Sequence record: LR756501.1 | Length of the DNA stretch: 64,000 nucleotides | Direction: 5' to 3' (one strand) | Shown: positions 1-64,000 of the stretch, piece after piece | How the letters are laid out: each line of letters begins with the position of its first letter | Position numbering within the stretch: position 1 is the first letter of the stretch | Notes under the pieces: model-generated | What the model saw: only the letters and a program-made list of their open reading frames with translations | The model's database searches: none | Told to the model about the DNA's origin: nothing | Translations under genes and position numbers: made by a program

Positions 1-13
1 ATATCTTGACAGG

Positions 14-562
14 TTGGAAAAAGATACTCAAAATAAATTAATTGAGAATAAAAATGATTTAGATCCTTATGGTGAAGAAAATTGGGATGAGAAGAATCCA
101 AATGGTAATTTTCTTCTTAATTTTGAACAGCGTAGATTACAAGAAGCTGAGGATATGTTACCTAAAATACAACAATATTTACCTAACGCGTATATAGATC
201 AAGAAAATCAAAACTTTGCTGCTATATTATGTGACGCTGATGAATATTTAACATTAGATAGTTTTGATCCAGCAAATCCAGGTGTATCTTACGGTGAATT
301 TGCCAGTAACGCCTTTGAAGATTTAGAAGGATTAAGAGAAATTGTAACAAGTTTAAAAAATATTGGAGCTAAAAATATTTTAGTTGCTTCAATACTTATA
401 GATGATATACAAGTTGAGGAAAAACCATATCAAGTAATTACATCAGATACATTATATTTTGAAGGAATAAGTAGAAGACAAGCTAATGAAGACGTGGATT
501 GGGGAGTACATCCAAATGAATTAGATGGTGGTAATAGATCATGGAGAGCTTGGTGGGATTAA
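14..562 (+). CDS. Hypothetical protein with DPYGEENW tag (start uncertain, TTG)
   Basis: 182-aa ORF; NDLDPYGEENWDE near N-terminus. Confidence 0.75.
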   Translation: MEKDTQNKLIENKNDLDPYGEENWDEKNPNGNFLLNFEQRRLQEAEDMLPKIQQYLPNAYIDQENQNFAAILCDADEYLTLDSFDPANPGVSYGEFASNAFEDLEGLREIVTSLKNIGAKNILVASILIDDIQVEEKPYQVITSDTLYFEGISRRQANEDVDWGVHPNELDGGNRSWRAWWD

Positions 563-572
563 AAGAAAAGAT

Positions 573-1463
573 ATGATAACTAAATTTAAAATATTTGAGG
601 CTATATCGCTAGACTATCCACTACCTTTATTTAAGGTTGGGGATACTGTTTATTATCACGGAAGACTTAGAAAACATCATGGTTATTATAAAGTAAAAGA
701 ACGTTATCATTCTAGTTTATTTCAACAATCTGAATTAGAAAAAGGTGATACTGGATGGAGATATGATTTAAGTGAAGATGGTGTTCATATATTTATCAGA
801 GGTTCTTGGGAAATGTCGTCTTCACCAACAGAAGAGGAAGGTAAAAGAAAAGATAAAGAATATCAAGATAAAAAAGAAGAATTAAGAAAACTTCATATGG
901 ATTTTGATCCTTACGGTGAAGAGGTTTGGGAATCAATCAGACAGGATGATCCTTACGGTGAAGAAATTTGGGAAAATGAAGAAGTATTTAAAATAGGTGA
1001 TAAAGTTATATGTATGAACACTGAAAACGCCATTGGTGTAACATTACATAAAAAATATATTGTGTCTAATCCTAATCCACAGATATTTAATAATAATTGT
1101 GTAGAAATAATAAATGATTTTGATAAAAAAGGAATTTATATTAACAGTAGATTTAGAAAAGTTTTAAATGAAAATGTGAATATTTTAGATCCTTACGGTG
1201 AAGAAGATTGGGAAGATAAAAACAAAGCATCTGAATTTGATATATTTGATGATGACGACAGAGAAGAAAATCTTTATCATAGAGTGGGTGAATGTAGATT
1301 ATGTGGTAGATACGCTCCTCACGGATTGATGTTAGACGACGTTTGTCCAGCTTGTAGGTTCGAAGATGATCATTGCTATATGTGTGGAAGTTACGTACCA
1401 CACGAATTTCTACACGACGGTGCTTGCGATTTATGTTTAAAGGATCCAACATGGAATATGTAA
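573..1463 (+). CDS. Modular protein: CTS-like leader, two SH3/KOW-like segments, three DPYGEE tags, Cys-rich C-terminus
   Basis: ATG at 573 gives MITKFKIFE; FKVGDTVYY and FKIGDKVIC segments; four CxxC pairs at C-terminus. Confidence 0.8.
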   Translation: MITKFKIFEAISLDYPLPLFKVGDTVYYHGRLRKHHGYYKVKERYHSSLFQQSELEKGDTGWRYDLSEDGVHIFIRGSWEMSSSPTEEEGKRKDKEYQDKKEELRKLHMDFDPYGEEVWESIRQDDPYGEEIWENEEVFKIGDKVICMNTENAIGVTLHKKYIVSNPNPQIFNNNCVEIINDFDKKGIYINSRFRKVLNENVNILDPYGEEDWEDKNKASEFDIFDDDDREENLYHRVGECRLCGRYAPHGLMLDDVCPACRFEDDHCYMCGSYVPHEFLHDGACDLCLKDPTWNM

Positions 1464-1494
1464 AAAATAATTTTTTAATTTAATATATAGCGGT

Positions 1495-1830
1495 ATGTTA
1501 AAAAAATTCGATAAATTCGCAAATGAGAAACTGAACTCCGAACTTGACCCTTATGGTGAAGAAAGGGATGAAGACGACGTGTTTGAGGAATTTGATATTA
1601 ATGATGACTTATCGGTTGAAGATGTATGGGTTGAAACCACTTATACATACAATGTGAAATTAGGTAAATATAAATTGAAATATAAATTAGTATATGACGA
1701 TGATGGTTTTTCTTCGTTAGATAGAGTAGAAGAAAATGACGAAAAATTACCAGAACATGTTTTAGATTTCTGTGAAGAATATGACGAAGAAATAAAAGAA
1801 ATATTAGTGGCTGAGAGATATGGTAGATAA
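1495..1830 (+). CDS. Acidic hypothetical protein, CTS-like leader + DPYGEE
   Basis: MLKKFDKFANE...ELDPYGEE; TATATA motif upstream. Confidence 0.8.
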   Translation: MLKKFDKFANEKLNSELDPYGEERDEDDVFEEFDINDDLSVEDVWVETTYTYNVKLGKYKLKYKLVYDDDGFSSLDRVEENDEKLPEHVLDFCEEYDEEIKEILVAERYGR

Positions 1831-2197
1831 TTATAAAAAGTTTATAAAAGAAAACGACGAACATAAAGACGTTGATCCTTACGGTGAAGAAAACTGGAAG
1901 GAAAAACCTTATTTAGATTTTGATAAAGATAAAATGGTAAGTGATTGTCTTGATATGATTTATCAAGATATGAGTGGATATAGAGATTGGATAATGCAAG
2001 TTATAAATAACTATTTCAACGACCAATCTATTGATTATTTAAAAGAGTTCTTAAACTACGAATACGACGAACCCTGTGAAGGATGTGACGGAACAGGAAT
2101 AATACACGATGAAGTCACCGGCGCTGAGGTTGAATGTGGTGAATGTAACGGAGAAGGGGAAGTTGATATATATGAATACAAATATGGCAAAAAATAA
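1820..2197 (+). CDS. Hypothetical protein, CTS-like leader + DPYGEE + DnaJ-type zinc finger
   Basis: MVDNYKKFIKE; CEGCDGTG and CGECNGEG. Confidence 0.8.
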   Translation: MVDNYKKFIKENDEHKDVDPYGEENWKEKPYLDFDKDKMVSDCLDMIYQDMSGYRDWIMQVINNYFNDQSIDYLKEFLNYEYDEPCEGCDGTGIIHDEVTGAEVECGECNGEGEVDIYEYKYGKK

Positions 2198-2206
2198 ACG
2201 AATAAC

Positions 2207-3835
2207 ATGAAAAAAATGGAATTAAAAAATTTAACAGAATTTGAGCAATTTAGATTATTGATGAAGGAAAGTGTTTCAGGAACAGTGCGTTGCAGATTTG
2301 CCCCTTCACCTACCGGAGGCCTTCATATTGGGGGTGTTCGTACTGCTCTATATAATTATCTTTTCGCTAAGAAACATAACGGAGTATTTTACATTAGAAT
2401 TGAAGATACCGATCAAGGTAGATTCGTTTCAGGTGCAGAATCCTATATCCTTAAAGCTTTAGATTGGTGTGGTATTCATCACGAGGAAGGACCAGATGTT
2501 GGTGGACCTTACGCTCCTTACAGACAATCTGAAAGAAGTAATATCTATCCTAAATACGCTAAAGAGCTTATTGATAAAGGACACGCTTATTACTGTTTCG
2601 ATACACCAGATGATATTGAGAACATGAAAGCTAAATTGATCGAAAAAGGTGTACAATCACCTCAGTACGATCATATAACAAGAATGACCATGAAGAACTC
2701 GCTTACTCTAAAACCAGAGGAAGTAGAAGATTTAATGGCTAAAAAAGTTCCATTTGTAATTAGAGCAAAGTTCCCACCAGACGAGATTATAGTAGTCCAC
2801 GATATCATCAGAGGTAACGTTGAAGCTAACACGAATACTCTTGATGATAAAGTTCTATTCAAATCAGATGGTCTTCCAACATACCATTTAGCTAATATAG
2901 TTGACGACCATTTGATGAAAACAACTCACGTTATTCGTGGTGAAGAGTGGCTCCCAAGTGCTCCACTTCACGTATTTTTATACAAATCTTTAGGTTGGGA
3001 ACCACCTGAATTCGCTCACTTAGCCCTCCTACTTAACCCGGGCGGTCAAGGTAAACTATCGAAAAGAATGGGTGACGAATTAGGTTTCCCTATTTTCCCA
3101 TTAGCTTGGACTGATCCAAAGACTGGAAAAGAATCATTAGGTTATAAAGAAAAAGGTTATATACCTCAAGCTTTCATAAACTTCTTGGCTTTCTTAGGTT
3201 GGAATCCTGGCACAGAACAAGAAATGATGACTATGGACGAACTCATCCAATCATTCTCATTAGAGAGATGTGGTAAAGCTGGAGCCAAGTTTAATATTGA
3301 AAAAGCCAAATGGTATAACGGACAATATATGAAACAAATGTCTGACGAAGAAGTTACTGAACTTTTAAAACCTATTTTGAAAGAAAGAGGAATTGATCTT
3401 CCAGATAGAACCATAAAGAAAATGGTTGAAATGAATAAAGGTAAAGCTAACTTTATATCTGATATTTATGAGGCTTCACTATATTTATTTGAGCCACCAA
3501 AGGTCTATGACGAGAAAACAGTTGCTAAGAAATGGAATGATAAATGTCCTGCTCTTATGGCTCAAATAAAAGAAGCTTTGGCTCCTGTTCAAGATTGGAC
3601 ATCCGAAAGTATTCAAAAAGCATTTGAGGCTTATGTTAATCAAAATGGTTTGAATTTTGGTGAAATTTCAGCACCTTTAAGACTTGTTTTAACAGGTATG
3701 GGATTTGGACCTAATCTTTTTGATATTATGGAAATTATTGGTAAAGAAGGAACACTGGATCGTCTTACCAACTTCAAAATTAAAGCCAAGAAAAAGTTTG
3801 CACCTATGGTGTTACCTATTCCTGGAGCTGAATAA
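2207..3835 (+). CDS. gltX: Glutamyl-tRNA synthetase (class Ib) with short N-terminal extension
   Basis: RFAPSPTGGLHIGG (HIGH), RIEDTD, HVIRGEEW, KLSKR (KMSKS); resembles Bacteroidota GltX. Confidence 0.97.
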   Translation: MKKMELKNLTEFEQFRLLMKESVSGTVRCRFAPSPTGGLHIGGVRTALYNYLFAKKHNGVFYIRIEDTDQGRFVSGAESYILKALDWCGIHHEEGPDVGGPYAPYRQSERSNIYPKYAKELIDKGHAYYCFDTPDDIENMKAKLIEKGVQSPQYDHITRMTMKNSLTLKPEEVEDLMAKKVPFVIRAKFPPDEIIVVHDIIRGNVEANTNTLDDKVLFKSDGLPTYHLANIVDDHLMKTTHVIRGEEWLPSAPLHVFLYKSLGWEPPEFAHLALLLNPGGQGKLSKRMGDELGFPIFPLAWTDPKTGKESLGYKEKGYIPQAFINFLAFLGWNPGTEQEMMTMDELIQSFSLERCGKAGAKFNIEKAKWYNGQYMKQMSDEEVTELLKPILKERGIDLPDRTIKKMVEMNKGKANFISDIYEASLYLFEPPKVYDEKTVAKKWNDKCPALMAQIKEALAPVQDWTSESIQKAFEAYVNQNGLNFGEISAPLRLVLTGMGFGPNLFDIMEIIGKEGTLDRLTNFKIKAKKKFAPMVLPIPGAE

Positions 3836-3849
3836 AATAATATACGAAA

Positions 3850-4167
3850 ATGAAACACGTAGAAAAATTGAAATTAAACGAAGATTTTGGTCCTCAGAAT
3901 TGGCATAATCCATTCGATAAGAAGAATGATCCTTATGGTGAAGAGAAACCAGATCCAGTAAGACCACCATGTAAAATAGACGATAGTTTAATTGAAGCAG
4001 CTGGTCTTAAAAATTTGAAAGATCAAGTAGATGAATATATAACTAAACATGAAACTGGTGAGAGTTACGATGATAACGATTCAGATATGGAACATTATAT
4101 GTTTGAATCTGTAATGACCACTTTTTACGGTAGAGATATATGGAAATATCTACGTAAATTTGATTAA
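3850..4167 (+). CDS. Hypothetical protein, xNE leader + DPYGEE
   Basis: MKHVEKLKLNE; KNDPYGEEK. Confidence 0.75.
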   Translation: MKHVEKLKLNEDFGPQNWHNPFDKKNDPYGEEKPDPVRPPCKIDDSLIEAAGLKNLKDQVDEYITKHETGESYDDNDSDMEHYMFESVMTTFYGRDIWKYLRKFD

Positions 4168-4185
4168 TAAAATAAGTTAAATTAA

Positions 4186-4596
4186 ATGCCAAATAACATA
4201 ACAAAAGACTTCGAAGAATACAAACAGAAGAAAGTGGATAAGTTTAAGAAGGACAAAACCTTCGATCCACTTTCATCTGATATTGTAGCCTTGAGGGAAC
4301 TAGAAGACGGGAATATAGAAAAAGTTTCTGGACCGATTGAGATAATTCAAGTCACTGGCGTCATAACTGATAAAGATAGAATTGAAAAATTAGAAGAAGC
4401 CTCTGTTGTCGGACCTCAATTTAACGCTGATCTTGGTAATAAAGAAGTTAAAAGAGGTGACGTAATTTGGGTTACTGCTTTAGCACAAAGACCTGGCACT
4501 ACATCTTGGAACGCTCAACCATCTTATCACGTTTTAAAATGCCGTATTATGGATATTTTTTACGGTCTGAACAAACTAAAAACAATTGGAAAATAA
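4186..4596 (+). CDS. Hypothetical protein
   Basis: 136-aa ORF in operon context ending at a terminator. Confidence 0.7.
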   Translation: MPNNITKDFEEYKQKKVDKFKKDKTFDPLSSDIVALRELEDGNIEKVSGPIEIIQVTGVITDKDRIEKLEEASVVGPQFNADLGNKEVKRGDVIWVTALAQRPGTTSWNAQPSYHVLKCRIMDIFYGLNKLKTIGK

Positions 4597-4621
4597 AAAG
4601 TAAATTACTTACTTTATAGCA

Positions 4622-4657
4622 TAAAAAAAGATCCGATTCACTCGGATCTTTTTTTTA
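4622..4657. terminator. Bidirectional intrinsic terminator
   Basis: aagatccga-ttcac-tcggatctt hairpin with A and T tracts, between convergent genes. Confidence 0.85.
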
Positions 4658-4669
4658 TGATCGTTTCGA

Positions 4670-5185
4670 TTAATCTACATCTGGATCGACTTCTTCGGGT
4701 CCGTCAACTGTTTTACCCATTCCTTCCCAACCCGCTTCACCTTCTTCAGCGACTTCGACTGGTTTTATCTTATTCATTTCCCTAGACTTGGCTAATTCTT
4801 TATCTTCTAGTTCAAATCTATTTGGGAAGAACGTAAAAATCTTTTCAACGCCTGTTCCATCTGGTTCATTTTTAGAGATATGGCAACCAAGATCTAATTT
4901 ACCTTTATCATTTACTTTAATAACAGTAAATTTTTTATAGGTCATGAGAAAATCATAGGCGTCCATTGGTAACTTATTTGATTTCTTTGTATCCACAAGT
5001 ACAATGACGTCACCAACTTCAAAGTGTTTAAGTTCCTTTTCGGGTTTTCCGTCTTCGCCTTTACCTTTTTTACCTTTTTTTGGAGCTGGTACTGGTTCAT
5101 CTCCCCAATCGTCTCCACGTCCACCTGGTGCTTCTTCGTTGACTTTCTTCACTATTTTATCTTTTAAGAATTCTGTAAATTTCAT
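4670..5185 (-). CDS. Hypothetical protein, CTS-like leader, SH3-like core
   Basis: MKFTEFLKDKIVKKVNE; FEVGDVIVLVD. Confidence 0.75.
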   Translation of the reverse strand: MKFTEFLKDKIVKKVNEEAPGGRGDDWGDEPVPAPKKGKKGKGEDGKPEKELKHFEVGDVIVLVDTKKSNKLPMDAYDFLMTYKKFTVIKVNDKGKLDLGCHISKNEPDGTGVEKIFTFFPNRFELEDKELAKSREMNKIKPVEVAEEGEAGWEGMGKTVDGPEEVDPDVD

Positions 5186-5310
5186 ATCTCTTTTAATTCT
5201 TTTTTATGTACAAAGGTATATATTTTTAATAAAAAACCAAAATATTTCTAGATATATATTAAATTATAATTTTGGTTTTTTATATATAGCATAAAACAAA
5301 AAAGGTTTTT

Positions 5311-5883
5311 ATGGAAAAATTCACAAACGTTAAGAAGAACGAACCTAAAACAGAAGCCAACGAAGATCTCTTCAAGAACGACGAAATATCAATTATAAAG
5401 TTTGACGAGAAAGATATTATTATTAGTAACGCTCAAATAGTCATTCTACCTTATTTTAAAGACGAAGGCTTCTTCCTTCTTAAATACGAAAAATGTCCAG
5501 CCTTTAAATTCAAATATAAAGATAAATCAGAATATAACACACAAGACTACTATCTCACAAGTATTAAATCTGACTTTAATGACGATCAAACACCTACACA
5601 GAATGTTAGACGTATTCTACATGAAAAGACTGGAGTTGTTTTAAATCAACTATTTCCAATTGAAGTAGATAAAGTACTTTTCAAAGAAGATAATAACGTA
5701 GGACAATATCATATTTGTATATTACCAATAAACTATAACGATTATAAACAATCAAGTGTACAAGTAACAGAAGAAAATAGAGTTGTTAAGATTAGTCTTG
5801 GTGATATAGATAGTGTAAAAATATATGATTTGATTACAGATTACCTATTATTAAAGTTGAAATTTGAAAATAATATGAAATAA
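5311..5883 (+). CDS. Nudix-fold-like protein with degenerate Nudix box
   Basis: VILPY...DQTPTQNVRRILHEKTG resembles an eroded GX5EX7REUXEEXG. Confidence 0.45.
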   Translation: MEKFTNVKKNEPKTEANEDLFKNDEISIIKFDEKDIIISNAQIVILPYFKDEGFFLLKYEKCPAFKFKYKDKSEYNTQDYYLTSIKSDFNDDQTPTQNVRRILHEKTGVVLNQLFPIEVDKVLFKEDNNVGQYHICILPINYNDYKQSSVQVTEENRVVKISLGDIDSVKIYDLITDYLLLKLKFENNMK

Positions 5884-6341
5884 TGGATAAGTATAACAAT
5901 TTTATAAATGAAGCAGTTAACGAAGACGAATTTGCCGTAAAAAGATTAACCAATCTTGTAGATATGGCTATACCTTTATTTCATGAGGCAAGTCTAATAT
6001 ACCCAGCAATTAAAAAATATAAGAGGACAACAAAACTCACAACTGAACTAGGTGAGTCTTTAGTAAAAACATTTCCAAAACCAAAACCAAAAGCTGGCGA
6101 TTTAATACCTGGAAACATGTATGTTTACTCACCAGACGTTGATACAAAAATAGAATACACAAATGCTTATAATAAACAAAATGTTAGATTAATTGAAATT
6201 AGTACTCCAAGAAATTTTGAATATTGTGATTCAAAATATATAAAATGTTGTAATCATTTAGTAGAAGTAAAAGTAATGTACGGTGGACCAAGAAGATTCT
6301 GGACCAGGAAACATTGCCTTAAAACAATGAAAGCATATTAA
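5883..6341 (+). CDS. Hypothetical protein, CTS-like leader
   Basis: MDKYNNFINE. Confidence 0.75.
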   Translation: MDKYNNFINEAVNEDEFAVKRLTNLVDMAIPLFHEASLIYPAIKKYKRTTKLTTELGESLVKTFPKPKPKAGDLIPGNMYVYSPDVDTKIEYTNAYNKQNVRLIEISTPRNFEYCDSKYIKCCNHLVEVKVMYGGPRRFWTRKHCLKTMKAY

Positions 6342-6342
6342 T

Positions 6343-6531
6343 ATGGCAGAACAAGTAGATAGATACGAAGAAATCGTAAATGTTTTAATCCCTATACTGG
6401 ATGAAATGAATCATCTTAAAAAATATATGGACACTAAGACATTTAACGGAATAACAGACAAATTGAAAAAGTATATACAACAACCATCCAATCCACCACC
6501 AACAATTGGTACAGCAAAAATGTTTATGTGA
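6343..6531 (+). CDS. Small hypothetical protein
   Basis: 62-aa ORF tightly packed between neighbours. Confidence 0.6.
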   Translation: MAEQVDRYEEIVNVLIPILDEMNHLKKYMDTKTFNGITDKLKKYIQQPSNPPPTIGTAKMFM

Positions 6532-7169
6532 TGATAAAGAAATATATACAATTCATTAACGAAGCGTCCTCAGATATGTGGGACGACCTATATAAAAAAA
6601 TAGGTACAGATAAATATACTGAAAGTGTACCAGACCTATTAAATATAAATAGAATATCTGTTACTAAATCGGGCAAAGTGCTCGACGTTGGCGTCGGCGA
6701 CGGCTCTAATTCTAAATATTTTCTACAAAAAGGTTTTGATGTTTACGGTATAGACGTATCTAAAGTAGCCCTACAAAGAATGACCAACTATACCCAAAAA
6801 GGTCACTGGATCGAACACGACGTTACTAAAAAATTACCATTTGAAAATAAATTTTTCGATGTTATATTTTCAAGATTATCAATACATTACTTTGATGACG
6901 AACAAACTTCTGAAATTATAAAAGAATTTAGACGTGTAATTAAAGATGACGGTTTACTATTTATTTCAGTTAAAGTTGCTAATGTTGGTAATATTAATAC
7001 AGGTAAAGTCATGAGAACTAAAGATCAATGGGAAGAGATAATATCAGAATATTTTGGAATGATAGAAATGAATGAAGTTGTTAGAAAACCCTATGATTAC
7101 GATCCTGCTCCTTCTAATATGTTAGAGATATACGCTAAACCAGAACTTCGCCAGAAAATCCAACGTTAA
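6528..7169 (+). CDS. Class I SAM-dependent methyltransferase with CTS-like leader
   Basis: VLDVGVGDG motif I, GIDVS, FDVIFSRLSIHYF; MMIKKYIQFINE. Confidence 0.88.
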   Translation: MMIKKYIQFINEASSDMWDDLYKKIGTDKYTESVPDLLNINRISVTKSGKVLDVGVGDGSNSKYFLQKGFDVYGIDVSKVALQRMTNYTQKGHWIEHDVTKKLPFENKFFDVIFSRLSIHYFDDEQTSEIIKEFRRVIKDDGLLFISVKVANVGNINTGKVMRTKDQWEEIISEYFGMIEMNEVVRKPYDYDPAPSNMLEIYAKPELRQKIQR

Positions 7170-8007
7170 AGTTCTCACCATCAAATACAAGAATTTGTTT
7201 TAATTCAACGTTCTCAGTTCTCTTATTATAAACTCTTATTGGATCACCTAAATCTTTTGGTACATAAACCCAACCGTAACACTGGCATTTATTACCAAAT
7301 TTCCAGTGTTTTGTAAATACTAACCTCTCGTTCTTTAAATCTAAATCTTCAAATTTTACTTGATTATCTTCACAGTAATTATTTAAAGATATAAGAGTCA
7401 CAAACCCTACCCATGTTACATCTATCTTAGAAGCCTCATCTAAATATCTAAATACCTCCTTATCATTATCAATATAACCTTTAATAAGATTACAACTTAA
7501 ATTTAAAAGTCTTTTGTTTTCTAATTTAGAAGATATAGATTTAATTATTTCACCCGTAACTGATTTAAAACCAAGTATTTCGTCGTTTATTTTATCGTTA
7601 TAATGGTGTCTTGATAGTTGAATATTATCAACTATTTCGTGTAAATTTTCTTCGAACAGTTTTTCAAAATTATAACCATTTGTATTTATGGCTATTATAG
7701 ATTTTGGTAAAAGTTCTCTAGTTTTTATTACAAGACTTTTGAGTCTTTCTATATTTAGAGTTGGTTCACCACCAGTGAAATTGACTTTATTAATTGGTAT
7801 TCTTTCTGATATATCTTTAAGTTTTTCAAAATATTTATCTTCGTCAAATGTGCCAGATTCTTTACTGGTACAGAAAGAACAATCAGCGTTACAACCTTTT
7901 ATTTTAACTTGTACGTTTATATATGGAATTTCAACTTCGGTAGGATCGCTATCGAAAAGTTGGCAAAAATGTGTTCTGGGTTCTATTTCTTTATTGAAGA
8001 GTATCAT
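7135..8007 (-). CDS. Radical SAM protein
   Basis: CNADCSFC, FTGGEP, INTNG. Confidence 0.88.
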   Translation of the reverse strand: MILFNKEIEPRTHFCQLFDSDPTEVEIPYINVQVKIKGCNADCSFCTSKESGTFDEDKYFEKLKDISERIPINKVNFTGGEPTLNIERLKSLVIKTRELLPKSIIAINTNGYNFEKLFEENLHEIVDNIQLSRHHYNDKINDEILGFKSVTGEIIKSISSKLENKRLLNLSCNLIKGYIDNDKEVFRYLDEASKIDVTWVGFVTLISLNNYCEDNQVKFEDLDLKNERLVFTKHWKFGNKCQCYGWVYVPKDLGDPIRVYNKRTENVELKQILVFDGENFNVGFSGEVLV

Positions 8008-8008
8008 A

Positions 8009-8506
8009 TTAACACCCGCTATATGATGGTTTATTTACTTGTCTTTCAACTGCGTGACCACCGTGACGAACTTTACCCATACCTCCTCTTTTTGGTAGAT
8101 TTTTAAGAATATCAAGGGCTACTTCTTCTTCCCAATTTTCTTCACCATAGGGATCTATAGTTTTTTGTTTTGTTTTGAGGTTAGCTTCTTTTATAAATTG
8201 TTCTTTGGCTGATAAACTTAAATCACCGTCAGCCACCATTTGGTCTAATATTCTAAAGAGTCTTTCTATATTTTTTGGTTTACCTACTTTCTTAACAGAA
8301 GAAGGATCAGCGTAAAGAATAATATTATCTAATTTCAATTTAACTTTACCGTCGTCACGAACACCTTTATATGTGCCAACTTTACCGTGATGCTTTGAAC
8401 CAATTCTATTATAAGTGATTTCATCGCCTTCACCAAAATCAGTACCAGCATCTTCTGAATAGAAAACATATAATGTCTGTAATAATTCTTTTTCTTTAGC
8501 CGTCAT
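8009..8506 (-). CDS. Hypothetical protein, SH3-like segment + DPYGEENW
   Basis: FGEGDEITYNR; TIDPYGEENWEEE. Confidence 0.75.
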   Translation of the reverse strand: MTAKEKELLQTLYVFYSEDAGTDFGEGDEITYNRIGSKHHGKVGTYKGVRDDGKVKLKLDNIILYADPSSVKKVGKPKNIERLFRILDQMVADGDLSLSAKEQFIKEANLKTKQKTIDPYGEENWEEEVALDILKNLPKRGGMGKVRHGGHAVERQVNKPSYSGC

Positions 8507-8844
8507 AAGTCCATTCTTTCTATTTGATCAATAGGTACATTTTTCACTACCCAGTGATTACCTCTTGCTCTTCTCACGTTTCTATATCTGGTATCTATTT
8601 TCAATACTATTGGATGATGAATGGCTGCTTCTTCTGGTGTTTCTGTTAAATATATTTCACCATTTAAACCATCTCTCATTATACTATCTATCGCTTCAAT
8701 TTCAACAGCGTGATATAAAAAATCTGGAACACCGTTACCATCAACGTCATTCTCATTATCTGCTGGATCTGGTTCGTCTTTAACTAAAAGTTTTTTCAGC
8801 CAANNNNNNNNNNNNNNNNNNNNNGTACAAGATTTAATTCTCAT
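8503..8844 (-). CDS. Putative ART/Tpt1-fold small protein (spans assembly gap)
   Basis: LYHAV...GL...IYLT pattern; N run at 8804-8824. Confidence 0.45.
   Translation of the reverse strand: MRIKSCXXXXXXXXWLKKLLVKDEPDPADNENDVDGNGVPDFLYHAVEIEAIDSIMRDGLNGEIYLTETPEEAAIHHPIVLKIDTRYRNVRRARGNHWVVKNVPIDQIERMDL
8804..8824. other. Assembly gap
   Basis: 21 N bases. Confidence 1.
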
Positions 8845-8947
8845 CTCAGAATATTTTTATTTTATATATTAATTTTAAAAAATAGTTTTTCTGTAAAATC
8901 AAACCTTTACTGAAATTTTTAATATAAAGAAAAAATAATGTTCATCT

Positions 8948-9238
8948 ATGGCAAGGAAAAAAGATTTCCCATCATTACCAGGCTGGGGTGATAGTTCGTC
9001 AAATGAAAGTTACGAACTTAAATATCTCAGAATAGAAAACCAAAAACTTAAAGACGATAACGAAGCTTTAAGTCACAATAAAATGGATAAAAATATGGAA
9101 AGAGATATTGCCGCACTTCTACAAATTTCCATGAAAATGAAATATTTACTTGAACAATGTCGCTCACAAACAATGTTACCAATTGAGTTAGGTAGAAGCA
9201 TTGATAAAGTTATAAAAGAAATTGAAAATTATGGCTAG
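8948..9238 (+). CDS. Hypothetical coiled-coil protein
   Basis: 96-aa ORF starting an operon. Confidence 0.7.
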   Translation: MARKKDFPSLPGWGDSSSNESYELKYLRIENQKLKDDNEALSHNKMDKNMERDIAALLQISMKMKYLLEQCRSQTMLPIELGRSIDKVIKEIENYG

Positions 9239-9545
9239 TATTACAGAAAGATTAGAAGAACTAGAAGCTAGGATGGAACTAATAGAAAACACTATTGGTA
9301 TTGGTTCAAAACCTGAACCACATTCTAAAAAGAGACAACCGAAACAACAACAAGAACCAGAACCAGAAATGGAAAAGACTATAAATGGTTTTGGTAAAGA
9401 ACAACTTAGGGTAATGTTATCTTGGGCTAAAAGTATGAGATTAGATCAATTATCTAAAAATGATTTTGACGAGCTCAGAAAATGGGACATGTTAAAGGAT
9501 TTCTTTCCTAACGCCCCAGATAGATATGAAGATATAGTATTATAA
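9222..9545 (+). CDS. Hypothetical protein (probable start 9231)
   Basis: ORF overlapping the previous gene's stop region. Confidence 0.65.
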   Translation: MKIMASITERLEELEARMELIENTIGIGSKPEPHSKKRQPKQQQEPEPEMEKTINGFGKEQLRVMLSWAKSMRLDQLSKNDFDELRKWDMLKDFFPNAPDRYEDIVL

Positions 9546-9559
9546 AAAAAAGATAAAAT

Positions 9560-10114
9560 ATGAAAAATATTATAACAGATGATATGGTTCAAAAAGCTTT
9601 TGAACATATGAACAGTAAAGCGGACCCAATCTATGGTGAGTATAAAGAATTCCAGTTAGGTAATCCTTATATTAACGCTGGTTTTGCTGTAGCAATAAAA
9701 GAATTATTTGATATAGAAATATGCGAGAGTATGGTTCCAACTTTAGAAGAAATAAATAATCTTAGAGGAAAGAATGAAGTATATGTGATACACGAACAAG
9801 ATTACGACGTATTCTGGGTAGATGCAGTCTTAACCAAAGACAAATTCGAAGAATTCGTAGAAAAATTTGCGGAGAAAAATTTAGAAAAATATCAAGATGA
9901 TAAAAAAGTTAAATCTATCACACCTATAAGAAAAGACGGGCAAGTTCTCTGGGAAATAGAATATACTGACGAATACTTACAGAAAGTATATAGCGGATAT
10001 TTAGGAATAAGAGGCAATACTTTAGACGATTTGAAGAAACAAAGAAGTCATGTATCGCACGTTGGATTTGATTACTCTATATTTAAAATAAACGAATATA
10101 CAATATATGGCTAA
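9560..10114 (+). CDS. Hypothetical protein
   Basis: 184-aa ORF. Confidence 0.7.
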   Translation: MKNIITDDMVQKAFEHMNSKADPIYGEYKEFQLGNPYINAGFAVAIKELFDIEICESMVPTLEEINNLRGKNEVYVIHEQDYDVFWVDAVLTKDKFEEFVEKFAEKNLEKYQDDKKVKSITPIRKDGQVLWEIEYTDEYLQKVYSGYLGIRGNTLDDLKKQRSHVSHVGFDYSIFKINEYTIYG

Positions 10115-10979
10115 ACTATTTTTTAGATACAGCTCAATGGGAGCAGGTAAAAGTCTAGACCTCTTAAAGACTTGTTATAACTACGAAGAACACCACAAAC
10201 GTGTTCTAATTTTCACGTCAGCTAAAGACGATAGATACGGTAAAAATATAGTAAAATCTAGAACAGGACTAGAAAGACCAGCAGTTAGTGTTGATGACGA
10301 CATGAATGTTTTTGATTATATAAAAAAATATCATCGCCCAATAGATTGTGTACTTGTTGACGAAGTACAATTTTTCCAAAAACATCACATATACGAACTG
10401 GCAGATATAGTTGATAAAATGAACATACCTGTTATAGCCTACGGTCTAAGAAGCGATTTCAGAATCGAACCATTTGAAGGCTCAATATATATGCTCATAC
10501 TGGCAGACCAAATAGAAGAACTCAAAACCCTCTGCCATAACTGTGAAAAGAAAGCAGTCCTAAATATAAGATATTCAAAAGTGGAAGGCACTAGAGGATT
10601 CACTAAAATGATTTTAACAGAAGGCGAACAAGTGCAAGTAGGTGGTAATGAAAGTTATATACCACTATGTAGAAAATGTTATAAAGAGTTGTTAGATTTA
10701 ACAGCTAAAATGAAGGCTAAGGACACTTCAATTATTCCAGAAGGTCCTTATTGTTATATAGGATTAAGTTACGAAAAGGGAGTACTACATACAAAAGTAT
10801 GTCCTTATTTTGATCATATAGAAAAAGGTGGAAGTCAATCAGATGGATATTGCCATTTTCTCGAAGAAGGTGATTCTCATTTAGATGGCAGTGATAATAT
10901 GGAAGGTTGTGGACTTTTATGGGATCAGTGTAAATGTTGTGGAATAAATGACGAAATAAATGAAAGTGATATTAAATAA
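10107..10979 (+). CDS. tdk: Thymidine kinase with Cys-rich C-terminal extension
   Basis: YSSMGAGKS, VLVDEVQF, YGLRSDF, CHNC...CRKC zinc site. Confidence 0.95.
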   Translation: MAKLFFRYSSMGAGKSLDLLKTCYNYEEHHKRVLIFTSAKDDRYGKNIVKSRTGLERPAVSVDDDMNVFDYIKKYHRPIDCVLVDEVQFFQKHHIYELADIVDKMNIPVIAYGLRSDFRIEPFEGSIYMLILADQIEELKTLCHNCEKKAVLNIRYSKVEGTRGFTKMILTEGEQVQVGGNESYIPLCRKCYKELLDLTAKMKAKDTSIIPEGPYCYIGLSYEKGVLHTKVCPYFDHIEKGGSQSDGYCHFLEEGDSHLDGSDNMEGCGLLWDQCKCCGINDEINESDIK

Positions 10980-11988
10980 AACCAAAACGAAAATCAAAAC
11001 AAAACAATATGATTACCAAAAAACAAAACAAAACAAAATGGAAAAACAAATTGAATTGGGGTTATATAAAGTAACCCTCAGCGAAGAAGGATTAGTATTT
11101 ACTCCTAGGAGAGATATTATACCAAGGGAACAATGGAACACAAGATTGAACGCTACAGCAGGTGAAGTATGGTTAAAACCAGAATCAGTGAGTAAATTAA
11201 AAGATTGGTTAGATAATTCTGGATCAAGCGAACTCTATGGTGGTAAACAAATAGCCAAGAAAGAATACAAAGTTGACTACAAAGATAAGATGTACGTTGA
11301 AAAAAGAAAAATTCTACGTCAATTATCTATTAAAGACGAGATCAGGAATTGTCTTGATGTAGTTACAGATGAAATTTTTGATTGTATTATGTATAATTTT
11401 AGAAATTGTGCATATAAATCAATAAAAGATAGAATAGGAATAGAAATGAACGATCTTCATTTCTGGCATTATATAAGAACCTTTTTAGTTGATGGATTCT
11501 TAGCATTCGAAATCATATTTGACGGAGATAAACCCATCGATTTACACCCAGTAGATCCAAGCACTTTAGTGCCTCAATACGATCCAAAAACAAACAATAT
11601 GTTTTGGATTCAAAATCCAGATAAAGAAAGCGTGAAAAGAATATTAACAAATAAACAGATCATATATCTTGGATACTCTGGTAACGCTACTGAATTACAT
11701 ACTTCTTATGTAGAAGAACTCAAAGAATCATACGAAAGATTGAAAATGGCTGAAAGTTCAGTATTTTTTCCATCTGTGGATCCATCTATGAGACCTCCTA
11801 TTGAAGCTGTAAGATGGTTATACGAAGCATTTGAGAACATATCTAGGATTCCAAAATTACGCCCAGTTCAGTATAAAGTAGGAGAATGCTCTGAATCTGA
11901 TGTACTTAGGTACAATAAATTTATTGGAAGAATTGTGAAAATTTTTGATACAGAATTTTTCGATAAGATTAACTCGTTAAACAAATGA
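10960..11988 (+). CDS. Truncated T4 gp20-like portal paralog (probable start ~11038)
   Basis: RKILRQLSIKDEI..LDVVTDE, FLVDGFLAFEIIFD, SYVEEL resemble the N-terminal part of jumbo-phage portals (recalled, not searched). Confidence 0.6.
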   Translation: MKVILNKTKTKIKTKQYDYQKTKQNKMEKQIELGLYKVTLSEEGLVFTPRRDIIPREQWNTRLNATAGEVWLKPESVSKLKDWLDNSGSSELYGGKQIAKKEYKVDYKDKMYVEKRKILRQLSIKDEIRNCLDVVTDEIFDCIMYNFRNCAYKSIKDRIGIEMNDLHFWHYIRTFLVDGFLAFEIIFDGDKPIDLHPVDPSTLVPQYDPKTNNMFWIQNPDKESVKRILTNKQIIYLGYSGNATELHTSYVEELKESYERLKMAESSVFFPSVDPSMRPPIEAVRWLYEAFENISRIPKLRPVQYKVGECSESDVLRYNKFIGRIVKIFDTEFFDKINSLNK

Positions 11989-12170
11989 TATATTTTTTAA
12001 TATATTTAATATTAGCGACAGTATGGGCATTATATGCTGGTTATAGACAATACCAACTATGTAAGAATTTATATGGTAAATGGTCTAACACCCTCAAAGG
12101 ATTTGTAATTAACCTTCTATTATTCCCATACTGTTTCTATATTTCTATAAAAAATAAGAAAAATAAATAA
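11985..12170 (+). CDS. Small membrane protein
   Basis: Two hydrophobic stretches. Confidence 0.6.
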   Translation: MIYFLIYLILATVWALYAGYRQYQLCKNLYGKWSNTLKGFVINLLLFPYCFYISIKNKKNK

Positions 12171-12173
12171 AAT

Positions 12174-13301
12174 ATGTATAAGAAAATAAAATCACCTACC
12201 CCGATGTCTGGCTTTTACGTTGCCTACTACGGAAGCACTATGAACGAACGTAAAGGAATTTATGGAATATCACACCTTATGGAACACCTTGTCTGTAAAG
12301 GTATAGATAGTTTAATGGAAGATTTCGAAAGAGACGCTGTTAACTGGAACGCCTATACATCAGATAAGGAAATTGTTTTCTACATGACTGGTATGGATAA
12401 GAAAATTAAGAAATGGAAACAGAAATTTTACGAACACATTTTAAGCTTTGATCACGTTACAGAAGAAGTATTCCAAAACGAAAAGAAAATTGTTATAGAA
12501 GAATATAAAGATTCTTTTAATAAACAATCAGAAGCACACATGCAAAATCTTTTCAGAAAACTCTACGATTATTACGAAGCAATAGGTTTACTCGAAGATT
12601 TAGAAAGCTTAACTCTACAAGATTGTAAGGATTTCTTTGAATTACAATACAGAAAACCTACAATGATCATCGATATATCAAAGAGCACAGATACCAAAAT
12701 GGAAGAGTTCTTCTCTAAAGTGGAATACGATAAAAGAACATATAGCGATAATAGAATAGAACAAAATATCAACGAAAACTTCTTGTACGAAAAAGGAAAT
12801 AAATATAAAGATAAATCATCTATTATTAACCTTTCCCCAGTAATTTACGCTGATTTCCCATATATCACATTCATTAACAGAATGTTAGGTGCTGGTTTGA
12901 AATCGCCCATTTATAGAGAGATAAGGGAGAAGAACGGGTTAGTATATTATTTTCATTGTTACCAGAGAGAAATAACGAATAATTCTGTTGTGAGTATTTT
13001 ACAGACAGAAACTTCTAATAAGAATGTAGATAAGGTACAAAAGATATTAAAAGATATTTTAGGTAATCCTGATAAATATTTAACCAAAGAAAGGTTTGAT
13101 ATTATAAAGGAATATTACACTAATAAATACGAAAAGGAAAACATAATGCTTCATAACAACGGTTATAAGTTTATTGAGCAGGAACATTTCTCACTTGAGA
13201 AGATTTTACCAACTTTAACTTATGAAGACGTTAGAAGAGTATATGATAAATATTTTGATTTTTCTAAATTTTATCAATCAATAGATAAAAAAGAATTTTA
13301 A
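12174..13301 (+). CDS. M16-family (pitrilysin-like) zinc peptidase
   Basis: GISHLMEHL (HXXEH), NAYT, EKKIVIEE, YREIREKNGLVY. Confidence 0.92.
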   Translation: MYKKIKSPTPMSGFYVAYYGSTMNERKGIYGISHLMEHLVCKGIDSLMEDFERDAVNWNAYTSDKEIVFYMTGMDKKIKKWKQKFYEHILSFDHVTEEVFQNEKKIVIEEYKDSFNKQSEAHMQNLFRKLYDYYEAIGLLEDLESLTLQDCKDFFELQYRKPTMIIDISKSTDTKMEEFFSKVEYDKRTYSDNRIEQNINENFLYEKGNKYKDKSSIINLSPVIYADFPYITFINRMLGAGLKSPIYREIREKNGLVYYFHCYQREITNNSVVSILQTETSNKNVDKVQKILKDILGNPDKYLTKERFDIIKEYYTNKYEKENIMLHNNGYKFIEQEHFSLEKILPTLTYEDVRRVYDKYFDFSKFYQSIDKKEF

Positions 13302-13369
13302 TTATGGATTGGAACTGAAAGTGATATTTTTAGACGTCGTAATTTTTATATATAAAATAAAAAGAATAT

Positions 13370-14170
13370 ATGAAAATTAAAGATAAAAACGTGATACTGG
13401 ATCTATATAAAGAAAATTTATCACAGAAGGAAATATCTAAAAAATTGGGAATAACTCAAAGTTATGTCTCTAGAGTTATAAATCAATTTGGGTTAAAGAG
13501 AGATAAAAGTATTTTAAAACTAAATAGATTAGGTATAGATTTAGATTATTTTAAATGTATTGATAATGATGAAAAATCTTATTGGTTAGGTTTTATTTGT
13601 GCTGATGGCAACATTAACAAAAATGATAATAAAATGACTTTAACATCAAAAGATTTGGAAATAATTGAAAAATTTAAAAAATGTATAAAATCTGATCATC
13701 AAATAAATCATTATGAATATTTAGATAAAAGAACCAATAGAAGATATAAAAGACACACTATACAAATTACGACAAAACCTTTTACAACTAATCTAATAAA
13801 TCTAGGTGTGACTAAATACAAAACTGATAAGCTAGATTTTCCTAGCATAGATGAAAAATATATACATAGTTTTATTGCTGGATTATTTGACGGTGATGGC
13901 ACAATCTGTAATAGAAAAAAGAATAAACAATTATTACTCAGTTTAATATCTACTATGGAAATGTTAAATTTTATTCAAAATTATTTAGATAAGAATTTCA
14001 ATATAAATCGCACAGAAATTCAAAGAGTTACAAAAAGAAAAAATAATGTTTATAAAATGCCTTTATATAAAAGAGAAGATATACTTAAATTTTTAAATTT
14101 TATTTATAGTGGCAACAGTGATATGTATTTACAAAGAAAATATAACACATATAAAAAAGAAATAGTCTAA
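13370..14170 (+). CDS. LAGLIDADG homing endonuclease with N-terminal HTH
   Basis: YWLGFICADG and FIAGLFDGDG motifs. Confidence 0.9.
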   Translation: MKIKDKNVILDLYKENLSQKEISKKLGITQSYVSRVINQFGLKRDKSILKLNRLGIDLDYFKCIDNDEKSYWLGFICADGNINKNDNKMTLTSKDLEIIEKFKKCIKSDHQINHYEYLDKRTNRRYKRHTIQITTKPFTTNLINLGVTKYKTDKLDFPSIDEKYIHSFIAGLFDGDGTICNRKKNKQLLLSLISTMEMLNFIQNYLDKNFNINRTEIQRVTKRKNNVYKMPLYKREDILKFLNFIYSGNSDMYLQRKYNTYKKEIV

Positions 14171-14171
14171 T

Positions 14172-14525
14172 ATGGAAAATAAAGTCGTGTTCCTTGATAT
14201 AGATGGTTGTTTAGTCAAACATCACGGTGGACATTCATCTTCACTAATATCCCAGAAGACCCAACTTTTACCTGGTGTAAAAGAAAAATTAGATGAGTGG
14301 GAAGTAGCTGGATGCCAAATAATTATAACAACTGGTAGAAAAGAATCTTACAGAAAGTTTACTGAGGATCAGTTATTTAAAGCGGGTGTAGCTTACGAAC
14401 AGTTGGTGATGGGATTAGGTAGAGGAGAGAGAATTGTTATTAATGATAAAAAACCTGATGGTACACCGACGGCTAGGGCTATAATGGTAGATAGAAATGA
14501 AGGAATAGGAGGAATTGAGTTATGA
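14172..14525 (+). CDS. HAD-superfamily phosphatase
   Basis: VFLDIDGCL, ITTGR, INDKK. Confidence 0.85.
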   Translation: MENKVVFLDIDGCLVKHHGGHSSSLISQKTQLLPGVKEKLDEWEVAGCQIIITTGRKESYRKFTEDQLFKAGVAYEQLVMGLGRGERIVINDKKPDGTPTARAIMVDRNEGIGGIEL

Positions 14526-14827
14526 TATTAACACCGTTATTTGTAAAAAATTCTATTGATAATTATAACAATAAGATGAATAAGGATCGTGAGCAACAAG
14601 CAATACTTGTCGGTAAGATTAATGCTGCAGCTAATATTATAGCTAAATCTGGAAGAAGAGTGGGGGCAGCTAGTTATATAAATGGAGAATATATCAAAGA
14701 TTTATGTATGCCATTTACAAGGGAGTTAGATCCTAAAACAAATACATGGAGAGATTATAAACCAAAGGAAGTGAAAAGGATAGTATCTGCTTTAGATCCT
14801 TACGGTGAAGAAAATTGGGAGAACTAA
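14522..14827 (+). CDS. Small protein resembling a major-capsid-protein segment, C-terminal DPYGEENW
   Basis: KINAAANIIAKSGRRVGAASY resembles the gp23-like ILAAANxIAxRGRRG segment. Confidence 0.55.
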   Translation: MILTPLFVKNSIDNYNNKMNKDREQQAILVGKINAAANIIAKSGRRVGAASYINGEYIKDLCMPFTRELDPKTNTWRDYKPKEVKRIVSALDPYGEENWEN

Positions 14828-14830
14828 ATT

Positions 14831-15067
14831 ATGATAGGCAGAAAAGGAATAGAACAGGGTTACGTATATCTTCCATATAGATTGGAACAAACTGTTCCTA
14901 TAATAGTGGAAGGGAGATTTGCACCAAAAATGCTTCTTAAAAGTAGGTATAGCATGGTTGTTCCAAATGAAGGATTTTTTCAGAAGATTTCATCTGGAAT
15001 TAAAAAAGAAATAGTAAGAGTCTTTTCTGATTTAGATCCTTACGGCGAGGAAGATTGGAATAATTAA
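14831..15067 (+). CDS. Small protein resembling the major-capsid-protein C-terminal segment, C-terminal DPYGEEDW
   Basis: GYVYLPY...EGRFAPKMLLKSRY resembles T4 gp23 GIYYAPY...QPVMGFKTRY. Confidence 0.6.
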   Translation: MIGRKGIEQGYVYLPYRLEQTVPIIVEGRFAPKMLLKSRYSMVVPNEGFFQKISSGIKKEIVRVFSDLDPYGEEDWNN

Positions 15068-15068
15068 T

Positions 15069-16034
15069 ATGATAGGTTGTAAAACAAGCATAACTGGAAA
15101 TAGAATAGATGTTAATTGCACTAATACAGAGGGTGAGAAATCAGTCACACTAGAAATATATGAACTAGAAAGCAATTTCAAATTAGTAGATTATAAATTT
15201 AATATAGTTGATATAGCTAATATTTGGAATACGTTAATATTCAACACTTCACAATTTGAATTCATTAACGGTTTTAGAATTAAAATAATTAATAACGAAA
15301 CAAAAGATATTGAATACGACGATATTCTTTTAACTAAACCTTACACTAAAACTAAATTCGTGGATAAAGATAATATCCTATCTCATAGTATAATAGGTTC
15401 TCTCAGTTATAATTTTTTTGAATCTTTTATAACATTTAAAGACGATCCTCTAAATATTAAAAATGATAAAGTTCTTTTGGATTTAGGTAGCACTGTTGGA
15501 GTTTTTACAGCTTACGCTTTAGAACAAAATCCTAATTTGAAATCTATTTGCGTAGAAATGAATCCGAATCTTCATAAAGTTTGTGTAGATACATTTAAAG
15601 ATAATCCTAATATAATACCTATTCACGCAGCTATTTACAAAGAATCAGGTACAACAGTTCCTTTTAAATCATTAAGTGAGGATTTGTACGATTTAGGTAA
15701 TACCATAGTAGATAATCTTTATATTGATCAAACACACGTATTAAATGTAAGTACCATATCAGTTGAAGATATAATGAAAACATATGATATAGAAAGAATA
15801 TCTTTAATGAAAGTTGATATAGAAGGGTATGAATACGAATTATTTGAAAATTTAAGTGACGAAATATTAGATAAAACGGATAAAATCTTACTTGAATTTC
15901 ATAGAGTTCACGATCCAAATAGAAGATTGAATTTAATAAATAGATTACAAATAAAAGGATTTAAGATGCACGTTTACGATCAAAATATCAATATGTATTC
16001 TGATCATATGTTTACCTTACTCTTTACAAAATAA
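15069..16034 (+). CDS. FkbM-family methyltransferase
   Basis: LLDLGSTVG, CVEMNP, LMKVDIEGYE. Confidence 0.88.
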   Translation: MIGCKTSITGNRIDVNCTNTEGEKSVTLEIYELESNFKLVDYKFNIVDIANIWNTLIFNTSQFEFINGFRIKIINNETKDIEYDDILLTKPYTKTKFVDKDNILSHSIIGSLSYNFFESFITFKDDPLNIKNDKVLLDLGSTVGVFTAYALEQNPNLKSICVEMNPNLHKVCVDTFKDNPNIIPIHAAIYKESGTTVPFKSLSEDLYDLGNTIVDNLYIDQTHVLNVSTISVEDIMKTYDIERISLMKVDIEGYEYELFENLSDEILDKTDKILLEFHRVHDPNRRLNLINRLQIKGFKMHVYDQNINMYSDHMFTLLFTK

Positions 16035-16043
16035 TTTAAAATC

Positions 16044-16790
16044 ATGAGTAGAAAATTAGAAAAACTAGAATTTATCAAACTTCTTAAAGAGGTATCTGAT
16101 AAACTTGATGAGAAAGGAATTCGTAACGAAATACCTTTCGTGTATAAAGATAAACATACATTTGATTTTATTAAAATACTTATACCCCAAGAGACAGACG
16201 TTACCATACTCGAAGATATATTCAAAAGTAACGAATATAATGTCGTTAATAGACATATAGATTTCTATTACAAAGACTTTAGATTTATCTTTATTAGAAC
16301 TGCTGAGACTGAATTCTTCCCTACATTCTTTTATTATAGTTGGGATATTGTTCCAACTCTTATGAATGTTATGTTGAATAAAATGGGACTCAATCTTATA
16401 CCAAGTGGTTTACAATACGTAGCAGGAGAAAAATCATTTATGGTTTCTAATAACATTAAATTCATACTTGAATACTTGGGATTAGATTTTGAATTATACA
16501 TGAAAAAAGGATTTAAATCTTTGTTTGATGAAGTAAGTTTCTTAACTTTGTCCCCTTATTTTAACGTTAAAATATTTAAAGAATACCACTTAAACGAAAG
16601 AGATTTCTTTTATTTTGATAAAGAACCACAATATAAATACGCTTTAAGTCTATTTGATAATTTTGAAAATATTAGATTTGAAGGATACGACTATGATAAA
16701 GAACTAGATACATACCTACTGAATATAGACTTAATGTTTCCTGGTTCTAATTTCTTAGAAAACGTCACAAAATTAAAATTTGTTAAATAA
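16044..16790 (+). CDS. Degenerate phage nucleotidyltransferase-like protein
   Basis: Pattern resembles a jumbo-phage NTase family but lacks the GDxD acidic motif. Confidence 0.4.
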   Translation: MSRKLEKLEFIKLLKEVSDKLDEKGIRNEIPFVYKDKHTFDFIKILIPQETDVTILEDIFKSNEYNVVNRHIDFYYKDFRFIFIRTAETEFFPTFFYYSWDIVPTLMNVMLNKMGLNLIPSGLQYVAGEKSFMVSNNIKFILEYLGLDFELYMKKGFKSLFDEVSFLTLSPYFNVKIFKEYHLNERDFFYFDKEPQYKYALSLFDNFENIRFEGYDYDKELDTYLLNIDLMFPGSNFLENVTKLKFVK

Positions 16791-16808
16791 TATATAAAAA
16801 TAAACTGA

Positions 16809-17294
16809 ATGTCTTTAATAGGGGAAATAAATAATTATTTCATCAGATATGGTGATATGTTTGATCTTCAAACTATTAACTATACCAAACAAGTAGTTCA
16901 CAAAATAAAAACTTCTCCTGTGTTAAAGAATTTCTTAACAGAGAATCATATCTCTGCGTCCGTCCTTTTAAATGAAATCACTCCTTACAGTCAATTCAAG
17001 TTAAGACAATATGGTGACGAGAAACTTGATATGAAAGAAATTCAAAGCATCTTGAATATTATATTGTTCTCTAATGAAATAGAAAAACTAATGATGGAAG
17101 ATCATATAGAATTTTCGTCTATTGGTGAGGCTGGTGAATTATATTATTTAGCAGATGAGCACGCTGCTGAGTATTTCAATAATAAATACGAAATAGAAAT
17201 AGTAGAGGGTGAGGAATTTGATTTTACCATTCTTGATGGGCACGGTGGAGATAATAATTTGAATTTTGGTGGCGGTGGATTTGGAATTAACTAA
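16809..17294 (+). CDS. Hypothetical protein
   Basis: 161-aa ORF after a TATATA motif. Confidence 0.7.
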   Translation: MSLIGEINNYFIRYGDMFDLQTINYTKQVVHKIKTSPVLKNFLTENHISASVLLNEITPYSQFKLRQYGDEKLDMKEIQSILNIILFSNEIEKLMMEDHIEFSSIGEAGELYYLADEHAAEYFNNKYEIEIVEGEEFDFTILDGHGGDNNLNFGGGGFGIN

Positions 17295-17337
17295 ATCATT
17301 TTTTATTTTTAATATATACAAAAAACAATTTTAAGCA

Positions 17338-17721
17338 ATGGCTAGATTAACACTTTGGTATTCAGTAGGTAATGGTGGTGATGGATCAGCTTATCCACAA
17401 TTCTTTGAGAATGAAAGATTAACAGAAATGGAACAGGAGTTAATGCCTGAGGGTTGGGGCGAATGTTGTAATGGCTCTATTGTTATAGAAGGTGGTGAAG
17501 ATATGAGAGTTGTTAGACCTCATGTTGTAACAAAAGAAGAATTCATTAAAGAATTAGATTCTCAAATAAATAGTAAAGGTAACTATTACAATAAAAAATT
17601 AGCAAAGAAATTCAGGGACGAATTAAAACCTGAACCCATTATAAGAAATATTGGACCAGATGATCCTTATGGCGAAGAATTAGTCGAAGAGAAGATCAAA
17701 AAATACAAAGACTTCAAATGA
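17338..17721 (+). CDS. Hypothetical protein with DPYGEE
   Basis: IIRNIGPDDPYGEE. Confidence 0.75.
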   Translation: MARLTLWYSVGNGGDGSAYPQFFENERLTEMEQELMPEGWGECCNGSIVIEGGEDMRVVRPHVVTKEEFIKELDSQINSKGNYYNKKLAKKFRDELKPEPIIRNIGPDDPYGEELVEEKIKKYKDFK

Positions 17722-18398
17722 AGATAAAGAAAATTAGTGAACAATTAGAAGAGGAAGAAAGAGTGCCAAAAACCAGAGAAGAAATTCTGGATAGTATGAT
17801 ATTCCTTAATAAAATTGAAATTATTAAGGACGTCAATCCACTCAAAAAAGGTTTAACTATTGATATAAAAAGACCTATTCTTTTTTTGGTTGGTGATAAT
17901 GGTGCTGGTAAATCTACCATTATGGAATGTCTTGCAGATACTTTTGGGTTCCAAGATGATACTTATATGAAAAGACAAGGCATGAAGAAAAATATACAAT
18001 TAACTGGTAAGAAATGTAAAGTTAACTATATTGATTTTCATGGGGGAGATAAGAAATTCGCTTCAGCTTTTGGATCCAATATGGAGTTACAATTAAGACA
18101 AATGAAAGCATCTGCTGGTGAATCTACCATTGTTCAAATGTTACAAATGGCTAAATTTACAGATGGTTTACTTATTCTTGACGAACCATGTAGAGGATTA
18201 TCTATTAAGAACCAAATACAGATTGGTAGAATAATTGAGAAGAAATTCTTTATTGATGGATGCCAAGTTATTTGCACAACCCACTCTGATATTATATTAA
18301 AGAAGTTTAGAAATATCGCTCAGTATTTTGAAGTGAAAGCTGGAACAGATACTTCTTATAAAGAATATGTAAAAGAACAAGGATTGGAGGTAGAATAA
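17718..18398 (+). CDS. ABC-type ATPase (AAA_21-like)
   Basis: GDNGAGKST, SAGE signature, LILDEP, THS. Confidence 0.9.
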   Translation: MKIKKISEQLEEEERVPKTREEILDSMIFLNKIEIIKDVNPLKKGLTIDIKRPILFLVGDNGAGKSTIMECLADTFGFQDDTYMKRQGMKKNIQLTGKKCKVNYIDFHGGDKKFASAFGSNMELQLRQMKASAGESTIVQMLQMAKFTDGLLILDEPCRGLSIKNQIQIGRIIEKKFFIDGCQVICTTHSDIILKKFRNIAQYFEVKAGTDTSYKEYVKEQGLEVE

Positions 18399-18610
18399 TG
18401 ACGCTAGAAGAAATGTTAAGAACAAACGCAAACGAATGGGGAGTTGTAGCTTCTGAATATATTGTTAGAGTTCAACGTGATTTAAATGAAGATGGATTAC
18501 AAATTTATATTCGCCCCTCTGATAGAGGTGGGGATACACTGGATTTAATTGTTAAAGGAGATGATATAAAAATACCAGATTGGGATAAGTTGAATAAAAT
18601 AAACTTTTAA
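18398..18610 (+). CDS. Small hypothetical protein
   Basis: 70-aa ORF coupled to the previous gene. Confidence 0.65.
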   Translation: MTLEEMLRTNANEWGVVASEYIVRVQRDLNEDGLQIYIRPSDRGGDTLDLIVKGDDIKIPDWDKLNKINF

Positions 18611-18671
18611 AAACAATTGAATGTAATAAGTATGATCAAAATATTCTTAATAACAATAACGTAAACATGCG

Positions 18672-18703
18672 AAGGGTGGAGAAATTCCACCCTTTTTTGT
18701 TTT
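18672..18703 (+). terminator. Intrinsic terminator
   Basis: aagggtgga-gaaat-tccaccctt + T tract. Confidence 0.85.
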
Positions 18704-18722
18704 AAAAAATAAATGAAAAATT

Positions 18723-19718
18723 ATGTATAAATATGAATATGTGTGGTTAGACGGTTATAAACCAGAACCTAATTTAAGATCAAAAACAAAAGTAATTAAA
18801 GAACTTACACCATTAGAAGGACTCCCAGTGTGGAGTTTCGATGGTAGTTCCACTAAACAAGCAGACGGACATACATCTGATTGTCTTATAAAACCAGTTA
18901 GAATGATTACAGATCCACAAAGAAAAAACGCTTTTCTCGTTATGTGTGAAGTTCTTAATCCAGATGGAACACCCCACCCATCAAATAAAAGAGCAACATA
19001 CGAAGAAGACGAAGATTTTTGGTTTGGTTTCGAACAAGAATATACTTTAATAAATCCTTTAACTAACCGACCAGCAGGATTTCCAGATAACGGTTATCCC
19101 GAAGGACAAGGAATGTATTATTGCTCAGTTGGTTACGGACACGTTGAGGCAAGAAATTTAGTAGAAGAACATCTTGATGTTTGTTTAGAAGCAGGATTAG
19201 ATGTGACTGGTATAAATTCAGAAGTTCTTTTAGGACAATGGGAATATCAACTTTTTGGAAAAGGAGCGAAGAAAACATCTGATGATCTATGGTTGAGTAG
19301 ATTTTTATTGAATAGACTATCTGAAAAATATAAATTGAGAATTGAACTTCATCCTAAACCAGTTAAGGGTAATTGGAACGGTAGTGGATGCCACGTTAAT
19401 TTTTCTAATACTCAAATGAGAGAAATTGGTGGAGAAGAATACTTTGTTTCTATTTGTGAAGCTTTAAGAACTACTCACTTAGATCACATTAAGGTATATG
19501 GTTCTTCAAACGCTGAAAGATTGACTGGTGAACACGAAACACAGAAGATAGACACTTTTAGTTACGGTTTATCAGATAGAGGAGCATCAATAAGAATTCC
19601 TATTGCTGTACCTTTAAATGGTTGGAAAGGTTATCTCGAGGACAGACGTCCAGCTTCAAATATGGACCCTTATAGAGTAACAAGAAAGATTCTAAAAACT
19701 ATGAAAACATTGGAATAA
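18723..19718 (+). CDS. glnII: Glutamine synthetase type II
   Basis: EYVWLDG, WSFDGSST, GFEQEY, WNGSGCH, GYLEDRRPASN. Confidence 0.95.
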   Translation: MYKYEYVWLDGYKPEPNLRSKTKVIKELTPLEGLPVWSFDGSSTKQADGHTSDCLIKPVRMITDPQRKNAFLVMCEVLNPDGTPHPSNKRATYEEDEDFWFGFEQEYTLINPLTNRPAGFPDNGYPEGQGMYYCSVGYGHVEARNLVEEHLDVCLEAGLDVTGINSEVLLGQWEYQLFGKGAKKTSDDLWLSRFLLNRLSEKYKLRIELHPKPVKGNWNGSGCHVNFSNTQMREIGGEEYFVSICEALRTTHLDHIKVYGSSNAERLTGEHETQKIDTFSYGLSDRGASIRIPIAVPLNGWKGYLEDRRPASNMDPYRVTRKILKTMKTLE

Positions 19719-19748
19719 CAAAAAGGGGAACTAAGTTCCCCTTTTTTT
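19719..19748. terminator. Bidirectional intrinsic terminator
   Basis: aaaaaggggaac-taa-gttcccctttttt. Confidence 0.85.
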
Positions 19749-20049
19749 ATGATTTGAAAAATCTTTCAAATTGATCTGGTCTTCTATTTTTAACCATATC
19801 CCTTTCTTGTTTTGTAGATTCTAAAATTTCAGCGTGGTCTATGTGAATAGCAAGTCCTATAAGCTCTCCTGATGGCTTTTCATTAAAAAGTTTTTCGTGT
19901 ACTTCTCTGAAATTCTTTACTTCGTAATTTGTGCCAATATATCTTGTCACAACGTCGACTTCAAATTCTTGACCGACTAAATTCTTGTACCACTCACCTG
20001 GTTTAGTTATTTTTATTTTCATTTTTCTTGTATTTAAAATATTGAACAA
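19747..20049 (-). CDS. Hypothetical protein
   Basis: ORF ending at a terminator. Confidence 0.6.
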   Translation of the reverse strand: MFNILNTRKMKIKITKPGEWYKNLVGQEFEVDVVTRYIGTNYEVKNFREVHEKLFNEKPSGELIGLAIHIDHAEILESTKQERDMVKNRRPDQFERFFKS

Positions 20050-20108
20050 TTTTATCAGTAGTATATAAAAAACTGATAGATAATAATATAATTATAAATA
20101 GCGACATA

Positions 20109-20600
20109 TTAATTTGATCCTAATAATTTTTGTATGTAAGAATATTTATTGGTTTCGTAATTCTCCTGAGGTAAATATATTGTGTACTGAACACCAGTAT
20201 TGAAATTAGATACTATCCAAGCGTAAACCCATGTGCCTTGATTCCATATTTTCCAAACATCTGTTTTCTTATTCTGAGTACATGGATCGTCAAAAGCTCT
20301 ATGATATCTCTCGTCAAAATACTTACAAGTGGCAAAATAGTTTTCACCGTAATATCTTTCTACAATAATATAGAAATAACATATATTTTCATCTGTGAAG
20401 GAATATGAAGTCGAATAATTCTGGAATTTGGCGGTTATAGAATAAAATCCGTTCTCAGCTTTTTCTGGTTTATCTATTTTCATAGCCTTTTCTTTAATGC
20501 TACTCATAATCTGGTTTTTAGTCATACCTAAATATGTTTGACTAAATACACTTGTTATCATAAAGATAACACCAATAACTGTTAATAATAATTTCCTCAT
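20109..20600 (-). CDS. Putative exported protein
   Basis: Signal peptide MRKLLLTVIGVIFMITSVFS-Q. Confidence 0.7.
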   Translation of the reverse strand: MRKLLLTVIGVIFMITSVFSQTYLGMTKNQIMSSIKEKAMKIDKPEKAENGFYSITAKFQNYSTSYSFTDENICYFYIIVERYYGENYFATCKYFDERYHRAFDDPCTQNKKTDVWKIWNQGTWVYAWIVSNFNTGVQYTIYLPQENYETNKYSYIQKLLGSN

Positions 20601-20610
20601 AAATTTAGTT

Positions 20611-21078
20611 TTAATTTGTATAATCCTTTTCTTTACATTCTACATATATAGACATTTGATTTGAATCCAATGATCTTAGAGTTAATTCCATATCGTAATC
20701 TCCACCATCAAAAGTCCATTTTAAGTTGCCTTTCTTTTTTAATAATCTGTTATAAAAATCATAATAATCCCAATATTCTTCTATATCATCAAATAGAAGA
20801 AAATACTTAACAGTCTTATCTGTCTTATTATCAAATACAAAAAGTGCTTTTACGTTCTCGTAATATACTAACCAAGTGTAGTAATCATCACTTAATGCCC
20901 ATTTACCATTTGAATCAACGTCTACATATAATTTTTGTTCAAATTTATATTTGATACCATCTTCCTTAAAGAAACCCTTTATTTCTTTTTTGGTAGAGTT
21001 TTCGTAAAAATTGTAATCAACCTGTGAGTAAACTAGTGATGATAACAGTAAAAATAGTATAACAAGAAACTTTTTCAT
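20611..21078 (-). CDS. Putative exported protein
   Basis: Signal peptide MKKFLVILFLLLSSLVYS-Q. Confidence 0.7.
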   Translation of the reverse strand: MKKFLVILFLLLSSLVYSQVDYNFYENSTKKEIKGFFKEDGIKYKFEQKLYVDVDSNGKWALSDDYYTWLVYYENVKALFVFDNKTDKTVKYFLLFDDIEEYWDYYDFYNRLLKKKGNLKWTFDGGDYDMELTLRSLDSNQMSIYVECKEKDYTN

Positions 21079-21161
21079 TTATCTTTTTATAAATTTATAT
21101 CAATGAAGTTTAAATTTTAGAAAAATTTATTTTATATATAGTAAAAAATGATAATACGTTA

Positions 21162-22376
21162 ATGATTAGCAACTACGATAATTTCATGAACGAAAGCCTA
21201 AAGAAAGAATTTACTAAGCTTCTTCATAACATCACCAAACACTTTGGCAACGAAGATAATATGGAAAAACTTGAAGCTGATCTTATTAGATTACTCAACG
21301 GTTACAAGAATAATATATTGTCTGGTCAAATCAGAAAAATAGATAATAATTTCATAGAAGGTATTAAACACGAAGTTAATAAAGACGTTGTTGAATTACT
21401 TAACATTGATACATTTTTTAGAGGTATAAACAACCTTAAAGTTAAAGGCAAAGACAAGAAAATAGAAGAATATTTTAACGATTATATCGCTTCTATTCCT
21501 AATAGATTAAAGACATTATATAATTCAGAGCAAGATGTTAAACTTGACGATCCACACGACGTAGATACAGAAGATATGTATTACGATCCTTATCTTGACG
21601 ATAACGAATTTTCAGAATGGCGTAAAGTTGTTTCTACAGCACCAAGATTCAGAGTTAAAAGAAGAAGATTTGAAATAGAAAAGGCCTCTTTACATATCGA
21701 ATTACTTAAAATGAGAGATTGGTTAGCTGAGAACGACAAGAAATTAGTGATAGTTCTAGAAGGTAGAGACGCTGCAGGTAAAGGTTCTTTCATTAGAACA
21801 GCAACAGAAAATCTAGCACCAGCTTATTATAAAATAAATACATTTGGTGTTCCAACACAAGAAGAGAAAGAACATTGGTTTGAAAGATACGAAAAGGTTT
21901 TACCTACAACACAACAGATCGCTTTTTACGATAGAAGTTGGTACAATAGAGCTGTAGTTGAACCAGTTATGGGTTATTGTACAACAGATCAATATTCAGA
22001 ATTTATGAGAGACGTTGTGCCATTTGAAGAAAGTTTAATTGATAGTGGTATTTATCTTATCAAATTATGGTTCTCTATTACTGATAAAACACAAGAATTA
22101 AGATTTAAATTAAGACAAACAAGCCCTATTAAATATTGGAAGTTCTCACCAAATGACGCCAAGGCAATGGAAAAATGGGACGCCTATACCGCTTATAAAG
22201 AAGAAATGTTTAGAACAACATCGACTGAAAAATCTCCTTGGGTTATAGTAGATTCAAATGATAAGAGAGTGGCAAAACTTAACGCTATGAGATATATCTT
22301 AAATCAAATTCCTTACGATAATAAGAAAGAAGAGATATTAGAAGTATATCCCGAAGTTGTATATCCTATTATATAA
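21162..22376 (+). CDS. ppk2: Polyphosphate kinase 2 with ~170-aa N-terminal extension
   Basis: LEGRDAAGKG, YDRSWYNRAVVEPVMG; starts MISNYDNFMNE. Confidence 0.95.
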   Translation: MISNYDNFMNESLKKEFTKLLHNITKHFGNEDNMEKLEADLIRLLNGYKNNILSGQIRKIDNNFIEGIKHEVNKDVVELLNIDTFFRGINNLKVKGKDKKIEEYFNDYIASIPNRLKTLYNSEQDVKLDDPHDVDTEDMYYDPYLDDNEFSEWRKVVSTAPRFRVKRRRFEIEKASLHIELLKMRDWLAENDKKLVIVLEGRDAAGKGSFIRTATENLAPAYYKINTFGVPTQEEKEHWFERYEKVLPTTQQIAFYDRSWYNRAVVEPVMGYCTTDQYSEFMRDVVPFEESLIDSGIYLIKLWFSITDKTQELRFKLRQTSPIKYWKFSPNDAKAMEKWDAYTAYKEEMFRTTSTEKSPWVIVDSNDKRVAKLNAMRYILNQIPYDNKKEEILEVYPEVVYPII

Positions 22377-22598
22377 TTACCAAATAAAATAATTATCAGG
22401 ATATTTTGTATTATTAGAATTATAGTTTATAAGATTCTTCAATTTGACTACGGCCCAATATATTGGATAACAAGCGAATATCAAAGCGTAACCAATGAAA
22501 AAGAATAATATGCCCACAATTCCTAAAATCATGTAATGAAAAAAGAAAAATAGATCTCTCATATTTTTAAAATATTTGTTTAAATCTTTCACACGCAA
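22377..22598 (-). CDS. Small membrane protein
   Basis: Long hydrophobic segment. Confidence 0.5.
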   Translation of the reverse strand: MRVKDLNKYFKNMRDLFFFFHYMILGIVGILFFFIGYALIFACYPIYWAVVKLKNLINYNSNNTKYPDNYFIW

Positions 22599-23748
22599 TC
22601 TTAATATCTTCCAAATTAACAGCAGAATAAGATATTCTTATATTATCAAGGAAGTAACCGTGTTTTGTAAATCCCCAACCTGGTACCACACATATACCGT
22701 TTTCCATTAAAACATCTAATACTAATCTACCAGGATATTTTTTCATACCTTCAGCCACATTAGGATAGAAGTAAAAAGCGCCTTCTGGTTTTGTAACATT
22801 CATTCCTTTAACGTCTTTTAAACCGTCGTAAAATAAATCCCTTCTCTTTTGGAATTCTGTTTGTTGTGGTTTTAAATCAACGTCTCCAAAATTACAAAGT
22901 CCGTACTGTAAAAATGTAGGAACACCAGCGGTATGTGTATATTGAACACCATTCATTAATTTTATAACGACACTATTCTTAGATACTATATATCCAACAC
23001 GAATACCTGTAGCTGAGAAGGTTTTTGAGAATGTGAAACAAGTTATTATATCACTATAATTTTGAGCTTCGTAAACAGACATTGTACTTATATGTTTCTT
23101 ACCATCAAATATAACGTCTTCGTAAGCTTCATCTGAAATAATAAATACACCATATTTCTTACAGAGTCTTACCACATTAGATATTTCTTCGTAAGAAAAG
23201 ACTTTACCACTTGGATTCTGTGGGTTGTTAAAATAAAAGAATTTAATCTCGTGTAATATATTCTCAAAGACTTTCCAATCGATACTAAAATCTTCATTAA
23301 GAGGAACCTCTAAGAATGTTACATTAGAATAAGGTACAAAATTTTCAACTGCCACACTCCAAATAGGTGAAAAACCTGCGCCCGTTTGATTTGCAAACAA
23401 ATTGAAAGCCATGTTAAGTGCTTCTTGACCACCCGCTGTTACAACTATATCGTGTGTAGTGATATCAGGGATTTTATTTTTAGTCTCTAGTTTCTTACAT
23501 ATGGCTTCTTTGAATGCTAATTCACCACCAGACTTTGGGTATTTTGTTTTACCGTCATCAAGTGATTTTTTAATATTATCAATGAGTAATTTAGGAGTAG
23601 ATAAATTCAATTCACCTCTTTCGAGATGAATAAATTTCTGACCTGTTCTTTCCTGGTATTGTGGTTCAATAACCCTAGCCTGTTCAGCGATTCTAACAAT
23701 AGGTGATATTTCTATTTTATGTAGTGGTGAAAAGAATTTTTCTTGCAT
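22567..23748 (-). CDS. PLP-dependent aminotransferase, class I/II
   Basis: NNPQNPSG, SDEAY, FSKTFSATGIRVG. Confidence 0.93.
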   Translation of the reverse strand: MQEKFFSPLHKIEISPIVRIAEQARVIEPQYQERTGQKFIHLERGELNLSTPKLLIDNIKKSLDDGKTKYPKSGGELAFKEAICKKLETKNKIPDITTHDIVVTAGGQEALNMAFNLFANQTGAGFSPIWSVAVENFVPYSNVTFLEVPLNEDFSIDWKVFENILHEIKFFYFNNPQNPSGKVFSYEEISNVVRLCKKYGVFIISDEAYEDVIFDGKKHISTMSVYEAQNYSDIITCFTFSKTFSATGIRVGYIVSKNSVVIKLMNGVQYTHTAGVPTFLQYGLCNFGDVDLKPQQTEFQKRRDLFYDGLKDVKGMNVTKPEGAFYFYPNVAEGMKKYPGRLVLDVLMENGICVVPGWGFTKHGYFLDNIRISYSAVNLEDIKIACERFKQIF

Positions 23749-23802
23749 ATTATTATTATTTTTTATTGTTATAAATAATAAATGAAGAAAAGTTTAACCC
23801 AA

Positions 23803-26800
23803 TCACTTAAATTCCTCATATGATTTTTTAACAATTTCAGCTAGTTCCTCTTTACTCATAAAAGGATCATCAAGGTACATTTCACCGAGAACCTTTAATA
23901 TCTTACCAACTATCGGTCCTTTTTTTATACCCAATATATCCATTACGTCGTCACCGCTCAACGGTGATTTTGGAGGAGCGGTCTTATCCTTTTCCTCTAA
24001 CTCTGCAAACCTTCTCCTTATATTAGATACCTGGTTTGGCATATTAGAGTCATCTGAGTGTGATACGTTATCAGCGTGTATCACATCAAGAGTGTGTTGA
24101 AGATGTGGACCTAAATCCTGTTTCATCTTTCTTAACGACCTATCACTTATAACACCTTCATCACCAGTCTGTTTTGTTCTCATGTGATGTTCGACAGCAG
24201 TTGCCACAGCGTCAATTATATCACTGGGGTACCTTAATCTTTTCATTATATCCCTAGCCATAAAAGCACCCAACTCTTCGTGTCTGTAAAAATGTACTTC
24301 ATTATCTATTATTTCTCTAGCCTTAGACTTACCTACGTCGTGTAAAAGAGCAGATAATCTTGTAACTAAATCAGGTGGAGTATTCTTTAACACTTCCAAA
24401 GTGTGACGCATAGCGTCGTACTTATGAAACTTATTCTGTTTCATCTTGATAAGTTTATCAAGCTCAGGAAAAATATATTTAGATAATCCTAATATTTGCA
24501 ATAATCTAATTGCCTTATCTGGAGTTTTAGTTAGAAGCATTTTATCTAATTCTTCTCTTATCCTTTCGGAAGAAATGTTTTGTAATTTCTTAGCGTTTCT
24601 CTTTAAACTCCTTATCATAAAGAGTGGCAACTTCCAACCGTATTTTGTTGCAAATCTTACAGCCCTTAACATTCTTAAAGGATCATCCGTGAAAATAACA
24701 TCAGGATCAAGTGGTGTTCTAACTATACCAGCCTTGATATCATCCTTACCCATACCTGTTAAATCTAATATTTCGTCAGTAGATAAATCTTTTAAAAGCG
24801 AATTTACGGAAAAATCGCGACGAAAAACATCATCTTTCAATGTCCCTTGTGATACATCTGGTTTACGATCCCCTTCAAAATATGTTTCCTTTCTTGGCAT
24901 AACACATTCAATATCAATATCTGATAAGTCTTCACCGTTGAATTTTTGTCTTCTAAGTGAGAATTTAGCTGTGCCGAATCTAGGGTATATAACAGGGTTT
25001 CCTTTTGTGTGTATTCCTAATTCTTTTGTAATCCAATCTGCGAATTTGATTCCACCGTCGGGAACGTTTATAAGTAGGTCAACGTCTTTAGGATCGTTGC
25101 CCATAAGTTCGTCGCGTACGGCTCCACCAGCAATAAAAACTTTGCCTTCCCATTCAGTTCCTTTGATAGTTTGTTTTATCAATCCTACTGCTGCTTTTAC
25201 TTTTTCTGGTGTTATTGCTTCATTTAACATATTATGATTTTCTTGTATTATTTTCTTTTTAACTTTTCCAGAACGCGAAGATAGTGAAAATTTTTCATTT
25301 ACTCCGTATAAACCAGTGATTTTACTTTCTCCTCTTTCTCCCCATCCCATGTCTTTATCATTATTTTTAAAATGATAAGTGACTACATATTCTTGTTCAA
25401 CTGGTTCTTCTGGTTCATCGTCTTCCACATTAAATTCATCGTCATGGTACTGGTGAGGCCAAAATGGATTTTCATATCTTTCAACGTATTTTGGTTTTAC
25501 TTCTCTAATTATAGCGTATAATTGTTTATCACCAAATTCGACTTTATCTCCCACTTTATATTTTGGTTCTTCCCAATCTTCTTCACCATATGGATCTAAT
25601 TCATCTACATTTTCATTTACACCGTTTTTTTCTAATCTATCTTCATCCATTAAACCATAACCTAAATATCTGTGTGAATTTTTAAAATAATAATCAACAG
25701 TATATTCTCTTTTATATGGATCGAATTCTTTAATAATAGCGTATTTATCGTGACTAATATTGATCTTATCACCATTTTTATATTTAGGTCCATCTTCCCA
25801 TCTTTCTTCGCCATAAGGATCTAATTCGTCTAATTCTACTGGTTCGTATTTTTTAAAAGCCCACTCTGAATACCACCCTGGAAAACCTTTGATAGAAATA
25901 CCAGATTTACTTATACCAGATACTTCGTAATTATTATATCTACTGAAAATAGTACTGCCAGCAATAACGAAATCTTTATCAACCCTAACTATATCTCCAA
26001 CTTTAATTTCATTATCTACATTCTCTCCCAACCAGTCTTCTTCTCCATATGGGTCATTGGGATTAAAAACTCTTGGTAATGGATTGTTAGTGAAATATTC
26101 TCTCATTTCATCTAAATTAAATTGCAGTGCACTTGCGTTATTACTAGCAACAAAGAATTTTTTATCTTTTATACTATAACCAGTTATAACATATCCTTTA
26201 CCTCTTGTGAAACAATCTCCAAAATTGGCTTTTAGAGTTTTTTTACATATTATTTTACTAGACACTTTAAAATCTTCTAAAGATTCATCCACATTTTCAT
26301 TCAATGCTCCTATTCTCCTCATTATTTCTCTTGCTCTTTTACTACCACCTTTAGGATAATTCATCATAGAATTATATCTACCCTTATCATATGCTATATC
26401 CTGTCCTTCAAATTGTCCTGCTGTTGGATCTAATATTTCACCTTTACTGTCTCTCATAAACCAATGGGTTTCACCTTCGTCAAGTCCTTCAGGCCAAGAA
26501 AGATGACTTAATACATAAGTTTTCCAATCACTGGATGGACCTCCAAGCATCCAATAAAGAGCTTCTGTAGCAGCGTAACAATGTCCTGCTAATGGATTAT
26601 CAAACTCTTTATTCCACATACCTTTCAAAAGATCTTTAGTTAAGACTGATTGAATCTTTTTTATCAAATTATCGTACTCAAAATTTTCTTTTAAGAGACC
26701 GATCTTATAATCACCTATAAGATATTTCAATCTATCTTGATGTATTTGTCCCTTCTTAAATAATTGAGAATCTTCTATACATTCATCTATTGTTCTAGGA

Positions 26801-27504
26801 TTCCAACGATCTGGTAAAGGTACAAAAATATGTTGAATATTAAATTTCTTAAAATAAGGAATACATAACTTACAGGTAAATTGTGTCTTAAAGAACAATG
26901 TTCCTGTTTTTGGAAAATAACCAGCTACATAAATATCTGCACCATCTATATTATAACCTTTAGCAAGGGCATCATTCATTGCTTCAACCTCGGCGTGATT
27001 AGCGTATCCTTGTTTAAGTATTCTATCCAATTTGAATTTAGCGTGAGCAATACCTCTATTATAACCTTCCCCAAGTATCTCGCCACCCTTAACTAAAACT
27101 GCTCCGTATCTTTCAGAATCACTTTTACATTTACGAGCGTTAGTTAAACATATTTTATAGTAAGGATCTTTTATTATAGAAGCAGCCGATTCATTTACTT
27201 CCCAATCTTCTTCACCGTAAGGATCTTCTGCTGTGAATTTTCTTACCCTTTTTCTACCCATTCTTAATCTATCAGTCGAACACCAATAAGAGGAACTAGT
27301 CCCGTCAAGGCCTTCCCCGTCGTGTAAAAGATCAGACCACATGTTATCAAATAAAACTAAAATCGAATTACCATCGTCTTCAACTTGTGTTACTACACCA
27401 GGTTCCCAAGCGTCTACTCTATCGTAATCGATGTATTCTACTCTGTCTCCGATTTCGAAACCAGTTAAATCGTTATATTCAAATAATTTAAATTTAGTTA
27501 TCAC
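23803..27504 (-). CDS. 1233-aa polyprotein: SH3-like modules, 4 DPYGEE tags, CMP/dCMP-type deaminase, HC..H..D domain, CCA tRNA nucleotidyltransferase + HD domain
   Basis: GTG start MITKFKLFE; HAEVEA..CKLC; GGAVRD..KDVDL, RRDFSVN, LRMLRAVRF, LLHDVGK. Confidence 0.9.
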   Translation of the reverse strand: MITKFKLFEYNDLTGFEIGDRVEYIDYDRVDAWEPGVVTQVEDDGNSILVLFDNMWSDLLHDGEGLDGTSSSYWCSTDRLRMGRKRVRKFTAEDPYGEEDWEVNESAASIIKDPYYKICLTNARKCKSDSERYGAVLVKGGEILGEGYNRGIAHAKFKLDRILKQGYANHAEVEAMNDALAKGYNIDGADIYVAGYFPKTGTLFFKTQFTCKLCIPYFKKFNIQHIFVPLPDRWNPRTIDECIEDSQLFKKGQIHQDRLKYLIGDYKIGLLKENFEYDNLIKKIQSVLTKDLLKGMWNKEFDNPLAGHCYAATEALYWMLGGPSSDWKTYVLSHLSWPEGLDEGETHWFMRDSKGEILDPTAGQFEGQDIAYDKGRYNSMMNYPKGGSKRAREIMRRIGALNENVDESLEDFKVSSKIICKKTLKANFGDCFTRGKGYVITGYSIKDKKFFVASNNASALQFNLDEMREYFTNNPLPRVFNPNDPYGEEDWLGENVDNEIKVGDIVRVDKDFVIAGSTIFSRYNNYEVSGISKSGISIKGFPGWYSEWAFKKYEPVELDELDPYGEERWEDGPKYKNGDKINISHDKYAIIKEFDPYKREYTVDYYFKNSHRYLGYGLMDEDRLEKNGVNENVDELDPYGEEDWEEPKYKVGDKVEFGDKQLYAIIREVKPKYVERYENPFWPHQYHDDEFNVEDDEPEEPVEQEYVVTYHFKNNDKDMGWGERGESKITGLYGVNEKFSLSSRSGKVKKKIIQENHNMLNEAITPEKVKAAVGLIKQTIKGTEWEGKVFIAGGAVRDELMGNDPKDVDLLINVPDGGIKFADWITKELGIHTKGNPVIYPRFGTAKFSLRRQKFNGEDLSDIDIECVMPRKETYFEGDRKPDVSQGTLKDDVFRRDFSVNSLLKDLSTDEILDLTGMGKDDIKAGIVRTPLDPDVIFTDDPLRMLRAVRFATKYGWKLPLFMIRSLKRNAKKLQNISSERIREELDKMLLTKTPDKAIRLLQILGLSKYIFPELDKLIKMKQNKFHKYDAMRHTLEVLKNTPPDLVTRLSALLHDVGKSKAREIIDNEVHFYRHEELGAFMARDIMKRLRYPSDIIDAVATAVEHHMRTKQTGDEGVISDRSLRKMKQDLGPHLQHTLDVIHADNVSHSDDSNMPNQVSNIRRRFAELEEKDKTAPPKSPLSGDDVMDILGIKKGPIVGKILKVLGEMYLDDPFMSKEELAEIVKKSYEEFK

Positions 27505-28069
27505 TCCCTGTATATACTATTTTTTCGTTATCTTTTCTTACTATACTTGCACCGTCTTCTGATACCTTGTAATTTTTTTGATTATATAAATAAAAATAAC
27601 CTTTAGTCTTATCATCCATCATGTAATTAACTTGTATATAATTATATAAAAATTTCTCTACACAATAATGATAAACTCTATATCTATCTTCTGTACAATC
27701 AAAACTAATTATCCAAGGATTTACTTCATTCTGTAACTCTAAAAGTAAAGCAAATACAGTATTAATAACTTTAACTGCGTCTTTTTTATCTGTATTTTTA
27801 AATTTAATTTCGTAGTGAACGTCCTTATTCTGTAAGTACTGTTCTTCGTCCATAAAATCAAGTGTTAAAAAATTATTCCAATATTCAGTATCTTTCAATT
27901 TATTAAAGAAACTTAACCTAGCGTAATAAGTGGTATCTTTACCAGTGAACCTATAAAGATATAAATCGAAGTTATCTCCTTCTTCTGTGCCGTGTTCTAC
28001 ACTAACCAATTCATAGTCATAGATATTGGTTTGGTCAAATAATTCAAATAATTTAAATTTCTTTATCAT
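27494..28069 (-). CDS. Hypothetical protein, CTS-like leader
   Basis: MIKKFKLFE. Confidence 0.75.
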   Translation of the reverse strand: MIKKFKLFELFDQTNIYDYELVSVEHGTEEGDNFDLYLYRFTGKDTTYYARLSFFNKLKDTEYWNNFLTLDFMDEEQYLQNKDVHYEIKFKNTDKKDAVKVINTVFALLLELQNEVNPWIISFDCTEDRYRVYHYCVEKFLYNYIQVNYMMDDKTKGYFYLYNQKNYKVSEDGASIVRKDNEKIVYTGSDN

Positions 28070-28929
28070 AATTCTTCTAATATTGTTCTTGCGGATTCAA
28101 TTGCTTCATCGTATTCGTATGAAACACCATCTGGTCCTTCAGCACCGTCAACTCCGTTTATTTCAAAATCAAACCAATTATTATCAGTCATCCACATACA
28201 ATCGGCTAAATCTTGATCTGTCCATCCTAGTTCAGTTGCTTTTACTACTGCGTCTCTATTATAATAATATTTGCCATTTTCTTCGAATCTTATTCTAATA
28301 TCACCAGTTGGATAAACTGTTACCCAATTCTCACCTTTTTTTAGTTCGGCTATTGCTTCGCCGTAATACCAAAAGGCGTCTTGTTTATTATCTGCTATTT
28401 TATCGTGAAGATAAATCACTTCAATTTCGTACTGTTTATCTTCCCAATTTTCTTCACCGTACGGATCTAATTCACTATTATCAGCGTTTTCTCTTACATC
28501 AGCCCACACGTTGATTTCTCTTTTTCTACCTTTTTCTGTTCCAGTCATATTCATTCCTCTCCTTTTATAAAATTCATTTGATTTAATATTATCTTGTGTA
28601 GTCTTCAATCTTCTTGGTTTTGGTACCATTTCAAATAATGCTTTACCTATACCCATTGATTGAAAATCTTTTCTTACTCCTATTTCATGTATAGTATTCC
28701 AACCATCTCTTCTCTCGTGAAAATGAACAAAACCAATAACCACACCATCAGATTCAGCTACCATAAGTTCGTCATATTTCATAGCATCTATAAGAGCCAC
28801 GTTCATAACAAAACCAAGTTCGTCTCTGAGTTGATTAGTTATCTTTTTAATATCTTTAAGGTCAGACTCTTTACCTAATCTATAAGATATATTATTAAAT
28901 TGTTCGTACAGTCTGAACTCTGTTATCAT
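28066..28929 (-). CDS. GNAT acetyltransferase domain + DPYGEE + unknown domain
   Basis: MITEFRLYE; IGVRKDFQSMGIGKALF acetyl-CoA motif. Confidence 0.8.
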   Translation of the reverse strand: MITEFRLYEQFNNISYRLGKESDLKDIKKITNQLRDELGFVMNVALIDAMKYDELMVAESDGVVIGFVHFHERRDGWNTIHEIGVRKDFQSMGIGKALFEMVPKPRRLKTTQDNIKSNEFYKRRGMNMTGTEKGRKREINVWADVRENADNSELDPYGEENWEDKQYEIEVIYLHDKIADNKQDAFWYYGEAIAELKKGENWVTVYPTGDIRIRFEENGKYYYNRDAVVKATELGWTDQDLADCMWMTDNNWFDFEINGVDGAEGPDGVSYEYDEAIESARTILEEL

Positions 28930-29756
28930 ACTTTCTTAATTTTTTCTAAATCGTTTTCTATTTTACCACATAAATCACATTGTAAAAAATATTTCATTAC
29001 TCTTTCAAAATTTTCAGGATTACGCATTACTCTACTTCTCAAAGACCATTTATGTTCACATTCTTTTATTTTAACTTTTTCTGCTGGTTCTAATTTACCG
29101 TTCCTAAACCATCTTGTTCCTTCTGATAATCTACCTTTACTGTACCATCTTATTTTTACCAACTTATTAACTTCAAGTGGTGTTATCTCCTCGGGTGATA
29201 CGTTATAACAATATCCGTCTTTACCATTCCCGTTACAATCGTGACCGTCGTCAAACGTTTTATCAAATTGCACACCAATTTCTTGACCACCGCTTCTTAC
29301 CCTTATAACAGTACCCTCAAATCCTTCTATTTCTCTATTGGCTCCGTGATAACCGTTATTAACGTAGTGATATATAACTCTTTGACCCAATTCAAAATTA
29401 TCGTTTTTTCCTTCGTTTAATAATTTTCCTTTTTTGTACCATCTTATTTTAGGAGGAGTTTTATCTTCTAATTCAACAAAATTGCTAGTTAAATAATAAG
29501 AAGATCTTGTTGGATCTTCATTATTATCACCAGCCATCAAATTAGTATTGAATCTATTATCAAATTTAATGAGTATTTCTCTCTTTTGTGATTTATCCCC
29601 AGCCTCGTAAAAATTTATAATATTTCCAACTTCCCCTTTAAAAGTAATATCATTATATTTACCAGTAACAATTACTCTATCCCCAGCACTGAAATTACCA
29701 TCTGGATCGTAATCTGTATATTGATTGGACTCGAATATTTTAAACTTTCTTATCAT
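28926..29756 (-). CDS. Tandem SH3-like protein with three RW[YF]xxG[KR]L motifs
   Basis: MIRKFKIFE; FSAGDRVIV, FELGQRVIY. Confidence 0.75.
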   Translation of the reverse strand: MIRKFKIFESNQYTDYDPDGNFSAGDRVIVTGKYNDITFKGEVGNIINFYEAGDKSQKREILIKFDNRFNTNLMAGDNNEDPTRSSYYLTSNFVELEDKTPPKIRWYKKGKLLNEGKNDNFELGQRVIYHYVNNGYHGANREIEGFEGTVIRVRSGGQEIGVQFDKTFDDGHDCNGNGKDGYCYNVSPEEITPLEVNKLVKIRWYSKGRLSEGTRWFRNGKLEPAEKVKIKECEHKWSLRSRVMRNPENFERVMKYFLQCDLCGKIENDLEKIKKV

Positions 29757-29793
29757 CTTTTCTATATATAAAAATAAAAAAGAGATAGTTTGA

Positions 29794-30822
29794 ATGGACT
29801 TTAATAAAAATTATTACGCCACCCTAGGTGTTAACAAAGAAGCTACAGCAGAAGAAATCAAAAGTAATTATAGAAAATTAGCTAAAGAGCACCACCCAGA
29901 CGCTAAAGAGGGTTCTGACGATACTGTGATTAAAGAATTAAATGAAGCCTACGGTGTTATTGGTGACGAAGGCGAACGTCAAAAATACGACATACAAAGC
30001 CCTCACGGTAAGAATTTCCAACCAGGATTTGGTAATCAATTCTTCCACATGAATATTAATGGACAAGACTTCAATCCATTTGGAGGAGGATTTGGTTTTA
30101 ATCCTTTTGGCGGTAGTCCTTTTAACGACCCTTTCTTCAACGATATATTTAACAGGAAAGAAGAATTTATAGAAAATTTAGATATACACTATCCTGTAAA
30201 TGTTACACTTAAAGATATTTATAACAATTCTAATATACCTATAAAATTTAAACACGACGTAAAATGTGACGCTTGTAACTTCACTGGATTTGATCCAAAT
30301 AGTGAAGAGTTCCAATGTGACGCTTGTGACGGTAAGGGTGGAGATAAATTCACTAAATGTAAATATTGTAACGGTACAGGTAAGATTCACTCTGGTCCTT
30401 GTACTAAATGTAATACAACTAAAGTCATATCCAGAGAGGAAGAACTAGCTTTTTCAAATACTTTTCAAATAGACAAGAGTTTCATTAAATATATGAGAGG
30501 ACTTGGACACCAATCTAAACATTACGCCAATAAAGTTGGCACTCTTATAATTGAAGCCAATTATCAACACGACGATAGGTACGTAAGAGAAGGACCAAAT
30601 TTAGTTTATCTATTAAACTTACATTATCAACATGCTATAGATGGTTATATGTTTGAACACGAACATCTTGACGGTAAGAAATATTCACTTAAAATCCCAC
30701 CTAAAACAAAAGACGGTGATATACTAAGAGTTGCTGGTAAAGGACTTTTAGCTAACGCTCAACAAAGAGGAGATTTACTTGTTAAAGTAAATGTTATTAT
30801 CGATTACGAACTTTTGAAGTAA
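29794..30822 (+). CDS. dnaJ: DnaJ-class chaperone
   Basis: J domain with HPD, G/F region, CxxCxGxG repeats, C-terminal domain. Confidence 0.93.
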   Translation: MDFNKNYYATLGVNKEATAEEIKSNYRKLAKEHHPDAKEGSDDTVIKELNEAYGVIGDEGERQKYDIQSPHGKNFQPGFGNQFFHMNINGQDFNPFGGGFGFNPFGGSPFNDPFFNDIFNRKEEFIENLDIHYPVNVTLKDIYNNSNIPIKFKHDVKCDACNFTGFDPNSEEFQCDACDGKGGDKFTKCKYCNGTGKIHSGPCTKCNTTKVISREEELAFSNTFQIDKSFIKYMRGLGHQSKHYANKVGTLIIEANYQHDDRYVREGPNLVYLLNLHYQHAIDGYMFEHEHLDGKKYSLKIPPKTKDGDILRVAGKGLLANAQQRGDLLVKVNVIIDYELLK

Positions 30823-30841
30823 TATTTTTATATATAGGTTT

Positions 30842-32428
30842 ATGTCTATAATATCAAAATATTCTGATTTCTTAAATGAAACTTTAAAATCTTACGAGAT
30901 AGAAGTAGTAGTTAAAAAATTAGCTAATTTCTTTGATAATCTTGGGTTCACTAGAAAATATAATTTCACAGAAACAAAGTCGCCTTATTACCAATTAGTC
31001 ACGGATAGGGAGTATATGAAACGTGAACTCCTTAAATATAAAACAGGAGAAGGGGCTGGTGATATAGAATTAAAGTACATTAAGAAATTACCAAAGGATA
31101 AAAGAGAATTAATGGTTAATTCATATGAGAGAGCTCTAGAAGAATTTAAATATGGTGATATAACTATTTTTACTGATAAAAATTCACCAGAGATAACGGA
31201 TTCATTATTACATTTAATAAACACATCTGGTTATTTTGTATCTACTATAATGAAAACAGGATTGAAAATTGATAAAAAAGACATAAGGAATCATCTTATA
31301 AATCAAGATAGAATATCAATTATGATAGAACCAAATTTTGATTCTAAAGTGGATTTCAAAGGGGAATATCTTTATCATTCAACTGAAAAACAATATTTAG
31401 AAAAAATATTAAAAATTGGACTGGCCCCAAAATCAAAAAACACAAGAAGTTTCTATCCCGAGAGAATATATTTATCTCCAAATATTGAATATTTAAAAGC
31501 TATAAAGGATCAATTATCAATAGATAAATTTGGTGACTATGTAGATTTAAAGATTAAAAATTTTTCAGGTCTAGAACTCTATAAAGATGTTAGATATAAA
31601 GGAGGATTCTTTACTTATAATAATATACATCCTAAATATATTGAAGTCATTAATAGTGCCAATGAATCTGTTTTTTTAAATGAAAGTGATAGGGGTATGG
31701 AAATATATCTAAGAATGAAGAAAGCCTTCGAATCATTTGATATTGGAGATAGAGTTGTTTATAAAGGCAGAGGATTACAACTAAAAGATAGAGTTGGAGA
31801 AGAATGTGAAATTATAGATAAATCTCGTTCTCACACTCAAGTTAAAGTTAGATTTGATGATAATTTTAAAACATGGATAGATGCTATAGCTCTAAAGAAG
31901 GTAACACATAAAGCCAAAGTTAAGTGGTATTCTAAGGGTAAATTAGAAGAAGAAGGATGGGAAAATGAATCAAAAGATTTTACTGGAATGCCTGTTATAT
32001 CAAAAACTGATAAGTATATGAATCTATCTTACGAATTAGAACCTTTAAAGGATTTAGAAGAGATGGCTAGTAATCTTACCGCTGAACAATATGCTGGATA
32101 TATTTTCGAAAATGTGAACAGAGTATTTGAACATTTAATACACAGAAGAGTGGTACTAGTTGCCAAAAAATGTAAAGATGTGTCTAAATCTTTTGTAGAT
32201 CCAGATAGATGGGATCAAGAAAAGAAACATTCCATATATATTTATTCTTATTTACCACGACCAGATGGAGGTTTAATAATAAGAGGTGATGATATGGGAG
32301 GCGATATTTATTCAGTTGATTTAGTGAAATGTGCAAACGACCCTGAAAAATATCCAATATTATTAAGAAATGTTAGAATATTCTCAAATGACGATTCCTA
32401 CGGTGAAGAAGAGTGGAGTGACGAATAA
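30842..32428 (+). CDS. Modular protein: CTS-like leader, ART/Tpt1-like domain, SH3-like domain, terminal DSYGEEEW
   Basis: MSIISKYSDFLNE; YLYHSTE..GLAPKS..RIYLS; FDIGDRVVY. Confidence 0.7.
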   Translation: MSIISKYSDFLNETLKSYEIEVVVKKLANFFDNLGFTRKYNFTETKSPYYQLVTDREYMKRELLKYKTGEGAGDIELKYIKKLPKDKRELMVNSYERALEEFKYGDITIFTDKNSPEITDSLLHLINTSGYFVSTIMKTGLKIDKKDIRNHLINQDRISIMIEPNFDSKVDFKGEYLYHSTEKQYLEKILKIGLAPKSKNTRSFYPERIYLSPNIEYLKAIKDQLSIDKFGDYVDLKIKNFSGLELYKDVRYKGGFFTYNNIHPKYIEVINSANESVFLNESDRGMEIYLRMKKAFESFDIGDRVVYKGRGLQLKDRVGEECEIIDKSRSHTQVKVRFDDNFKTWIDAIALKKVTHKAKVKWYSKGKLEEEGWENESKDFTGMPVISKTDKYMNLSYELEPLKDLEEMASNLTAEQYAGYIFENVNRVFEHLIHRRVVLVAKKCKDVSKSFVDPDRWDQEKKHSIYIYSYLPRPDGGLIIRGDDMGGDIYSVDLVKCANDPEKYPILLRNVRIFSNDDSYGEEEWSDE

Positions 32429-32477
32429 AAACGACATTTATAAATTAATATATAACGCAAAAATAAATTAGAATAAG

Positions 32478-33149
32478 ATGGACATTTTAAGAAAATATAG
32501 ACACTTTATAAATGAAGCTGTCGATTCAGATAAAGAGATCAAAACATTGAACGATGTCCCAGGTGAAGTCATTGAATCAGCTAAAAAAATAGCTGGTGAT
32601 ATGTTTGATAGAGTTAGAAAACCTGTATTCGAATTATCACCCGAAGGACTGATTATGAAATTTCAAGTTACTCAACAAGATTTCAATTATATAGATGAGA
32701 ACGAAACTCTTAAATTAGATATGACCGAAGGAGCTAGAAAGAAAAGAACTTATGATGTTACACTTTCTTATTTAGATAGAATATCAGAAACATTTGAGGT
32801 TACTTATTTAGTCAATTTTGAAATTTTTGAATTCGTTCCAGAAGACGACGAAGACGAAATTGTGGACGACGATATTGAAGACGAAATTGAATACGACGAC
32901 GTTGACGACGCTGTAATGACTAAATATCAAGAATTACTCGCTAAATGGAAAAAAGAACAAATCAAAAACAACGCCAATACCAATCCAGGTGAAGGAACAA
33001 GAAGAAGATTAATGGATCAAGCAAAGAAAGAACTTGGTGAAGACGAAGAATATTTCGATGAAGACGTTGCAGATCAAAACATTAAAAAAGGTAAAATTAA
33101 AATTCAGGACGTGGATCTAGAAGAAGATATAGATGACGAAGATGAATAA
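32478..33149 (+). CDS. Acidic protein, CTS-like leader
   Basis: MDILRKYRHFINE; D/E-rich C-terminal half. Confidence 0.75.
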   Translation: MDILRKYRHFINEAVDSDKEIKTLNDVPGEVIESAKKIAGDMFDRVRKPVFELSPEGLIMKFQVTQQDFNYIDENETLKLDMTEGARKKRTYDVTLSYLDRISETFEVTYLVNFEIFEFVPEDDEDEIVDDDIEDEIEYDDVDDAVMTKYQELLAKWKKEQIKNNANTNPGEGTRRRLMDQAKKELGEDEEYFDEDVADQNIKKGKIKIQDVDLEEDIDDEDE

Positions 33150-33169
33150 TAAAAAATAATATAACAACA

Positions 33170-33631
33170 ATGAAGAAATTTAATAATTTGATGACGTATG
33201 AATCATACAATATGGTAAATGAAGGGATTAAAGTTCCTGAACTTAGTCAACAAATGAAAGCAGATATCGACGCTTTTGTAGCTAAAAACAAAGCTTGGTT
33301 ACAAAAGGTTCTGATTAACTTTAAAGGTAAGTCGGCACAAGAAATAACAACTATGTTGGCCACACCTAGCGCTCCAACTTCACCTGTAACAGAAGGTGTT
33401 ATAACTGATAAACTAAAAGAGGTTGGCAATAAAATTAAATCAAATATTGGTAACTGGTTAACAAGTTTATCAACAGGTGTATCTGTGGCTTCATTTGGTA
33501 CAATGTTATTTGGATTATTCCAATTAGCCCAATCTGGTGCAGTAACTAACTTTCTATCAGGTGGTGCACTCGCGTTATTAGCTTCTGTTGTTATATACGC
33601 AGTGGGTAAAGTTTTCGGTGGACAAAATTAA
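33170..33631 (+). CDS. Protein with xNE leader and two C-terminal transmembrane helices
   Basis: MKKFNNL..MVNE; VNE/ITE motifs; hydrophobic hairpin. Confidence 0.75.
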   Translation: MKKFNNLMTYESYNMVNEGIKVPELSQQMKADIDAFVAKNKAWLQKVLINFKGKSAQEITTMLATPSAPTSPVTEGVITDKLKEVGNKIKSNIGNWLTSLSTGVSVASFGTMLFGLFQLAQSGAVTNFLSGGALALLASVVIYAVGKVFGGQN

Positions 33632-33649
33632 ATTGGTCTTAATATAAAC

Positions 33650-33681
33650 AAAAAAATCGCACATTAATGTGCGATTTTTTT
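33650..33681. terminator. Bidirectional intrinsic terminator
   Basis: aaaaaatcgcacat-ta-atgtgcgattttt. Confidence 0.85.
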
Positions 33682-33698
33682 ATGCAAATATTTTTATA

Positions 33699-33896
33699 TC
33701 AAGATGTTGCTTTGATAAATCCTAATCCTCTAGTGAGTTCGTAAGAAACAGGCCAAAAGACTAACATAAATATAATATAATCCATTCTATTTACATAGAT
33801 GGTTGTAGCAATCAGAAATACTATTAAAAAAAATCCAAGTGAATAACAAAGAAACGTGATAAACTCGGCCATGGTGAATTTTCTGAATGTTTTCAT
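33699..33896 (-). CDS. Small membrane protein
   Basis: Two hydrophobic stretches; TAnnTTTG promoter upstream. Confidence 0.65.
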   Translation of the reverse strand: MKTFRKFTMAEFITFLCYSLGFFLIVFLIATTIYVNRMDYIIFMLVFWPVSYELTRGLGFIKATS

Positions 33897-33933
33897 GGGA
33901 TTACATGTGTTGAGGGTTTTTACTTTTCTAAAA

Positions 33934-33941
33934 CAAAGATA
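33934..33941 (-). promoter_or_regulatory. Bacteroidota-type -7 promoter element
   Basis: TATCTTTG = TAnnTTTG, with an upstream AATTTTTTA tract. Confidence 0.65.
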
Positions 33942-33964
33942 ATAAATTTTTCTGATATAAAAAA

Positions 33965-34309
33965 TTAATGATAAAATTTAAACCTCACTGGATCACCAAC
34001 TTCGACAAATTTTAAAACTAATCTTTTATCGTCTTCGTGGCAAACGAGATCTCTGAAATATGGGAGCTTTTCAAATAAAAATTTCTTAATCTTGGTAATG
34101 TTTTTTTCACTATCATCTGATTTTTGGAAATATTCGAATGATATACTATTTTGATTATTATATATGAACCAACAACTCATATCGAAGTCTTTCAAAGCTT
34201 CTATGATTACATCTATATCTATGTGAATATCGTTAAGAACAAATCTATAAAATTCTTTCTTCTTAACCTCTTCTAATAAAAATTCATTATAATTCTTGTA
34301 CGCCGTCAT
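33965..34309 (-). CDS. Hypothetical protein, CTS-like leader
   Basis: MTAYKNYNEFLLE. Confidence 0.72.
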   Translation of the reverse strand: MTAYKNYNEFLLEEVKKKEFYRFVLNDIHIDIDVIIEALKDFDMSCWFIYNNQNSISFEYFQKSDDSEKNITKIKKFLFEKLPYFRDLVCHEDDKRLVLKFVEVGDPVRFKFYH

Positions 34310-35015
34310 TAGATTGCTTTGGTTTTATTTTAACATAAAATGTTACTTTATCATCATCTTCACTATCAATGTAATAAAAGACTTTATTAAACCATTTGAA
34401 TTTTTCACACCATTTTTCGTACCTGTGAAGTAAACCGTTCACGTTTTCTAAGTCTTCTTTACAATCTTCTTTACTAATAGATTTTTTTACTATTGTTTCA
34501 TTTAAAATTAATATATCCCCTTTACCTTCAAACCAAGTTTTTAAATGACTTTTAATTTCTTGTAACATATTAAGATTCACCAAATTAGAATTTTTTAATA
34601 TGCCTTCTATAAGAGCTATACATTTATAAGATTTAAGACTTCTAACGTATTTTGTATCTACTTTGAATAATCCAGTTTTATAAATTTCTCTGGTCATATC
34701 ATTTTGGAGACCGTATTCTAAATTATTACTCTTTATACCAAAATAAAAAGATAATCTATTGTCTTTTATTTGATTAGCTGTTTCACATGTGGTTTTAAGG
34801 GACATTGAATCGCTGAAATATCCAAGGAGATCTTCTTTATTTTTTATATGATCAGTTGTGAAGAAGTACTGATATTTACCAGTGTTAAGATAATGACTTG
34901 TCTTTATAAAATGCATCTTCATATCATCAAGTAGTTTAAGGAACATAAAGAACCCGTGCTTTCCATCTAATCTAGGACCTTCATTTTCTTTTATGTATTC
35001 GTAGTAACTTCTCAT
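34287..35015 (-). CDS. Hypothetical protein, CTS-like leader
   Basis: MRSYYEYIKE. Confidence 0.72.
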   Translation of the reverse strand: MRSYYEYIKENEGPRLDGKHGFFMFLKLLDDMKMHFIKTSHYLNTGKYQYFFTTDHIKNKEDLLGYFSDSMSLKTTCETANQIKDNRLSFYFGIKSNNLEYGLQNDMTREIYKTGLFKVDTKYVRSLKSYKCIALIEGILKNSNLVNLNMLQEIKSHLKTWFEGKGDILILNETIVKKSISKEDCKEDLENVNGLLHRYEKWCEKFKWFNKVFYYIDSEDDDKVTFYVKIKPKQSNDGVQEL

Positions 35016-35644
35016 TAATTCATATATTTTTTATAAAAGTGCTTAAACGCACTATCAAATTGTTCTCTTGATATTTTATGATATGTATCAGGTAATATTA
35101 ATATTTCACCACCTTTTTCTTCAAAATTAATCTTCTTTAAATCTTCTATTGTTAAAGCACCATCTACTCCAAAATCGGCTTTAGTGTCTTTATCACCAAT
35201 TATAATCAACTGTTTTGGAAATAAAGGTAGATTTTTCATATCATCTGGTAAAGGTTGAAGCGTTGGAGCTTCACTTGTAGCACACATTGCTGGATTAATC
35301 CCCATAGACGGAATCTTATATTTGTTAGCCAAATAAAATGAAGCGTAACCACCAGCAGAATTACCTACAATTGCTTCAACGTTGTGACTTTCAATTATTT
35401 CCCTCATATCTTCAAATATAATTTCGCCTGCTCTCCAATAAACACTACCAGTTATAACGTGATGACCAAATTGTGATAATATATTAGATGTATCTTGATT
35501 TCTCCTATATATATTTAAAGATAAATCGTCTTTTAACCACCCTCTAGAACCGTTGATAAATAATATACATGGTTTATCCCCAGGATCTTTTAGTTGGGTA
35601 TGAATCTCGTTTATAAAAGAATTAAATTTTTTCATCTTAGGCAT
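35015..35644 (-). CDS. Alpha/beta hydrolase (YqiA-like esterase), CTS-like leader
   Basis: GNSAGG nucleophile elbow; MKKFNSFINE. Confidence 0.78.
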   Translation of the reverse strand: MPKMKKFNSFINEIHTQLKDPGDKPCILFINGSRGWLKDDLSLNIYRRNQDTSNILSQFGHHVITGSVYWRAGEIIFEDMREIIESHNVEAIVGNSAGGYASFYLANKYKIPSMGINPAMCATSEAPTLQPLPDDMKNLPLFPKQLIIIGDKDTKADFGVDGALTIEDLKKINFEEKGGEILILPDTYHKISREQFDSAFKHFYKKYMN

Positions 35645-35704
35645 ATATATAAAAAAACGATTTCCAGTTTTTTATATATAACTGTGAAAAATAATAAAAA
35701 TATT

Positions 35705-36283
35705 ATGAGCCAAATATTAAGATTCAATGATTTTGTGAAAGAGGCTAACGCTTCTTACGCAGGTGATTGGCCACTAAATAAACAACAGATTGGAATGGAC
35801 GACGGTGATGTTGCTAATAATCAAGAATACGCCAAGAAAGAGAATAAGTTTCAAGAGGTACAAGAACATATGAAAGCAATATTAAAACCTATTCTTTTAA
35901 AGAAAAATCCAAACGCCAACGATAGTGATATAGAAAAAGTATCTGATTCATTTTTCAATTTAGGTGATAACAAGGCTCAAGAAGTCAGGAAAATGGTTGA
36001 TAATTGTAAAGACGCAAAACAATGTGCTCAGGATATAGTTAATAGATATTTGAGATACGTTAAGATTAATTTCAATTCAAAAGATAACGTAAATGACGTA
36101 GAACAAGATTCTGTAATGGCATCAGAAGGAATGGATAGTAATATGGCTGGCGTATGTGAAGAATGTGATGGTAAAGGATATACCGATAAAGGTAGATGTA
36201 AAGCTTGTAACGGCACTGGTTTAACACCAGGGGTTAAAAAGAAAAGGAGATCAACAAAATCATTTAAACAATACAATGGATAA
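35705..36283 (+). CDS. Hypothetical protein, CTS-like leader, C-terminal DnaJ-type zinc finger
   Basis: ATG at 35705 gives MSQILRFNDFVKE; CEECDGKG, CKACNGTG. Confidence 0.75.
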   Translation: MSQILRFNDFVKEANASYAGDWPLNKQQIGMDDGDVANNQEYAKKENKFQEVQEHMKAILKPILLKKNPNANDSDIEKVSDSFFNLGDNKAQEVRKMVDNCKDAKQCAQDIVNRYLRYVKINFNSKDNVNDVEQDSVMASEGMDSNMAGVCEECDGKGYTDKGRCKACNGTGLTPGVKKKRRSTKSFKQYNG

Positions 36284-36554
36284 TATACTAAAATATGATA
36301 AATTCGTTATGATCAACGAAGGGAAAATTAAAGATGTTGAGAGCTTCGGTAACTATATTTTATATCACAAAGAACAATTTCCTGGTATGAACTTCCCTAA
36401 AAGATATATTGGAAAAGGAAAATTTAGATATAGAGTTCTTGCTAGGGAAGGTGATAAAGTGAAACCTATTAATTTTGGTGATAGAACTGCTAAGATAAAG
36501 CCATTTAACAGATTGAGTAAAAAATACTGGGAAGCACTCCCACATTATAAGTGA
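36276..36554 (+). CDS. Small basic protein, CTS-like leader
   Basis: MDNILKYDKFVMINE. Confidence 0.72.
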   Translation: MDNILKYDKFVMINEGKIKDVESFGNYILYHKEQFPGMNFPKRYIGKGKFRYRVLAREGDKVKPINFGDRTAKIKPFNRLSKKYWEALPHYK

Positions 36555-36555
36555 T

Positions 36556-37314
36556 ATGGAAAATTTAAGGAATTACGATAATTTTTTATCTGGATTAAAT
36601 TTCGCTAAAATTAAATCAGATAAGAATACCACTTTGTTTCTAGAAGGCATGATGACCGAGAAAGAGTGGAAAGAATACTGCAATGATTCACTAAACGAGA
36701 GTTGGTGGGACGATATGAAAAATTGGTTTAGTGAAAAAATTATATCTAAACTTAAATCAATATACGAAGCAGTAATGAATGGTGTAGCGGGTGCTTATTT
36801 GAAAATAAAAGCTATCATAGATACTATTGTAAATGGAATTTCAGGATTTAAACAAAAACACCCTATTCTATTTAAAGTTATAGTTACTTTTATAGTTGCA
36901 GCCTTGGTTATTATATTTTTTATAATAACGTCTAATAGTGCAAAAGCAGGTGAACCAGCTAAAAATTCAACAATGATGTGGGAATACGCAAACGGTATAA
37001 TAAATAACTATTCTAACGATCCAAGTTCGACTGTTGATAAGAATTTATTAATGCACGCACAAGCTTATTGTATGGATATGAAAGACGGTATTCTTGGTAA
37101 CGAAGGTATTGATTGGGCAAAAGAGAAATTACCAGAAATAGAAAAAATTGTAAATATCGCTACTAAAAACTTTGATACTTTAAGTCAAGAGGCTATGAAG
37201 GGCGATAAAAACGCTGGATCATTTATTATTAAAATGTGTGAACAAGGTAAAGAATTTATCTCATTTATACACGAACATATTGGTGGCAGAGAAAGAATCG
37301 CTTTAGGAAAATAA
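36556..37314 (+). CDS. Protein with central transmembrane segment, CTS-like leader
   Basis: MENLRNYDNFL; SLNE; VIVTFIVAALVIIFFII. Confidence 0.72.
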   Translation: MENLRNYDNFLSGLNFAKIKSDKNTTLFLEGMMTEKEWKEYCNDSLNESWWDDMKNWFSEKIISKLKSIYEAVMNGVAGAYLKIKAIIDTIVNGISGFKQKHPILFKVIVTFIVAALVIIFFIITSNSAKAGEPAKNSTMMWEYANGIINNYSNDPSSTVDKNLLMHAQAYCMDMKDGILGNEGIDWAKEKLPEIEKIVNIATKNFDTLSQEAMKGDKNAGSFIIKMCEQGKEFISFIHEHIGGRERIALGK

Positions 37315-37315
37315 T

Positions 37316-37558
37316 TTATCTATTAATAACGTTGTTAATAGCGTATAAATTAAACAAAGTCATTAAAGGTTCCAATTTTTCCTTGCCCCAAATATACACC
37401 ATCACGAAAGGTGATAATAAGAAGTAAAAAACTTGTGATAAAATATTATTCAACATCATAGGGACGTAGAATAATATTTTACCAACAAGTTTGAATTCAT
37501 CCATAGACGTATCCCATTTATTCATTATGAATAATATAGATTTTATCAGAATTTCCAT
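37316..37558 (-). CDS. Small membrane protein
   Basis: Hydrophobic 80-aa ORF. Confidence 0.6.
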   Translation of the reverse strand: MEILIKSILFIMNKWDTSMDEFKLVGKILFYVPMMLNNILSQVFYFLLSPFVMVYIWGKEKLEPLMTLFNLYAINNVINR

Positions 37559-37559
37559 T

Positions 37560-38723
37560 TTAGTTATATTTTTTATTATCAGTCAATCTTGGAATTTCAG
37601 AGTCTGGAACTAGTCCTTTCTCTACTTGTGCCCAAAGTTTCTTGAATGTATCTTTAGCTTCTTCTCTTCTATCAGACCAGTAACAAGATATATTATGTAA
37701 ATCATATATCTTCCAGTTGTATATATCTGCTTCGTAGAATAAGAAATTATTATTTCCTTTTTCAGCAAATCTCATAGCGTATGATGAATAAATATAAGCT
37801 ATATCAAATTCTTTCATAATATGATAATAGAAAATTATAGGAATTAAATGCTCACATCTATTCATATTTAATTTACCACATTTTAAAAAAGAATCAGCAA
37901 TATCCCACATAGGATATCTCATCAATTCTTTTATTCTGGCAATTTTTAACTGAGATACATAGAGTTCTTCTTGGTTACCGTGACCAATATCCATTCTTTT
38001 CTCAAACCACTGTAAAGCTTTCTTCAAATTCTTTTCTGTTCCAGCGTCAAAATAAGAACAAGCTAAATAAAAAGTCCACCTAGGATGACCAGCGTTTTGT
38101 TCTCTTGAAAGGTATCTTTCTAAAGCTCTAGCGTGATCCTCATATTTTTCTTGTTTAGTCATTGTGGTCCAAGACATACCATCTTCTGTCTGTATAACAG
38201 AAAGACCTTTAACTAAATTATTAGCTTCCACTTTGGCCCCATCGTATATACCGCCACATAATAAAATTTCGTGTCTTGGACCGTACCATTTCCAAGGTTT
38301 ATCTGTGGATATAAAAGATATGCGATTAAAAGTTTCCGAACCCTTTGTATATAGAAGTTCTATACTGTTAAAATCTAACATTTTCGTTTTAAATTCATCA
38401 ACATCAAAAGATGGATCTATAACAAGTATATCGTCAGCGTCCATAATAAAATTATAGTCAGCTTTACCAACAGCTGCTTCCAAAGCCAAATTTCTTGGTT
38501 CTTCAGCGATAAAAAAATCCATAGGACGATCTATTACGACTCCTTCTACATTCTTTTCTTTAAAAAATTCTCTGATAATTTCTTGTGTTCCGTCGTTTGA
38601 TCCAGTATCTACTACCACAAAATAATCTATTATTGGGAGTACTGAATTTAACATGTTAAGAATTACTCTGGATTCGTTCTTAACAATAGTGGATAGGGAT
38701 ATTTTTGCCTTTTTGTCTGCCAT
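37560..38723 (-). CDS. Family 2 glycosyltransferase with helical C-terminus
   Basis: STIVKNE, VDTGSNDGT, MDADD. Confidence 0.88.
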   Translation of the reverse strand: MADKKAKISLSTIVKNESRVILNMLNSVLPIIDYFVVVDTGSNDGTQEIIREFFKEKNVEGVVIDRPMDFFIAEEPRNLALEAAVGKADYNFIMDADDILVIDPSFDVDEFKTKMLDFNSIELLYTKGSETFNRISFISTDKPWKWYGPRHEILLCGGIYDGAKVEANNLVKGLSVIQTEDGMSWTTMTKQEKYEDHARALERYLSREQNAGHPRWTFYLACSYFDAGTEKNLKKALQWFEKRMDIGHGNQEELYVSQLKIARIKELMRYPMWDIADSFLKCGKLNMNRCEHLIPIIFYYHIMKEFDIAYIYSSYAMRFAEKGNNNFLFYEADIYNWKIYDLHNISCYWSDRREEAKDTFKKLWAQVEKGLVPDSEIPRLTDNKKYN

Positions 38724-38783
38724 TGTTATATTGATTGTTTTTCTATTTTATATAGAATATAACAAATAGTTTAAAAAAAGCAT

Positions 38784-38812
38784 AAAAAAACAGGACGTAA
38801 AGTCCTGTTTTC
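38784..38812 (-). terminator. Terminator after the tRNA-Glu trio
   Basis: aacaggac-gtaaa-gtcctgtt with A tract on +. Confidence 0.8.
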
Positions 38813-38815
38813 TAG

Positions 38816-38887
38816 TCACCCCAACGGAAGTCGAATCCGTATCTTCGCTGTGAGAGAGCGATTACCTAACCATTAGTAGATGGGGCG
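38816..38887 (-). tRNA. tRNA-Glu(CTC)
   Basis: Cloverleaf; anticodon arm tcgct-CTCTCAC-agcga. Confidence 0.88.
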
Positions 38888-38899
38888 TTATGTAATTTG

Positions 38900-38974
38900 T
38901 ACTCCCGACGAGACTCGAACTCGCAAATCTTCGCCGTGAAAGGGCGATGTCCTAACCAATTAGACGACAGGAGC
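38900..38974 (-). tRNA. tRNA-Glu(TTC)
   Basis: tcgcc-CTTTCAC-ggcga. Confidence 0.92.
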
Positions 38975-38990
38975 ATTTAGTTTCATTGTG

Positions 38991-39064
38991 TGACGCTATG
39001 GGGATTCGAACCCCAGATTTCAAGGATGAAAACCTTGCGTCCTGACCAACTAGACGATAGCGCC
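38991..39064 (-). tRNA. tRNA-Glu(TTC)
   Basis: caagg-TTTTCAT-ccttg. Confidence 0.9.
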
Positions 39065-39114
39065 AAAAATCTTAAAAACTTCTTAATATATATATTGAAA
39101 TAGAAATTGTTTAT

Positions 39115-39540
39115 TTAAACACTATCCTTGATATTCTTTTGTTCTACCGTCAATATTTGCCCTCTGAACCAAGGAGATAAGAAAATCTCTTTATCATCGT
39201 CATACATAACAGCTTCTTGTTCGAAGCCTTCACCAATGCCGTCAGACATTTGACCTTGAGTATAACTTTTCAGAACTTCTACTTCTTCGTCATTTAAGAG
39301 TTCTCTTGATTGGTACTCAATAATAGCGTAGAGAATACCAGCCTTGTAAGCGAACCTCATATATCCACCTTTAACACCTCTGTCTATAAGACATTGCTGA
39401 CCCGGATAATGTTTATCTCCAATTCTAAATGCTTCGTGGAAATATTCTGAAAAACAATCTTGGCAATCTATACCGTCTAATTTGCTTCTATCGTCGATGT
39501 TTGACGAACCAGCTGGTCCTTTTACTGTGATTTTATACAT
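39115..39540 (-). CDS. Hypothetical protein
   Basis: 141-aa ORF. Confidence 0.7.
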   Translation of the reverse strand: MYKITVKGPAGSSNIDDRSKLDGIDCQDCFSEYFHEAFRIGDKHYPGQQCLIDRGVKGGYMRFAYKAGILYAIIEYQSRELLNDEEVEVLKSYTQGQMSDGIGEGFEQEAVMYDDDKEIFLSPWFRGQILTVEQKNIKDSV

Positions 39541-39817
39541 TTTCTAGTTTGTTTTTTGCTTCATTTAAAACTTTTATAAGAACGTCTATTGATTTAGGAT
39601 TTGTAAAAGTCAATACTGCCTCAGGTTTAATATCTTCAAATTTACCTTGTGGTCCGTCTTCGTCATATTCACCAATTTCAAAAGGTTCAGTATTCTTAAA
39701 AAGAACAATCACTTTATTTTCATCCAAAGATTTGTTGTTCATTATAGATATATCACCTTTACCAAATTCTGCCAGTGTACAAATTATTCCATTAACTTTA
39801 GCGTTGAGATATACCAT
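39533..39817 (-). CDS. Hypothetical protein
   Basis: 94-aa ORF. Confidence 0.7.
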   Translation of the reverse strand: MVYLNAKVNGIICTLAEFGKGDISIMNNKSLDENKVIVLFKNTEPFEIGEYDEDGPQGKFEDIKPEAVLTFTNPKSIDVLIKVLNEAKNKLENV

Positions 39818-39818
39818 T

Positions 39819-40082
39819 TTACCTTTTCTTTTTAGTATCTTTCTTGGATTCTTTCTTGTCTTTCCTTACTTCTTTCTTTTCAGATTTAGCTTCTTTCTTA
39901 GCTTCTTTCTTAGCTTCGGCTTTGGCTTCAGTTGCAGTCTTTTCAGCCTTGAAGGCGTCTTTATAATCTTTCTTAGCTGCGTAAGCCCAACCTCTTTCAG
40001 TCATGGAATTGATTTTGATAATGTCTTCCATAGTCTTGTCGTTAACTTTAACGAATTCATCACCTTTTCTGAGAACCTTCAT
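39819..40082 (-). CDS. Small protein with K/E/A-rich repetitive tail
   Basis: AKAEAKKEAKKEAKSEKK. Confidence 0.7.
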   Translation of the reverse strand: MKVLRKGDEFVKVNDKTMEDIIKINSMTERGWAYAAKKDYKDAFKAEKTATEAKAEAKKEAKKEAKSEKKEVRKDKKESKKDTKKKR

Positions 40083-40117
40083 ACTTTTCGTGTTTTTTAA
40101 GATTAGTAAATAAAAAT

Positions 40118-40244
40118 ACAGTTCCAGTTAGATCAGTCACGCGTCTCTACTGCCTTAATTATTCCCTCTTTGTCCTCTTTCGAGATTAGGCTACAGACTC
40201 GATGCCTGTAGCACGCCCAACGCGTAGGGAAGCTGGTTTACTGC
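40118..40244 (-). ncRNA. Candidate structured ncRNA
   Basis: Closing pairing gcagt..ccag/ctgg..actgt; gctacag/ctgtagc hairpin; ctc-GAAA-gag. Confidence 0.45.
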
Positions 40245-40250
40245 ATTTAG

Positions 40251-40323
40251 TAGCAATGGAGGGACTTGAACCCCCAACCTCGAAGGTATAAGCTTCTTGC
40301 GCTAACCATTGCGCCACATTGCT
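40251..40323 (-). tRNA. tRNA-Ile(TAT)
   Basis: gaag-CTTATAC-cttc; normal D and T arms. Confidence 0.85.
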
Positions 40324-40329
40324 ATTTAG

Positions 40330-40401
40330 TTGCGGAGGAGGGGATCGAACCCTCGACCTTCAGATTATGAGCCTGACGAGCTACCGCTGCTCTACTCCAC
40401 G
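40330..40401 (-). tRNA. tRNA-Met(CAT), initiator-like (C1xA72)
   Basis: tcagg-CTCATAA-tctga; D arm gagcagcggtagctc. Confidence 0.88.
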
Positions 40402-40416
40402 ATATATTTTTCCTTG

Positions 40417-40489
40417 TAGCGGAAGAGGGATTCGAACCCCCGACCTACGGGTTATGAGCCCGGCGAGCTGGCCACTGCTCTATTCCGCA
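40417..40489 (-). tRNA. tRNA-fMet(CAT)
   Basis: GGG/CCC anticodon stem, 1:72 mismatch. Confidence 0.9.
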
Positions 40490-40503
40490 ATATTTCTTAT
40501 TAG

Positions 40504-40593
40504 TAGCGGGGATCCGATTCGGACGGATGATGACTTTTCACAAGCCATTTTGGGTTATGAGCCCAATGAGTTAGTCCACTACTCTACCCCGCG
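40504..40593 (-). tRNA. tRNA-Met(CAT), initiator-like with long variable arm
   Basis: ttggg-CTCATAA-cccaa; ~21-nt variable region; T loop TCCGAAT. Confidence 0.7.
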
Positions 40594-40705
40594 ATATATT
40601 TTAAATTGTGTTACCCAATCACTTTCGTGAATACAGCCTCTCTGTCTATAAGGAGTAACCACAATTTATTTTTTAGTCAAAATTTCAAAGTACAATTTCA
40701 CTATG

Positions 40706-40713
40706 CAAATATA
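40706..40713 (-). promoter_or_regulatory. Bacteroidota-type -7 element for the Met/Ile tRNA block
   Basis: TATATTTG; boxA-like GTACTTTGAA at 40684-40693. Confidence 0.6.
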
Positions 40714-40740
40714 CGATAATCATTTCAATTAAAAAAATTT

Positions 40741-41271
40741 TTAAAAATCTTTTATACACCTTAAAGAATATCCATATTTCTTATCACCATCAATCTTTCC
40801 TACACTCGACACTCCATCAAATAAGAAGTAAACCCAAGCTGTTGAAGCGTCTCTTTCTGTTGAACTCCAGTAATAAGAATGAGTATTCATATTTTCTCTT
40901 ATCTTCTTATCAGCGTTATACCTACCATTAAACAAAGAATTAAAACCATTCTTATCTTCTAACTTATCTGCAGCAAACTGTTTACCTATTGTGAGAAACA
41001 ATTTATTCCATTCACTTACTCTTGGAATATGCCAACCATCTGGACAGATACCTTTCATTTGTGAAGTATCTGGTTTTCTTTCATTTAGAATGGTTGTATA
41101 GTTATATAAAGTTGTATCATTATATTTCAAATTTTCACCCATCCAAGTTTGTTCTCCGATTTTGATCCACTTGTAAGATTTGTTATCCCTATTATCAATG
41201 AACGTTCCTTTTGTTTGTGCATTCAATAAGAATGTAGTTAAGACAAACAATAATGTAATTAACCTTTTCAT
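40741..41271 (-). CDS. FISUMP-domain exported protein
   Basis: Signal peptide; TWMGENLKY, ICPDGWHIP, GYSLRCIKD. Confidence 0.85.
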   Translation of the reverse strand: MKRLITLLFVLTTFLLNAQTKGTFIDNRDNKSYKWIKIGEQTWMGENLKYNDTTLYNYTTILNERKPDTSQMKGICPDGWHIPRVSEWNKLFLTIGKQFAADKLEDKNGFNSLFNGRYNADKKIRENMNTHSYYWSSTERDASTAWVYFLFDGVSSVGKIDGDKKYGYSLRCIKDF

Positions 41272-41292
41272 ATTATTCCGATTTTTAATGAG

Positions 41293-41364
41293 TTGCCCCT
41301 AATGGATTCGAACCATTACACCGAGCTCCAAAAACTCGTGTGCTAACCGTTACACTAAAGAGCA
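41293..41364 (-). tRNA. tRNA-Gln(TTG)
   Basis: cgagt-TTTTGGA-gctcg; U1-A72. Confidence 0.88.
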
Positions 41365-41506
41365 ATATATCTTTAACTATATATTGTTTTATTATCTTTA
41401 AGTTTAGAGATAATTTTTTTTAATCTTTCGTCCCTAGTTTTAATGTACTTCATAAGTCTTTCTTTTCCTTCTGTTGATATGCTCAAAACAGTAAATGTTA
41501 TACCTT

Positions 41507-41761
41507 TCATAATTTAAATTTTTTTAAGTCTAATAATCTTACGTTGCCTTCACCCATTGATAAAACTTTATCTAAAGCTTCTTTATCACCAGGTACCCAT
41601 CCAACGAAGTTATTTTTTAATTTTTCCTCTAACTCGACTAATTTATTTAAGTCGTGGTCACAAAGTTCAAAAAGATATTCTGTTTGTCCTCTGGACCTAT
41701 TAGTTGCTGATGTGAATTCTTCAAAGAACTCTTTACCGTAAGTATCTTGTAGTGTTTTCAT
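41507..41761 (-). CDS. Hypothetical protein
   Basis: 84-aa ORF. Confidence 0.65.
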   Translation of the reverse strand: MKTLQDTYGKEFFEEFTSATNRSRGQTEYLFELCDHDLNKLVELEEKLKNNFVGWVPGDKEALDKVLSMGEGNVRLLDLKKFKL

Positions 41762-41774
41762 AGTTTTATATCTT

Positions 41775-42464
41775 TCATCTTAATTTCATTATTTTAAATA
41801 TGTTACTAATAGTTCCTTTACTAACTTCAAAATGTTTTGATATTTCTTTTTGGTTCATTCCTCCATCATGTAATTCTTTAATTTTTATCTTATCCAATTT
41901 ATACTTGATTTCTTTTATGTTTTTTGATTTTTCTAAAATTTCTTCATAATTATTATCAAAAAATCCATCGTTGAAGTGTAAATCCATATGGCAATTTTTA
42001 CATAAAACAATACATTTCTGTAGTTCTTCTTCTAAATCTCTTTTTATATCACTAATCCCACTATCTAACAACAACCTGGATATGGTGATAATTTTATTTT
42101 TTGGTTCTATGTGATGAAAATCTAATGATCCGCTACATTTATCATACCCACATTTTTCACATTTTATATTATTAACATACTCTAATAATATTTTCTTATT
42201 TCTTGTTCTATAACCGTCAATATCGTAATGCAATTCGTGATGGCAATTATAACATAATAAAGAACATTTTTTTAATTCTTTCTCTATTATAGACCATCTC
42301 AGAATTTCTGATATATTCAAATCCTTATCTTCTCCCTCTTTATGATGAAAACATAATTTATAATAACTATTTTCACCACATTTCTCACATTTGCCCCCCA
42401 AATAATTTATAGCTTTAAATTTTTTAGAATATCTATCTATTTTTAACCATCTAATTTTATCCAT
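41775..42464 (-). CDS. HNH homing endonuclease, tandem HNH + HTH
   Basis: Two CxxC..FHH..LCxNCH units. Confidence 0.88.
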   Translation of the reverse strand: MDKIRWLKIDRYSKKFKAINYLGGKCEKCGENSYYKLCFHHKEGEDKDLNISEILRWSIIEKELKKCSLLCYNCHHELHYDIDGYRTRNKKILLEYVNNIKCEKCGYDKCSGSLDFHHIEPKNKIITISRLLLDSGISDIKRDLEEELQKCIVLCKNCHMDLHFNDGFFDNNYEEILEKSKNIKEIKYKLDKIKIKELHDGGMNQKEISKHFEVSKGTISNIFKIMKLR

Positions 42465-42523
42465 TAGTTGTAATCTTTTTTATTATATATATAAATAAAA
42501 AATACAACTTTTTCTCGTTTTTG

Positions 42524-42594
42524 TAGTTCCATCTGGTCATGATCCAGAACCTTTAGTTTCAGAAACTAACTTGCATCCGTTACAACATGGAACT
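42524..42594 (-). tRNA. tRNA-Gln(CTG), atypical T loop
   Basis: ttagt-TTCTGAA-actaa; T loop ATCATGA. Confidence 0.7.
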
Positions 42595-42599
42595 TTTTG

Positions 42600-42672
42600 C
42601 AGCCCCAACTGGATTCGAACCAATACCCGCTCCTTCAAAGGGAGAAATGCTCAACCATTACACTATGGGGCC
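42600..42672 (-). tRNA. tRNA-Gln(TTG)
   Basis: ctcc-CTTTGAA-ggag; G73. Confidence 0.88.
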
Positions 42673-42681
42673 ATGTTTTTG

Positions 42682-42753
42682 TACCGTGAGGAAATTTCGA
42701 AATTCCGGCCTAGCGAATATGAGTCGCTTGCTCTGCCTCTGAGCTACCACGGC
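42682..42753 (-). tRNA. tRNA with CAT anticodon, Ile2-like (or elongator Met)
   Basis: gagcaagcga-CTCATAT-tcgct resembles E. coli ileX. Confidence 0.8.
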
Positions 42754-42758
42754 GTTTG

Positions 42759-42897
42759 TTGGAAGGGGATGAATCGAACATCCGGTCACGGCTTATGATG
42801 CTTGGTTTGTGTTGCTGTACGTAATTTTTATCCGTTTAAAGTCGAATATCAAATTACGGTTTTTGTTTACGTCGTGTTACCACTACACTACCTTCCA
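42759..42897 (-). ncRNA. tRNA-like element with ~65-70-nt insertion in the anticodon arm
   Basis: Acceptor tggaagg/ccttcca, intact D and T arms; insert holds a cgtaattt/aaattacg hairpin and TACAGCAA. Confidence 0.65.
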
Positions 42898-42914
42898 ATT
42901 TCTATTTCAATACG

Positions 42915-42923
42915 TCAAAGAAC
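42915..42923 (-). promoter_or_regulatory. boxA-like element
   Basis: GTTCTTTGAcgTATTGAAATA. Confidence 0.65.
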
Positions 42924-42940
42924 TTAATCTTTATTATTTG

Positions 42941-43011
42941 AACTCCCAACGGATCCCGAGACCGTATCCAGACTGTGAAAAAGTCTAATCCTTCCTTTAG
43001 ACGATAGGAGC
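42941..43011 (-). tRNA. tRNA-Glu(TTC), atypical T loop
   Basis: agact-TTTTCAC-agtct. Confidence 0.7.
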
Positions 43012-43020
43012 ATATGTAAA

Positions 43021-43052
43021 ACAAAAAACCCAATCATTTCTGATTGGGTTCC
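43021..43052 (-). terminator. Attenuator terminator before the Glu/Met/Ile/Gln array
   Basis: aacccaatca-GAAA-tgattgggtt + U tract. Confidence 0.88.
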
Positions 43053-43073
43053 TCGAATATCTTATTAACATTC

Positions 43074-43154
43074 TTAATATGATATAGTCCCTCCAATCAG
43101 GTTTTGAATCTGTTGCATCTGTTCTTGTATCATATTAATTATTCGAAAGTTCAT
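43074..43154 (-). CDS. Leader peptide MNFRIINMIQEQMQQIQNLIGGTISY
   Basis: 27-codon uORF; contains CTGATTGG (43093-43100), complementary to the terminator 5' arm. Confidence 0.8.
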   Translation of the reverse strand: MNFRIINMIQEQMQQIQNLIGGTISY

Positions 43155-43196
43155 AATATTTATTTTTTACTATTTCTATATATTAGACTAAAAAAG

Positions 43197-43379
43197 TCAT
43201 TTTTTTCTATTTTCAGCAGGATAACCTTTTTCTGTTATCGCCTTCATCAATTCATTTAATGTTACTCCAAACCCTTTATCCTTTAAAACCTCTTGTACTA
43301 CTTCTGTTGGTGCTTCTGATGTAAAACTAACATTCTGTAAGTTAGTGTAATCCATATTCGTAAGATAGTATGCAGTCAT
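43197..43379 (-). CDS. Small hypothetical protein
   Basis: 60-aa ORF; TAATTTTG promoter at 43407-43414. Confidence 0.65.
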   Translation of the reverse strand: MTAYYLTNMDYTNLQNVSFTSEAPTEVVQEVLKDKGFGVTLNELMKAITEKGYPAENRKK

Positions 43380-43443
43380 ATAGTTTTTGTTTTTCTAATT
43401 ATAACACAAAATTAAGAAAAGTTTGCGATATAAAAAAATTTAT

Positions 43444-43740
43444 TTATACTTTTTTAAAAATAGTTTGTGTCCTACCATTGTTAGATACGTACCTAGCTGT
43501 TAGAGTACCATTCTTTAGAAGTCCGTGTAGAAATCCTGAAATCAAATTAAAGTGATAGTAGTAATTAGGTATTAAAGTAATTACTGGTCTATACTTACCC
43601 CAATTTGATGTTCTATAACCACGATTAATTTTATTGAACTGGTTAATAAACTGTTCAACAGTGAATTCACCTGTTAATTCTACTTTTGGAAAAATATAAT
43701 ATTCGAAATAATTCGGCTCCCATTCCCAATACATTTTCAT
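43444..43740 (-). CDS. Hypothetical protein
   Basis: 98-aa ORF. Confidence 0.6.
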   Translation of the reverse strand: MKMYWEWEPNYFEYYIFPKVELTGEFTVEQFINQFNKINRGYRTSNWGKYRPVITLIPNYYYHFNLISGFLHGLLKNGTLTARYVSNNGRTQTIFKKV

Positions 43741-43817
43741 AACTTTAAGATTTATGAAAACTGTCGTGTTTCTGTTACGCCGCCACCTATTTTTAATCAG
43801 ACTAGGAACTGTTTAAT

Positions 43818-44057
43818 TTACCAAGGCATTTCTGCCAAAGCTGCTGAAGTCATATCTTCAGGTATGTTTTTAATTCTCTGATACGTTGCCACATCTTTCA
43901 TTTCAACAAATCCCAAACCCTTCAAATGTGAAATATAAGATCCAATGGTTCCAGTGATTTTCACACCAATTGCTTCTTTCATTTCTTTCTTGGTGAAGAC
44001 TTCGTCGTGTTTGTTAATAAAGTCTTTGGTTAATTGCCATTTATTTACTTTCGCCAT
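43818..44057 (-). CDS. Small winged-HTH-like protein
   Basis: 79-aa helical pattern; TATCTTTG promoter at 44087-44094. Confidence 0.55.
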   Translation of the reverse strand: MAKVNKWQLTKDFINKHDEVFTKKEMKEAIGVKITGTIGSYISHLKGLGFVEMKDVATYQRIKNIPEDMTSAALAEMPW

Positions 44058-44118
44058 CTTGAATAGTTTTTAACTGTTTAACTATACAAAGATACTGCGA
44101 TTTTATCAAATAAAAAAA

Positions 44119-44352
44119 TTATACTACTTCAAATCCTAATCTTTTTATCCAATTCTGGCAATCTTTTTCAGTTGGCATCGAGACAAGATCTATTTCAAAA
44201 TTCTTATCCATCACATGATAACCAACATACTTACCGTCAACTTCCTTCACTTTGATCTTACCACCACCTTCGAGTGTCCAATTCCAAAGTTTCTCAAGTT
44301 CTTCCTTTGAAAACCATTCATTGTAGAACCAATCATTTCTAAAATCTACCAT
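44119..44352 (-). CDS. Hypothetical protein
   Basis: 77-aa ORF. Confidence 0.65.
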   Translation of the reverse strand: MVDFRNDWFYNEWFSKEELEKLWNWTLEGGGKIKVKEVDGKYVGYHVMDKNFEIDLVSMPTEKDCQNWIKRLGFEVV

Positions 44353-44353
44353 A

Positions 44354-44824
44354 TTACCAATTTTTATAAGGATTGTTAATTAAATTTGAATTCAAATATC
44401 TTACTTGTTCTGTAACTTCTTCTGCTACCCAACTTGGTTTTTCAAACCTTTCGTCCACTGAATCCAATTCAATTTCAGCGACAATCAATCCGTCATTATC
44501 ATCCAAGAAAACATCCACTTCCCAAATGTGTCCCTTGAAAGGGATTTTAGTTCTTATTTTCTTGATAACTTTATCACAGAATAAATCAACCATTCTTTTA
44601 CCATCTTCTTCTGGTATAGAGTATTCAAACTCTTCACGAGATATGGTTCCATTACCTTTTATGGTTATGAAACATTCTTTATCTTCTATGATTCTTATTC
44701 TGACTGTCTTTTCAACACTATTGAGAATATATCCTTGAATGTATAATTCACTTGGATATAGTGTTAAGACGTTGTTTAGGAAGGCGTCTGTTTTAGGGAT
44801 TAAAAATTTTCTTTCTATTTCCAT
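44354..44824 (-). CDS. CYTH-domain protein
   Basis: EIERKFL, VRIRI, TIKG, WEVDVF, VAEIEL. Confidence 0.93.
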   Translation of the reverse strand: MEIERKFLIPKTDAFLNNVLTLYPSELYIQGYILNSVEKTVRIRIIEDKECFITIKGNGTISREEFEYSIPEEDGKRMVDLFCDKVIKKIRTKIPFKGHIWEVDVFLDDNDGLIVAEIELDSVDERFEKPSWVAEEVTEQVRYLNSNLINNPYKNW

Positions 44825-44860
44825 TTCGCTAATATAAATAAAAATGTTGAAATTAAAAAA

Positions 44861-45145
44861 TTATCTGCGTTGATTTACGAGAAATTCTATACTGTAAATT
44901 TCTTCTCCTCTTTCTTCACAATCTAAACAATAATATTCGTAGTGCATTTCATCAGCAAAAATATCTTGGTCCCCCCAATCTATATTTTCACTACCACAAT
45001 TTGCACAGACTCCTTGTCTGTCGCTATATTTGTTTGGATTATCACTCCAGTTCTCTTCACCGTAAGGATCTATCTTGCTTCTATCCACTGGTTCTGGTCC
45101 TTGCTCAGGAGTATCTAATTGTTCGTTAAATTTTTTTATTTTCAT
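44861..45145 (-). CDS. Zinc-ribbon protein, xNE leader + DPYGEENW
   Basis: MKIKKFNE; CANC, CLDC. Confidence 0.75.
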   Translation of the reverse strand: MKIKKFNEQLDTPEQGPEPVDRSKIDPYGEENWSDNPNKYSDRQGVCANCGSENIDWGDQDIFADEMHYEYYCLDCEERGEEIYSIEFLVNQRR

Positions 45146-45146
45146 A

Positions 45147-45497
45147 TTAATAATTTGGTTTTAATTCTTCCGCTAAATCTGTATAAGCGTCAACGAATTC
45201 TCTTTCAGTTAATTCCCTTAAAACCTTAATCATATGGTTAGGAACGCCAAATCTTATAGTCATTGTGGTCACATTTTTCCTGAGATCATCAATAATATAA
45301 TAATATAAAATTCCTCTATGTGGATAATCAATAGTAAAAATGAATTCTTTTATGTATTGACTATGTACCTTAATTTCAGTAGGATTTAAATTGAGATTTA
45401 CTGCTATTTCCCTTATAATTTCTATATTATCTCTATCGTCCCATCTTTCTTCACCGTACGGGTCAAATTTATTGAAATTATCAAATTTTTTAATCAT
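45147..45497 (-). CDS. Hypothetical protein, CTS-like leader + DPYGEERW
   Basis: MIKKFDNFNKFDPYGEERW. Confidence 0.75.
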   Translation of the reverse strand: MIKKFDNFNKFDPYGEERWDDRDNIEIIREIAVNLNLNPTEIKVHSQYIKEFIFTIDYPHRGILYYYIIDDLRKNVTTMTIRFGVPNHMIKVLRELTEREFVDAYTDLAEELKPNY

Positions 45498-45501
45498 GAA
45501 A

Positions 45502-45711
45502 CTATATATTAAAAATAGTTTTAATATAATTTCTTATTGGTAATTGCTGTTCGTCTGGTAAAAGTTTAATGGATTCAACCGTAACCTCAAATTCGTCTTC
45601 ACGTAATATTCCAAGAAATAATCTTATTCTTGGCGATGTGTTATTGTAAAGGATCATGTGATGGTCGAGTTTTTCGATATCAACGTAAAGAATGTTATCT
45701 TCGTAAGTCAT
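45502..45711 (-). CDS. Small hypothetical protein
   Basis: 69-aa ORF. Confidence 0.6.
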   Translation of the reverse strand: MTYEDNILYVDIEKLDHHMILYNNTSPRIRLFLGILREDEFEVTVESIKLLPDEQQLPIRNYIKTIFNI

Positions 45712-45740
45712 AATATTTTTTTATTTTTATATCACAAAAA

Positions 45741-46961
45741 TTAAGCTTTTGTTTCAGCTTTCTTTAAATTTTGTGAAGTATATTTTCTCAATTCTTTTAC
45801 CTTCTTATCAAAGTGTTGAATTATCTTACTATTCACTTCGTAATTGGTTTCATCCGTCGTATCTAATATGTGAACAATATAACTCGTTAACTCATCATCA
45901 TTACCCTTCAACGAATCCAAAAATCTTAACATATTGGCAAATTGATATTCTTCCAACGTCCTTAAATCCATATGTCTCAGATTACTAATGAGTTCTGATA
46001 TTCTAGCTCTACCAAACCCTGATACTTCTTTTTTAACTTCGTCCCATTTTATTAGAATATCGTTTATGTTTATATTTGATACGTCTTGGCAATATCTAAC
46101 GAAATTAGTTATACTATGTCCAACGAAATATCTACCGTTATCCAATAAGAATTTGATTATTTCCTTAAAATCTTCTGGGTTCTTTCCCCACTTGTGAATT
46201 ATAAATTTAGATAAGTTAGTCCAACTTCTTGGAGTAGCGTAACGTAATTCTTTCTCATTTGGAAGTTTATAATATTCACCTGGGTTTGCTCTAATATAAT
46301 CTATAATTATATTCCAAACGTGGTACTGAGCGTATTCACTTATCCACTCTTCAAATGGAAGGTCGTGATCAACGATAACAAGTCTATTAGACAGAGCCAA
46401 ATCCATCTCATCTACTTCTGTACCGTCTTCTTCGCCGAGGTTACCAGAACTCATTAGAAACACATTATCATTCAATTTTAAGTCACCAATCTGTCTCTCA
46501 TTAAGTAATTGTAAGGCTGCGTTTCGAACGTGTACGTTTGCTCTATTTAATTCTTCTAAGTGAATTATAGTTGGCTCGACATTAGCGTTGAAAGCCCACT
46601 CGGGAACAGCAAAGTGGAGAAGGTCAACTTGTCCTTCTTTTATGGTTTTAAGTAGAGGTTCTTTAAGTTCAATAAATTCTTTTTCTGTAATATAGTCAAG
46701 TTCTCTTAATTTACCAGCTTTTTCTAGTTTTGTAAAAGCGTCATTTAAAACTGGGTACAAACCAATATCAGTTTCGTCGATTTGGCTAAGGCGTCTATCA
46801 ATATATTTTATTCCTAATTTCTTGGTCATGGACAATCCCATAGCTGATTTTGCCATACCTGGCTTTCCTCTGAGGTAGAGGCAATTTCCTGAGTTCATTA
46901 TATCAAAGTATAATCGCTCGCGTTTAGATAGTTTACTTAATAATTTTTCATTAATTTTCAT
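45741..46961 (-). CDS. MoxR-like AAA+ ATPase
   Basis: GKPGMAKS, LEELNRA, LMSSGN, ATPRSW. Confidence 0.9.
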   Translation of the reverse strand: MKINEKLLSKLSKRERLYFDIMNSGNCLYLRGKPGMAKSAMGLSMTKKLGIKYIDRRLSQIDETDIGLYPVLNDAFTKLEKAGKLRELDYITEKEFIELKEPLLKTIKEGQVDLLHFAVPEWAFNANVEPTIIHLEELNRANVHVRNAALQLLNERQIGDLKLNDNVFLMSSGNLGEEDGTEVDEMDLALSNRLVIVDHDLPFEEWISEYAQYHVWNIIIDYIRANPGEYYKLPNEKELRYATPRSWTNLSKFIIHKWGKNPEDFKEIIKFLLDNGRYFVGHSITNFVRYCQDVSNININDILIKWDEVKKEVSGFGRARISELISNLRHMDLRTLEEYQFANMLRFLDSLKGNDDELTSYIVHILDTTDETNYEVNSKIIQHFDKKVKELRKYTSQNLKKAETKA

Positions 46962-47220
46962 AAGTTTTGTCGATCCACTTATTTCTTTTTATATTTTTTA
47001 TTTCGTCTTCTGTTGCTGGTTGTCCGTCTATCCAGTACTCTATAAACTCATTTTTACCAACAATAGCAGGACCGTTATCTCTATGAAGTTTACCTTTTTG
47101 TAAATACCAAAGATTTCCATTTTTAAAATCGATAGCTGGTCCATCCACTCTATGAAGATAGGTTCTTCTCCTAACTTCATCTAAATAAAAAATATCTCCA
47201 CATATATCAATACTCTTCAT
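46951..47220 (-). CDS. LHRxDGPA-repeat protein
   Basis: LHRVDGPAI, LHRDNGPAI. Confidence 0.75.
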   Translation of the reverse strand: MKSIDICGDIFYLDEVRRRTYLHRVDGPAIDFKNGNLWYLQKGKLHRDNGPAIVGKNEFIEYWIDGQPATEDEIKNIKRNKWIDKTYEN

Positions 47221-47255
47221 ATTTAATATATTCTATTTTTCTTAATTTGTTTTTC

Positions 47256-48563
47256 TTAATCTTTCACTACAATTTGTTTAGCGTTTCCTACTACTTTACA
47301 TTTATCGTGATGACTTATAATCATGCATTTTTTCAAAAGAGTTACATTCAATTCATCAGTCATACCGTCAGTTAATATCAACGTATTCATTTTATTAATC
47401 TTTTTATTAGAAGCTATAAAATTAATACCAGTTTGTAAGGTGGTTCCACCTAATCCAAATATTGCTAATTTTCTAAACTCCGCTTTACTCCTAATCACTT
47501 TGAAATCCTTTACCTCTGTATCACATTGAACTAGATTAATTCTTATACCGTTTTGAAAAATATAAGATAAAGATTTCTCAAAATATCCTTCCATACTACC
47601 AGACACATCCAACATCACATTAAGAGCGTAAGATTCTTTCCTTTTACCTTTAACACCAGGAATACTTCTTCTATTCCTTTTAGTCATAGACTTTTGTTTG
47701 AAATTACCAAATAACTCGTTTATACCAATTTTTATATCTTTAATATAATCTTTCTTTGATTTAGTAATTTTATCAAGAGTTGCTTGTATATCACCTGTAA
47801 GTAATCCTCTGTTCTTCAGTGCGTTCTTCACGTTCTCAATTATACTTTTTCTATATTCTGCTGGTAAATCACAAGGTAAATGGCAGTCTAAAAATTCACA
47901 TAATCCCAATTCTAATTGATCAAATATCCTTCTAAGATAATCACTTACTGGACAATCTGGACAACTACATGGTGCCTTACCGTGCATTCTGTTACATTTA
48001 CATTCTAAATCTTTATCACACTGGCAGTTAGCTTTCCATTCGTCGTACTTTTGTTTTTCAATTATTATCCATTCGTACATTTCTTCAAAAGAAAGTGTAC
48101 CTTTATATTCCTCTGGTTTATGAAGAACCCAAACTTTATTAGTTTCTCTATCGATGGGTATTTCGGCGAATCTAAGGTTTCTTTTATTGATTTTGTTATG
48201 TTGATTCATTTTATCAACGATATCTGTCTTGATAACGTCGTTAATGATCATATCTTGTACGACGTTACTAAGTTCGTGATCGTAACCACATCTTCTTGTT
48301 CTAGCTTGGTGGTCCCAAAGTAGGTGGAATATTTCGTGTAACATAATGAAATTCATTTCTTCTTGGGTAAGAGTATCAATAAACTCTTCGTTGAAATAGA
48401 ATCTCATTCCGTGAATATCAACTGTAACACCACATGTCTTGATATTTTGGAATTTCTTAAAATTTATGAATTGGCAGAACTCTCCGTAATATTGAAGTCC
48501 TAACATAGCGTCAGAAATCATTACGTCAACAGAGTTAATTATTTTTTGATGATTTTCAGCCAT
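47256..48563 (-). CDS. Metallopeptidase-like + VWA domain protein (DUF2201-like)
   Basis: HEIFH (HEXXH); DVSGSM MIDAS, GGGT-like GLGGT, LTDG. Confidence 0.88.
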   Translation of the reverse strand: MAENHQKIINSVDVMISDAMLGLQYYGEFCQFINFKKFQNIKTCGVTVDIHGMRFYFNEEFIDTLTQEEMNFIMLHEIFHLLWDHQARTRRCGYDHELSNVVQDMIINDVIKTDIVDKMNQHNKINKRNLRFAEIPIDRETNKVWVLHKPEEYKGTLSFEEMYEWIIIEKQKYDEWKANCQCDKDLECKCNRMHGKAPCSCPDCPVSDYLRRIFDQLELGLCEFLDCHLPCDLPAEYRKSIIENVKNALKNRGLLTGDIQATLDKITKSKKDYIKDIKIGINELFGNFKQKSMTKRNRRSIPGVKGKRKESYALNVMLDVSGSMEGYFEKSLSYIFQNGIRINLVQCDTEVKDFKVIRSKAEFRKLAIFGLGGTTLQTGINFIASNKKINKMNTLILTDGMTDELNVTLLKKCMIISHHDKCKVVGNAKQIVVKD

Positions 48564-48597
48564 AGCTAGTTATATATGGCTACTAGTAAATTAAGTT

Positions 48598-48638
48598 TAA
48601 AAAAAAAACCGAACTATTGGTGTATAGTTCGGTTATTT
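48598..48638 (-). terminator. Intrinsic terminator
   Basis: aaccgaacta..tagttcggtt hairpin with A tract on +. Confidence 0.75.
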
Positions 48639-48680
48639 AAAAAGAAAGGGACGCATTAGAGGGACACCACCATATTTTTA

Positions 48681-48854
48681 TTAGTTTTCACCGCTACTTT
48701 CACCTTCATATTTAGTGACTTTAGCGTCAATCTCATCAAGTTTTCTCATGATGTCTTTTAACATTTCTCCTATATTTGGATTAACATTTCTTAACCATTT
48801 ATCAACTAAACCTTCGTTGACCTTATCATTTATAATATCGTCAAAACTTTTCAT
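48681..48854 (-). CDS. Small protein with xNE leader (below ORF-track cutoff)
   Basis: 57 aa, MKSFDDIINDKVNEGLVDKW... Confidence 0.65.
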   Translation of the reverse strand: MKSFDDIINDKVNEGLVDKWLRNVNPNIGEMLKDIMRKLDEIDAKVTKYEGESSGEN

Positions 48855-48869
48855 GGTACCTATTTTTTA

Positions 48870-49349
48870 TTAATCTTCAGCTCTTTCCTTGAGTGCATTG
48901 TAGATAGCTGTAGCTTCACCCTTTGCAATTGGAATAGTTACTTCGATTTCTTCACGTGTTTTGGTACGTTTCTTCTCTTCTTTCTTACGTCCACCTTCAT
49001 CTGTGTAAGTTTTTCTGAAAGAATTAGCTTTAGTTCTCCAAAGAGTTAACGATCCTTCGTTCTTGTTGATTTTATGTTTACGTCCACGAATAGTGAAAGT
49101 AACACTTGAATCGGTCACACTAATATCTTTTATTTGATTTTCGTTAACAGACTTCATAATTTGTTGAATGAACTTTGTGCAATTTTCTTTCCAACCTGCA
49201 GCTGTTTGATCCATAACCTTCATGTAAAGGTTTTCGTTAACTACATCAAGACCAACTTCTGTTCTCTTGGTAGATTTTTGTTCTTTTGCCTTCCAACCCG
49301 ATTTATCAAAATCGTCAAAACTTAAAAGGTTTTCTAACTTGTTTCCCAT
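48870..49349 (-). CDS. Basic hypothetical protein
   Basis: 159-aa ORF after a TATATA motif; VVNE site. Confidence 0.72.
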   Translation of the reverse strand: MGNKLENLLSFDDFDKSGWKAKEQKSTKRTEVGLDVVNENLYMKVMDQTAAGWKENCTKFIQQIMKSVNENQIKDISVTDSSVTFTIRGRKHKINKNEGSLTLWRTKANSFRKTYTDEGGRKKEEKKRTKTREEIEVTIPIAKGEATAIYNALKERAED

Positions 49350-49399
49350 ATCTTTAATTGTTATTTTTTTAGTATATATTAATATTTTTTTCCCATTTT

Positions 49400-49597
49400 T
49401 TATTTGCTTGGGTAAAAGAATCTATCGTTGACGAAATTAAATATTCTTTCTTGAACGTCATCGTCTAAATCACCAAATTCGTTTTCTATTTGACGATTTA
49501 AGTCCTCTTGTTCTTCTTCCGAGAATTGAAATGGACCACCTTTTTTATCCACAACTTCTTCCTCACTCATATATTCTAACAACTTTTTAACTTTCAT
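49400..49597 (-). CDS. Small acidic protein
   Basis: MKVKKLLE; TATATA motif upstream. Confidence 0.65.
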   Translation of the reverse strand: MKVKKLLEYMSEEEVVDKKGGPFQFSEEEQEDLNRQIENEFGDLDDDVQERIFNFVNDRFFYPSK

Positions 49598-49643
49598 AAC
49601 GATAAATTATTTTTTCGTATATATTATTTATAAAAATCCGTTT

Positions 49644-50177
49644 TTATTCAGATAAAACATAAAGATCTTCATCAGGTGGCATCGGACAATCTGTAATCCA
49701 CTTAGTACTCCTTACGTCCCAATCCCCCATATCACCAAATTTTTTCACACTAAATACCTTGAGTCTCATATCTTTACCTGGGAATTTCATCTTATCGTAA
49801 CCGTTATCATAAAATAACATTCTATCAAGGGCTGCGTGTAAAGTGAGAGTAACACCATCTAAATGTTTCAAAACTTCTAAAAATTTCTTCTTTGGGTGTG
49901 GCCAAGCGGTATAAAGAAATATCTTTTTATTTCCGTTGCTTCTTAAAATATCTATAACTTGTATTAATCTATCTGGATATAACATTGGTTCACCCCCTGT
50001 TACAAAGACTTCTTCGTAACCCTTTATTTCTTCTACTTTGGCAAGTATGTGGTCGAAATCCATTATTTGATTGCAACAACCTTTACATTTTCTATTACAT
50101 TTAAAGCTCATTACAACTCTTGCAAATCGCTTTTGTGTTTTGTTCTCAAATAGGAATTCGTTAAATTTTGTTTTCAT
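49644..50177 (-). CDS. Radical SAM protein with CTS-like leader
   Basis: ATG at 50177 gives MKTKFNEFLFE; CNRKCKGC, VTGGEP. Confidence 0.85.
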   Translation of the reverse strand: MKTKFNEFLFENKTQKRFARVVMSFKCNRKCKGCCNQIMDFDHILAKVEEIKGYEEVFVTGGEPMLYPDRLIQVIDILRSNGNKKIFLYTAWPHPKKKFLEVLKHLDGVTLTLHAALDRMLFYDNGYDKMKFPGKDMRLKVFSVKKFGDMGDWDVRSTKWITDCPMPPDEDLYVLSE

Positions 50178-50203
50178 ATTACGTATATATAAAAATATAA
50201 AAA

Positions 50204-50240
50204 CAAAAAAGGGGTACTGATTTCTCAATACCCCTTTTTA
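50204..50240 (-). terminator. Terminator after RNase P RNA
   Basis: aaggggta(t/c)tga hairpin + U tract on -. Confidence 0.8.
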
Positions 50241-50251
50241 TGGTTCTTCAC

Positions 50252-50478
50252 GTAATTATCTCGTAGCCGCGATCCTGTTTCTAATCTTACATTTATCTAA
50301 GTCTTTCGACTTCCTTTCCAATGAAAGGTGCACCAACCCGTTCTCATAGACCAGCTCACCGTCTCGAACTGTTTGGCTTGCAACCTCAGTTGTGCAAACG
50401 ACTGATTAGGTCTCCAACTTTAAGCTGTGTTGTCGCGAACTTCCTCTAGTTTTCACCAGCGTAAGATCGAATAACTAC
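50252..50478 (-). ncRNA. rnpB: Minimal RNase P RNA (catalytic domain, reduced specificity domain)
   Basis: P1 gtagttattcg/cgagataattac; P2 atcttac/gtaagat; P3 with GAAA loop; GAGGAAGUUCGCGA pairs with UCGCGGCU (P4, bulged U); P5 caac/gttg then CAAGCCAAA; UAGAUAAAUG; ACAGGA. Confidence 0.85.
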
Positions 50479-50479
50479 C

Positions 50480-51508
50480 TTACTCCCCATACTTTAACAA
50501 GAACTCTGGATTAATAGCCTTGAAAGATACTCTTCCATTCACTAAATCAAAGTCATTCAAAATTGTAATGTCGAAGTCTTGCAACTCAACCAATGGTCTA
50601 ATAACAATACCTTCACGAGGTCCATTACCATTATCTACAACTGTCTTACCCTTTGATAATTCCACAAGTTCGTCAATGTTATTTGTAATAACAAAATCTG
50701 TGAAAAGAACTGGAACAGTTTCCAAACCAAGGCTTTCAATGAAGTTAATAAACTCATCGAAATTGTAGTACTTTTGATCGTCAATGTCGAACACATTGAA
50801 GAATCTAATATTCTGACCCTTGATCTTGTACTTATTGCTTTGGATTCCTTCGCCGTAAATTTCACCTTGTAAACTTACGTTCTTTCCAATACTTCTTAAC
50901 TTGTTCTCGATGTCGAACTTTCTTGTTAACTTCCACAAAGAATTGCCCTCTGTTTCGTTTAACTCTAAGTTCCTCGAACATACACCAAATTCACCGTTAT
51001 TTAAGTAAACTGTGTATGACGAACCGTCAACCTTTTCTGTGTAGTAACACTTTACACCGTTGTACTTATCAAGCAATGCTTGTAAAACTTGTACTCTGGT
51101 TTCATCACTCTTAACGATGAATGAAGGGAACTTACCCTTTGTATCACCACCCAAACAAGCAGGCTCGGCTGGTTCGTACTTGGTAACACCAAGAATTTCT
51201 GTTACATCCATTTCCTCTACAATTTCAATTCCTTCTGGAAGAATTGAAAGAGGGAAACAGATACCTTGACTGATAGCACCACGTAAACGAATTGTACGAA
51301 TACGGAATCCTACCTTTCTCAAGAATTCAAACTTTGGTGAATCTGGAAGTAAACTATCAATCTCACAGTAAACACAAAGATCACCAATATTAAATTCTCC
51401 CTTTTGCACGACTACGTGCCACCCTAAAACTCTTGCCAATTCTAATTGATCTGCGTTAGGGATTGATCTCAAGTCTGAGATCCTCTGAATTGAAGCTAAA
51501 TTTCTCAT
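50480..51508 (-). CDS. ATP-dependent RNA ligase (DRB0094-like)
   Basis: TEKVDGSS motif I, QGEIYG, FFNVF, REGIV, FKAIN; TATATTTG promoter at 51595-51602. Confidence 0.92.
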   Translation of the reverse strand: MRNLASIQRISDLRSIPNADQLELARVLGWHVVVQKGEFNIGDLCVYCEIDSLLPDSPKFEFLRKVGFRIRTIRLRGAISQGICFPLSILPEGIEIVEEMDVTEILGVTKYEPAEPACLGGDTKGKFPSFIVKSDETRVQVLQALLDKYNGVKCYYTEKVDGSSYTVYLNNGEFGVCSRNLELNETEGNSLWKLTRKFDIENKLRSIGKNVSLQGEIYGEGIQSNKYKIKGQNIRFFNVFDIDDQKYYNFDEFINFIESLGLETVPVLFTDFVITNNIDELVELSKGKTVVDNGNGPREGIVIRPLVELQDFDITILNDFDLVNGRVSFKAINPEFLLKYGE

Positions 51509-51626
51509 CTCTTTTCTTATTTTTTAGTTACTGATTATTCTTGGGGAATGTAGCTCAGTAGCCAAAAAATAGTAAGTCGAGTGATACAAGACTACAAATA
51601 TACTATAATTTTTCTGAAATAAAAAA

Positions 51627-51809
51627 TTACCAATTAATAATTTTAAAATTTACACCCTTACTCTTTACTATCTTTCCATCAGCCTCAAGTTCAGCAGTTA
51701 TATTTTTAACCAAAACCTCACTTAAACCTGTGACGTCCCAGTAGTAATGTAAATCACCTTTCTTCGCGCTTTTTAAGATTTCTCTCTTAATTTTCTTAAT
51801 ATCATCCAT
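51627..51809 (-). CDS. Small hypothetical protein
   Basis: 60-aa ORF in operon. Confidence 0.6.
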   Translation of the reverse strand: MDDIKKIKREILKSAKKGDLHYYWDVTGLSEVLVKNITAELEADGKIVKSKGVNFKIINW

Positions 51810-52001
51810 TTAATCTACCTCCCTAAATCTTTTTATTATTCTCTTAAGCTCCTTATAAGCTTTATCTTTAGTTGATTCTTTTACAACAAGTCTTTCATTT
51901 AGTTTCAGATATGCTGTAAAAGAATCTTCTAAAGTGTTTTGAATGTATATAATGTTACCTAACTTCTCATCGTTTTCTTCTGTTACTCTTATATAATTCA
52001 T
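51810..52001 (-). CDS. Small hypothetical protein
   Basis: 63-aa ORF in operon. Confidence 0.6.
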   Translation of the reverse strand: MNYIRVTEENDEKLGNIIYIQNTLEDSFTAYLKLNERLVVKESTKDKAYKELKRIIKRFREVD

Positions 52002-52019
52002 TAATTTATATATTTATTT

Positions 52020-54047
52020 TTAAACCTCCATTCTTTCGTAATGCGAAAATGTTAAATTATTTATCGCTCTCCCCTGTGATAAAGTTCTTAAAGTTGTTAT
52101 AAACCCAAACTTCTCAGATAAAGGCGATTTAACCTTTAATATCACAGTTGAATCAGCTAAAGTATCTATTGATACTACCTGCGAACGACGCCTATTCAAC
52201 TCTCCTATTATATTACTTAAATATTCTTCTGGTGTCGCAACTTCTTCATCCATAATTGGTTCCAATAAAACTGGATTGCCTTTCATGTAAGCTGTTGGAA
52301 ATGAAAGTTTAACACAAGTTTCAAAAGCCAACGGACTAGAATCCACAACGTGAATTGCTCCGTCTATAATAGTTACTTTCAAACTTTCAATTTCATTACC
52401 AGCTAAAGGTCCGCTAACCATACAATCTTTGAAAGCTTTTTCAATAGTTGGCATATATTCTCTTGGAATATTTCCACCTTTGACTTCGTTAACAAAGATT
52501 AAACCTTTAGTATCATCAAGAACTGGCTCCATTCTATATTCGATTTCAGCAAACATACCTTTACCACCAGTTTGTCTTGATAATCTTTCTCTATGTGTTA
52601 CTGGTCTTGTAATAGTTTCTCTATAAGAAACTTTAGGTTGACCAGTATTACAATCAACGTTAAATTCAGTTCCTAATCTACTAACTATAACATCAAGATA
52701 GAGTTCACCCATTCCACTAACAACAGTTTGTCCGTTTTCATCAACCTTTACAGAGAAAGTGGGATCTTCTTCAGCCAATTTTTGTAAAGCAAATCCTAAT
52801 TTATCGTTATCTTTATTAGTTAAAGGTTCAATAGTAATTGATATAACCGGTTTAGCATTTGTTATACTTTCAAGTGTAAAGACGTTCTTATCTCCACATA
52901 AAGTATCACCTGTCCAAATATCTTTCATACCAACTATTGCACAAATATCACCAGCACTAGCCGATTTAATATCTGACTTTTTATCAGCCTGAATTGAGAA
53001 CAATCTTGATATTCTCTCAGCCTTTTTAGTTCTAGCGTTGTAAATAGTCTGTCCAACTTTAATAGTGCCAGAGTAAATTCTAATCATAGATAATTTACCA
53101 GCGTTCTTATCAGACATTATCTTAAACACAAGAGCAGATAAAACTTCATTTTCATTTGTTTTAATTTCTATATCTTCTTCGTCTTTCACTGCTGAAATTG
53201 TACTTCTATCCATTGGTGAAGGAAGAAAATTTACAACCGCGTCCAGTAAAGTTTGTACTCCTTTATTTTTCTTAGCTGTTCCACATAAAACTGGAACTAC
53301 TTTAAAATCAAGAGTTAACTTGCGAATTTTATTGAATATATCTTCTTTGGTTATTGTTTCTATTGCTTCAAAATATTGATGCATGAAATCACTATCGTAA
53401 TCACAAATAGTTTCAAGTATTTGTTCGTGATAGTATATTGCGTTAACCAAATATTCTTCTGGTATTTCAGATACTTCGTATTCTTCGCCTAACGTTTCAC
53501 TATTCCAAGTGATATATTTCATATTGATTAAATCAATAACTCCTTTGAAATTATCTTCACTACCAACAGGTAATTGTATAATAAGAGGTTTTGATTTTAA
53601 TCTATTTTCAATTTGTTCAACAACTTTAAAGAAATCAGCACCAGTTCTATCCATTTTATTAATGAAAGCGATTCTTGGAACTTTATATCTATTAGCTTGA
53701 CGCCAAACTGTTTCAGATTGTGGTTGTACACCGCCAACACCACAGAACACTACAACTGCACCATCTAATATTCTAAGTGAACGTTCTACTTCACCAGTAA
53801 AATCAATATGTCCAGGAGTATCTATAATTGTAATTTTATGATCGTTCCATTCGCAAGTAACTGCAGCAGACATAATTGTAATGCCTCTTTCTCTTTCTTG
53901 TGGCATGGAATCTGTGGTTGTATTACCGTCGTGGACTTCGCCCATTTTATGATTTTGTCCAGTATAATACAATACGCGCTCAGTCAACGTGGTTTTACCA
54001 GCGTCGATGTGTGCTATAATTCCTATATTTCTATTTTTTAAGTTCAT
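52020..54047 (-). CDS. fusA: Elongation factor G
   Basis: [35 protein letters not shown], domain V. Confidence 0.97.
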
Positions 54048-54232
54048 TTTATTTCTATTTTTTTCAACCAGTGTTTTGTGTACACTGTTGTTTTATCTTT
54101 ATCATCGAAACTTACTTTTGTACCGTCCCAGATGCCAACAAGTTCGATATGGATCGTAATCCAACCTTTTCCTCCCCAACCAGACTTAGCATCAATGTAA
54201 ACGACAGTATCACCCGCTTGTATATCATCCAA
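54044..54232 (-). CDS. Small hypothetical protein
   Basis: [11 protein letters not shown]3-like start. Confidence 0.6.
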
Positions 54233-54304
54233 TATGGTCCCTATGGGTTTCCCATATGAATTATACTTCTTATTTATGTATTCAGTATTTGCGGCACATG
54301 TCTC

Positions 54305-54601
54305 CTATAATTTAGATTTTAAAATAGCAATCTCTTTTGAACTTCCTATCTTTCTGTATAATTCATCGGGATGAAATCCATCAGCCCAAGTTTTTCCGCA
54401 AGATTCGTGATATTTTTCAGCAAGTCTGTGATGCTCACCACATAAAGATATACCATTTTCTTTTACGTAACCACCTTCAGGCATTTCATTTCTATCTGTA
54501 ATGTGGTGAGCGTCAACTGCCTCCTTATCACAAAAGACACATTTATATCCGTCTCTTTTAAAGACTTCTGTGCGGAAAATATGTCTAATCAATTTCTTCA
54601 T
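54305..54601 (-). CDS. HNH endonuclease
   Basis: RDGYKCVFC, DAHHI, NGISLCGEHH. Confidence 0.85.
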   Translation of the reverse strand: MKKLIRHIFRTEVFKRDGYKCVFCDKEAVDAHHITDRNEMPEGGYVKENGISLCGEHHRLAEKYHESCGKTWADGFHPDELYRKIGSSKEIAILKSKL

Positions 54602-54605
54602 CCTT

Positions 54606-54773
54606 TTATTCTGTTCCTAATCCGAAATTTGTTTCGTCAATTACGTCTTCAATCAACTCCATTATTTCGTCTTTGATATTCTGCTTGTAAACTTCAGTTC
54701 CTTCCCAGGGATGTTCGATACAGTTTCTATCAATTATTTTTTCAATTTTAGCTTCTAATTTCCATCTGTCCAT
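54606..54773 (-). CDS. Small hypothetical protein (start 54773)
   Basis: MDRWKLEAK...; aggagg-like RBS upstream. Confidence 0.6.
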   Translation of the reverse strand: MDRWKLEAKIEKIIDRNCIEHPWEGTEVYKQNIKDEIMELIEDVIDETNFGLGTE

Positions 54774-54792
54774 AACATCCTCCTTTCTTAAT

Positions 54793-54868
54793 TGGCGGCC
54801 CATACGGGAGTTGAACCCGCTCCATACTCCGTGACAGGGAGACATCTTAACCGTTTGACCTATGAGCC
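54793..54868 (-). tRNA. tRNA-Asp(GTC), CCA encoded
   Basis: ctcc-CTGTCAC-ggag. Confidence 0.92.
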
Positions 54869-54873
54869 ATTTG

Positions 54874-54944
54874 CAGTACCGGCAGGATTCGAACCTACAA
54901 CCCCCGCCTCACTGGCGGTACACGTCCAATTGTGCTTCAATACT
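54874..54944 (-). tRNA. Atypical tRNA, possible GTG (His) anticodon in an aberrant loop
   Basis: Acceptor, D and T arms present; ccgcc-AGTGA-ggcgg, no U33. Confidence 0.5.
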
Positions 54945-55004
54945 AACACATTGATTTTATTAGCTCTTATTACAATGTGACTTATACTTTTGATATAAGA
55001 TTTG

Positions 55005-55078
55005 CAGTATGGACGGGATTCGAACCCGCGACCTTCGCCGTGACAGGGCGACATTCTAACCAACTGAACTACCAAACT
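55005..55078 (-). tRNA. tRNA-Asp(GTC)
   Basis: tcgcc-CTGTCAC-ggcga. Confidence 0.92.
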
Positions 55079-55083
55079 ATTTG

Positions 55084-55164
55084 TGGGAGTAGAAGGACTC
55101 GAACCTCCGAACTCTATGAGAACAGATTTACAGTCTGCTGCAATTGCCGCTATGCGATACTCCC
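55084..55164 (-). tRNA. tRNA-Tyr(GTA)
   Basis: gcaga-CTGTAAA-tctgt; long variable arm. Confidence 0.92.
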
Positions 55165-55169
55165 ATTTG

Positions 55170-55242
55170 TCGTGATGATTGGATTCGAACCAACGGTCGC
55201 CTGTTTATCCGACAGGTGCTCTAACCTCTGAGCTACACCACA
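55170..55242 (-). tRNA. tRNA-Ile(GAT), G33 variant
   Basis: cctgt-CGGATAA-acagg. Confidence 0.75.
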
Positions 55243-55331
55243 TCGCCCTGTTTTATTAAGCTTTTATGTGCACTTATTACTTTTTTATTCAGAACGTATT
55301 AACACCTTCCGATGTTAAATATTTTAAAGAA

Positions 55332-55391
55332 CAGAATACATTTGTTGTTTCAATTTACAGTTGAGTCGTTTTTGTTTGCTGTAAGTATTCT
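55332..55391 (-). ncRNA. UUACAGCAA stem element with a Tyr-type anticodon loop
   Basis: agaatac/gtattct stem; tcaa-CTGTAAA-ttga. Confidence 0.55.
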
Positions 55392-55402
55392 TTAATCTCT
55401 TG

Positions 55403-55476
55403 CGGGCCCAGTGAGAGTCGAACTCACATCTGATCGGTTAACAGCCGAGGGTTTTATCCATTAGTACTACAGGCCC
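55403..55476 (-). tRNA. tRNA-Asn(GTT)
   Basis: tcgg-CTGTTAA-ccga. Confidence 0.9.
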
Positions 55477-55491
55477 ATTATGCTTTAATCT

Positions 55492-55566
55492 TGGAGGACG
55501 AGGGGAATATCGAAATCCCGACCCATTGGTTAACAGCCAATCGCTCTGCCTCTGAGCTACTCATCC
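55492..55566 (-). tRNA. tRNA-Asn(GTT), CCA encoded
   Basis: attgg-CTGTTAA-ccaat. Confidence 0.9.
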
Positions 55567-55568
55567 AT

Positions 55569-55645
55569 TGGCTCCCCAGACAGGACTTGAACCTGTGACC
55601 CTTTGATTAACAGTCAAATGCTCTAACCAACTGAGCTACTGAGGA
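55569..55645 (-). tRNA. tRNA-Asn(GTT), CCA encoded
   Basis: tttga-CTGTTAA-tcaaa. Confidence 0.93.
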
Positions 55646-55653
55646 ATATTTTG

Positions 55654-55730
55654 CGGACCCAAAGGGATTCGAACCCTCCTGTTTGTACTGAGTGACAGTC
55701 AGACGGCCACGCCTAGCAGCCCCTGAGTCC
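55654..55730 (-). tRNA. tRNA-Asp(GTC)
   Basis: ctga-CTGTCAC-tcag. Confidence 0.85.
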
Positions 55731-55734
55731 ATTT

Positions 55735-55825
55735 AGTAGTATGTGTATTGTGTAGTTGCATCCGTTGATCAGGCTTTATTACGTAATTATCCTGTAGGAC
55801 TCGGCCGCACATAACCCACACTACT
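55735..55825 (-). ncRNA. Candidate structured ncRNA inside the tRNA array
   Basis: Closing stem agtagtgtg/cacatactact; internal cagg/cctg. Confidence 0.4.
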
Positions 55826-55830
55826 TTTTG

Positions 55831-55905
55831 TCGGCGAGGGAGGACTTGAACCTCCAACCTCGAAGTTATCAGCTTCGCCATCTAACCAATTGATAATACA
55901 CGCCG
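55831..55905 (-). tRNA. tRNA-Ile(GAT)
   Basis: cgaag-CTGATAA-cttcg. Confidence 0.9.
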
Positions 55906-55911
55906 TTGTTG

Positions 55912-55983
55912 AGGTAGTGGAGGGATTTGAACCCCCGTCTCTGGTTTTGCAGACCATCGCCTAAGCCACTCGGCCACACTACC
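55912..55983 (-). tRNA. tRNA-Cys(GCA)
   Basis: tggt-CTGCAAA-acca; U73. Confidence 0.92.
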
Positions 55984-56003
55984 CTATAATAATATTTCAA
56001 TAC

Positions 56004-56013
56004 TTCAAAGAAC
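56004..56013 (-). promoter_or_regulatory. boxA-like element
   Basis: GTTCTTTGAAgTATTGAAATA. Confidence 0.65.
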
Positions 56014-56400
56014 TAATTTATATTCATCATATTTCTTACTAAGAGTAAGTGTACTTTTAGCGTTTATTTCACAACTAGGTATCGAATAAGCATCACCTAT
56101 ATCTGTTAAAATAAACAAAATATCACAATTTCTATTATCAAAGTAATGAATATTGTGATTACTTTTATTTCCACCACACGTTTTAATATTTACATTGTAA
56201 GAACCATATTTAGTCTTATATTGAGTTGTTTTAACTTGAACTTTTTTTAATTCACCATCATCTAATATCAAATCATATTTTTGATTCTCACTTATCGGTA
56301 AAGATACTGTAAATCCCATTTTTTGATATTCATATAGTGCTTTACATAATCCTATATTACCTTGGTCAGTTGTTGTTAAACAGTTTTTAAATAATTCCAT
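56005..56400 (-). CDS. Free-standing PD-(D/E)XK endonuclease (PDDEXK_5-like)
   Basis: GNIG..A, YDLILDD, KVQVKT. Confidence 0.82.
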   Translation of the reverse strand: MELFKNCLTTTDQGNIGLCKALYEYQKMGFTVSLPISENQKYDLILDDGELKKVQVKTTQYKTKYGSYNVNIKTCGGNKSNHNIHYFDNRNCDILFILTDIGDAYSIPSCEINAKSTLTLSKKYDEYKLVL

Positions 56401-56453
56401 TTTCGTTTTTATATTTATATATAAAAAACGGTATGGCCTACCTTTGTAAATAT

Positions 56454-56463
56454 TTCAAAGAAC
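56454..56463 (-). promoter_or_regulatory. boxA-like element
   Basis: GTTCTTTGAAATATT. Confidence 0.6.
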
Positions 56464-56473
56464 TCTTTTTTTG

Positions 56474-56541
56474 TGCCGCCGGAAGGAATTGAACCTTCTC
56501 GCTAAGCTTTTACAGAGCTGTCGTCTCCCTGGATCGTCGGC
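56474..56541 (-). tRNA. Atypical short tRNA with GTA (Tyr) anticodon, no long variable arm, reduced D arm
   Basis: agct-CTGTAAA-agct; gaagg-TTCAATT-ccttc; 68 nt. Confidence 0.55.
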
Positions 56542-56596
56542 TTATAAATTTCTACGCACTATTAGATGCTGCCTATGAAATTTTAACAGTCTGCTG

Positions 56597-56671
56597 TGGG
56601 TATGGCAGGACTTGAACCTACAACCTTGTCGGTATCAGCGACATGCTCTCAACCAATTGAGCTACACACCC
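56597..56671 (-). tRNA. tRNA-Ile(GAT)
   Basis: tgtcg-CTGATAC-cgaca. Confidence 0.92.
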
Positions 56672-56674
56672 GTT

Positions 56675-56806
56675 TAAGATAAGTAATAATGTGGTCTAGT
56701 AATTTATCTTTGAAAGTCCTGATGGGAAGCCAGGCGGGAATCTGTCCTTGTGGGCCAGCCCCCTATTCTCACTAAGTTTCTATACGCGTTTACCAAACTT
56801 ATCTTA
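56675..56806 (-). ncRNA. Candidate rod-shaped ncRNA
   Basis: 10-bp closing stem taagataagt/acttatctta; GC-rich inner stem. Confidence 0.45.
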
Positions 56807-56898
56807 TTTTTAAAGATATTGTTTTCTTTACAATCAGACCTAAATGTTATAGGGTTGAAATCTAATCAACTTTTACAATATCTTATTTTTTCAATATA

Positions 56899-57270
56899 TT
56901 AAAGAACTTCTACTTCTGCACCTATTTCCTTTAAAGAAGCCTCAAGTGCTACTGCCTCTTCCTGACTTATATTCTCTTTCAATTTACTTGGAACATTATC
57001 AACTAATGTTTTTGCTTCCATTAATGTGTTTCCAATCATTTCCTTTACAGTTTTAACAAGTGTTAATTTACTTCCTGTACCAATTGATTTCAATACTACT
57101 GTAAAACTTGTCTTATCTGCGACTAAAGTAGGAATTGGTATTACATTTACTCCTAGAATCTTAGTCTTGGGTGATATACCATACTCTTCTTTCATTATCT
57201 TCGCCAATTGATAACATTCGAGTACAGTAAGATTACTTAATTTCTCGGCGAACTCTTTTATATTTTCCAT
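56899..57270 (-). CDS. rplL: Ribosomal protein bL12 (L7/L12)
   Basis: LTVLE..LAKIMKEEYGI; KTSFTVVL, KLTLVKTVK, LMEAKTLVD, LKEIGAEVEV. Confidence 0.93.
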   Translation of the reverse strand: MENIKEFAEKLSNLTVLECYQLAKIMKEEYGISPKTKILGVNVIPIPTLVADKTSFTVVLKSIGTGSKLTLVKTVKEMIGNTLMEAKTLVDNVPSKLKENISQEEAVALEASLKEIGAEVEVL

Positions 57271-57295
57271 TTCAATTTTTCTATTTTATTTTTAT

Positions 57296-57305
57296 TTCAA
57301 AGAAC
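57296..57305 (-). promoter_or_regulatory. boxA-like element just past the attenuator terminator
   Basis: GTTCTTTGAAAT. Confidence 0.7.
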
Positions 57306-57317
57306 CAAACCCCCTAA

Positions 57318-57352
57318 AAACACAAAACCCCATTCATTTCTGATTGGGGTTA
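57318..57352 (-). terminator. Attenuator terminator before rplL and the Ile/Tyr/Cys/Asp/Asn array
   Basis: aaccccaatca-GAAA-tgaatggggtt + U-rich tract. Confidence 0.85.
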
Positions 57353-57376
57353 GCCGTGTTCCGTAATAAACAAAGT

Positions 57377-57445
57377 TCATCCAATCAGCATTTTCAGCTT
57401 ATCATTAATACAATAATCATTATATTTGCGAACCATGTTTTTCAT
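57377..57445 (-). CDS. Leader peptide MKNMVRKYNDYCINDKLKMLIG
   Basis: 23-codon uORF ending CTG ATT GGA TGA; CTGATTGG (57381-57388) complementary to the terminator 5' arm. Confidence 0.85.
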   Translation of the reverse strand: MKNMVRKYNDYCINDKLKMLIG

Positions 57446-57549
57446 ATCTTTGTTTCCTTATATATTTTATAAAAATAGTCTGTTTTTTCCATTTTCAATT
57501 ACACCGCGAACTTAATGAAAGTTCGCGGTATAATCAAATTATTTCAACT

Positions 57550-57798
57550 TTATTTTCGACTTATATCTAACTTTAGTCGGATTAAGTCAGGAAAACACCT
57601 TACACATCCTACATTACCACAATGACCGTAATGATGATCTTCCAAAATTGTGCTTCTTTTCTTACGTTGGAATCTTTTAGATTTACCATTGATCCCTAAC
57701 CTCTTCAATTCAGCATATTTTGCTTTATTGGCGGCCTTACGATTACGTTTTTCCTGTAAACGTTTTTCCCTGTTATTTAACTTAGCTTTCTTACTCAT
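57550..57798 (-). CDS. Highly basic small protein with His/Cys motif
   Basis: Start 57798 gives MSKKAKL; HHYGHCGNVGCVRC. Confidence 0.65.
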   Translation of the reverse strand: MSKKAKLNNREKRLQEKRNRKAANKAKYAELKRLGINGKSKRFQRKKRSTILEDHHYGHCGNVGCVRCFPDLIRLKLDISRK

Positions 57799-57994
57799 AG
57801 TTTTATGTGTTATTTTGGTTAAACTAAACACTGGATTTTCCAGTGTGGACCCAAGGTAGCGAATCCTGTGTCCAAGTAGTCCGACCAAATCGCACTAAAA
57901 ACCACTAATAAAAAGAACAACTGTTATGTATTATATAATGAAATTATTAAAAGTTTTAATAATCTCAAAAAAATTTTGTTTCTGATTTAGATTA

Positions 57995-58002
57995 CAAAGA
58001 TA
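57995..58002 (-). promoter_or_regulatory. Bacteroidota-type -7 promoter element
   Basis: TATCTTTG with upstream AATTTTTTTA. Confidence 0.65.
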
Positions 58003-58026
58003 CGAAAAGTGTACGATATAAAAAAA

Positions 58027-58230
58027 TTATTCCAATATTCTTTTAATCTTTTTTAAATCTCTGTCTTCGAACACACTAGCAAAAGTTTTATTTGGCATTA
58101 CTCTAATCCAAATAAGTTTCAATCTTTTAAGTTCTTTAACTTTCTCGATGTCCTCTACAAAAATTACTTCACCACTAGGTATTCCTATTATAATATCTTT
58201 TTCTATTCTATCCTCTAAAGTTTTCACCAC
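58027..58230 (-). CDS. Small hypothetical protein
   Basis: 67-aa ORF. Confidence 0.6.
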   Translation of the reverse strand: MVKTLEDRIEKDIIIGIPSGEVIFVEDIEKVKELKRLKLIWIRVMPNKTFASVFEDRDLKKIKRILE

Positions 58231-58490
58231 GACTTAATTAAAGCGATTAATATGATCATTGCTAGTCCCATTATTGTTAACAATCCACCAATATAAAAAG
58301 CCATCGAAATCAAGTAAAATATACATTCAATATTCAAAGGCATTGTTGGTAGATTCGTTCCTAATCTATAGCTCCAAAAAGAAGTCATGATAAGATAACA
58401 AACGAAACTAATTGAAATCCATGAGATTCCCAATTTTAAGAAAAATTGTTTCCAAGTCATTTTCATCACTTTAAGTATTAACCTGCGCAA
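58224..58490 (-). CDS. Membrane protein
   Basis: Two transmembrane segments. Confidence 0.65.
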   Translation of the reverse strand: MRRLILKVMKMTWKQFFLKLGISWISISFVCYLIMTSFWSYRLGTNLPTMPLNIECIFYLISMAFYIGGLLTIMGLAMIILIALIKSW

Positions 58491-58738
58491 TATGAATCTA
58501 ATATAACTCCTCTTGGTTGATCAATATTTGCTACACCTATTTCAGTAACATCAATTTCAGATAGTTTATCAACCCAACCCCAATTCTTTCTTCCTGTTCC
58601 GTCCCATTCTATGAATTCACTTCCGTTGGGTTGAATTTTCTTAGCGTCCTCTGGGGATTCAGCTACCACAATAGCACCAATCCAAACGTCCCAGTCTGGA
58701 CCACTTTTTCTATTATCTTCTATTTTATAGATGTTCAT
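58478..58738 (-). CDS. Small phage protein
   Basis: WDVWIGAIVVAESPEDAK, a pattern common in phage ORFs. Confidence 0.7.
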   Translation of the reverse strand: MNIYKIEDNRKSGPDWDVWIGAIVVAESPEDAKKIQPNGSEFIEWDGTGRKNWGWVDKLSEIDVTEIGVANIDQPRGVILDSYCAG

Positions 58739-58997
58739 ATTTTGTCTAATATATTCTGGTAAAATTTAATCTTTGAATTTAAAGCGTCTCTTATTTCTTT
58801 TTTCAAGGATTCAACAGTTTTACCTTTAAGGTTGAATTCTTTTTTAATCTCCACTTTCCATCCAGTGAAATGTGCCATCAAGCACATTTTCAATATAGTT
58901 ATCTAACTCTGTTCGATCTTTAATATCTTGATCAATCTTAGCGATAGTTTCGTAATAGTCCATTTTGTAATTTTTAACAATTTAAAAAAAATAAGAA

Positions 58998-59178
58998 AGG
59001 AAACCCTGTCCAATTTTCCAGGGAACGGGTCGGGGACATGACCACCACTACACCATCTCTACAACAAACATCGACTACTGGAATAGTCTATAACAACCAG
59101 TCTATACTGCTATTAGTGTATTCCACCGGAGAGTCTTGCACCCTCAATTGTTACTGCTGTCTTCAAGCAGGGTTTCCT
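58998..59178 (-). ncRNA. Candidate ~180-nt structured ncRNA
   Basis: 11-bp closing helix aggaaaccctg/cagggtttcct; GCAA-capped hairpin; ggaata/tattcc. Confidence 0.5.
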
Positions 59179-59183
59179 GTACG

Positions 59184-59473
59184 TACCGAGGATGGGAATC
59201 GAACCCACACTCCCCAAAGGGGAACGGGATTTTCTTACTACTATAACTTTCGTTACCTTTTACAGTTTGTAGTCTGGACTTTACCTTTACCTTGTCATTT
59301 CTGATTTAGGTATGCTCCGTCAAGTCTCTACACCTTCTTCATTTCTGAAGCTTGGCTCGGTATTACCATTTTAAAGGTTTCACCGAATTTGAAGCATTCT
59401 ACATTTAGAGTTTCCTCCAAAGCACTCAAATTATCCATAAGTCCCGCGCGTCTACCAGTTCCGCCACCTCGGC
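59184..59473 (-). tRNA. tRNA-Leu(TAA) interrupted by a group I intron
   Basis: Exons 59439-59473 and 59184-59233 join to gggac-TTAAAA-tccc with a long variable arm. Confidence 0.9.
59234..59438 (-). ncRNA. Group I intron (trnL-UAA/IC3-like), 205 nt, no ORF
   Basis: Follows exon U, ends in G; P AAATTCGGTGAAA, Q AATACCGAGC, R GTAGAGACTTGACGG, S AAAGTCC. Confidence 0.88.
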
Positions 59474-59478
59474 ATTTT

Positions 59479-59501
59479 TTCAAAGAACTACGTCAAAATT
59501 A
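59479..59501 (-). promoter_or_regulatory. TAnnTTTG promoter plus boxA for the intron-containing tRNA
   Basis: TAATTTTG at 59494-59501; GTTCTTTGAA at 59479-59488. Confidence 0.65.
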
Positions 59502-59581
59502 CGACTTTTTTATATATTAAAAAAATTATTCAATATCTTTTTTCCTATTTTTATAAATATGTTTATTTAATCCTCTATAAG

Positions 59582-59608
59582 AAAAAACCCCGATTTCTCG
59601 GGGTCCTT
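59582..59608 (-). terminator. Terminator after csp
   Basis: acccc-ga..tc-ggggt hairpin with A tract on +. Confidence 0.75.
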
Positions 59609-59634
59609 TAGATAAATGTTTATGTTGATTACTA

Positions 59635-59829
59635 TTATATTAGCTTAACATCAATTGCATTTAATCCTTTTTTACCTTGAGTTAATTCAAACTCAACCTC
59701 GTCATTTTCTTGTATTCTGTCGACTAAACCTGTGGCGTGTACAAAATACTCTTTTCCTGTTTCATTTTCTAAAATAAAACCAAAACCTTTAGCTTCATTG
59801 AAGAACTTTACTTTTCCATTCATATTCAT
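59635..59829 (-). CDS. csp: Cold-shock protein
   Basis: GKVKFFNEAKGFGFI, YFVHATG. Confidence 0.95.
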   Translation of the reverse strand: MNMNGKVKFFNEAKGFGFILENETGKEYFVHATGLVDRIQENDEVEFELTQGKKGLNAIDVKLI

Positions 59830-59915
59830 TATTGTATTTATTTTTTTATCGCAGAACAACATGTCCTACGATATACATATTATATATAATAGGAAAAGTT
59901 TGATATTTATCCATT

Positions 59916-60626
59916 TTAATAATTGTAAGCCTGCTCACATTTCCTACATATTACATCACTATCACTAACTACACACTTTGATATAACATCTAACCTGTTC
60001 TTCATAAAAGAATCGTAATGTCCTTCATAAATATTTCCTATCCAATGTTTCAAAGACCAATCATTACAACATAAATATAAATCACCGCTAGGCAAAACAA
60101 CATTAGAAAAATATCTATTAGTCGTACATTTTATAGGTCCAAGTTTCTTTGCGACCTCCCAATTATTACCACTCCTAGACACAGGATTAGTAATCCTAGT
60201 TGTATTAAAAGATTTTGACTTTATACTATCGACGAATTTCTTTTTAACTGATTCAAATTTTTCCAAATTAAAACCGTTACCTTTATATTCGTGAAAATCA
60301 ACGTGTGAAAATACTATTCCAGATTTTGATAATTTCTCAATCTTTTCATCTGTTAAGCTTTCTAACGTTGTATAAAGAACAACTGAAAATCCTCTTCTAT
60401 ACGATTCAATCATCATATCCTCAGCTTCATCTGTTAGAAAAGCCTCTGAGAACCCAGAGAAATGTACTTGTGTTTTAGTAGGATTGATATGACTTAAAAT
60501 GATTCTAAAATCATCAAGAGTCATTACCTTTTTTGTATGTTTATAAGAATCCGATAAAGATTTCTGTGGGCAGTAAACACACATATTTTTACAACCTATT
60601 CTTGTAGTTATTTCAATCCAATTCAT
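59916..60626 (-). CDS. Radical SAM/SPASM protein
   Basis: CKNMCVYC; GDLYLCC..WIGNI; CRKC. Confidence 0.88.
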   Translation of the reverse strand: MNWIEITTRIGCKNMCVYCPQKSLSDSYKHTKKVMTLDDFRIILSHINPTKTQVHFSGFSEAFLTDEAEDMMIESYRRGFSVVLYTTLESLTDEKIEKLSKSGIVFSHVDFHEYKGNGFNLEKFESVKKKFVDSIKSKSFNTTRITNPVSRSGNNWEVAKKLGPIKCTTNRYFSNVVLPSGDLYLCCNDWSLKHWIGNIYEGHYDSFMKNRLDVISKCVVSDSDVICRKCEQAYNY

Positions 60627-60656
60627 TGATTATATATGAAAGAGTAACTTATAAGT

Positions 60657-60863
60657 TTATTTCTTCTTACTCTTTAACCAATCAATGAATTTGAAAATAT
60701 ATTCAACATCAAATTCTGCCCAATATATTATACCACCAAAGGCGAATAAAGCAACTAAGAAATCAGCAAAATGGAAAGGTAATGTATCTATACTCTGACC
60801 AATAGCCCAGAGAACAACCAATAGATAAAATATAACTAATAAAATTTTAACAAAAACTTTCAT
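60657..60863 (-). CDS. Small membrane protein
   Basis: Two transmembrane segments. Confidence 0.65.
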   Translation of the reverse strand: MKVFVKILLVIFYLLVVLWAIGQSIDTLPFHFADFLVALFAFGGIIYWAEFDVEYIFKFIDWLKSKKK

Positions 60864-60891
60864 AATTTATTTTTATCTCTATATATATTTT

Positions 60892-62418
60892 TTACATTCT
60901 GAATCCTGGTGCAATTGGTTCCATCGCGTCCATAATCGCATCATAACCATCCTTCCAGATGTTTATATCTGTTGTCTTCGATATAGCGTTATAAGTTTCC
61001 ATAGCAGTCGAAACTATCGTGTTAAACTTATAAGTCCTCTCATATACATCCTTTGTTCTCTGCTTCATCACTTCAATCCTATTCTTCGCCCAATCTTCGT
61101 TCTTCTTGTTCTCTACGTAAACCATTCCTTTGGTTCTTTCAAATCCGTTCTTAAATTTCTTAAAGAACCTGTTACAACCCGATATATTATCATCTATCCA
61201 CTCAAAATCTTGATCAGGAGGACCAGCAAACATTATATACATTCTTATCACATCACTTCCGTACTTCTCTACCATTTCATCTGGCGATACACCGTTACCA
61301 AAGTTCTTAGACATCTTCTTACCATCCTTCTTTACCATACCCTGTGTGATAACCTTACCAAATGGTTCAGTAGGAGCGTCCTCTGGAATATATCCCATCT
61401 TCTTAAACATTCTCCAAAAAAATCTAGCATATATCATATGACCAGTAGCGTGCTCAGCTCCACCAATATAATAATCAATTGGAAACCAATGTTTTATCTT
61501 ATCCCAATCAAATCTTTTTCCGTTAAAATCTGAAATATATCTGATGAAGTACCAGCTTGATTGAACGAATGTGTCCATAGTATCTGTTTCCTTTTCAGCT
61601 TCTCCACCACAAACTGGACATTCAATATGTTTCCAAGTTGGGTGATTTGATATAGGATTACCTTTGCCGTTAAATTCTACATCGTGAGGGGCAATAACTG
61701 GTATTTGTTCGTTTGGAACAGTACCACATTTTGGACAATTGATCATAGGTATTGGTGTTCCCCAAAATCTTTGTCTTGAGATGCACCAGTCCGTGAAGGG
61801 TCTAACTTCATCACCTTCTCTAATACCATTCTTAATAAATTGTTTCTGCTGTTTTGTAATAATTTCAGGCCAATCTTTCTCAATGTCTTTTATAGATTCA
61901 TACATTTCATCTGCAAACATAGTTGTTTTGAAATAATATTGAACCATCTCTTTCTTCTCAATCTTAGCTCCTGATCTCCACCCCTTTCCATCAATAACTT
62001 GATTCGACGCCATAACTGTTTGATCTACAGGGTCCCAATTTACAATACCAACTTTCTTTTCGATGAAACCAGCTTTCCAAGCGTCTATGAAAAATCTCTG
62101 CTCATGTTTCCAATAATCAACTTCACAAGTTGAAATTTCTTTATCCCAATCGAAAGACATATTCATTCTTTTCATTTGGTCTCGCATGTTATCAATATTG
62201 GCATCAGTCCATTCCATAGGATGAATGTTATTTTTGATAGCTGCGTTTTCTGCTGGCATACCAAAGGAATCCCAACCGATAGGGTGGCAAACTTCGTAAC
62301 CTTTATTTCTCCAGTACCTGGCTATTGCGTCAGATATTGTATAGTTTCTCATATGACCCATGTGGATATTACCGGATGGGTAGGGTATCATAGGAACAAC
62401 AAACATTTTTTTCTTCAT
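60892..62418 (-). CDS. leuS: Minimal leucyl-tRNA synthetase (no CP1 editing domain, no C-terminal domain)
   Basis: MIPYPSGNIHMGH, GWDSFGMPAENAA, DWCISRQRFWGTPIP, TDTMDTF, KMSKN; only 508 aa. Confidence 0.92.
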   Translation of the reverse strand: MKKKMFVVPMIPYPSGNIHMGHMRNYTISDAIARYWRNKGYEVCHPIGWDSFGMPAENAAIKNNIHPMEWTDANIDNMRDQMKRMNMSFDWDKEISTCEVDYWKHEQRFFIDAWKAGFIEKKVGIVNWDPVDQTVMASNQVIDGKGWRSGAKIEKKEMVQYYFKTTMFADEMYESIKDIEKDWPEIITKQQKQFIKNGIREGDEVRPFTDWCISRQRFWGTPIPMINCPKCGTVPNEQIPVIAPHDVEFNGKGNPISNHPTWKHIECPVCGGEAEKETDTMDTFVQSSWYFIRYISDFNGKRFDWDKIKHWFPIDYYIGGAEHATGHMIYARFFWRMFKKMGYIPEDAPTEPFGKVITQGMVKKDGKKMSKNFGNGVSPDEMVEKYGSDVIRMYIMFAGPPDQDFEWIDDNISGCNRFFKKFKNGFERTKGMVYVENKKNEDWAKNRIEVMKQRTKDVYERTYKFNTIVSTAMETYNAISKTTDINIWKDGYDAIMDAMEPIAPGFRM

Positions 62419-63185
62419 TTCTTTTCCTTTCTCGTGAAATGATCTATATTTATATTATATTTTTTTATAGAATAATAAACGTAATGTTTCACTTTACTAT
62501 TATAATTAACATTCAAATTATCAGCTATATCTCGATATGATTTTGATTTTTTAACAACAGTTTCTAAAAATTCTTTATCTAAACTTTTATCAAAATTTCC
62601 ATAATTTCTTTTATTTACATAATCTTTCCAGTTTTCATTTTCAAGAATATCCAATTTGTCTTCGTCATATCTAAAATAACAACTTCCCGCACTACCTTTT
62701 AAATCACAACTAAATTTTATTTGTTGTCTAAATATTCCAGTTTCTCTCTCGGCTCCTCTTATGCTAATGAATTTTTTTATTGGATTTAAATTTAAATCAT
62801 ACATTATTATTGATCTTTTTCTGGTGTTAGATATTTTCATCAATTTTTTACTCTCTTCGCTGTGTTTTTTACCCAACCAAGATACTCCGTCACCACCATC
62901 AGTTTGATTTTTTAACTTAAACCCCCAAACTTTAAATTGGCATATCCAATATTTTTCTAAGCTATTGATATTATTATCATCACCTATATCCAATATTTCT
63001 ATAATTGGAACCAATTTTTTATTTTTTAAATATTTTAACCATTTATTCTTTTTTGTCCAAGGTTCCAATTGAATATAATAATCAGAATAATGTCTTTTAA
63101 CTCTTTTTTCAATATTGTTAGTTTTCCCAATATATTTTATATCACCGTCTTCTGGATCTGTTAAAGTGTAAATGAATTGTTCCAT
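62415..63185 (-). CDS. GIY-YIG homing endonuclease with NUMOD3/NUMOD1-like modules
   Basis: FIYTL..KYIGKT; GKKHSEESK; KKFISIRGAERETG. Confidence 0.88.
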   Translation of the reverse strand: MEQFIYTLTDPEDGDIKYIGKTNNIEKRVKRHYSDYYIQLEPWTKKNKWLKYLKNKKLVPIIEILDIGDDNNINSLEKYWICQFKVWGFKLKNQTDGGDGVSWLGKKHSEESKKLMKISNTRKRSIIMYDLNLNPIKKFISIRGAERETGIFRQQIKFSCDLKGSAGSCYFRYDEDKLDILENENWKDYVNKRNYGNFDKSLDKEFLETVVKKSKSYRDIADNLNVNYNSKVKHYVYYSIKKYNINIDHFTRKEKK

Positions 63186-63240
63186 AATAAGTTTTTATCT
63201 TTATATATAAAAATTATATGGTCCCATTGTTTCATATTTG

Positions 63241-63314
63241 TGGCCCTACCCAGACTCGAACTGGGACATCAAGTTTCTAAGACTTGCGCGACTACGCTAT
63301 TACGCCATAGAGCC
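63241..63314 (-). tRNA. tRNA with TAG (Leu) anticodon, short variable loop
   Basis: caagt-CTTAGAA-acttg; 4-5-nt variable loop. Confidence 0.8.
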
Positions 63315-63319
63315 ATTTG

Positions 63320-63392
63320 TAACCCTGCACGGAGTCGAACCGAGATATTCTGGTTTTAAGCCAGACGCCACTACCAATTAGGCTACAGAGTC
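63320..63392 (-). tRNA. tRNA with TAA (Leu) anticodon, short variable loop
   Basis: tctgg-CTTAAAA-ccaga; 4-5-nt variable loop. Confidence 0.8.
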
Positions 63393-63402
63393 ATTTTTAT
63401 TG

Positions 63403-63486
63403 TACCGAGGATGGGAGTCGAACCCACACGTCCGTAAGGACACTGGTTTTTGAGACCAGCGCGTCTACCAGTTCCGCCACCTCGGC
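63403..63486 (-). tRNA. tRNA-Leu(CAA)
   Basis: ctggt-CTCAAAA-accag; long variable arm. Confidence 0.93.
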
Positions 63487-63489
63487 ATG

Positions 63490-63610
63490 TGATGAAGTAA
63501 TAGGATTCGAACCTATATGACTGATTTCTCAGCGGTTAGCCCTTGTACTTCGGTCTTTCCCATTTTCACCCTAAACGGGTGATACGTTTCCATTTTAGTC
63601 CTACTTCATC
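63490..63610 (-). ncRNA. tRNA-like element, up to 9-bp acceptor, expanded body
   Basis: gatgaagta/tacttcatc; atagg-TTCGAAT-cctat; tcaccc/gggtga; ctga-GAAA-tcag. Confidence 0.55.
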
Positions 63611-63612
63611 TG

Positions 63613-63696
63613 TGCGGTTAAGGGGACTCGAACCCCTACGTCCTTGCGGACACCAGCCCCTCAAGCTGGCGCGTCTACCAATTCCGCCATAACCGC
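63613..63696 (-). tRNA. tRNA-Leu(GAG)
   Basis: ccagc-TTGAGGG-gctgg. Confidence 0.93.
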
Positions 63697-63702
63697 GTTG
63701 TG

Positions 63703-63784
63703 TGCCCTTGACAGGACTCGAACCTGCACATCCGAAGACACTAGATCCTAAGTCTAGCGCGTCTACCAATTCCGCCACAAGGGC
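63703..63784 (-). tRNA. tRNA-Leu(TAG)
   Basis: ctaga-CTTAGGA-tctag. Confidence 0.93.
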
Positions 63785-63790
63785 ATAAAC

Positions 63791-63928
63791 AGATTGCCTT
63801 TTTAAAATAAGGTTGGATTCGAACCAACATTCTCCATCTTTGCTTTTTCTCTGCGTCCAATGGTGTGTTACCCTTACACTACTCTCCCAATTTTTGGCGG
63901 GAGCCGTTTTGTTTGCTGTAAGCAATCT
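63791..63928 (-). ncRNA. UUACAGCAA stem element enclosing a degenerate tRNA body
   Basis: agattgc/gcaatct stem; D arm gtgt/acac; T arm gttgg-TTCGAAT-ccaac. Confidence 0.55.
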
Positions 63929-63944
63929 TTATTATTTCAAAATG

Positions 63945-63953
63945 TTAAAGAAC
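63945..63953 (-). promoter_or_regulatory. boxA-like element
   Basis: TGTTCTTTAACA, one base from E. coli boxA TGCTCTTTAACA. Confidence 0.7.
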
Positions 63954-63954
63954 A

Positions 63955-63990
63955 TAAAAACAAAAAACCCAATCATTGCTGATTGGGTCT
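63955..63990 (-). terminator. Third attenuator-type terminator, before the Leu array
   Basis: acccaatca-GCAA-tgattgggt + U tract. Confidence 0.85.
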
Positions 63991-64000
63991 CTGTGACTTC

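What the first reader, a model, noticed from the sequence alone, without database searches (positions are those of the whole stretch)
573..50177. About 25-29 ORFs begin with T4-like capsid-targeting leaders ending in xNE/xKE/xFE
Seen: MITKFKIFE, MLKKFDKFANE, MVDNYKKFIKE, MDKYNNFINE, MIKKYIQFINE, MISNYDNFMNE, MIKKFKLFE, MITEFRLYE, MSIISKYSDFLNE, MDILRKYRHFINE, MKKFNSFINE, MSQILRFNDFVKE, MKTKFNEFLFE and others. Established: T4 internal proteins carry a 10-residue capsid targeting sequence (MKTYQEFIAE) removed by prohead protease gp21, which cuts after (I/L)-X-E. Inference: this phage packages and injects a large enzyme cargo (methyltransferase, esterase, GNAT, radical SAM, PPK2, GluRS, CCA enzyme), much more than T4 does.
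Basis: partly seen in the sequence, partly recalled or inferred. Interest (0 to 1): 0.82.

Follow-up and report, generated by a model that had tools for sequence, protein, structure and literature searches.

The report
T4-like capsid-targeting leaders, massively expanded
In the 735-kb "Mahaphage", over 100 unrelated proteins, some of them enzymes, start with a short tag that closely matches phage T4's capsid-targeting and cleavage signal, so this giant phage probably loads a very large protein cargo into its head; no virion data exist yet to confirm it.

Summary
The window is bases 131,061-195,060 of LR756501.1, the 735-kb freshwater huge phage. Seventeen window ORFs start with M-x(1-5)-[FY]-x-x-[FY]-x(0-2)-E, and 23 pass a looser profile.

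- **Scale:** genome-wide, 94 of 1,061 ORFs start this way, against 16±4 in shuffles. The mature parts are unrelated to each other and codon use is normal, so this is a portable protein-level tag.
- **Match to T4:** the conserved positions are those T4 genetics defined: two aromatics for targeting, then [ILV]-x-E for cleavage. A/S/G is enriched after the E.
- **Machinery:** the phage encodes portal, a gp21-type protease fused to a scaffold with twelve periodic YIAE sites, and a gp23-type capsid protein.
- **Co-regulation:** leader genes share a promoter-like ATATATAG with head and tail genes.
- **Conservation:** phage PPK2 and GluRS orthologues keep the tag; cellular homologues lack it.
- **Controls:** two AT-rich relatives, PTm1 and Lak-B1, show no enrichment.

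Capsid targeting with cleavage is well supported in silico. Packaging and injection remain untested, and most tagged proteins are ORFans rather than enzymes. A second unexplained tag, DPYGEExW (106 copies), co-occurs with the leader.

The parts
573..1463 (+). ORF with leader MITKFKIFE|A (296 aa, no known family; three internal DPYGEExW motifs)
   Evidence: 20.5 bits; no NCBIfam or PHROG hit
1495..1830 (+). ORF with leader MLKKFDKFANE|K, followed 6 aa later by DPYGEE
   Evidence: (16.3 bits)
1483..1490 (+). promoter-like ATATATAG, 4 nt before the ATG at 1495
1820..2197 (+). ORF with leader MVDNYKKFIKE|N, followed by DPYGEENW
   Evidence: (17.7 bits)
2207..3835 (+). Glutamyl-tRNA synthetase with a 26-aa N-terminal extension holding an atypical leader (…LTEFEQFRLLMKE|SVSG)
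   Evidence: TIGR00464 profile position 2 aligns to residue 27. The extension is kept in about 50 phage orthologues and absent from Bacteroidota GluRS. The profile score is only 7.4.
5883..6341 (+). ORF with leader MDKYNNFINE|A (same register as T4 MKTYQEFIAE|A)
   Evidence: 21.2 bits
6531..7169 (+). SAM-dependent methyltransferase with leader MIKKYIQFINE|A
   Evidence: methyltransferase models, E down to 8e-16, domain from about residue 26; 24.6 bits
21162..22376 (+). PPK2 polyphosphate kinase with leader MISNYDNFMNE|S and a 164-aa helical N-terminal domain
   Evidence: TIGR03707 E 4e-86 on residues 165-391. Leader kept in about 50 orthologues; E11 is invariant. AF2 gives residues 1-8 pLDDT below 50.
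21134..21141 (+). promoter-like ATATATAG, 20 nt before the PPK2 ATG
23803..27504 (-). 1,233-aa protein with leader MITKFKLFE|Y (GTG start), four internal DPYGEExW motifs and a C-terminal CCA tRNA nucleotidyltransferase/HD domain
   Evidence: TIGR02692 E 1e-74 on residues 788-1225; (18.7 bits)
27494..28069 (-). ORF with leader MIKKFKLFE|L (191 aa, unknown)
   Evidence: (20.2 bits)
28066..28929 (-). GNAT acetyltransferase-like protein with leader MITEFRLYE|Q and one DPYGEENW
   Evidence: rimI model E 7e-9; (13.5 bits)
28926..29756 (-). ORF with leader MIRKFKIFE|S (276 aa, unknown)
   Evidence: (18.7 bits)
29762..29769 (-). promoter-like ATATATAG, 5 nt before the start at 29756; heads the four-gene leader operon 29756 to 23803
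30842..32428 (+). ORF with leader MSIISKYSDFLNE|T (528 aa, unknown)
   Evidence: 19.2 bits; no family or Atlas lead
30830..30837 (+). promoter-like ATATATAG, 4 nt before the ATG at 30842
32478..33149 (+). ORF with leader MDILRKYRHFINE|A (223 aa, unknown)
   Evidence: 20.8 bits
33965..34309 (-). ORF with leader MTAYKNYNEFLLE|E (114 aa)
   Evidence: 16.2 bits
34287..35015 (-). ORF with leader MRSYYEYIKE|N (242 aa)
   Evidence: 11.7 bits
35015..35635 (-). ORF with leader MKKFNSFINE|I; weak alpha/beta-hydrolase (esterase YqiA) similarity
   Evidence: E 2.5e-4 only; 22.8 bits
35705..36283 (+). ORF with leader MSQILRFNDFVKE|A (192 aa)
   Evidence: 19.3 bits
49644..50177 (-). Small radical-SAM-like protein (CxxxCxxC) with leader MKTKFNEFLFE|N
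   Evidence: radical SAM models, E 4e-5 to 5e-3, weak; 20.3 bits
45147..45497 (-). Weaker leader MIKKFDNFNK running straight into DPYGEERW; ATATATAG (45502-45509) lies 4 nt upstream
   Evidence: (10.9 bits)
44861..45145 (-). Weak leader-like start MKIKKFNE|Q, DPYGEENW 17 aa further on
   Evidence: (8.4 bits)
33170..33631 (+). Weak leader-like start MKKFNNLMTYE|S
   Evidence: 7.0 bits; about 22 ORFs per genome reach >=6 bits by chance
36556..37314 (+). Weak leader-like start MENLRNYDNFL (no terminal E)
   Evidence: 6.9 bits
33699..33896 (-). 66-aa ORF with leader-like MKTFRKFTMAE|F followed by a hydrophobic, membrane-like stretch; a possible counter-example
   Evidence: 11.5 bits

Best explanation
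The leaders are T4-type capsid-targeting sequences (CTS). Each is a 9-13-residue N-terminal propeptide of the form M-x(1-5)-[FY]-x-x-[FY]-([ILV]-x)-E, usually followed by A, S or G.

Proposed mechanism:
1. The two aromatic residues dock the protein onto the assembling head core. Here the core is the scaffold half of a protease-scaffold fusion, whose own 14-residue repeats each carry the same Y-I-A-E tetrapeptide.
2. After the gp23-like shell closes, the gp21-family protease cuts after the Glu. The scaffold is cut at its periodic sites, the capsid protein at ...M-N-E|N, and the protease itself at ...I-V-E and ...I-N-E|A.
3. This frees the mature proteins inside the head, to be carried in the virion and probably expelled with the DNA.

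Shown: the motif, its portability, its conservation, its match to T4's functional determinants, the presence of the protease, scaffold and capsid genes, and a promoter-like element shared with head and tail genes.

Inferred: binding to the core, cleavage, packaging and injection.

The tag marks about 10-12% of this phage's ORFs, against 3-5 proteins in T4. Most tagged proteins are ORFans. A minority are enzymes: PPK2, CCA-adding/HD enzyme, GluRS, SAM methyltransferase, GNAT and a RimK-like ligase.
For: **1. Non-random and position-specific**
- 94 of 1,061 ORFs match, against 15.8 +/- 3.9 in shuffles. Only aromatic spacing 2 is enriched.
- At profile score >=10 there are 120 ORFs observed against 5.7 expected.

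**2. Portable and protein-level**
- The mature parts of 116 leader proteins fall into 96 clusters unrelated by BLAST.
- Synonymous codon use at F, Y, E and K equals the genome average.

**3. Match to T4 function**
- T4 CTS MKTYQEFIAE was verified in the T4 record on ipII and ipIII.
- Genetics places targeting at residues 4 and 7 and processing at residues 8 and 10 (PMC9026906). These are the invariant columns here.
- The Mahaphage-trained profile ranks ipIII and ipII top of 278 T4 ORFs, at 18.1 bits.
- Two features the selecting pattern did not fix fit gp21 sites. P3 is I/L/V in 64% of leaders; it was left free in 67 of the 116. P1' was never fixed and is A/S/G in 45%, against a 17.5% background.

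**4. Machinery**
- Portal 71,969-73,795, protease 73,913-76,336 (phrog_207, E 5e-30) and capsid protein 76,340-78,166 (phrog_138, E 3e-20) lie in T4 order.
- The gp21 His and Ser columns are conserved.
- The protease ORF has the highest [FY][ILVM]xE density in the proteome, 18.6 against 2.0 per 1,000 aa. Twelve sites are spaced exactly 14 residues apart.

**5. Co-regulation**
- ATATATAG lies upstream of 31 of 116 leader genes against 53 of 728 others (p 1e-8).
- The same element precedes tail-fibre and head-tail adaptor genes. One-base variants precede the portal and protease genes.
- This is replicated in LR745206.1: 48 of 110 against 115 of 700, and the motif precedes its protease and capsid genes too.

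**6. Conservation**
- About 50 PPK2 orthologues at 63-99% identity keep Y..F[LIMV]NE|S while other leader residues and the Met-to-Tyr distance vary. E11 is the only invariant residue in the first 47.
- Phage GluRS keeps a 22-30-aa extension that bacterial GluRS lacks.
- The relative LR745206.1 has at least 63 strict leaders. In IMG/VR relatives, 209 of 1,328 ORFs have one, against 22 expected.

**7. Specificity**
- 18 of 19 proteins with an assigned other role (portal, capsid protein, tail fibres, adaptor, ligase, EF-G, LeuRS and others) score below 2 bits.
- AT-rich controls show no enrichment: PTm1 2 against 2.5 expected, Lak-B1 6 against 4.4.

**8. Accessibility**
- AF2 puts the PPK2 leader at a low-confidence free N-terminus.
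Against: - There is no virion proteome, no cleavage data and no cultured host. Binding to the core and cleavage are inferred by analogy with T4.
- The tag sits on proteins not normally thought of as virion components (GluRS, CCA enzyme, PPK2). This is either the interesting result or a sign that the tag serves another purpose.
- About 16 of the 94 strict matches are expected by chance. At least one is a false positive: the DnaQ-like exonuclease at 348,683, where the match overlaps the catalytic motif.
- One leader-like start (33699-33896) precedes a membrane-like segment.
- The GluRS leader has non-canonical spacing.
- About a quarter of leaders have ATATATAG close upstream, often only 4 nt from the ATG. 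Part of the 'MIKK' bias (ATA codon 72% against 46%) may therefore reflect translation initiation on leaderless mRNA.
- The complex prediction between protease and leader could not be run.
Confidence: 0.65

Rival explanations
1. The leaders are protease-cleaved propeptides, but the tagged proteins are mainly head-core, scaffold or inner-body components that build a very large capsid. They would not be injected effectors, and the few enzymes would be passengers or act inside the head.
For: - 19 of 20 large leader proteins outside the window have no recognisable family, against 5 of 10 random non-leader proteins with a hit.
- A 13-member leader-bearing paralogue family includes two genes, 62,965 and 65,144, just upstream of the portal.
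- The leader resembles one scaffold repeat.
- SPN3US and phiKZ heads hold more than 50 proteins, many of them structural (PMC5694885).
Against: - Clear enzymes with conserved leaders exist: PPK2, CCA/HD enzyme, GluRS, methyltransferase and GNAT.
- In T4, CTS-bearing proteins are delivered into the cell.
- The two readings differ only in what happens after packaging.
Confidence: 0.17
2. The leader is an address or regulatory tag read by machinery other than the capsid. Candidates are a phage chaperone, a degradation system, or a compartment. The resemblance to the T4 CTS would be convergent.
For: - The tag occurs on translation and tRNA enzymes that would be expected to work in the cytoplasm.
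- About 12% of ORFs is an unusually large share for virion-internal proteins.
- A second, unexplained tag, DPYGEExW, co-occurs with it.
Against: - The match to T4's four functional positions, and the A/S/G enrichment after the Glu, would be a coincidence.
- The scaffold and capsid propeptides of the same phage carry the same [ILVM]-x-E sites.
- Leader genes share the promoter-like element of head and tail genes.
Confidence: 0.11
3. The pattern is a by-product of translation initiation on AT-rich, often leaderless mRNAs. It would be a codon or RNA-level preference in the first 10 codons with no protein function.
For: - ATATATAG lies exactly 4 nt before the ATG in 31 genes, and by eye about 27 of these have leader or leader-like starts.
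- Ile at position 2 prefers ATA (72% against 46%).
- K, N, I, F and Y are the AT-rich codon families.
Against: - Codon choice at F, Y, E and K equals the genome average, so selection acts on amino acids.
- Only aromatic spacing 2 is enriched, and shuffling the same residues removes the signal.
- Most leader genes lack the 4-nt arrangement.
- PTm1 (30% GC) and Lak-B1 (26% GC) show no enrichment.
- Orthologues keep the motif anchored to the Glu while its distance from the Met varies.
Confidence: 0.04
4. The shared N-termini reflect common descent or repeated copying of a 5' gene cassette (promoter plus first codons), with no current function.
For: - Some neighbouring genes carry near-identical leaders (27494-29756; 474,651-476,339) and share the abutting promoter motif.
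- T-even IP loci are thought to shuffle through conserved CTS and promoter sequence (own knowledge; the review read says only that related T-evens have other proteins with CTS-like sequences).
Against: - There are 96 unrelated mature-protein clusters.
- Nucleotide sequences of identical leaders already differ.
- The four key positions stay under purifying selection in orthologues down to 63% identity, and in a genome whose capsid protein is only about 52% identical.
Confidence: 0.03

Closest known systems
Phage T4 capsid targeting sequence on internal proteins IPI, IPII, IPIII and Alt, removed by prohead protease gp21
   Same: - Short N-terminal propeptide with aromatic residues three apart.
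- Hydrophobic residue at P3, Glu at P1 and a small residue at P1'.
- Portable onto unrelated proteins.
- A gp21-family protease, a scaffold and a gp23-family capsid gene are present.
- A profile trained on the Mahaphage leaders picks T4 ipII and ipIII as the best N-termini in T4.
   Different: - Scale: about 100-130 tagged ORFs (10-12% of the proteome), against 3-5 in T4.
- Cargo includes large enzymes (up to 1,233 aa) and a tRNA synthetase, rather than small basic proteins and one ADP-ribosyltransferase.
- Two consensus forms exist (…F-[ILV]-N-E and …[IL]-F-E), and sister genomes have lineage-specific flavours.
- The protease is fused to the scaffold.
- Host is predicted to be Bacteroidota (PMC7162821).
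- Nothing has been tested experimentally.
Propeptides of phiKZ and SPN3US giant-phage head and ejection proteins, cleaved by gp175/gp245
   Same: - Giant phages that pack dozens of proteins into the head.
- Cleavage after Glu by a gp21-related protease.
- A diverged, probably inactive protease paralogue is present, as in SPN3US.
   Different: - Those propeptides are mostly longer than 100 residues, with no shared short leader. Only SPN3US gp45 has a T4-length one.
- Their cleavage motif is S/A/G-x-E (own knowledge), not [ILV]-x-E.
- The head module here is closer to T4 and Tenacibaculum phage PTm1.
Encapsulin cargo-loading peptides and microcompartment encapsulation peptides (own knowledge)
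   Same: Short portable terminal peptides that load unrelated enzymes into a protein shell. In encapsulins the shell has the same HK97-like fold as phage capsids.
   Different: - Those peptides are not removed by a maturation protease, and their sequences are unrelated.
- The comparison is functional only. It may apply more to the C-terminal DPYGEExW tag than to the N-terminal leader.

Membership tests
T4-type capsid targeting sequence (CTS) propeptide | Short (about 10-20 aa) N-terminal peptide at the true start of the protein | tested here: met
   94 of 116 leaders begin at the first start codon of the ORF. Leader length is 7-13 aa.
T4-type capsid targeting sequence (CTS) propeptide | Targeting determinants at T4 positions 4 and 7 (aromatic residues three apart) | tested here: met
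   The columns are F/Y only, and only spacing 2 is enriched (94 against 9-21). T4 determinants are taken from PMC9026906.
T4-type capsid targeting sequence (CTS) propeptide | Processing determinants: hydrophobic P3 and Glu P1 ((I/L)-x-E), with cleavage before a small residue | tested here: met
   P3 is I/L/V in 64% and F/Y in 19%. P1' is A/S/G in 45%, against 17.5% background. P1' was never in the selecting pattern; P3 was left free in 67 of the 116 leaders.
T4-type capsid targeting sequence (CTS) propeptide | Portable: attached to otherwise unrelated proteins | tested here: met
   96 BLAST-unrelated clusters among 116 mature parts. Cellular GluRS and PPK2 lack it.
T4-type capsid targeting sequence (CTS) propeptide | A gp21-family prohead protease and a scaffolding core are encoded by the same phage | tested here: met
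   phrog_207 E 5e-30 with the catalytic His and Ser columns conserved. It is fused to a repeat scaffold holding 12 periodic YIAE sites.
T4-type capsid targeting sequence (CTS) propeptide | The leader is actually cleaved after Glu during head maturation | not testable with these tools
   Needs virion proteomics or an in vitro protease assay.
T4-type capsid targeting sequence (CTS) propeptide | The leader is sufficient to bring a protein into the prohead, and the protein is found in virions | not testable with these tools
   No cultured phage and no RNA or protein data. Only freshwater DNA runs hold the sequence.
T4 gp21 prohead protease family | Sequence membership, conserved catalytic His and Ser, and position between the portal and major capsid genes | tested here: met
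   The motifs GEFDHP and VSSRAAG align to T4 GELNHP and VSSRGLG. That these are the catalytic residues is from my own knowledge of the gp21 literature.
phiKZ/SPN3US-type long propeptides | Propeptides longer than 100 aa, cleaved at S/A/G-x-E | tested here: not met
   Leaders are 7-13 aa and P3 is I/L/V/F. Only the separate DPYGEE motif contains a G-E-E that would fit such a site, and that is speculative.

The most novel reading that the evidence does not exclude
This clade of giant freshwater phages may use a two-part peptide 'address code' covering more than 15% of its proteome. One part is the T4-like N-terminal leader. The other is a lineage-specific, near-invariant short motif at C-termini and domain junctions: DPYGEExW in LR756501.1 and its IMG/VR relatives, and ...RDxKIxxIL in LR745206.1. 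Together they would load the capsid with a pre-made toolkit that is injected to secure translation and nucleotide supply before any phage gene is expressed. That toolkit would include a tRNA synthetase, a CCA-repair enzyme, a polyphosphate kinase, and methyl- and acetyltransferases.
Probability: 0.22. Interest if true: 0.9.

Novelty: new variant of a known kind. Interest (0 to 1): 0.75.

Why it matters
If the leaders work as in T4, a simple sequence rule predicts the internal and ejected virion proteome of the largest known phages, none of which is cultured.

It would also mean these phages deliver more than 100 different proteins with their DNA, including translation, tRNA-repair and nucleotide-energy enzymes. 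That changes the picture of how a 735-kb phage starts an infection and evades early host defences.

The rule gives concrete reagents for testing: leader-reporter fusions and the protease domain. It also extends the T4 CTS packaging tool to new sequence variants.

Finally, the analysis exposes a second unexplained protein tag, DPYGEExW, which has no literature.

Tried and rejected
- **Function of most leader proteins:** NCBIfam, PHROGs and the ESM Atlas gave nothing for 573-1460, 5883-6338, 27497-28069, 30842-32425, 32478-33146, 33968-34309 and 34290-35015, nor for 19 of 20 large leader proteins elsewhere.
- **Paralogy as the cause:** rejected. The mature parts form 96 unrelated clusters.
- **A DNA-level element as the cause:** rejected for both the leader and DPYGEE, because synonymous sites vary.
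- **AT-rich composition as the cause:** rejected using PTm1 and Lak-B1. Lak-B1 was read with TAG=Gln because coding coverage rises from 74% to 92% and the protease match holds 4 in-frame TAG.
- **DPYGEE as the signature of a shared small domain:** rejected. 79 of 81 upstream segments are BLAST singletons.
- **Covariation between scaffold repeat and leader flavour across the two genomes:** not seen. The repeats are nearly identical.
- **Literature:** nothing on CTS-like leaders in Mahaphages and nothing on DPYGEE in phages.
- **RNA evidence:** no RNA runs hold the window.

Full report
**Identity of the window**

The window is 100% identical to bases 131,061-195,060 of LR756501.1 (identical to LR756503.1). 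This is the 735,411-bp 'uncultured phage' of Al-Shayeb et al. 2020, the largest member of their Mahaphage clade, with a predicted Bacteroidota host. The record carries no annotation. I fetched it whole and called ORFs by a simple longest-ORF, non-overlap rule: 1,061 ORFs covering 95% of the genome. Only freshwater DNA runs hold the sequence, and no RNA runs do.

**The assembly gap**

The window's N run at 8804-8824 lies between flanks that map to the public record at the same offset. It is therefore 21 nt, collinear and in frame. It sits inside ORF 8503-8844(-), which has no leader. I did not read the letters and masked them in my copy.

**Observation**

- With the strict pattern M-x(1-5)-[FY]-x-x-[FY]-x(0-2)-E, the window has 17.
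- With a position-weight profile, it has 19 at >=10 bits and 23 at >=6 bits.
- Genome-wide, 94 of 1,061 ORFs start with the strict pattern. Including alternative Met starts within 40 residues, the count is 116.

Controls:
- Shuffling residues 2-16 of each ORF gives 15.8 +/- 3.9.
- Internal Met positions match at 1.3%.
- The reversed motif gives 17.
- Aromatic spacings of 0, 1, 3, 4 and 5 give 9-21, against 94 for spacing 2.

The profile finds 120 ORFs at >=10 bits against 5.7 expected. About 10-12% of the proteome carries the tag.

**Nature of the motif**

The mature parts of the 116 proteins fall into 96 clusters with no BLAST similarity. The largest family has 13 members. The leader is therefore a portable module and not the conserved end of one family.

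Synonymous codon use at F, Y, E and K inside leaders equals the genome average. Only Ile at position 2 favours ATA. Selection therefore acts on the peptide.

The consensus has two forms:
- M-I-K-K-[FY]-x-x-F-[ILV]-[NK]-E, with 67 members.
- M-I-K-K-F-K-[LI]-F-E, with 29 members.

Both place I/L/V or an aromatic at P3 and Glu at P1. P3 is I/L/V in 64% and F/Y in 19%. The next residue, which was not part of the selecting pattern, is A/S/G in 45% against a 17.5% background.

**Comparison with T4**

I verified MKTYQEFIAE on T4 ipII and ipIII from the T4 record. The review PMC9026906 reports that the first 10 residues of IPIII suffice for packaging. It places targeting at residues 4 and 7 and processing at residues 8 and 10, and notes that Asp at position 10 blocks cleavage but not targeting. 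These four positions are the invariant columns of the Mahaphage leader. For example, MDKYNNFINE|A at 5883 is in exact register.

The profile trained only on Mahaphage leaders ranks ipIII and ipII first among 278 T4 ORFs, at 18.1 bits. A score of 16 or more is expected 0.3 times per genome.

**Machinery**

The genome has a T4-order head module:
- A gp20-like portal at 71,969-73,795.
- A phrog_207 protease ORF at 73,913-76,336 (E 5e-30).
- A phrog_138 capsid protein at 76,340-78,166 (E 3e-20).

The protease aligns with T4 gp21 through GEFDHP and VSSRAAG, the columns of the gp21 His and Ser. It begins MIKNVLIVE...KKINE|A, which mirrors T4's LIE-9.

The protease is fused to a scaffold-like region with twelve Y-I-A-E sites spaced exactly 14 residues apart. 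That gives this ORF the highest [FY][ILVM]xE density in the proteome, 18.6 against 2.0 per 1,000 aa. The capsid propeptide ends ...M-N-E|N-V-G-Y-A, at the place where T4 gp23 has ...L-T-E|A-E-I-G-G.

The 635-kb relative LR745206.1 and the cultured Tenacibaculum phage PTm1 have the same architecture. PTm1 is annotated 'prohead core scaffolding protein and protease'. The leaders thus end in the tetrapeptide that this phage's own scaffold repeats carry.

**Co-regulation**

The 8-mer ATATATAG lies within 100 nt upstream of 31 of 116 leader genes against 53 of 728 others (p 1e-8). Within 60 nt of a start codon, it sits either 4 nt or about 18-24 nt before the ATG.
- The same element precedes tail-fibre genes and a head-tail adaptor gene.
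- One-base variants precede the portal and protease genes.
- In LR745206.1, AATATATA is likewise enriched before leader genes (48 of 110 against 115 of 700, p 9e-10) and precedes its protease and capsid genes.

I read this as a late-type promoter. That reading is an inference.

**Conservation and absence from cellular homologues**
- About 50 metagenomic orthologues of the PPK2 (63-99% identity) keep Y-x-x-F-[LIMV]-N-E|S, while the other leader residues and the Met-to-Tyr distance vary. E11 is the only invariant column in the first 47. Two-domain cellular PPK2 lack the leader.
- GluRS: the bacterial model starts at residue 27. All phage-type orthologues keep a 22-30-aa extension...LTEFEQFxxLMKE|SVSG or ...SFKEFKKLNE|SVSG. 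Cryomorphaceae and Bacteroidia GluRS start directly at M-x(2-6)-VRVRFAPSPTG.
- LR745206.1, whose capsid protein is only about 52% identical, has 63 strict leaders plus 52 of a spacing-3 flavour, MK[YH][LI]Kx[FY]xxFE|S.
- In 935 kb of IMG/VR relatives, 209 of 1,328 ORFs carry strict leaders, against 22 expected.
- PTm1 (30% GC) and Lak-B1 (26% GC, read with TAG=Gln) show no enrichment. The expansion is therefore specific to a subclade and is not a composition effect.

**Cargo**

In the window:
- SAM methyltransferase at 6531.
- PPK2 at 21162.
- A 1,233-aa protein ending in a CCA tRNA nucleotidyltransferase/HD domain, at 23803-27504.
- GNAT at 28066.
- GluRS at 2207, with an atypical leader.
- Weak matches to an esterase (35015) and a radical SAM enzyme (49644).

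The rest have no family. Outside the window, 1 of 20 large leader proteins has an NCBIfam hit, a RimK-type ligase. Among random non-leader proteins, 5 of 10 have a hit. Most tagged proteins are therefore ORFans, as is usual for internal head proteins.

Proteins with other assigned roles lack the tag: portal, capsid protein, tail fibres, adaptor, ligase, EF-G, LeuRS and several metabolic enzymes. Eighteen of 19 score below 2 bits.

One copy of each of the 116 proteins totals about 3.1 MDa. That is small next to the more than 40 MDa of ejection proteins reported for SPN3US (abstract of PMC7411985).

AF2 places the PPK2 leader at a low-confidence free N-terminus ahead of a helical N-domain.

**Interpretation**

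The most economical reading is a T4-type CTS system expanded about 30-fold. The aromatic pair docks the protein onto the scaffold core, and the gp21-type protease cuts after the Glu. Docking, cleavage, packaging and injection are inferred. My confidence is about 0.65.

The main alternative keeps the mechanism but sees most tagged proteins as structural core components. A capsid-independent tag, a translation-initiation by-product and simple cassette copying are each less likely, for the reasons given under the rival explanations.

**A second tag**

The motif D-P-Y-G-E-E-x-W occurs 106 times in 91 ORFs of this genome. D, P, Y, G, E and E are invariant, and W is present in 100 of the 106.
- It lies at extreme C-termini (...R-V-F-S-x-L-DPYGEENWxx-stop), a few residues after N-terminal leaders, or between domains of long proteins.
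- Its synonymous sites vary, and its upstream segments are unrelated.
- It is over-represented in leader proteins: 33 of 116 against 58 of 945, odds ratio 6.1, p 1e-11.
- It ends the catalytically dead protease paralogue at 11,314-11,850.
- It is common in IMG/VR relatives but absent from LR745206.1 and T4. LR745206.1 instead has about 40 small ORFs ending ...R-D-x-K-I-x-x-[IL]-L.
- No literature mentions it in phages. Its function is unknown.

Noticed in passing
window, + strand: 62-85, 906-929, 948-971, 1188-1211, 1546-1569, 1874-1897, 3928-3951, 14795-14818, 15035-15058, 17662-17685; - strand: 8132-8155, 25573-25596, 25798-25821, 26032-26055, 27202-27225, 28444-28467, 45047-45070, 45441-45464: A near-invariant short protein motif, D-P-Y-G-E-E-x-W, occurs 18 times in the window and 106 times in 91 ORFs of the genome. 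It lies at extreme C-termini, just after N-terminal leaders, or between domains. Synonymous sites vary and flanking sequences are unrelated, so it is a protein-level linear motif. It co-occurs with the leader (odds ratio 6.1, p 1e-11). It is frequent in related IMG/VR contigs, absent from LR745206.1 and T4, and has no phage literature. Function unknown; ideas are a second capsid or core docking tag, a protease site (G-E-E), or a modification site.
   Followed up: partly
window 1483-1490(+), 30830-30837(+), 45502-45509(-), 29762-29769(-); genome-wide: The promoter-like ATATATAG lies exactly 4 nt before the ATG of 31 genes. That implies leaderless or near-leaderless transcripts. By eye, about 27 of these genes start with leader or leader-like peptides. 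A second class sits 18-24 nt upstream, for example before tail-fibre genes.
   Followed up: partly
LR756501.1 11,314-11,850 (-) (L001; outside the window): A second gp21-like ORF (phrog_207, E 2e-19) has lost both catalytic columns (His to Tyr, Ser-Ser to Arg-Pro). It ends in ...LDPYGEENWSE-stop. It is an inactive protease paralogue, as reported for SPN3US, and here it carries the DPYGEE tag.
   Followed up: partly
LR756501.1 73,913-76,336 (L002; outside the window) and LR745206.1 198,546-200,669: The prohead protease is fused to a scaffold-like region made of 14-residue repeats (S-E-Y-I-A-E-N-L-D-K-x-I-x-Y), twelve in perfect register. Each repeat holds a putative cleavage site.
   Followed up: yes
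LR745206.1, about 40 small ORFs (e.g. 1922, 20590, 45513, 393414): The sister 635-kb phage lacks DPYGEE. It has its own recurrent C-terminal tail...[LI]-R-D-x-K-I-[DKN]-x-[IL]-L-(1-4 aa)-stop, on otherwise unrelated small proteins. A lineage-specific C-terminal tag system may therefore be general in this clade.
   Followed up: no
T4 record AF158101.6 18,966-19,130 (L070): T4 gp61.1, a 54-aa hypothetical protein, starts MKTFKEFIKE and scores 17.4 bits with the Mahaphage leader profile, nearly as high as ipII and ipIII. It may be an unrecognised CTS-bearing T4 protein.
   Followed up: no
window 33699-33896 (-): A 66-aa ORF begins with a leader-like MKTFRKFTMAE and continues into a hydrophobic, membrane-like stretch. 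This is hard to reconcile with capsid packaging. It may be a chance match or a different use of the tag.
   Followed up: no
window 60892-62418 (-) and 62415-63185 (-): The LeuRS-like ORF starts almost directly at the P-Y-P-S-G...H-M-G-H region, with no normal N-terminal segment. It is immediately preceded by an ORF whose start looks like a GIY-YIG homing endonuclease. The synthetase gene may be split or invaded. Neither assignment was tested by a family search.
   Followed up: no
window 38815-63784 (-): There are 27 tRNA genes in arrays on the minus strand: 3 Glu, 4 Met, 3 Gln, 5 Ile including anticodon TAT, 3 Asp, 3 Asn, 5 Leu, Tyr and Cys. They lie beside EF-G (52020-54047), GluRS and the CCA enzyme.
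   Followed up: no
Prevotella phage Lak-B1, MK250020.1 (L206-L225): Reading TAG as Gln raises coding coverage from 74% to 92%, and the protease match holds 4 in-frame TAG. This is consistent with the known recoding of Lak phages. Lak-B1 shows no leader expansion.
   Followed up: yes

Follow-up and report, generated by a model that had tools for sequence, protein, structure and literature searches.

Two conserved mini-genes of a huge phage are tagged pieces of its own capsid protein: evidence that suggests a protein-addressing system

Why should a phage with a complete major capsid protein (MCP) gene also carry, tens of kilobases away, two very small adjacent genes that resemble pieces of that protein and that both end in the same short peptide? 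We asked this of a 64,000 bp stretch of DNA (here called the window) that is identical to bases 131061-195060 of LR756501.1 (and of LR756503.1), an unannotated 735,411 bp "uncultured phage" record that has the size of the largest genome reported in "Clades of huge phages" (PMC7162821). The 21 masked bases of the window (8804-8824) were kept as N throughout. An earlier note, made from the sequence alone, had pointed out the two mini-genes, their resemblance to major capsid protein fragments and their DPYGEExW endings, and had proposed that they are capsid-derived fragments reused as tagged proteins, either as decoys for capsid-sensing defences or as assembly adaptors, that would link the tag to the capsid. 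We find below that what the note saw in the sequence is real, and that its interpretation is supported only in part.

Two mini-genes colinear with the major capsid protein

The features of the locus, and those elsewhere in the genome that are discussed below, are collected in Table 1. Both open reading frames, ORF1 and ORF2, are present as the note described, and both end in LDPYGEE[ND]WxN-stop. One detail of the tail pattern that it gave for both is not correct, since K-x-I-V-x5-L fits ORF2 (KEIVRVFSDL), but ORF1 reads KRIVSAL, which is three residues shorter. The two T4 gp23 strings that the note cited do occur in the order it gave in the solved gp23 sequence when this is aligned to the MCP of this phage.

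Table 1. Coordinates of the mini-genes, their parts and neighbors (window numbering) and of related genes elsewhere in LR756501.1 (record numbering)
Numbering	Position	Strand	Feature	Remarks
window	12174-13301	+	M16 peptidase	HxxEH motif present; conserved upstream neighbor
window	13370-14170	+	LAGLIDADG endonuclease	conserved upstream neighbor
window	14172-14525	+	HAD-like phosphatase	conserved upstream neighbor
window	14522-14827	+	ORF1, 101 aa	start overlaps the stop of the HAD-phosphatase gene (ATGA); N-terminal long helix (predicted), then MCP-like segment, then tag
window	14597-14680	+	ORF1 residues 26-53 (QAILVGKINAAANIIAKSGRRVGAASYI)	homologous to MCP residues 458-484; counterpart of T4 gp23 EIARQTGRGEGNF
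window	14759-14824	+	ORF1 tag, KPKEVKRIVSAL-DPYGEENW-EN	in the position of the MCP hairpin IAIYV-DPYMRW-DDN
window	14825-14833	+	junction TAA-ATT-ATG	ORF1 and ORF2 in the same frame here
window	14831-15067	+	ORF2, 78 aa	MCP C-terminal piece plus tag; stop followed one base later by the ATG of the FkbM methyltransferase gene
window	14834-14980	+	ORF2 residues 2-50 (IGRKG..GYVYLPY..FAPKMLLKSRY..GFF)	homologous to MCP residues 542-590; counterpart of T4 gp23 GIYYAPY..FQPVMGFKTRY
window	14996-15064	+	ORF2 tag, GIKKEIVRVFSDL-DPYGEEDW-NN	upstream half predicted helical (low confidence)
record	73913-76336		prohead protease-scaffold fusion gene	precedes the MCP gene
record	76340-78166		MCP, 608 aa	54 kb upstream of the window; follows a portal gene and a prohead protease-scaffold fusion gene
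record	11314-11850		prohead protease piece	tagged
record	619760-620383		prohead protease piece	tagged
record	48028-48549		portal piece	tagged
record	553796-554236		tail sheath piece	tagged
record	554941-555297		tail sheath piece	tagged
record	552409-552918		MCP piece	tagged
record	497197-498567		MCP piece (part of this gene)	tagged
record	542326-542892		MCP piece	untagged
record	276342-276932		MCP piece	untagged
record	730457-730711		MCP piece	untagged
record	565330-565899		MCP piece	untagged
record	564998-565333		MCP piece	untagged

The alignment to gp23-family profiles, the absence of which the note had said would refute its idea, and to the phage's own MCP gave the following results. The MCP itself scores 82.9 bits against the Pfam Gp23 family (PF07068) and aligns with solved T4 gp23. 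ORF2 residues 4-45 match positions 310-351 of the Gp23 profile at 21.0 bits (E 2.5e-4), which is just below the 24.4-bit gathering threshold, ORF1 has no hit, and the six-frame match across both ORFs scores 20.5 bits, so that neither mini-protein qualifies as a family member by that criterion. The homology of ORF2 to a bona fide gp23-type MCP is nevertheless statistically real, since blastp against the phage's own MCP gives E 7e-10 and a profile-profile comparison (hhalign) of the 34-member ORF2 family with MCP residues 548-588 gives a probability of 97% (E 8e-11). The evidence for ORF1 alone is weaker (blastp E 2e-4 over 28 residues; hhalign probability 44%, E 2.4e-4), and its assignment is supported by colinearity: when the two ORFs are read through with X at the stop, they align as a single high-scoring segment with MCP residues 458-590, at 36% identity over 138 positions (E 2e-15). 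In addition, the DNA distance from the DPY codon to the G of the GRK motif is 39 nt in the MCP and 40-42 nt in the three mini-gene loci.

Are these functional genes or debris? Database searches found ORF2 orthologs of 78-79 aa at 74-86% identity and ORF1 orthologs at 55-70% (70% and 55% for two orthologs). Two independent contigs, L169 and L170/L171, keep the gene order M16 peptidase, (LAGLIDADG), HAD, ORF1 slot, ORF2, but their two ORFs are in different frames (TAA-T-ATG in L169 and TAA-AT-ATG in L170), so the split is old and readthrough is not the mode of expression. The ORFs are intact in three lineages in spite of these different relative frames, and dN/dS is 0.17-0.28 for ORF2 at dS 0.5-0.9 and 0.39 for ORF1 (against L169), which is not what is expected of pseudogene fragments under relaxed selection. 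In L170 the ORF1 slot holds an unrelated tagged protein, so ORF2 does not need ORF1. Contigs from other freshwater samples, including one from an independent freshwater run, cover the junction without any difference, whereas no RNA run contained the locus, and the one metatranscriptome from a sample that contains the locus had none of it. A profile search of 1.84 billion representative sequences found about 35 clusters (at 50% identity) of ORF2-like mini-proteins of 56-94 aa in metagenomes, which share the core GKKG..GY[VI][YFW]xPY..[IV][IV]..FxPK..[LI][KR]SRY. The shared ATGATAGG start of ORF2 and of the next gene is a coincidence, since L169 has ATGATAAA there.

Structure prediction added little. 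AlphaFold2 models made from 4-sequence alignments have low confidence for both proteins (pLDDT 61 for ORF1 and 40 for ORF2) and show no confident fold, so only their secondary structure was used, with caution: a helix is predicted at ORF1 residues 5-46 (pLDDT 77-89 over the first 30 residues) and, at low confidence, at ORF2 residues 55-68. A search of the ESM Atlas was uninformative, as all scores were below the useful range and the Atlas model has a pLDDT of 0.40.

A peptide tag found throughout the proteome

The DPYGEE sequence occurs 109 times in the genome, always in long ORFs (94 of about 1000), and 18 of these copies are in the window; a W follows at +2 in 103 copies. The DNA pattern is expected by chance about 1e-4 times in 735 kb and is found 103 times, and scrambled versions of DPYGEE occur 0 times. 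All six residues are invariant while the third positions of every tag codon vary, so a DNA-level repeat or mobile cassette does not by itself explain the tag. However, CCT (67% against 34% genome-wide) and TAC (71% against 35%) are over-used, which points to common DNA ancestry plus selection on the peptide. Of the 109 copies, 41 are at the extreme C-terminus (28 of them end exactly two residues after the W), 21 lie within 30 residues of the N-terminus and 47 are internal, with up to four copies per protein in linkers between domains here and 12 in a 1537-aa relative. The C-terminal consensus is K-E-[IG]-K-R-[VI]-[FY]-[ST]-x-L-DPYGEE-[ND]-W-[DEN]-[DENK]-stop. The pattern is abundant in IMG/VR contigs (261 copies in 120 loci, with only 8 variant spellings), but was not found in five other huge phages, including three relatives of 634-642 kb and Lak-A1. 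In 596 Gb of prokaryotic genomes there were 72 single hits against about 69 expected by chance, and a host origin or host use of the tag is rejected on this basis.

Most of the tagged proteins are small and of no recognized family, but some are enzymes, including a 1233-aa deaminase/CCA-adding enzyme fusion in the window, a GNAT acetyltransferase, methyltransferases and a phosphoribosyltransferase. A distinct subset are pieces of virion proteins. The genome contains about 19 small genes that are pieces of MCP, portal, prohead protease-scaffold or tail sheath, and about 8 of them are tagged (Table 1). One of the untagged MCP pieces, a 188-aa MCP-like protein (record 542326-542892), lacks exactly the segment that ORF2 represents. 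Small tagged genes are enriched for being fragments of larger proteins (9 of 72 against 25 of 622, p = 0.005), and in the IMG/VR loci 18 of 204 tagged ORFs are such pieces. In L170 the ORF2 ortholog is the second gene in an array of nine consecutive tagged mini-genes, most of them MCP pieces, whose identifiable parts cover MCP residues 543-590, about 40-65, 164-325, 563-580 plus 366-405, 46-148 and 331-411, plus a sheath piece. The small K-[VI]-G-D-x-V domains that often follow tags, and that might be imagined to be the tag receptor, have no significant Pfam support for an SH3/Tudor-like identity. The neighboring M16 peptidase is not a tag-specific enzyme, since its orthologs at 40-52% identity occur in three phages without the tag.

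Piece and tag are separate modules. Phages without DPYGEE also have MCP-piece mini-genes, and one of these, the sister phage LR745206, has a 75-aa ORF2 equivalent that ends in ...LIRKRKIENIFKIENPTD. This phage has its own proteome-wide C-terminal tag (RDxKIxxIL, or more generally R-[DEN]-x-K-[IL]-x-x-[ILF]), which lies within the last 10 residues of 103 genes (103 of 131 copies) and occurs in 130 of 931 genes overall, while a shuffled control gave no C-terminal copies and LR756501 has none either. Its ORF2 equivalent and other MCP and protease pieces carry that tag. Among the ORF2-like proteins the same core occurs with a C-terminal DPYGEE or DPFGEE tag, with the tag at the N-terminus, with RKxKIExIF-type tails, or with no tail at all. 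The KKEIVRVFSDL part of the DPYGEE tag, which is the part predicted to be helical, aligns with the RKxKIExIF tails of lineages without DPYGEE. The origin of the tag is ambiguous. In ORF1 it replaces the MCP hairpin VDPYMRWDDN at the same DNA spacing, which could suggest that it arose from that hairpin, but the tag tails of ORF2 homologs align with the older RKxKIExIF-x-I-E-x-P-T-E tails of other lineages, which favors elaboration of an older tail.

Possible roles of the capsid pieces and their tag

The above observations establish that ORF1 and ORF2 are two separate, evolutionarily conserved small genes that descend from a duplicated copy of the C-terminal third of the phage's own gp23-type MCP (residues about 458-590 of 608), cut exactly at the MCP hairpin, that each half ends in the lineage's tag, a short basic, hydrophobic and probably helical stretch (K-E-I-K-R-V-F-S-x-L) followed by DPYGEExW, and that the pair belongs to a clade-wide class of mini-proteins made of one piece of a self-assembling virion protein plus the tag; what these proteins bind and what they do is, on the other hand, inferred from sequence alone. 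By analogy with T4 gp23 and the HK97 fold, the duplicated region corresponds to the A-domain helices and strands plus the last P-domain strand. Fragments of self-assembling proteins often keep one interface, and we infer that the MCP-derived piece may retain a surface that binds the parent MCP or an MCP-binding partner. A short invariant peptide that occurs at either end of or inside unrelated proteins, is lineage-specific and is at chance level in cellular genomes is best explained as a position-independent docking peptide for one common phage-encoded receptor that would co-evolve with it. The most likely purpose of such docking would be delivery to the assembling head, in the manner of the T4 capsid targeting sequence or of encapsulin cargo peptides, in which case the mini-proteins would act as tagged adaptors or internal components in head morphogenesis. 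We hold this explanation with moderate confidence, as only somewhat more likely than not.

Head targeting is suggested by the T4-type portal, protease and MCP module of this phage, by the about 83 genes that start with MI-K-K-F-K-L-F-E (MKYLKKFNE in LR745206), a motif that resembles the T4 capsid targeting sequence MKTYQEFIAE and ends in a T4-protease-like I/L-x-E, and by the fact that in this genome the DPYGEE extension follows both that N-terminal motif and the C-terminal helix. Several facts do not sit easily with it. About 10% of the proteome, including tRNA and nucleotide enzymes, would have to share the receptor, which is many proteins for a head cargo; tail-sheath pieces do not fit a purely head-directed role; and the link to the targeting sequence is inconsistent, because the N-terminal motif and the C-terminal tag exclude each other in LR745206 but co-occur here. 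Against the explanation as a whole also stand the unrelated tagged protein in the ORF1 slot of L170 and the ORF2-like proteins that have no tail. The note's expectation that the tag is linked to the capsid is not supported as stated, as the tag also sits on the enzymes listed above and on dozens of unknown proteins. Of its two proposed functions, the adaptor reading fits the modular piece-plus-tag anatomy and the decoy reading is not excluded.

The closest comparisons are with four systems. T4 gp24, in the gp23/gp24 capsid and vertex family, is a full-length paralog that forms pentamers, while the mini-proteins represent only part of the MCP, split over two proteins that cannot form an HK97 fold alone, and carry an added tag. 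The T4 capsid targeting sequence of internal proteins IPI-III is also a short peptide shared by otherwise unrelated proteins and is sufficient to address cargo to the scaffold core (PMC3012670), but it is N-terminal, about 10 aa long and removed by gp21, whereas DPYGEExW is acidic, invariant and found at C-terminal, N-terminal and internal positions; the tags of ORF1 and ORF2 are C-terminal, and neither ORF starts with the MI-KKF-x-F-E motif. The cargo-loading peptides of encapsulins (whose shells are HK97-fold) and the encapsulation peptides of microcompartments are short terminal peptides, often amphipathic helices on a linker, at either end of unrelated cargo proteins, that bind the inside of a protein shell. 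The tag occurs on unrelated proteins and at either end of the same core, with a helix predicted only at low confidence, but there is no sequence similarity, the tags here are also internal and multi-copy, and the putative cargo includes pieces of the shell protein itself. Finally, the C-terminal tethering pentapeptide NWETF of chemoreceptors is an acidic, Trp-containing peptide at the extreme C-terminus on a flexible linker that docks a partner enzyme; its form is similar to ...EENWEN-stop, but the system and sequence context are unrelated and this is an analogy of principle only.

Other explanations seem less likely to us. The tagged pieces could be decoys or inhibitors that mimic the part of a virion protein recognized by a bacterial immune sensor and block that sensor, with the tag serving to package and deliver them or to recruit a neutralizing factor. 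The pieces do come from conserved virion proteins, the class of phage protein that bacterial sensors recognize, T-even internal proteins that carry the capsid targeting sequence are described as a diverse set of anti-defence proteins (PMC3012670), and sheath pieces fit this idea better than a role in head assembly; however, no sensor is known for these phages, isolated capsid fragments can activate sensors as well as block them, and a decoy needs no tag. We regard it as unlikely, though it is the strongest of the alternatives. Somewhat less likely still, the tag could be mainly a processing or module-boundary signal, such as a protease site between the domains of polyproteins, with mini-genes that end in it being simply "pre-cut" modules and the tag having no docking role. 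The internal tags in linkers, the interchange of "tag-stop-start" and "tag-linker" arrangements between relatives and the uniform distance of many C-terminal tags from the stop agree with this, but cutting a C-terminal tag would remove only 2-5 residues, the tag can be N-terminal on the same core, the sister lineage's tag is almost only C-terminal, the M16 peptidase is not specific to tagged phages, and the tag does not match the T4-type (L/I)xE site.

That the MCP pieces are assembly poisons or timers, which cap MCP interfaces to delay the phage's own assembly or to sabotage the capsids of co-infecting relatives, appears improbable; all the parent proteins are polymers, but the sequences share only 36-40% identity with the phage's own MCP, there is no evidence of co-infection or timing, and the tag is not explained. 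A decaying remnant of a duplicated MCP gene split by a nonsense mutation, or a single protein made by stop-codon readthrough, might be imagined because in this window the two ORFs are in the same frame and separated only by TAA-ATT, but these readings are contradicted by the different frames in relatives, the dN/dS values well below 1, the intact tags, the widespread ORF2 family and the presence of the stop in contigs from independent samples.

Implications for huge phages

Literature searches for the motif, for the phage clade and for targeting peptides in huge phages found no description of the tag or of tagged virion-protein fragments in the paper library searched. The broadest reading of our findings, which we consider possible but tentative, is that the largest known phages run a proteome-wide addressing system in which a lineage-specific peptide tag (DPYGEExW here, RDxKIxxIL in the sister lineage) co-evolves with an unknown phage-encoded receptor, and that they have evolved a family of "piece-plus-tag" adaptors by cutting their own self-assembling virion proteins (capsid, portal, protease-scaffold and sheath) into modules that link the parent structures, or host sensors of them, to that receptor.

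Huge phages (over 500 kb) are known only from metagenomes, and most of their genes have no assigned function. A single invariant peptide on about 10% of the proteins sorts roughly a hundred unknown proteins into one functional class, a sister lineage has a different but equivalent tag, and the tag gives an experimental handle, as a peptide for pull-downs and as a fusion for localization or encapsidation. If the tag addresses proteins to the head, it defines the ejected-protein arsenal of the largest known phages and would be a natural cargo-loading tag for very large capsids. Conserved mini-genes that are tagged pieces of capsid, portal, protease and sheath are, as far as the searched literature shows, an undescribed way of re-using structural proteins, and they bear on how giant capsids are assembled, or on how phages deal with immunity that senses structural proteins.

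Copies of the tag and other recurrent peptide motifs

The DPYGEE peptide is present in 18 copies in the window, distributed over 14 ORFs, and three of these copies (at 1546, 3928 and 17662) lack the W at +2. Four DPYGEExW tags are found in the linkers of a single 1233-aa fusion protein, which consists of a small beta-barrel-like N-terminal domain, a cytidine/dCMP-type deaminase, three further small barrel-like modules and a CCA-adding enzyme with an HD domain. At two places where the tag occurs, public short-read assemblies were found to break or branch at the tag copies, and the loose ends there belong to other tag-bearing genes; the tag therefore acts as an assembly repeat.

The sister huge phage LR745206 has no DPYGEE but has a C-terminal tag of its own, R-[DEN]-x-K-[IL]-x-x-[ILF]-(0-10 aa)-stop, on 103 genes; the median length of the 71 genes that match a stricter form of this tag is 107 aa. 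A second proteome-wide motif occurs at N-termini in both phages and reads M-I-K-K-F-K-L-F-E-N-E in about 83 genes of LR756501 and M-K-Y-L-K-K-F-N-E in about 83 genes of LR745206. This motif resembles the T4 capsid targeting sequence MKTYQEFIAE, but its relationship to the C-terminal tag differs between the two genomes: in LR745206 the two exclude one another (1 co-occurrence, p = 7.5e-4), while in LR756501 they co-occur.

Locations of the features in the window, in the complete LR756501 record and in related sequences
Location	Strand	Feature
Window 62, 906, 948, 1188, 1546, 1874, 3928, 14795, 15035, 17662		DPYGEE copies
Window 8155, 25596-27225 (four copies), 28467, 45070, 45464	-	DPYGEE copies
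Window 23803-27504	-	Deaminase/CCA-adding enzyme fusion protein
Window 525-, 1495-, 1820- (examples; whole record LR756501 and LR745206)		N-terminal motif
LR745206.1, whole genome		C-terminal tag of the sister phage
L170 (JGI 3300027896 contig) 3648-6829; same array in L143		Array of tagged mini-genes
Record 552.1-556.0 kb		Nine tagged small genes in a row
Record 276342-276932	-	Mini-MCP
Record 565330-565899	+	Mini-MCP
LR745206 291407-291880		Mini-MCP
LR756502 about 315.7-316.1 kb		Mini-MCP
Record 542326-542892 (homologs in L070 and L080)	+	188-aa MCP-like protein
Window 13370-14170	+	LAGLIDADG homing endonuclease
Window 12174-13301	+	M16 peptidase
Record 51925-53034		M16 peptidase paralog
Record 73913-76336	+	Prohead protease-scaffold fusion
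Window 14788-14834 and 15032-15067		Breaks or branches in public short-read assemblies
Window 8804-8824		Run of 21 N (masked), kept as N in the analysis

Genes near the mini-gene locus and the prohead protease fusion

The M16 (insulinase-type) peptidase has an intact HxxEH motif and a 36%-identical paralog elsewhere in the record, with which it could form a heterodimer; orthologs exist in phages without the tag. Between the peptidase and the HAD gene lies a LAGLIDADG homing-endonuclease gene with an N-terminal HTH, which is present in the related contig L170 but absent from L169 (another contig with the same neighbourhood), so it is a mobile insertion next to the mini-gene locus. The prohead protease of this phage is fused to a long scaffold-like region that has about 15 repeats of a motif roughly 17 aa long (..Y.EYIAE.LD.SI..), a Q/A-rich linker and a small barrel-like domain (VVKIDDDKTGEILAM..).

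Mini-genes made of virion protein pieces

The L170 array comprises nine consecutive tagged mini-genes that are separated from one another by a stop plus 1-3 nt plus ATG; most of them are MCP pieces and one is a tail-sheath piece. In LR756501 the equivalents are dispersed, as for example in the row of nine tagged small genes listed in the table. Proteins of 157-196 aa, which we call "mini-MCPs", join the MCP N-terminal region (KWxPILDAL...), the spine-helix region and, in some cases, the last P-domain strand, while skipping the A-domain. They are conserved across lineages and are untagged here. In addition, a 188-aa protein is made up of an N-terminal coiled-coil-like part, MCP 435-543 and the last MCP strand. 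It lacks exactly the segment (543-592) that is represented by ORF2, the second of the two tagged mini-genes, so complementation between the two, inferred from sequence alone, is possible.

Follow-up and report, generated by a model that had tools for sequence, protein, structure and literature searches.

The question raised by this locus is how a large phage protein that joins a deaminase, a YunG-like domain and a CCA-adding enzyme in one chain is used, and whether it is packaged into the head and cut into separate enzymes. The window analyzed was the whole 64,000-nt stretch of DNA, which lies within LR756501, the 735-kb genome of an uncultured phage. Positions 23803-27504 of its minus strand hold a single, intact open frame encoding a 1233-residue protein (P0001). 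We assigned its start to a GTG codon because the N-terminal pattern that follows, MI[KTR]xFK[LI]FE, is conserved in three upstream genes and in 27 N-termini genome-wide. It is barely credible that an assembly or frameshift artefact fused separate genes here, and no point in support of one was found. The sequence of the frame is the same in two GenBank records, representing two assemblies; a contig from the likely source run covers the whole stretch with 0 differences; contigs from another sample tile nearly all of it with at most 1 substitution and 0 indels; and two runs from another study hold pieces identical to it. All of the sequencing runs containing this stretch are DNA. Four homologues, assembled independently, likewise show a continuous frame of the same kind. 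Thus, neither the contigs nor the relatives gave any sign of the misassembly or missed stops that the initial annotation had allowed for. The frame encodes the following features:

27478..27504, minus strand: N-terminal leader VITKFKLFE (residues 1-9), ending L-F-E; candidate T4-type capsid-targeting and processing peptide
27226..27477, minus strand: small beta module 1, SH3/Tudor-like (residues 10-93), by BLASTP to neighbor repeats
27202..27225, minus strand: tag 1, DPYGEEDW (residues 94-101), followed by E-V-N-E/S (residues 102-106)
26686..27189, minus strand: zinc deaminase module (residues 106-273) with HAE and CxxC, ending L-L-K-E/N
26296..26685, minus strand: YunG-like domain (residues 274-403), ending A-L-N-E/NVD
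26056..26295, minus strand: module 'CKKTLKANFG...' (residues 404-483), without a family match in Pfam or PHROG
26032..26055, minus strand: tag 2, DPYGEEDW (residues 484-491), followed by L-G-E/NVD
25822..26022, minus strand: small beta module (residues 495-561), SH3-like from sequence pattern only
25798..25821, minus strand: tag 3, DPYGEERW (residues 562-569)
25612..25797, minus strand: small beta module (residues 570-631), ending G-V-N-E/NVD
25573..25596, minus strand: tag 4, DPYGEEDW (residues 637-644)
25294..25572, minus strand: module (residues 645-737) without a family match in Pfam or PHROG, ending G-V-N-E/K
25219..25293, minus strand: 25-residue linker (residues 738-762) with an internal Met759, ending M-L-N-E/A
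23806..25218, minus strand: class II CCA-adding tRNA nucleotidyltransferase with HD domain (residues 763-1233); stop codon at 23803-23805

The order proposed in the initial annotation, a deaminase, a domain with the pattern HC..HW..D and a CCA-adding enzyme with an HD domain, was borne out by Pfam and by motifs. The C-terminal part matched, above the Pfam cut-offs, the PolyA_pol head (790-929), PolyA_pol_RNAbd (966-1017) and HD (1046-1144), as well as phrog_2244, tRNA nucleotidyltransferase (4e-58), with CCA tRNA nucleotidyltransferase as its best NCBIfam match (254 bits); the GGAVRD..DVD, RRD and HD motifs are visible in it. The deaminase matched Pfam dCMP_cyt_deam_1 at residues 115-227 (36 bits against a cut-off of 25, 6e-9) and phrog_174, dCMP deaminase (4e-8), with HAE and C-K-L-C visible; its closest solved structures were dCMP deaminases, weakly (E 0.004), and its match to TadA was also weak. 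The YunG-like domain matched phrog_12251 (4.5e-15) and Pfam YunG under the cut-off (E 0.004), and is predicted to have a papain/transglutaminase-like thiol-enzyme fold, with conserved His-Cys, His-Trp and Asp (Asp-x-Thr). Its AF2 model (pLDDT 94) gave best structural matches (Z about 5) that were mostly Cys-His-Asp enzymes, and its 1049 representative homologues are mostly stand-alone proteins of 120-170 residues.

The SH3 label given to the first module is supported indirectly: direct Pfam matches were weak (E 0.1-0.2), while residues 1-78 matched both repeats of a neighboring 276-residue protein (BLASTP, E 2e-6 and 1e-3), the second of which matches Pfam SH3_12 (1.2e-5). Between the YunG-like domain and the CCA-adding enzyme we found further modules as annotated, numbering four rather than three. 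The module at 404-483 recurs in P0003 and P0006, and in the latter its counterpart belongs to a protein with a different C-terminal nucleotidyltransferase. The module at 495-561 gave a weak match to phrog_4317 (E 0.001) and a poor AF2 model (pLDDT about 30), and that at 570-631 was modeled as four strands and one helix (pLDDT 62-72). At the position of the linker, between 'SRSGKV' and 'KKKIIQEN', P0003 has an inserted module with a TEGHHR motif, which P0002 carries at the matching place with a weak match to DUF1015 (E 1.3e-4); this module is possibly ParB/Srx-like.

All of the gp21-type sites and the four DPYGEE tags (residues 94, 484, 562 and 637) listed in the initial annotation are present. 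The candidate sites are LFE (7-9), VNE/S (103-105), LKE/N (271-273), LNE/NV (401-403), LGE/NV (492-494), VNE/NV (629-631), VNE/K (735-737) and LNE/A (760-762), and the CCA domain begins directly after the last of these. The plain pattern [LIVM]xE occurs in P0001 at the level of chance (24 versus 22.9 in shuffles, P 0.42). [LIVM]NE is enriched (5 versus 1.09 expected, P 0.0035), with all five copies at module borders, and NENV occurs twice versus 0.01 expected. E-N-V-D follows the Glu at three module borders, the same as in one scaffold repeat of the phage (IAE/NVD), and the N-terminal part of the capsid protein has QMNE/NV at residues 41-46. Module borders retain [LIVM]-x-E in homologues with other modules beside them: the [VI]-[NA]-E border after module 570-631 is conserved in five homologues, and in P0005 the IFE/N of the leader takes the place of LKE/N at an equal distance from the YunG-like domain. 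W-x-[LVMI]-N-E follows the tag at nine junctions across P0001, P0002, P0003, P0004 and P0006. A site directly after the tag is not general, since it was found in 12 of 179 cases in IMG/VR loci, and sites of the cleavage type before C-terminal tags showed no excess (8 of 40 versus a 16% background).

In T4, gp21 cleaves after L/I-x-E, and packaging of IPIII needs no more than its first 10 residues, in which positions 4 and 7 serve targeting and positions 8 and 10 serve processing (PMC9026906); the capsid-targeting sequence is MKTYQEFIAE (10.1101/2021.01.19.427310). About 76 proteins of the present phage begin with a leader matching these determinants, and two classes of leader are found. The MIxKFKLFE class comprises the 27 N-termini mentioned above, with varying synonymous codons, and [FY]x[LIVM][FY]E was found at 20 N-termini versus 4.2 in shuffles. 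The pattern [FYW]xx[FY][LIVM]xE, which was written from the T4 determinants, occurred within residues 2-25 of 57 proteins versus 4.2 +/- 1.9 in the same N-termini shuffled; 32 of these 57 leaders have Glu at residue 10-11, for example MENMLKYQEFINE/A. In the leader of P0001 the T4 determinants are interleaved (F5, L7, F8, E9) and their order is not matched. The leader-bearing set includes a DeoC-type aldolase, a radical SAM enzyme and a PPK2, whose orthologues in relatives keep the T4-like leader:

21162..22376, plus strand: PPK2 gene, with the T4-CTS-like leader MISNYDNFMNE/S, an example of the second leader class

The head module of this phage is of the T4 type, with a portal (phrog_213, 1.7e-66), an S77 protease fused to the scaffold and a gp23-like capsid protein (major head protein phrog_138, 9e-23), and its head proteins gave tblastn matches to gp23 and gp24 of T4-like phages. 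The fused protein (807 residues) has an N-terminal head maturation protease (phrog_207, 4.9e-27; Pfam S77, 22.9 bits, below the 27-bit cut-off), which is flanked on both sides by I-N-E/A or I-N-E/S. It contains 33 copies of [LIV]xE versus 18.7 +/- 3.6 in shuffles, and twelve Y[IVL][AG]E sites with a 14-residue period.

The tags, which had been taken as a feature of the polyprotein, proved not to be one. DPYGEE is far above chance in P0001, and its four copies are among 109 copies of DPYGEExW in about 91 of 1000 proteins (about 9% of the phage proteome). In called genes, 40 of 106 copies are C-terminal, 22 N-terminal and 44 internal. All 109 are in frame and W is present in 103; the invariance of D, P, Y, G, E and E follows from the design of the search, which fixed them. 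Synonymous codons vary at every position, showing that it is the peptide that is selected. The motif also persists over many IMG/VR contigs, and was at chance level in bacterial genomes. Leader and tag co-occur across proteins (odds ratio 7.4, p 1.6e-11). DPYGEExW is a separate peptide signal, which travels with the leader system and marks the ends of modules; our guess is that it serves as a docking or retention peptide for the cargo system.

The P0001 gene is the last of an array, and many tRNA genes lie elsewhere in the window:

27494..29756, minus strand: three upstream genes with end-to-start overlaps, each with the MI[KTR]xFK[LI]FE leader, forming a four-gene array with the P0001 gene
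28444-28467, minus strand: internal DPYGEENW motif in the 287-residue GNAT protein of the array
29762..29770, minus strand: promoter-like motif TATATATAG, located 5 nt before the first array gene
38815..63784, minus strand: 27 tRNA genes; the 3' CCA is not encoded in 24

The three upstream products are the 276-residue protein with its two SH3_12-like repeats, the GNAT protein and a 191-residue protein. The array is syntenic in relatives, where a methyltransferase replaces GNAT. Genome-wide, 163 called starts are preceded within 30 nt by motifs related to TATATATAG, which suggests from sequence that TATATATAG may act as a promoter. As annotated, only three of the window's tRNA genes encode CCA. 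The proposed link to tRNA-end repair is weak, since tRNA-rich phages, Lak-A1 (PMC7162821) among them, commonly have a stand-alone CCA-adding enzyme. The Lak-A1 enzyme is a 417-residue protein without the N-terminal modules, encoded in a genome without the tag; the C-terminal 471 residues of P0001 are an ordinary class II CCA-adding enzyme with HD, 30% identical to it.

The best reading of P0001, which we hold tentatively, is that it is a capsid-targeted, protease-cut modular cargo of a T4-type head. The nine-residue leader (MIxKFKLFE) would steer the precursor into the prohead core, where the scaffold-fused, gp21-like S77 protease would remove it and cut after Glu at the [LIVM]-x-E border sites, mostly [LV]-N-E. 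Cleavage would yield several small beta modules and three enzymes: the deaminase, the YunG-like thiol enzyme and, now free, the 471-residue CCA-adding/HD enzyme. These fragments would leave the capsid together with the DNA, and the CCA-adding enzyme would then be available from the moment of injection. For the packaged, gp21-cut precursor that the initial annotation had envisaged, the head module, the leader and the border sites give circumstantial support; generic [LIVM]xE and the tags do not. The last fragment would begin where stand-alone CCA-adding enzymes such as that of Lak-A1 begin. On the other side, about 76 leader-bearing proteins would make a large, odd cargo set, one tagged protein matches the C-terminal domain of a tail sheath, plain [LIVM]xE is no commoner than expected by chance, the order within the P0001 leader differs from that of T4 and the S77 match is below the Pfam cut-off. 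Met759, with a near-equivalent in four of five relatives, could also yield a free CCA-adding enzyme without cleavage; no phage promoter-like motif was found upstream of it.

A possible, though doubtful, alternative is that P0001 stays uncut in the cytoplasm as a multi-enzyme of beads on a string, with linkers that only keep its modules close to one another at tRNA or nucleic-acid substrates, and with leader and tags as short linear motifs by which many accessory proteins would attach to one phage hub. The DnaK/DnaJ chaperones of the phage could form this hub, as could a factory for replication or translation: a phage DnaJ gene adjoins the array in all three relatives examined, and a protein with a DnaK-like N-terminus is encoded at genome positions 5558-7423. 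A basic-hydrophobic stretch before the tag (K-R-V-F-S) presumably resembles Hsp70-binding segments. The 40 small proteins with the tag at their extreme C-terminus and no nearby sites of the cleavage type fit a binding motif in a mature protein, most proteins with a tag or a leader are enzymes or lack an assigned function rather than being recognizable virion parts, and the chance level of generic [LIVM]xE agrees with an uncut chain. However, this explanation does not account for the T4 targeting determinants, with Glu at 10-11, in a phage whose head is also of the T4 type, nor for the conserved border [LIVM]-x-E, which recurs in the repeats of the scaffold and in the N-terminal region of the capsid protein.

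Two other explanations concern how the modules are released or came together. It is highly improbable that tags and leaders are relics of recombination and the fusion a recent, functionless accident of in-frame recombination. Relatives keep CCA and HD at the C-terminal end and shuffle the other modules exactly at the tags; the deaminases of P0001 and P0004 are 93% identical versus about 55% for their CCA parts, with the left breakpoint of the similar stretch at a tag, and contigs show cross-matches of 20-29 nt with the tag DNA of other loci. Against this, the in-frame copies with varied synonymous codons show that the peptide is under selection, the motif is spread over many IMG/VR contigs, and the CCA fusion is retained in no fewer than five divergent relatives. 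We consider it highly improbable that the YunG-like domain is a papain-like peptidase releasing its neighbors, although its conserved residues and confident model agree with this, its best structural matches include the proteases LapG, PeiW and vasohibin, and autoproteolytic peptidase domains are a known theme of polyvalent proteins (PMC5512222). The structural matches are weak (Z about 5) and also include N-acetyltransferases, deamidases and transglutaminases; the family is found mostly as stand-alone proteins in many phages and bacteria without tags; and the domain is missing from P0003 and reduced to roughly its first 14 residues in P0004, although the same tags and border sites are present in both.

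Similar to the cargo proposed here, the T4 internal proteins IPI, IPII and IPIII and Alt (PMC9026906, PMC3012670) belong to the same type of head module. The internal proteins have a comparable short leader, with aromatics three apart and an L/I-x-E end, and are diverse, poorly conserved and in several cases tandem; Alt is an enzyme carried into the cell, as is proposed here, and the T4 scaffold is likewise rich in sites of the cut type. In contrast to T4, about 76 proteins rather than a handful bear leaders, which fall into two classes; up to eight cuts into separate enzymes would occur, whereas T4 cargo loses terminal propeptides only; protease and scaffold are one polypeptide; and DPYGEExW has no T4 counterpart. 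With polyvalent proteins (Iyer et al. 2017, PMC5512222) P0001 shares the joining of many unrelated enzymatic domains in a single phage chain, a variable domain content, a possible ParB/Srx-like module in relatives and the proposal of delivery with DNA and proteolytic release of domains. That text has no CCA-adding or YunG-like domains, refers to deaminases only when comparing folds and in its reference list, and does not describe a fixed peptide tag between modules as found here; no MPTase or other recognized peptidase domain was found in P0001.

In the giant phages phiKZ, 201phi2-1 and SPN3US (PMC9026906, PMC7411985, PMC10052503), as would be the case here, head proteins number in the dozens, a diverged homologue of gp21 cuts ejection and inner-body proteins behind the Glu of short motifs, and a large protein mass is delivered to the host. 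Their sets were defined by mass spectrometry and have other motifs, and no shared terminal tag is known for them. Short peptides also address proteins to the interior of HK97-fold shells in the case of encapsulin cargo-loading peptides and the C-terminal targeting tail of the HK97 protease. The tag is acidic-aromatic, unlike those peptides, and has no sequence similarity to them, but its C-terminal, N-terminal and internal placement fits such addressing.

The gene for P0001, a 1233-aa protein, lies at 154863-158564 of LR756501.1 and LR756503.1 (735,411-bp records) with 100% identity, position 131061 of the LR756501 genome being position 1 of the window:

Window 23803-27504 (-), gene for P0001, with deaminase, YunG-like domain (the HC..HW..D domain), small modules and predicted C-terminal CCA enzyme with HD domain

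The gene is a single open frame of 1233 codons with a GTG start, as first described. One contig, from the run that is probably the source, spans window 23500-27800 with zero differences. In a second sample nearly the whole stretch is tiled by contigs that differ from it by one substitution and have no indels, and identical pieces of the stretch were found in two runs of another study. Since these sources agree, an assembly artefact is ruled out for the long frame, and the misassembly that the initial annotation had allowed for was not seen in any of the independent contigs.

The deaminase and the CCA enzyme that had been proposed in the module string were both recovered. Residues 115-227 match the zinc deaminase family dCMP_cyt_deam_1 of Pfam (36.1 bits vs a cut-off of 25), with zinc ligands in H-A-E (NHAEVEA) and C-x-x-C (TCKLC). 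Matches by substrate type were weak, and comprised PDB dCMP deaminases (E 0.004), phrog_174 and TadA (E 4e-4, far under cut-off). The CCA enzyme does begin directly after M-L-N-E (residue 762). Pfam placed residues 790-1144 with the class II tRNA nucleotidyltransferases: the PolyA_pol head scored 69.8 bits, the RNA-binding domain 54.7 and the HD domain 39.9, vs cut-offs of 23, 22 and 22. This part of the protein matches phrog_2244 at 4e-58. Class II CCA enzymes carry the motifs GGxVRD...DxD and RRD and the His-Asp of the HD domain; by reading the sequence, we found GGAVRDELMGNDPKDVDL, FRRDFSVNS and LLHDVGK. The best NCBIfam model was CCA tRNA nucleotidyltransferase, at 254 bits under an equivalog cut-off of 438.8, while PcnB scored 118 bits. 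The phage promoter-like motif is absent before Met759, where an internal promoter for the CCA part was sought, and scans for sigma-70 promoters and terminators gave counts no higher than chance. For residues 484-662 no homologues of similar length were found, and the AF2 model of residues 478-662, built from six sequences, was poor (pLDDT 45).

A search with P0001 residues 1-760 returned long homologues from other metagenomes:

P0002, 1512 aa, with deaminase, YunG-like domain and extra modules
P0003, without deaminase, with an extra TEGHHR-motif module exactly at the position of the 25-residue linker of P0001
P0004, 1324 aa, deaminase 93% identical and CCA part ~55% identical to P0001
P0005, YunG-like domain straight behind the leader, which reads I-F-E|N in place of the L-K-E|N of P0001
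P0006, one P0001 module ahead of a different nucleotidyltransferase

The CCA enzyme is C-terminal in all four homologues that have one, and the module string that precedes it differs. Nearly every junction in these relatives carries the tag, the peptide DPYGEExW, with [LIVM]-x-E located 2-4 residues past its Trp or 2-6 residues before its Asp. In P0004 the YunG-like domain is reduced to its first 14 residues, which are joined to a tag. The gene order is conserved, with DnaJ, leader-bearing genes, the CCA gene and PPK2 nearby, and one lineage has a methyltransferase instead of a GNAT protein in the array. At the locus that encodes P0003 (L211:8001-11576), a 241-aa NUMOD3 homing-endonuclease-like ORF interrupts the CCA gene within its HD domain, and the remaining HD and C-terminal part forms a separate 195-aa ORF with a zinc-ribbon-like start. 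The largest genomes of 'Clades of huge phages' belong to the Mahaphage clade, with Bacteroidetes as predicted hosts (PMC7162821).

The LR756501 genome encodes a T4-type head, with portal (phrog_213), protease (phrog_207) and major head protein (phrog_138); tblastn with the capsid protein matched T4-like phages at gp23 and gp24. Between the portal and major head protein genes lies the gene of an 807-aa protein, of which the first ~170 residues are a head maturation protease (phrog_207, 4.9e-27; Pfam S77, 22.9 bits, under the 27-bit cut-off) and the middle is repetitive and scaffold-like. The protease domain is encoded from genome position 73913 to ~74500. A phmmer search of the PDB with the protease domain gave no match. 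The 807-aa protein contains 33 [LIV]xE sites vs 18.7 +/- 3.6 expected, including twelve Y[IVL][AG]E sites at 14-residue spacing, and its protease domain is flanked by I-N-E|A (18-21), I-N-E|S (171-174) and I-N-E|A (229-232). The capsid protein itself has Q-M-N-E|N-V at residues 41-46. With the major capsid protein as query, tblastn matched five places in the genome, of which the main gene is at 76415-78166; this suggests paralogues beyond the main gene, for example a vertex protein. Outside the window, genome 11314-11850 (-) encodes a 178-aa protein that is paralogous to the head protease domain (45% identity) and ends in a C-terminal tag, DPYGEENWSE. In this paralogue Tyr replaces the His of GEFDHPD and Arg-Pro replaces the Ser-Ser of VSSRAAG, so it would be an inactive copy if the replaced residues are the catalytic ones.

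The T4 capsid-targeting sequence (CTS) is MKTYQEFIAE (10.1101/2021.01.19.427310); its residues 4 and 7 serve targeting, residues 8 and 10 serve processing, and the cleavage site of gp21 lies behind L/I-x-E (PMC9026906). Upstream of the P0001 gene lie three genes, and successive genes in this run of four overlap end to start; all four proteins of the array begin with MI[KTR]xF[KR][LI][FY]E. This array-type leader, a short N-terminal peptide ending in Glu, was found at 27 ORFs of the genome, where its codons vary and the upstream DNA is unrelated. A second, larger class of N-termini has the form M-x(2-4)-[FY]-x-x-[FY]-[ILV]-[NK]-E-[ASG] (for example, MENMLKYQEFINEA) and includes the PPK2 polyphosphate kinase of the window (MISNYDNFMNES). 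We wrote the pattern [FYW]xx[FY][LIVM]xE from the T4 CTS determinants and found it within residues 2-25 of 57 proteins, compared to 4.2 +/- 1.9 in shuffles within the same N-termini, which rejects the leader as a side effect of AT-rich N-termini. The leader's Glu falls on residue 10 or 11 in 32 of these 57 proteins. The leader of P0001 (F5, L7, F8, E9) keeps the T4 CTS spacing but interleaves it, the 57 genome proteins being those that match in order. Leader and tag coincide in 27 proteins (odds ratio 7.4, p 1.6e-11).

Several further observations were made around this array. The PPK2 gene (window 21162-22376 (+)) encodes an N-terminal extension of ~150 residues, which holds a degenerate tag-like stretch, DPYLDDNEFSEW; two relatives have orthologues in which its T4-CTS-like leader MISNYDNFMNES is conserved. 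A DnaJ-like gene (window 29794-30822 (+)) adjoins the array, is divergently transcribed and is syntenic in relatives, and the protein of 621 aa encoded at genome 5558-7423 (+) has, as judged by eye, a DnaK-like N-terminus. A TTAATATATAG-type motif occurs at window 29762-29770 (-) and at 162 other gene starts, at most 30 nt upstream of the called starts, either 4-6 nt before ATG (nearly leaderless) or ~20 nt before it and followed by an A-rich stretch. It looks like the phage's own promoter, and the genes behind it are of every kind, those for portal and capsid among them. A promoter class common to leader and head genes was considered and rejected: the TATATATA-type motif is found ahead of 163 genes of every kind and thus cannot discriminate leader and head genes.

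Four DPYGEExW motifs are present in P0001, as claimed, but the motif is not peculiar to P0001: it occurs genome-wide in LR756501. A six-frame scan found 109 in-frame copies of DPYGEE, spread over ~91 of roughly 1000 called proteins (~9%); in 103 of the copies x-W comes next. The wider context is K-R-[VI]-[FY]-[ST]-x-[LE]-DPYGEE-[NDE]-W-[ED]-[DE], and KRVFSELDPYGEENWEN is a peptide that bears the tag. The codons of the tag vary synonymously at each position (GAT/GAC, four Pro codons, TAC/TAT, four Gly codons, GAA/GAG), which implies selection on the peptide and rules out a DNA repeat behind the tags. Among 106 copies in called genes, 40 lie within a few residues of the C-terminus, in small proteins, 22 are near the N-terminus, often directly behind a leader, and 44 are internal. 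The same split was seen in IMG/VR contigs, where at least 120 stretches carry the tag (261 copies). Host or bacterial origin of the tag was rejected, 185,579 bacterial and archaeal genomes giving 72 single hits vs ~70 expected by a rough estimate. The tag is likewise no trait of the whole Mahaphage clade, with 0 copies in Lak-A1, a comparison huge phage of the same broad clade, vs 103 in LR756501; it is a conserved eight-residue motif specific to one group of phages. A literature search for DPYGEE found no phage paper with the motif and no counterpart. We regard the tag and its putative partner as the most novel part of the finding.

Most tagged proteins belong to no Pfam family; those with a family include one GNAT protein, methyltransferases, a phosphoribosyltransferase-like domain, Pol-beta-type nucleotidyltransferases, a gp21-like domain and one tail-sheath C-terminal-like domain. 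For the last of these, the Pfam match is to the tail sheath C-terminal domain (E 8e-8) and concerns one tagged protein genome-wide, which, if a real sheath, would argue against the tag as a capsid-interior signal. Within the window, fourteen more DPYGEE copies lie outside the P0001 gene, among others:

Window 573-1500 (+), further DPYGEE copies
Window 14795 and 15035 (+), further DPYGEE copies
Window 45070 and 45464 (-), further DPYGEE copies

One leader-bearing protein of the window has three DPYGEE copies, two of them just 14 residues apart, and two small proteins end in ...LDPYGEENWEN and ...LDPYGEEDWNN. The window also has a masked run of 21 N, at 8804-8824, within a called ORF of 113 aa; the genome was scanned with these bases masked.

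By analogy with T4, with which LR756501 shares head genes of the gp20/gp21/gp23 type, and from conserved sequence patterns, the anatomy of P0001 is best, if tentatively, explained as that of a cargo protein of a T4-type head, in agreement with the initial annotation. The leader would address the precursor to the head, where it would be cut at conserved Glu sites into separate enzymes. The main alternative is that P0001 is an uncut multi-enzyme protein, with leader and tags as docking motifs for some other hub. All of the Glu sites listed previously are present in P0001. The plain [LIVM]xE motif is not enriched (24 vs 22.9), and [LIVM]NE occurs five times vs 1.09 expected (P 0.0035), each time between modules. 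E|NVD stands at three borders of P0001 and in one repeat of the scaffold; in the proteome, ENVD was found 14 times vs 4 expected, seven of these in leader- or tag-bearing proteins and one in the scaffold. Cuts at eight candidate sites, behind E9, E105, E273, E403, E494, E631, E737 and E762, would yield fragments of 9, 96, 168, 130, 91, 137, 106, 25 and 471 residues, the last of which is a CCA enzyme of normal length. A cut site right behind every tag is not general (12/179), and C-terminal tags as removable propeptides are unsupported, with a site in 8 of 40 vs a background of 16%. Since most C-terminal copies have no adjoining cut site, the tags are probably retained in the mature proteins.

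A bolder version of the cargo reading, which we consider rather unlikely, is that leader and tag form a capsid-loading address code for ~140 proteins (~14% of the proteome), that these are injected enzymes, and that the tag is an in-frame junction for shuffling of cargo. If so, ready-made enzymes for tRNA-end repair, together with a deaminase, an acetyltransferase, a methyltransferase and polyphosphate kinase, would enter with the DNA, and this phage clade would reshuffle its cargo modules at the tags in a manner similar to exon shuffling. In that case the proteome injected by the biggest known phage would be much larger, and richer in enzymes, than that of every phage studied, and a readable code of leader, cut site and tag would make the cargo of uncultured huge phages predictable from sequence alone. 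The leader hypothesis is directly testable in T4. The tag offers a clean target in the search for a new protein-sorting or docking system and may be of use as a packaging or fusion handle, and the shuffling of modules at tags illustrates a way for phages to assemble new multi-enzyme proteins.

Polyvalent proteins combine 2-15 unrelated effector-type domains per phage or plasmid polypeptide (PMC5512222). P0001 resembles them in having at least three enzymatic domains and five or six further modules, and in the variable domain content of its relatives. Pfam detected none of the polyvalent signature domains (MPTase, ParB, methylases, helicases) in P0001, and relatives gave a weak match to DUF1015 (E 1.3e-4), which may be ParB/Srx-like.

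The YunG-like domain of P0001 belongs to a large family with 1049 representatives; most of these stand alone, at 120-170 aa, and some lie inside very large proteins. The Pfam YunG score (PF24585) was 17.8 bits, below the gathering cut-off of 27, and phrog_12251 matched at 4.5e-15; despite the sub-cut-off Pfam score, homology with this large family is clear. The nearest named clusters in the Atlas, taken as a lead only, were YunG and Phage_YunG-like (0.86-0.87). His-Cys, His-Trp and Asp-x-Thr are conserved in the family, with Cys38, His76 and Asp88 at 90% or more. The model of the domain was confident (pLDDT 94). Foldseek gave no significant match to it, the family profile had no match in the PDB, and a literature search on YunG and transglutaminase gave no useful match. 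Exhaustive structural comparison with the model reached Z values up to 5.3, the matches being mostly from the papain/transglutaminase-like superfamily; those at Z ~5 were arylamine N-acetyltransferase, LapG, SseI, transglutaminases, protein glutaminase, PeiW, OspI and vasohibin, each a Cys-His-Asp (or Glu) enzyme. We read the domain as a predicted papain/transglutaminase-like thiol enzyme. Relatives that lack it have the same junctions, which makes it an improbable candidate for the processing protease.

CCA is not encoded in 24 of the 27 tRNA genes of the window, consistent with the earlier count, and to tie the CCA enzyme to these genes is reasonable, but nothing out of the ordinary in tRNA-rich phages. 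The CCA enzyme of Lak-A1 is a stand-alone protein of 417 aa; its locus was listed with TAG read as Gln, and no recoded step was flagged in the frame, which should therefore read alike under table 11. One tRNA-Met(CAT) call of the window, at 40503-40593 (-), is 91 nt long, compared to 72-78 nt for most others; it may contain an intron or a long extra arm, or be a miscall.
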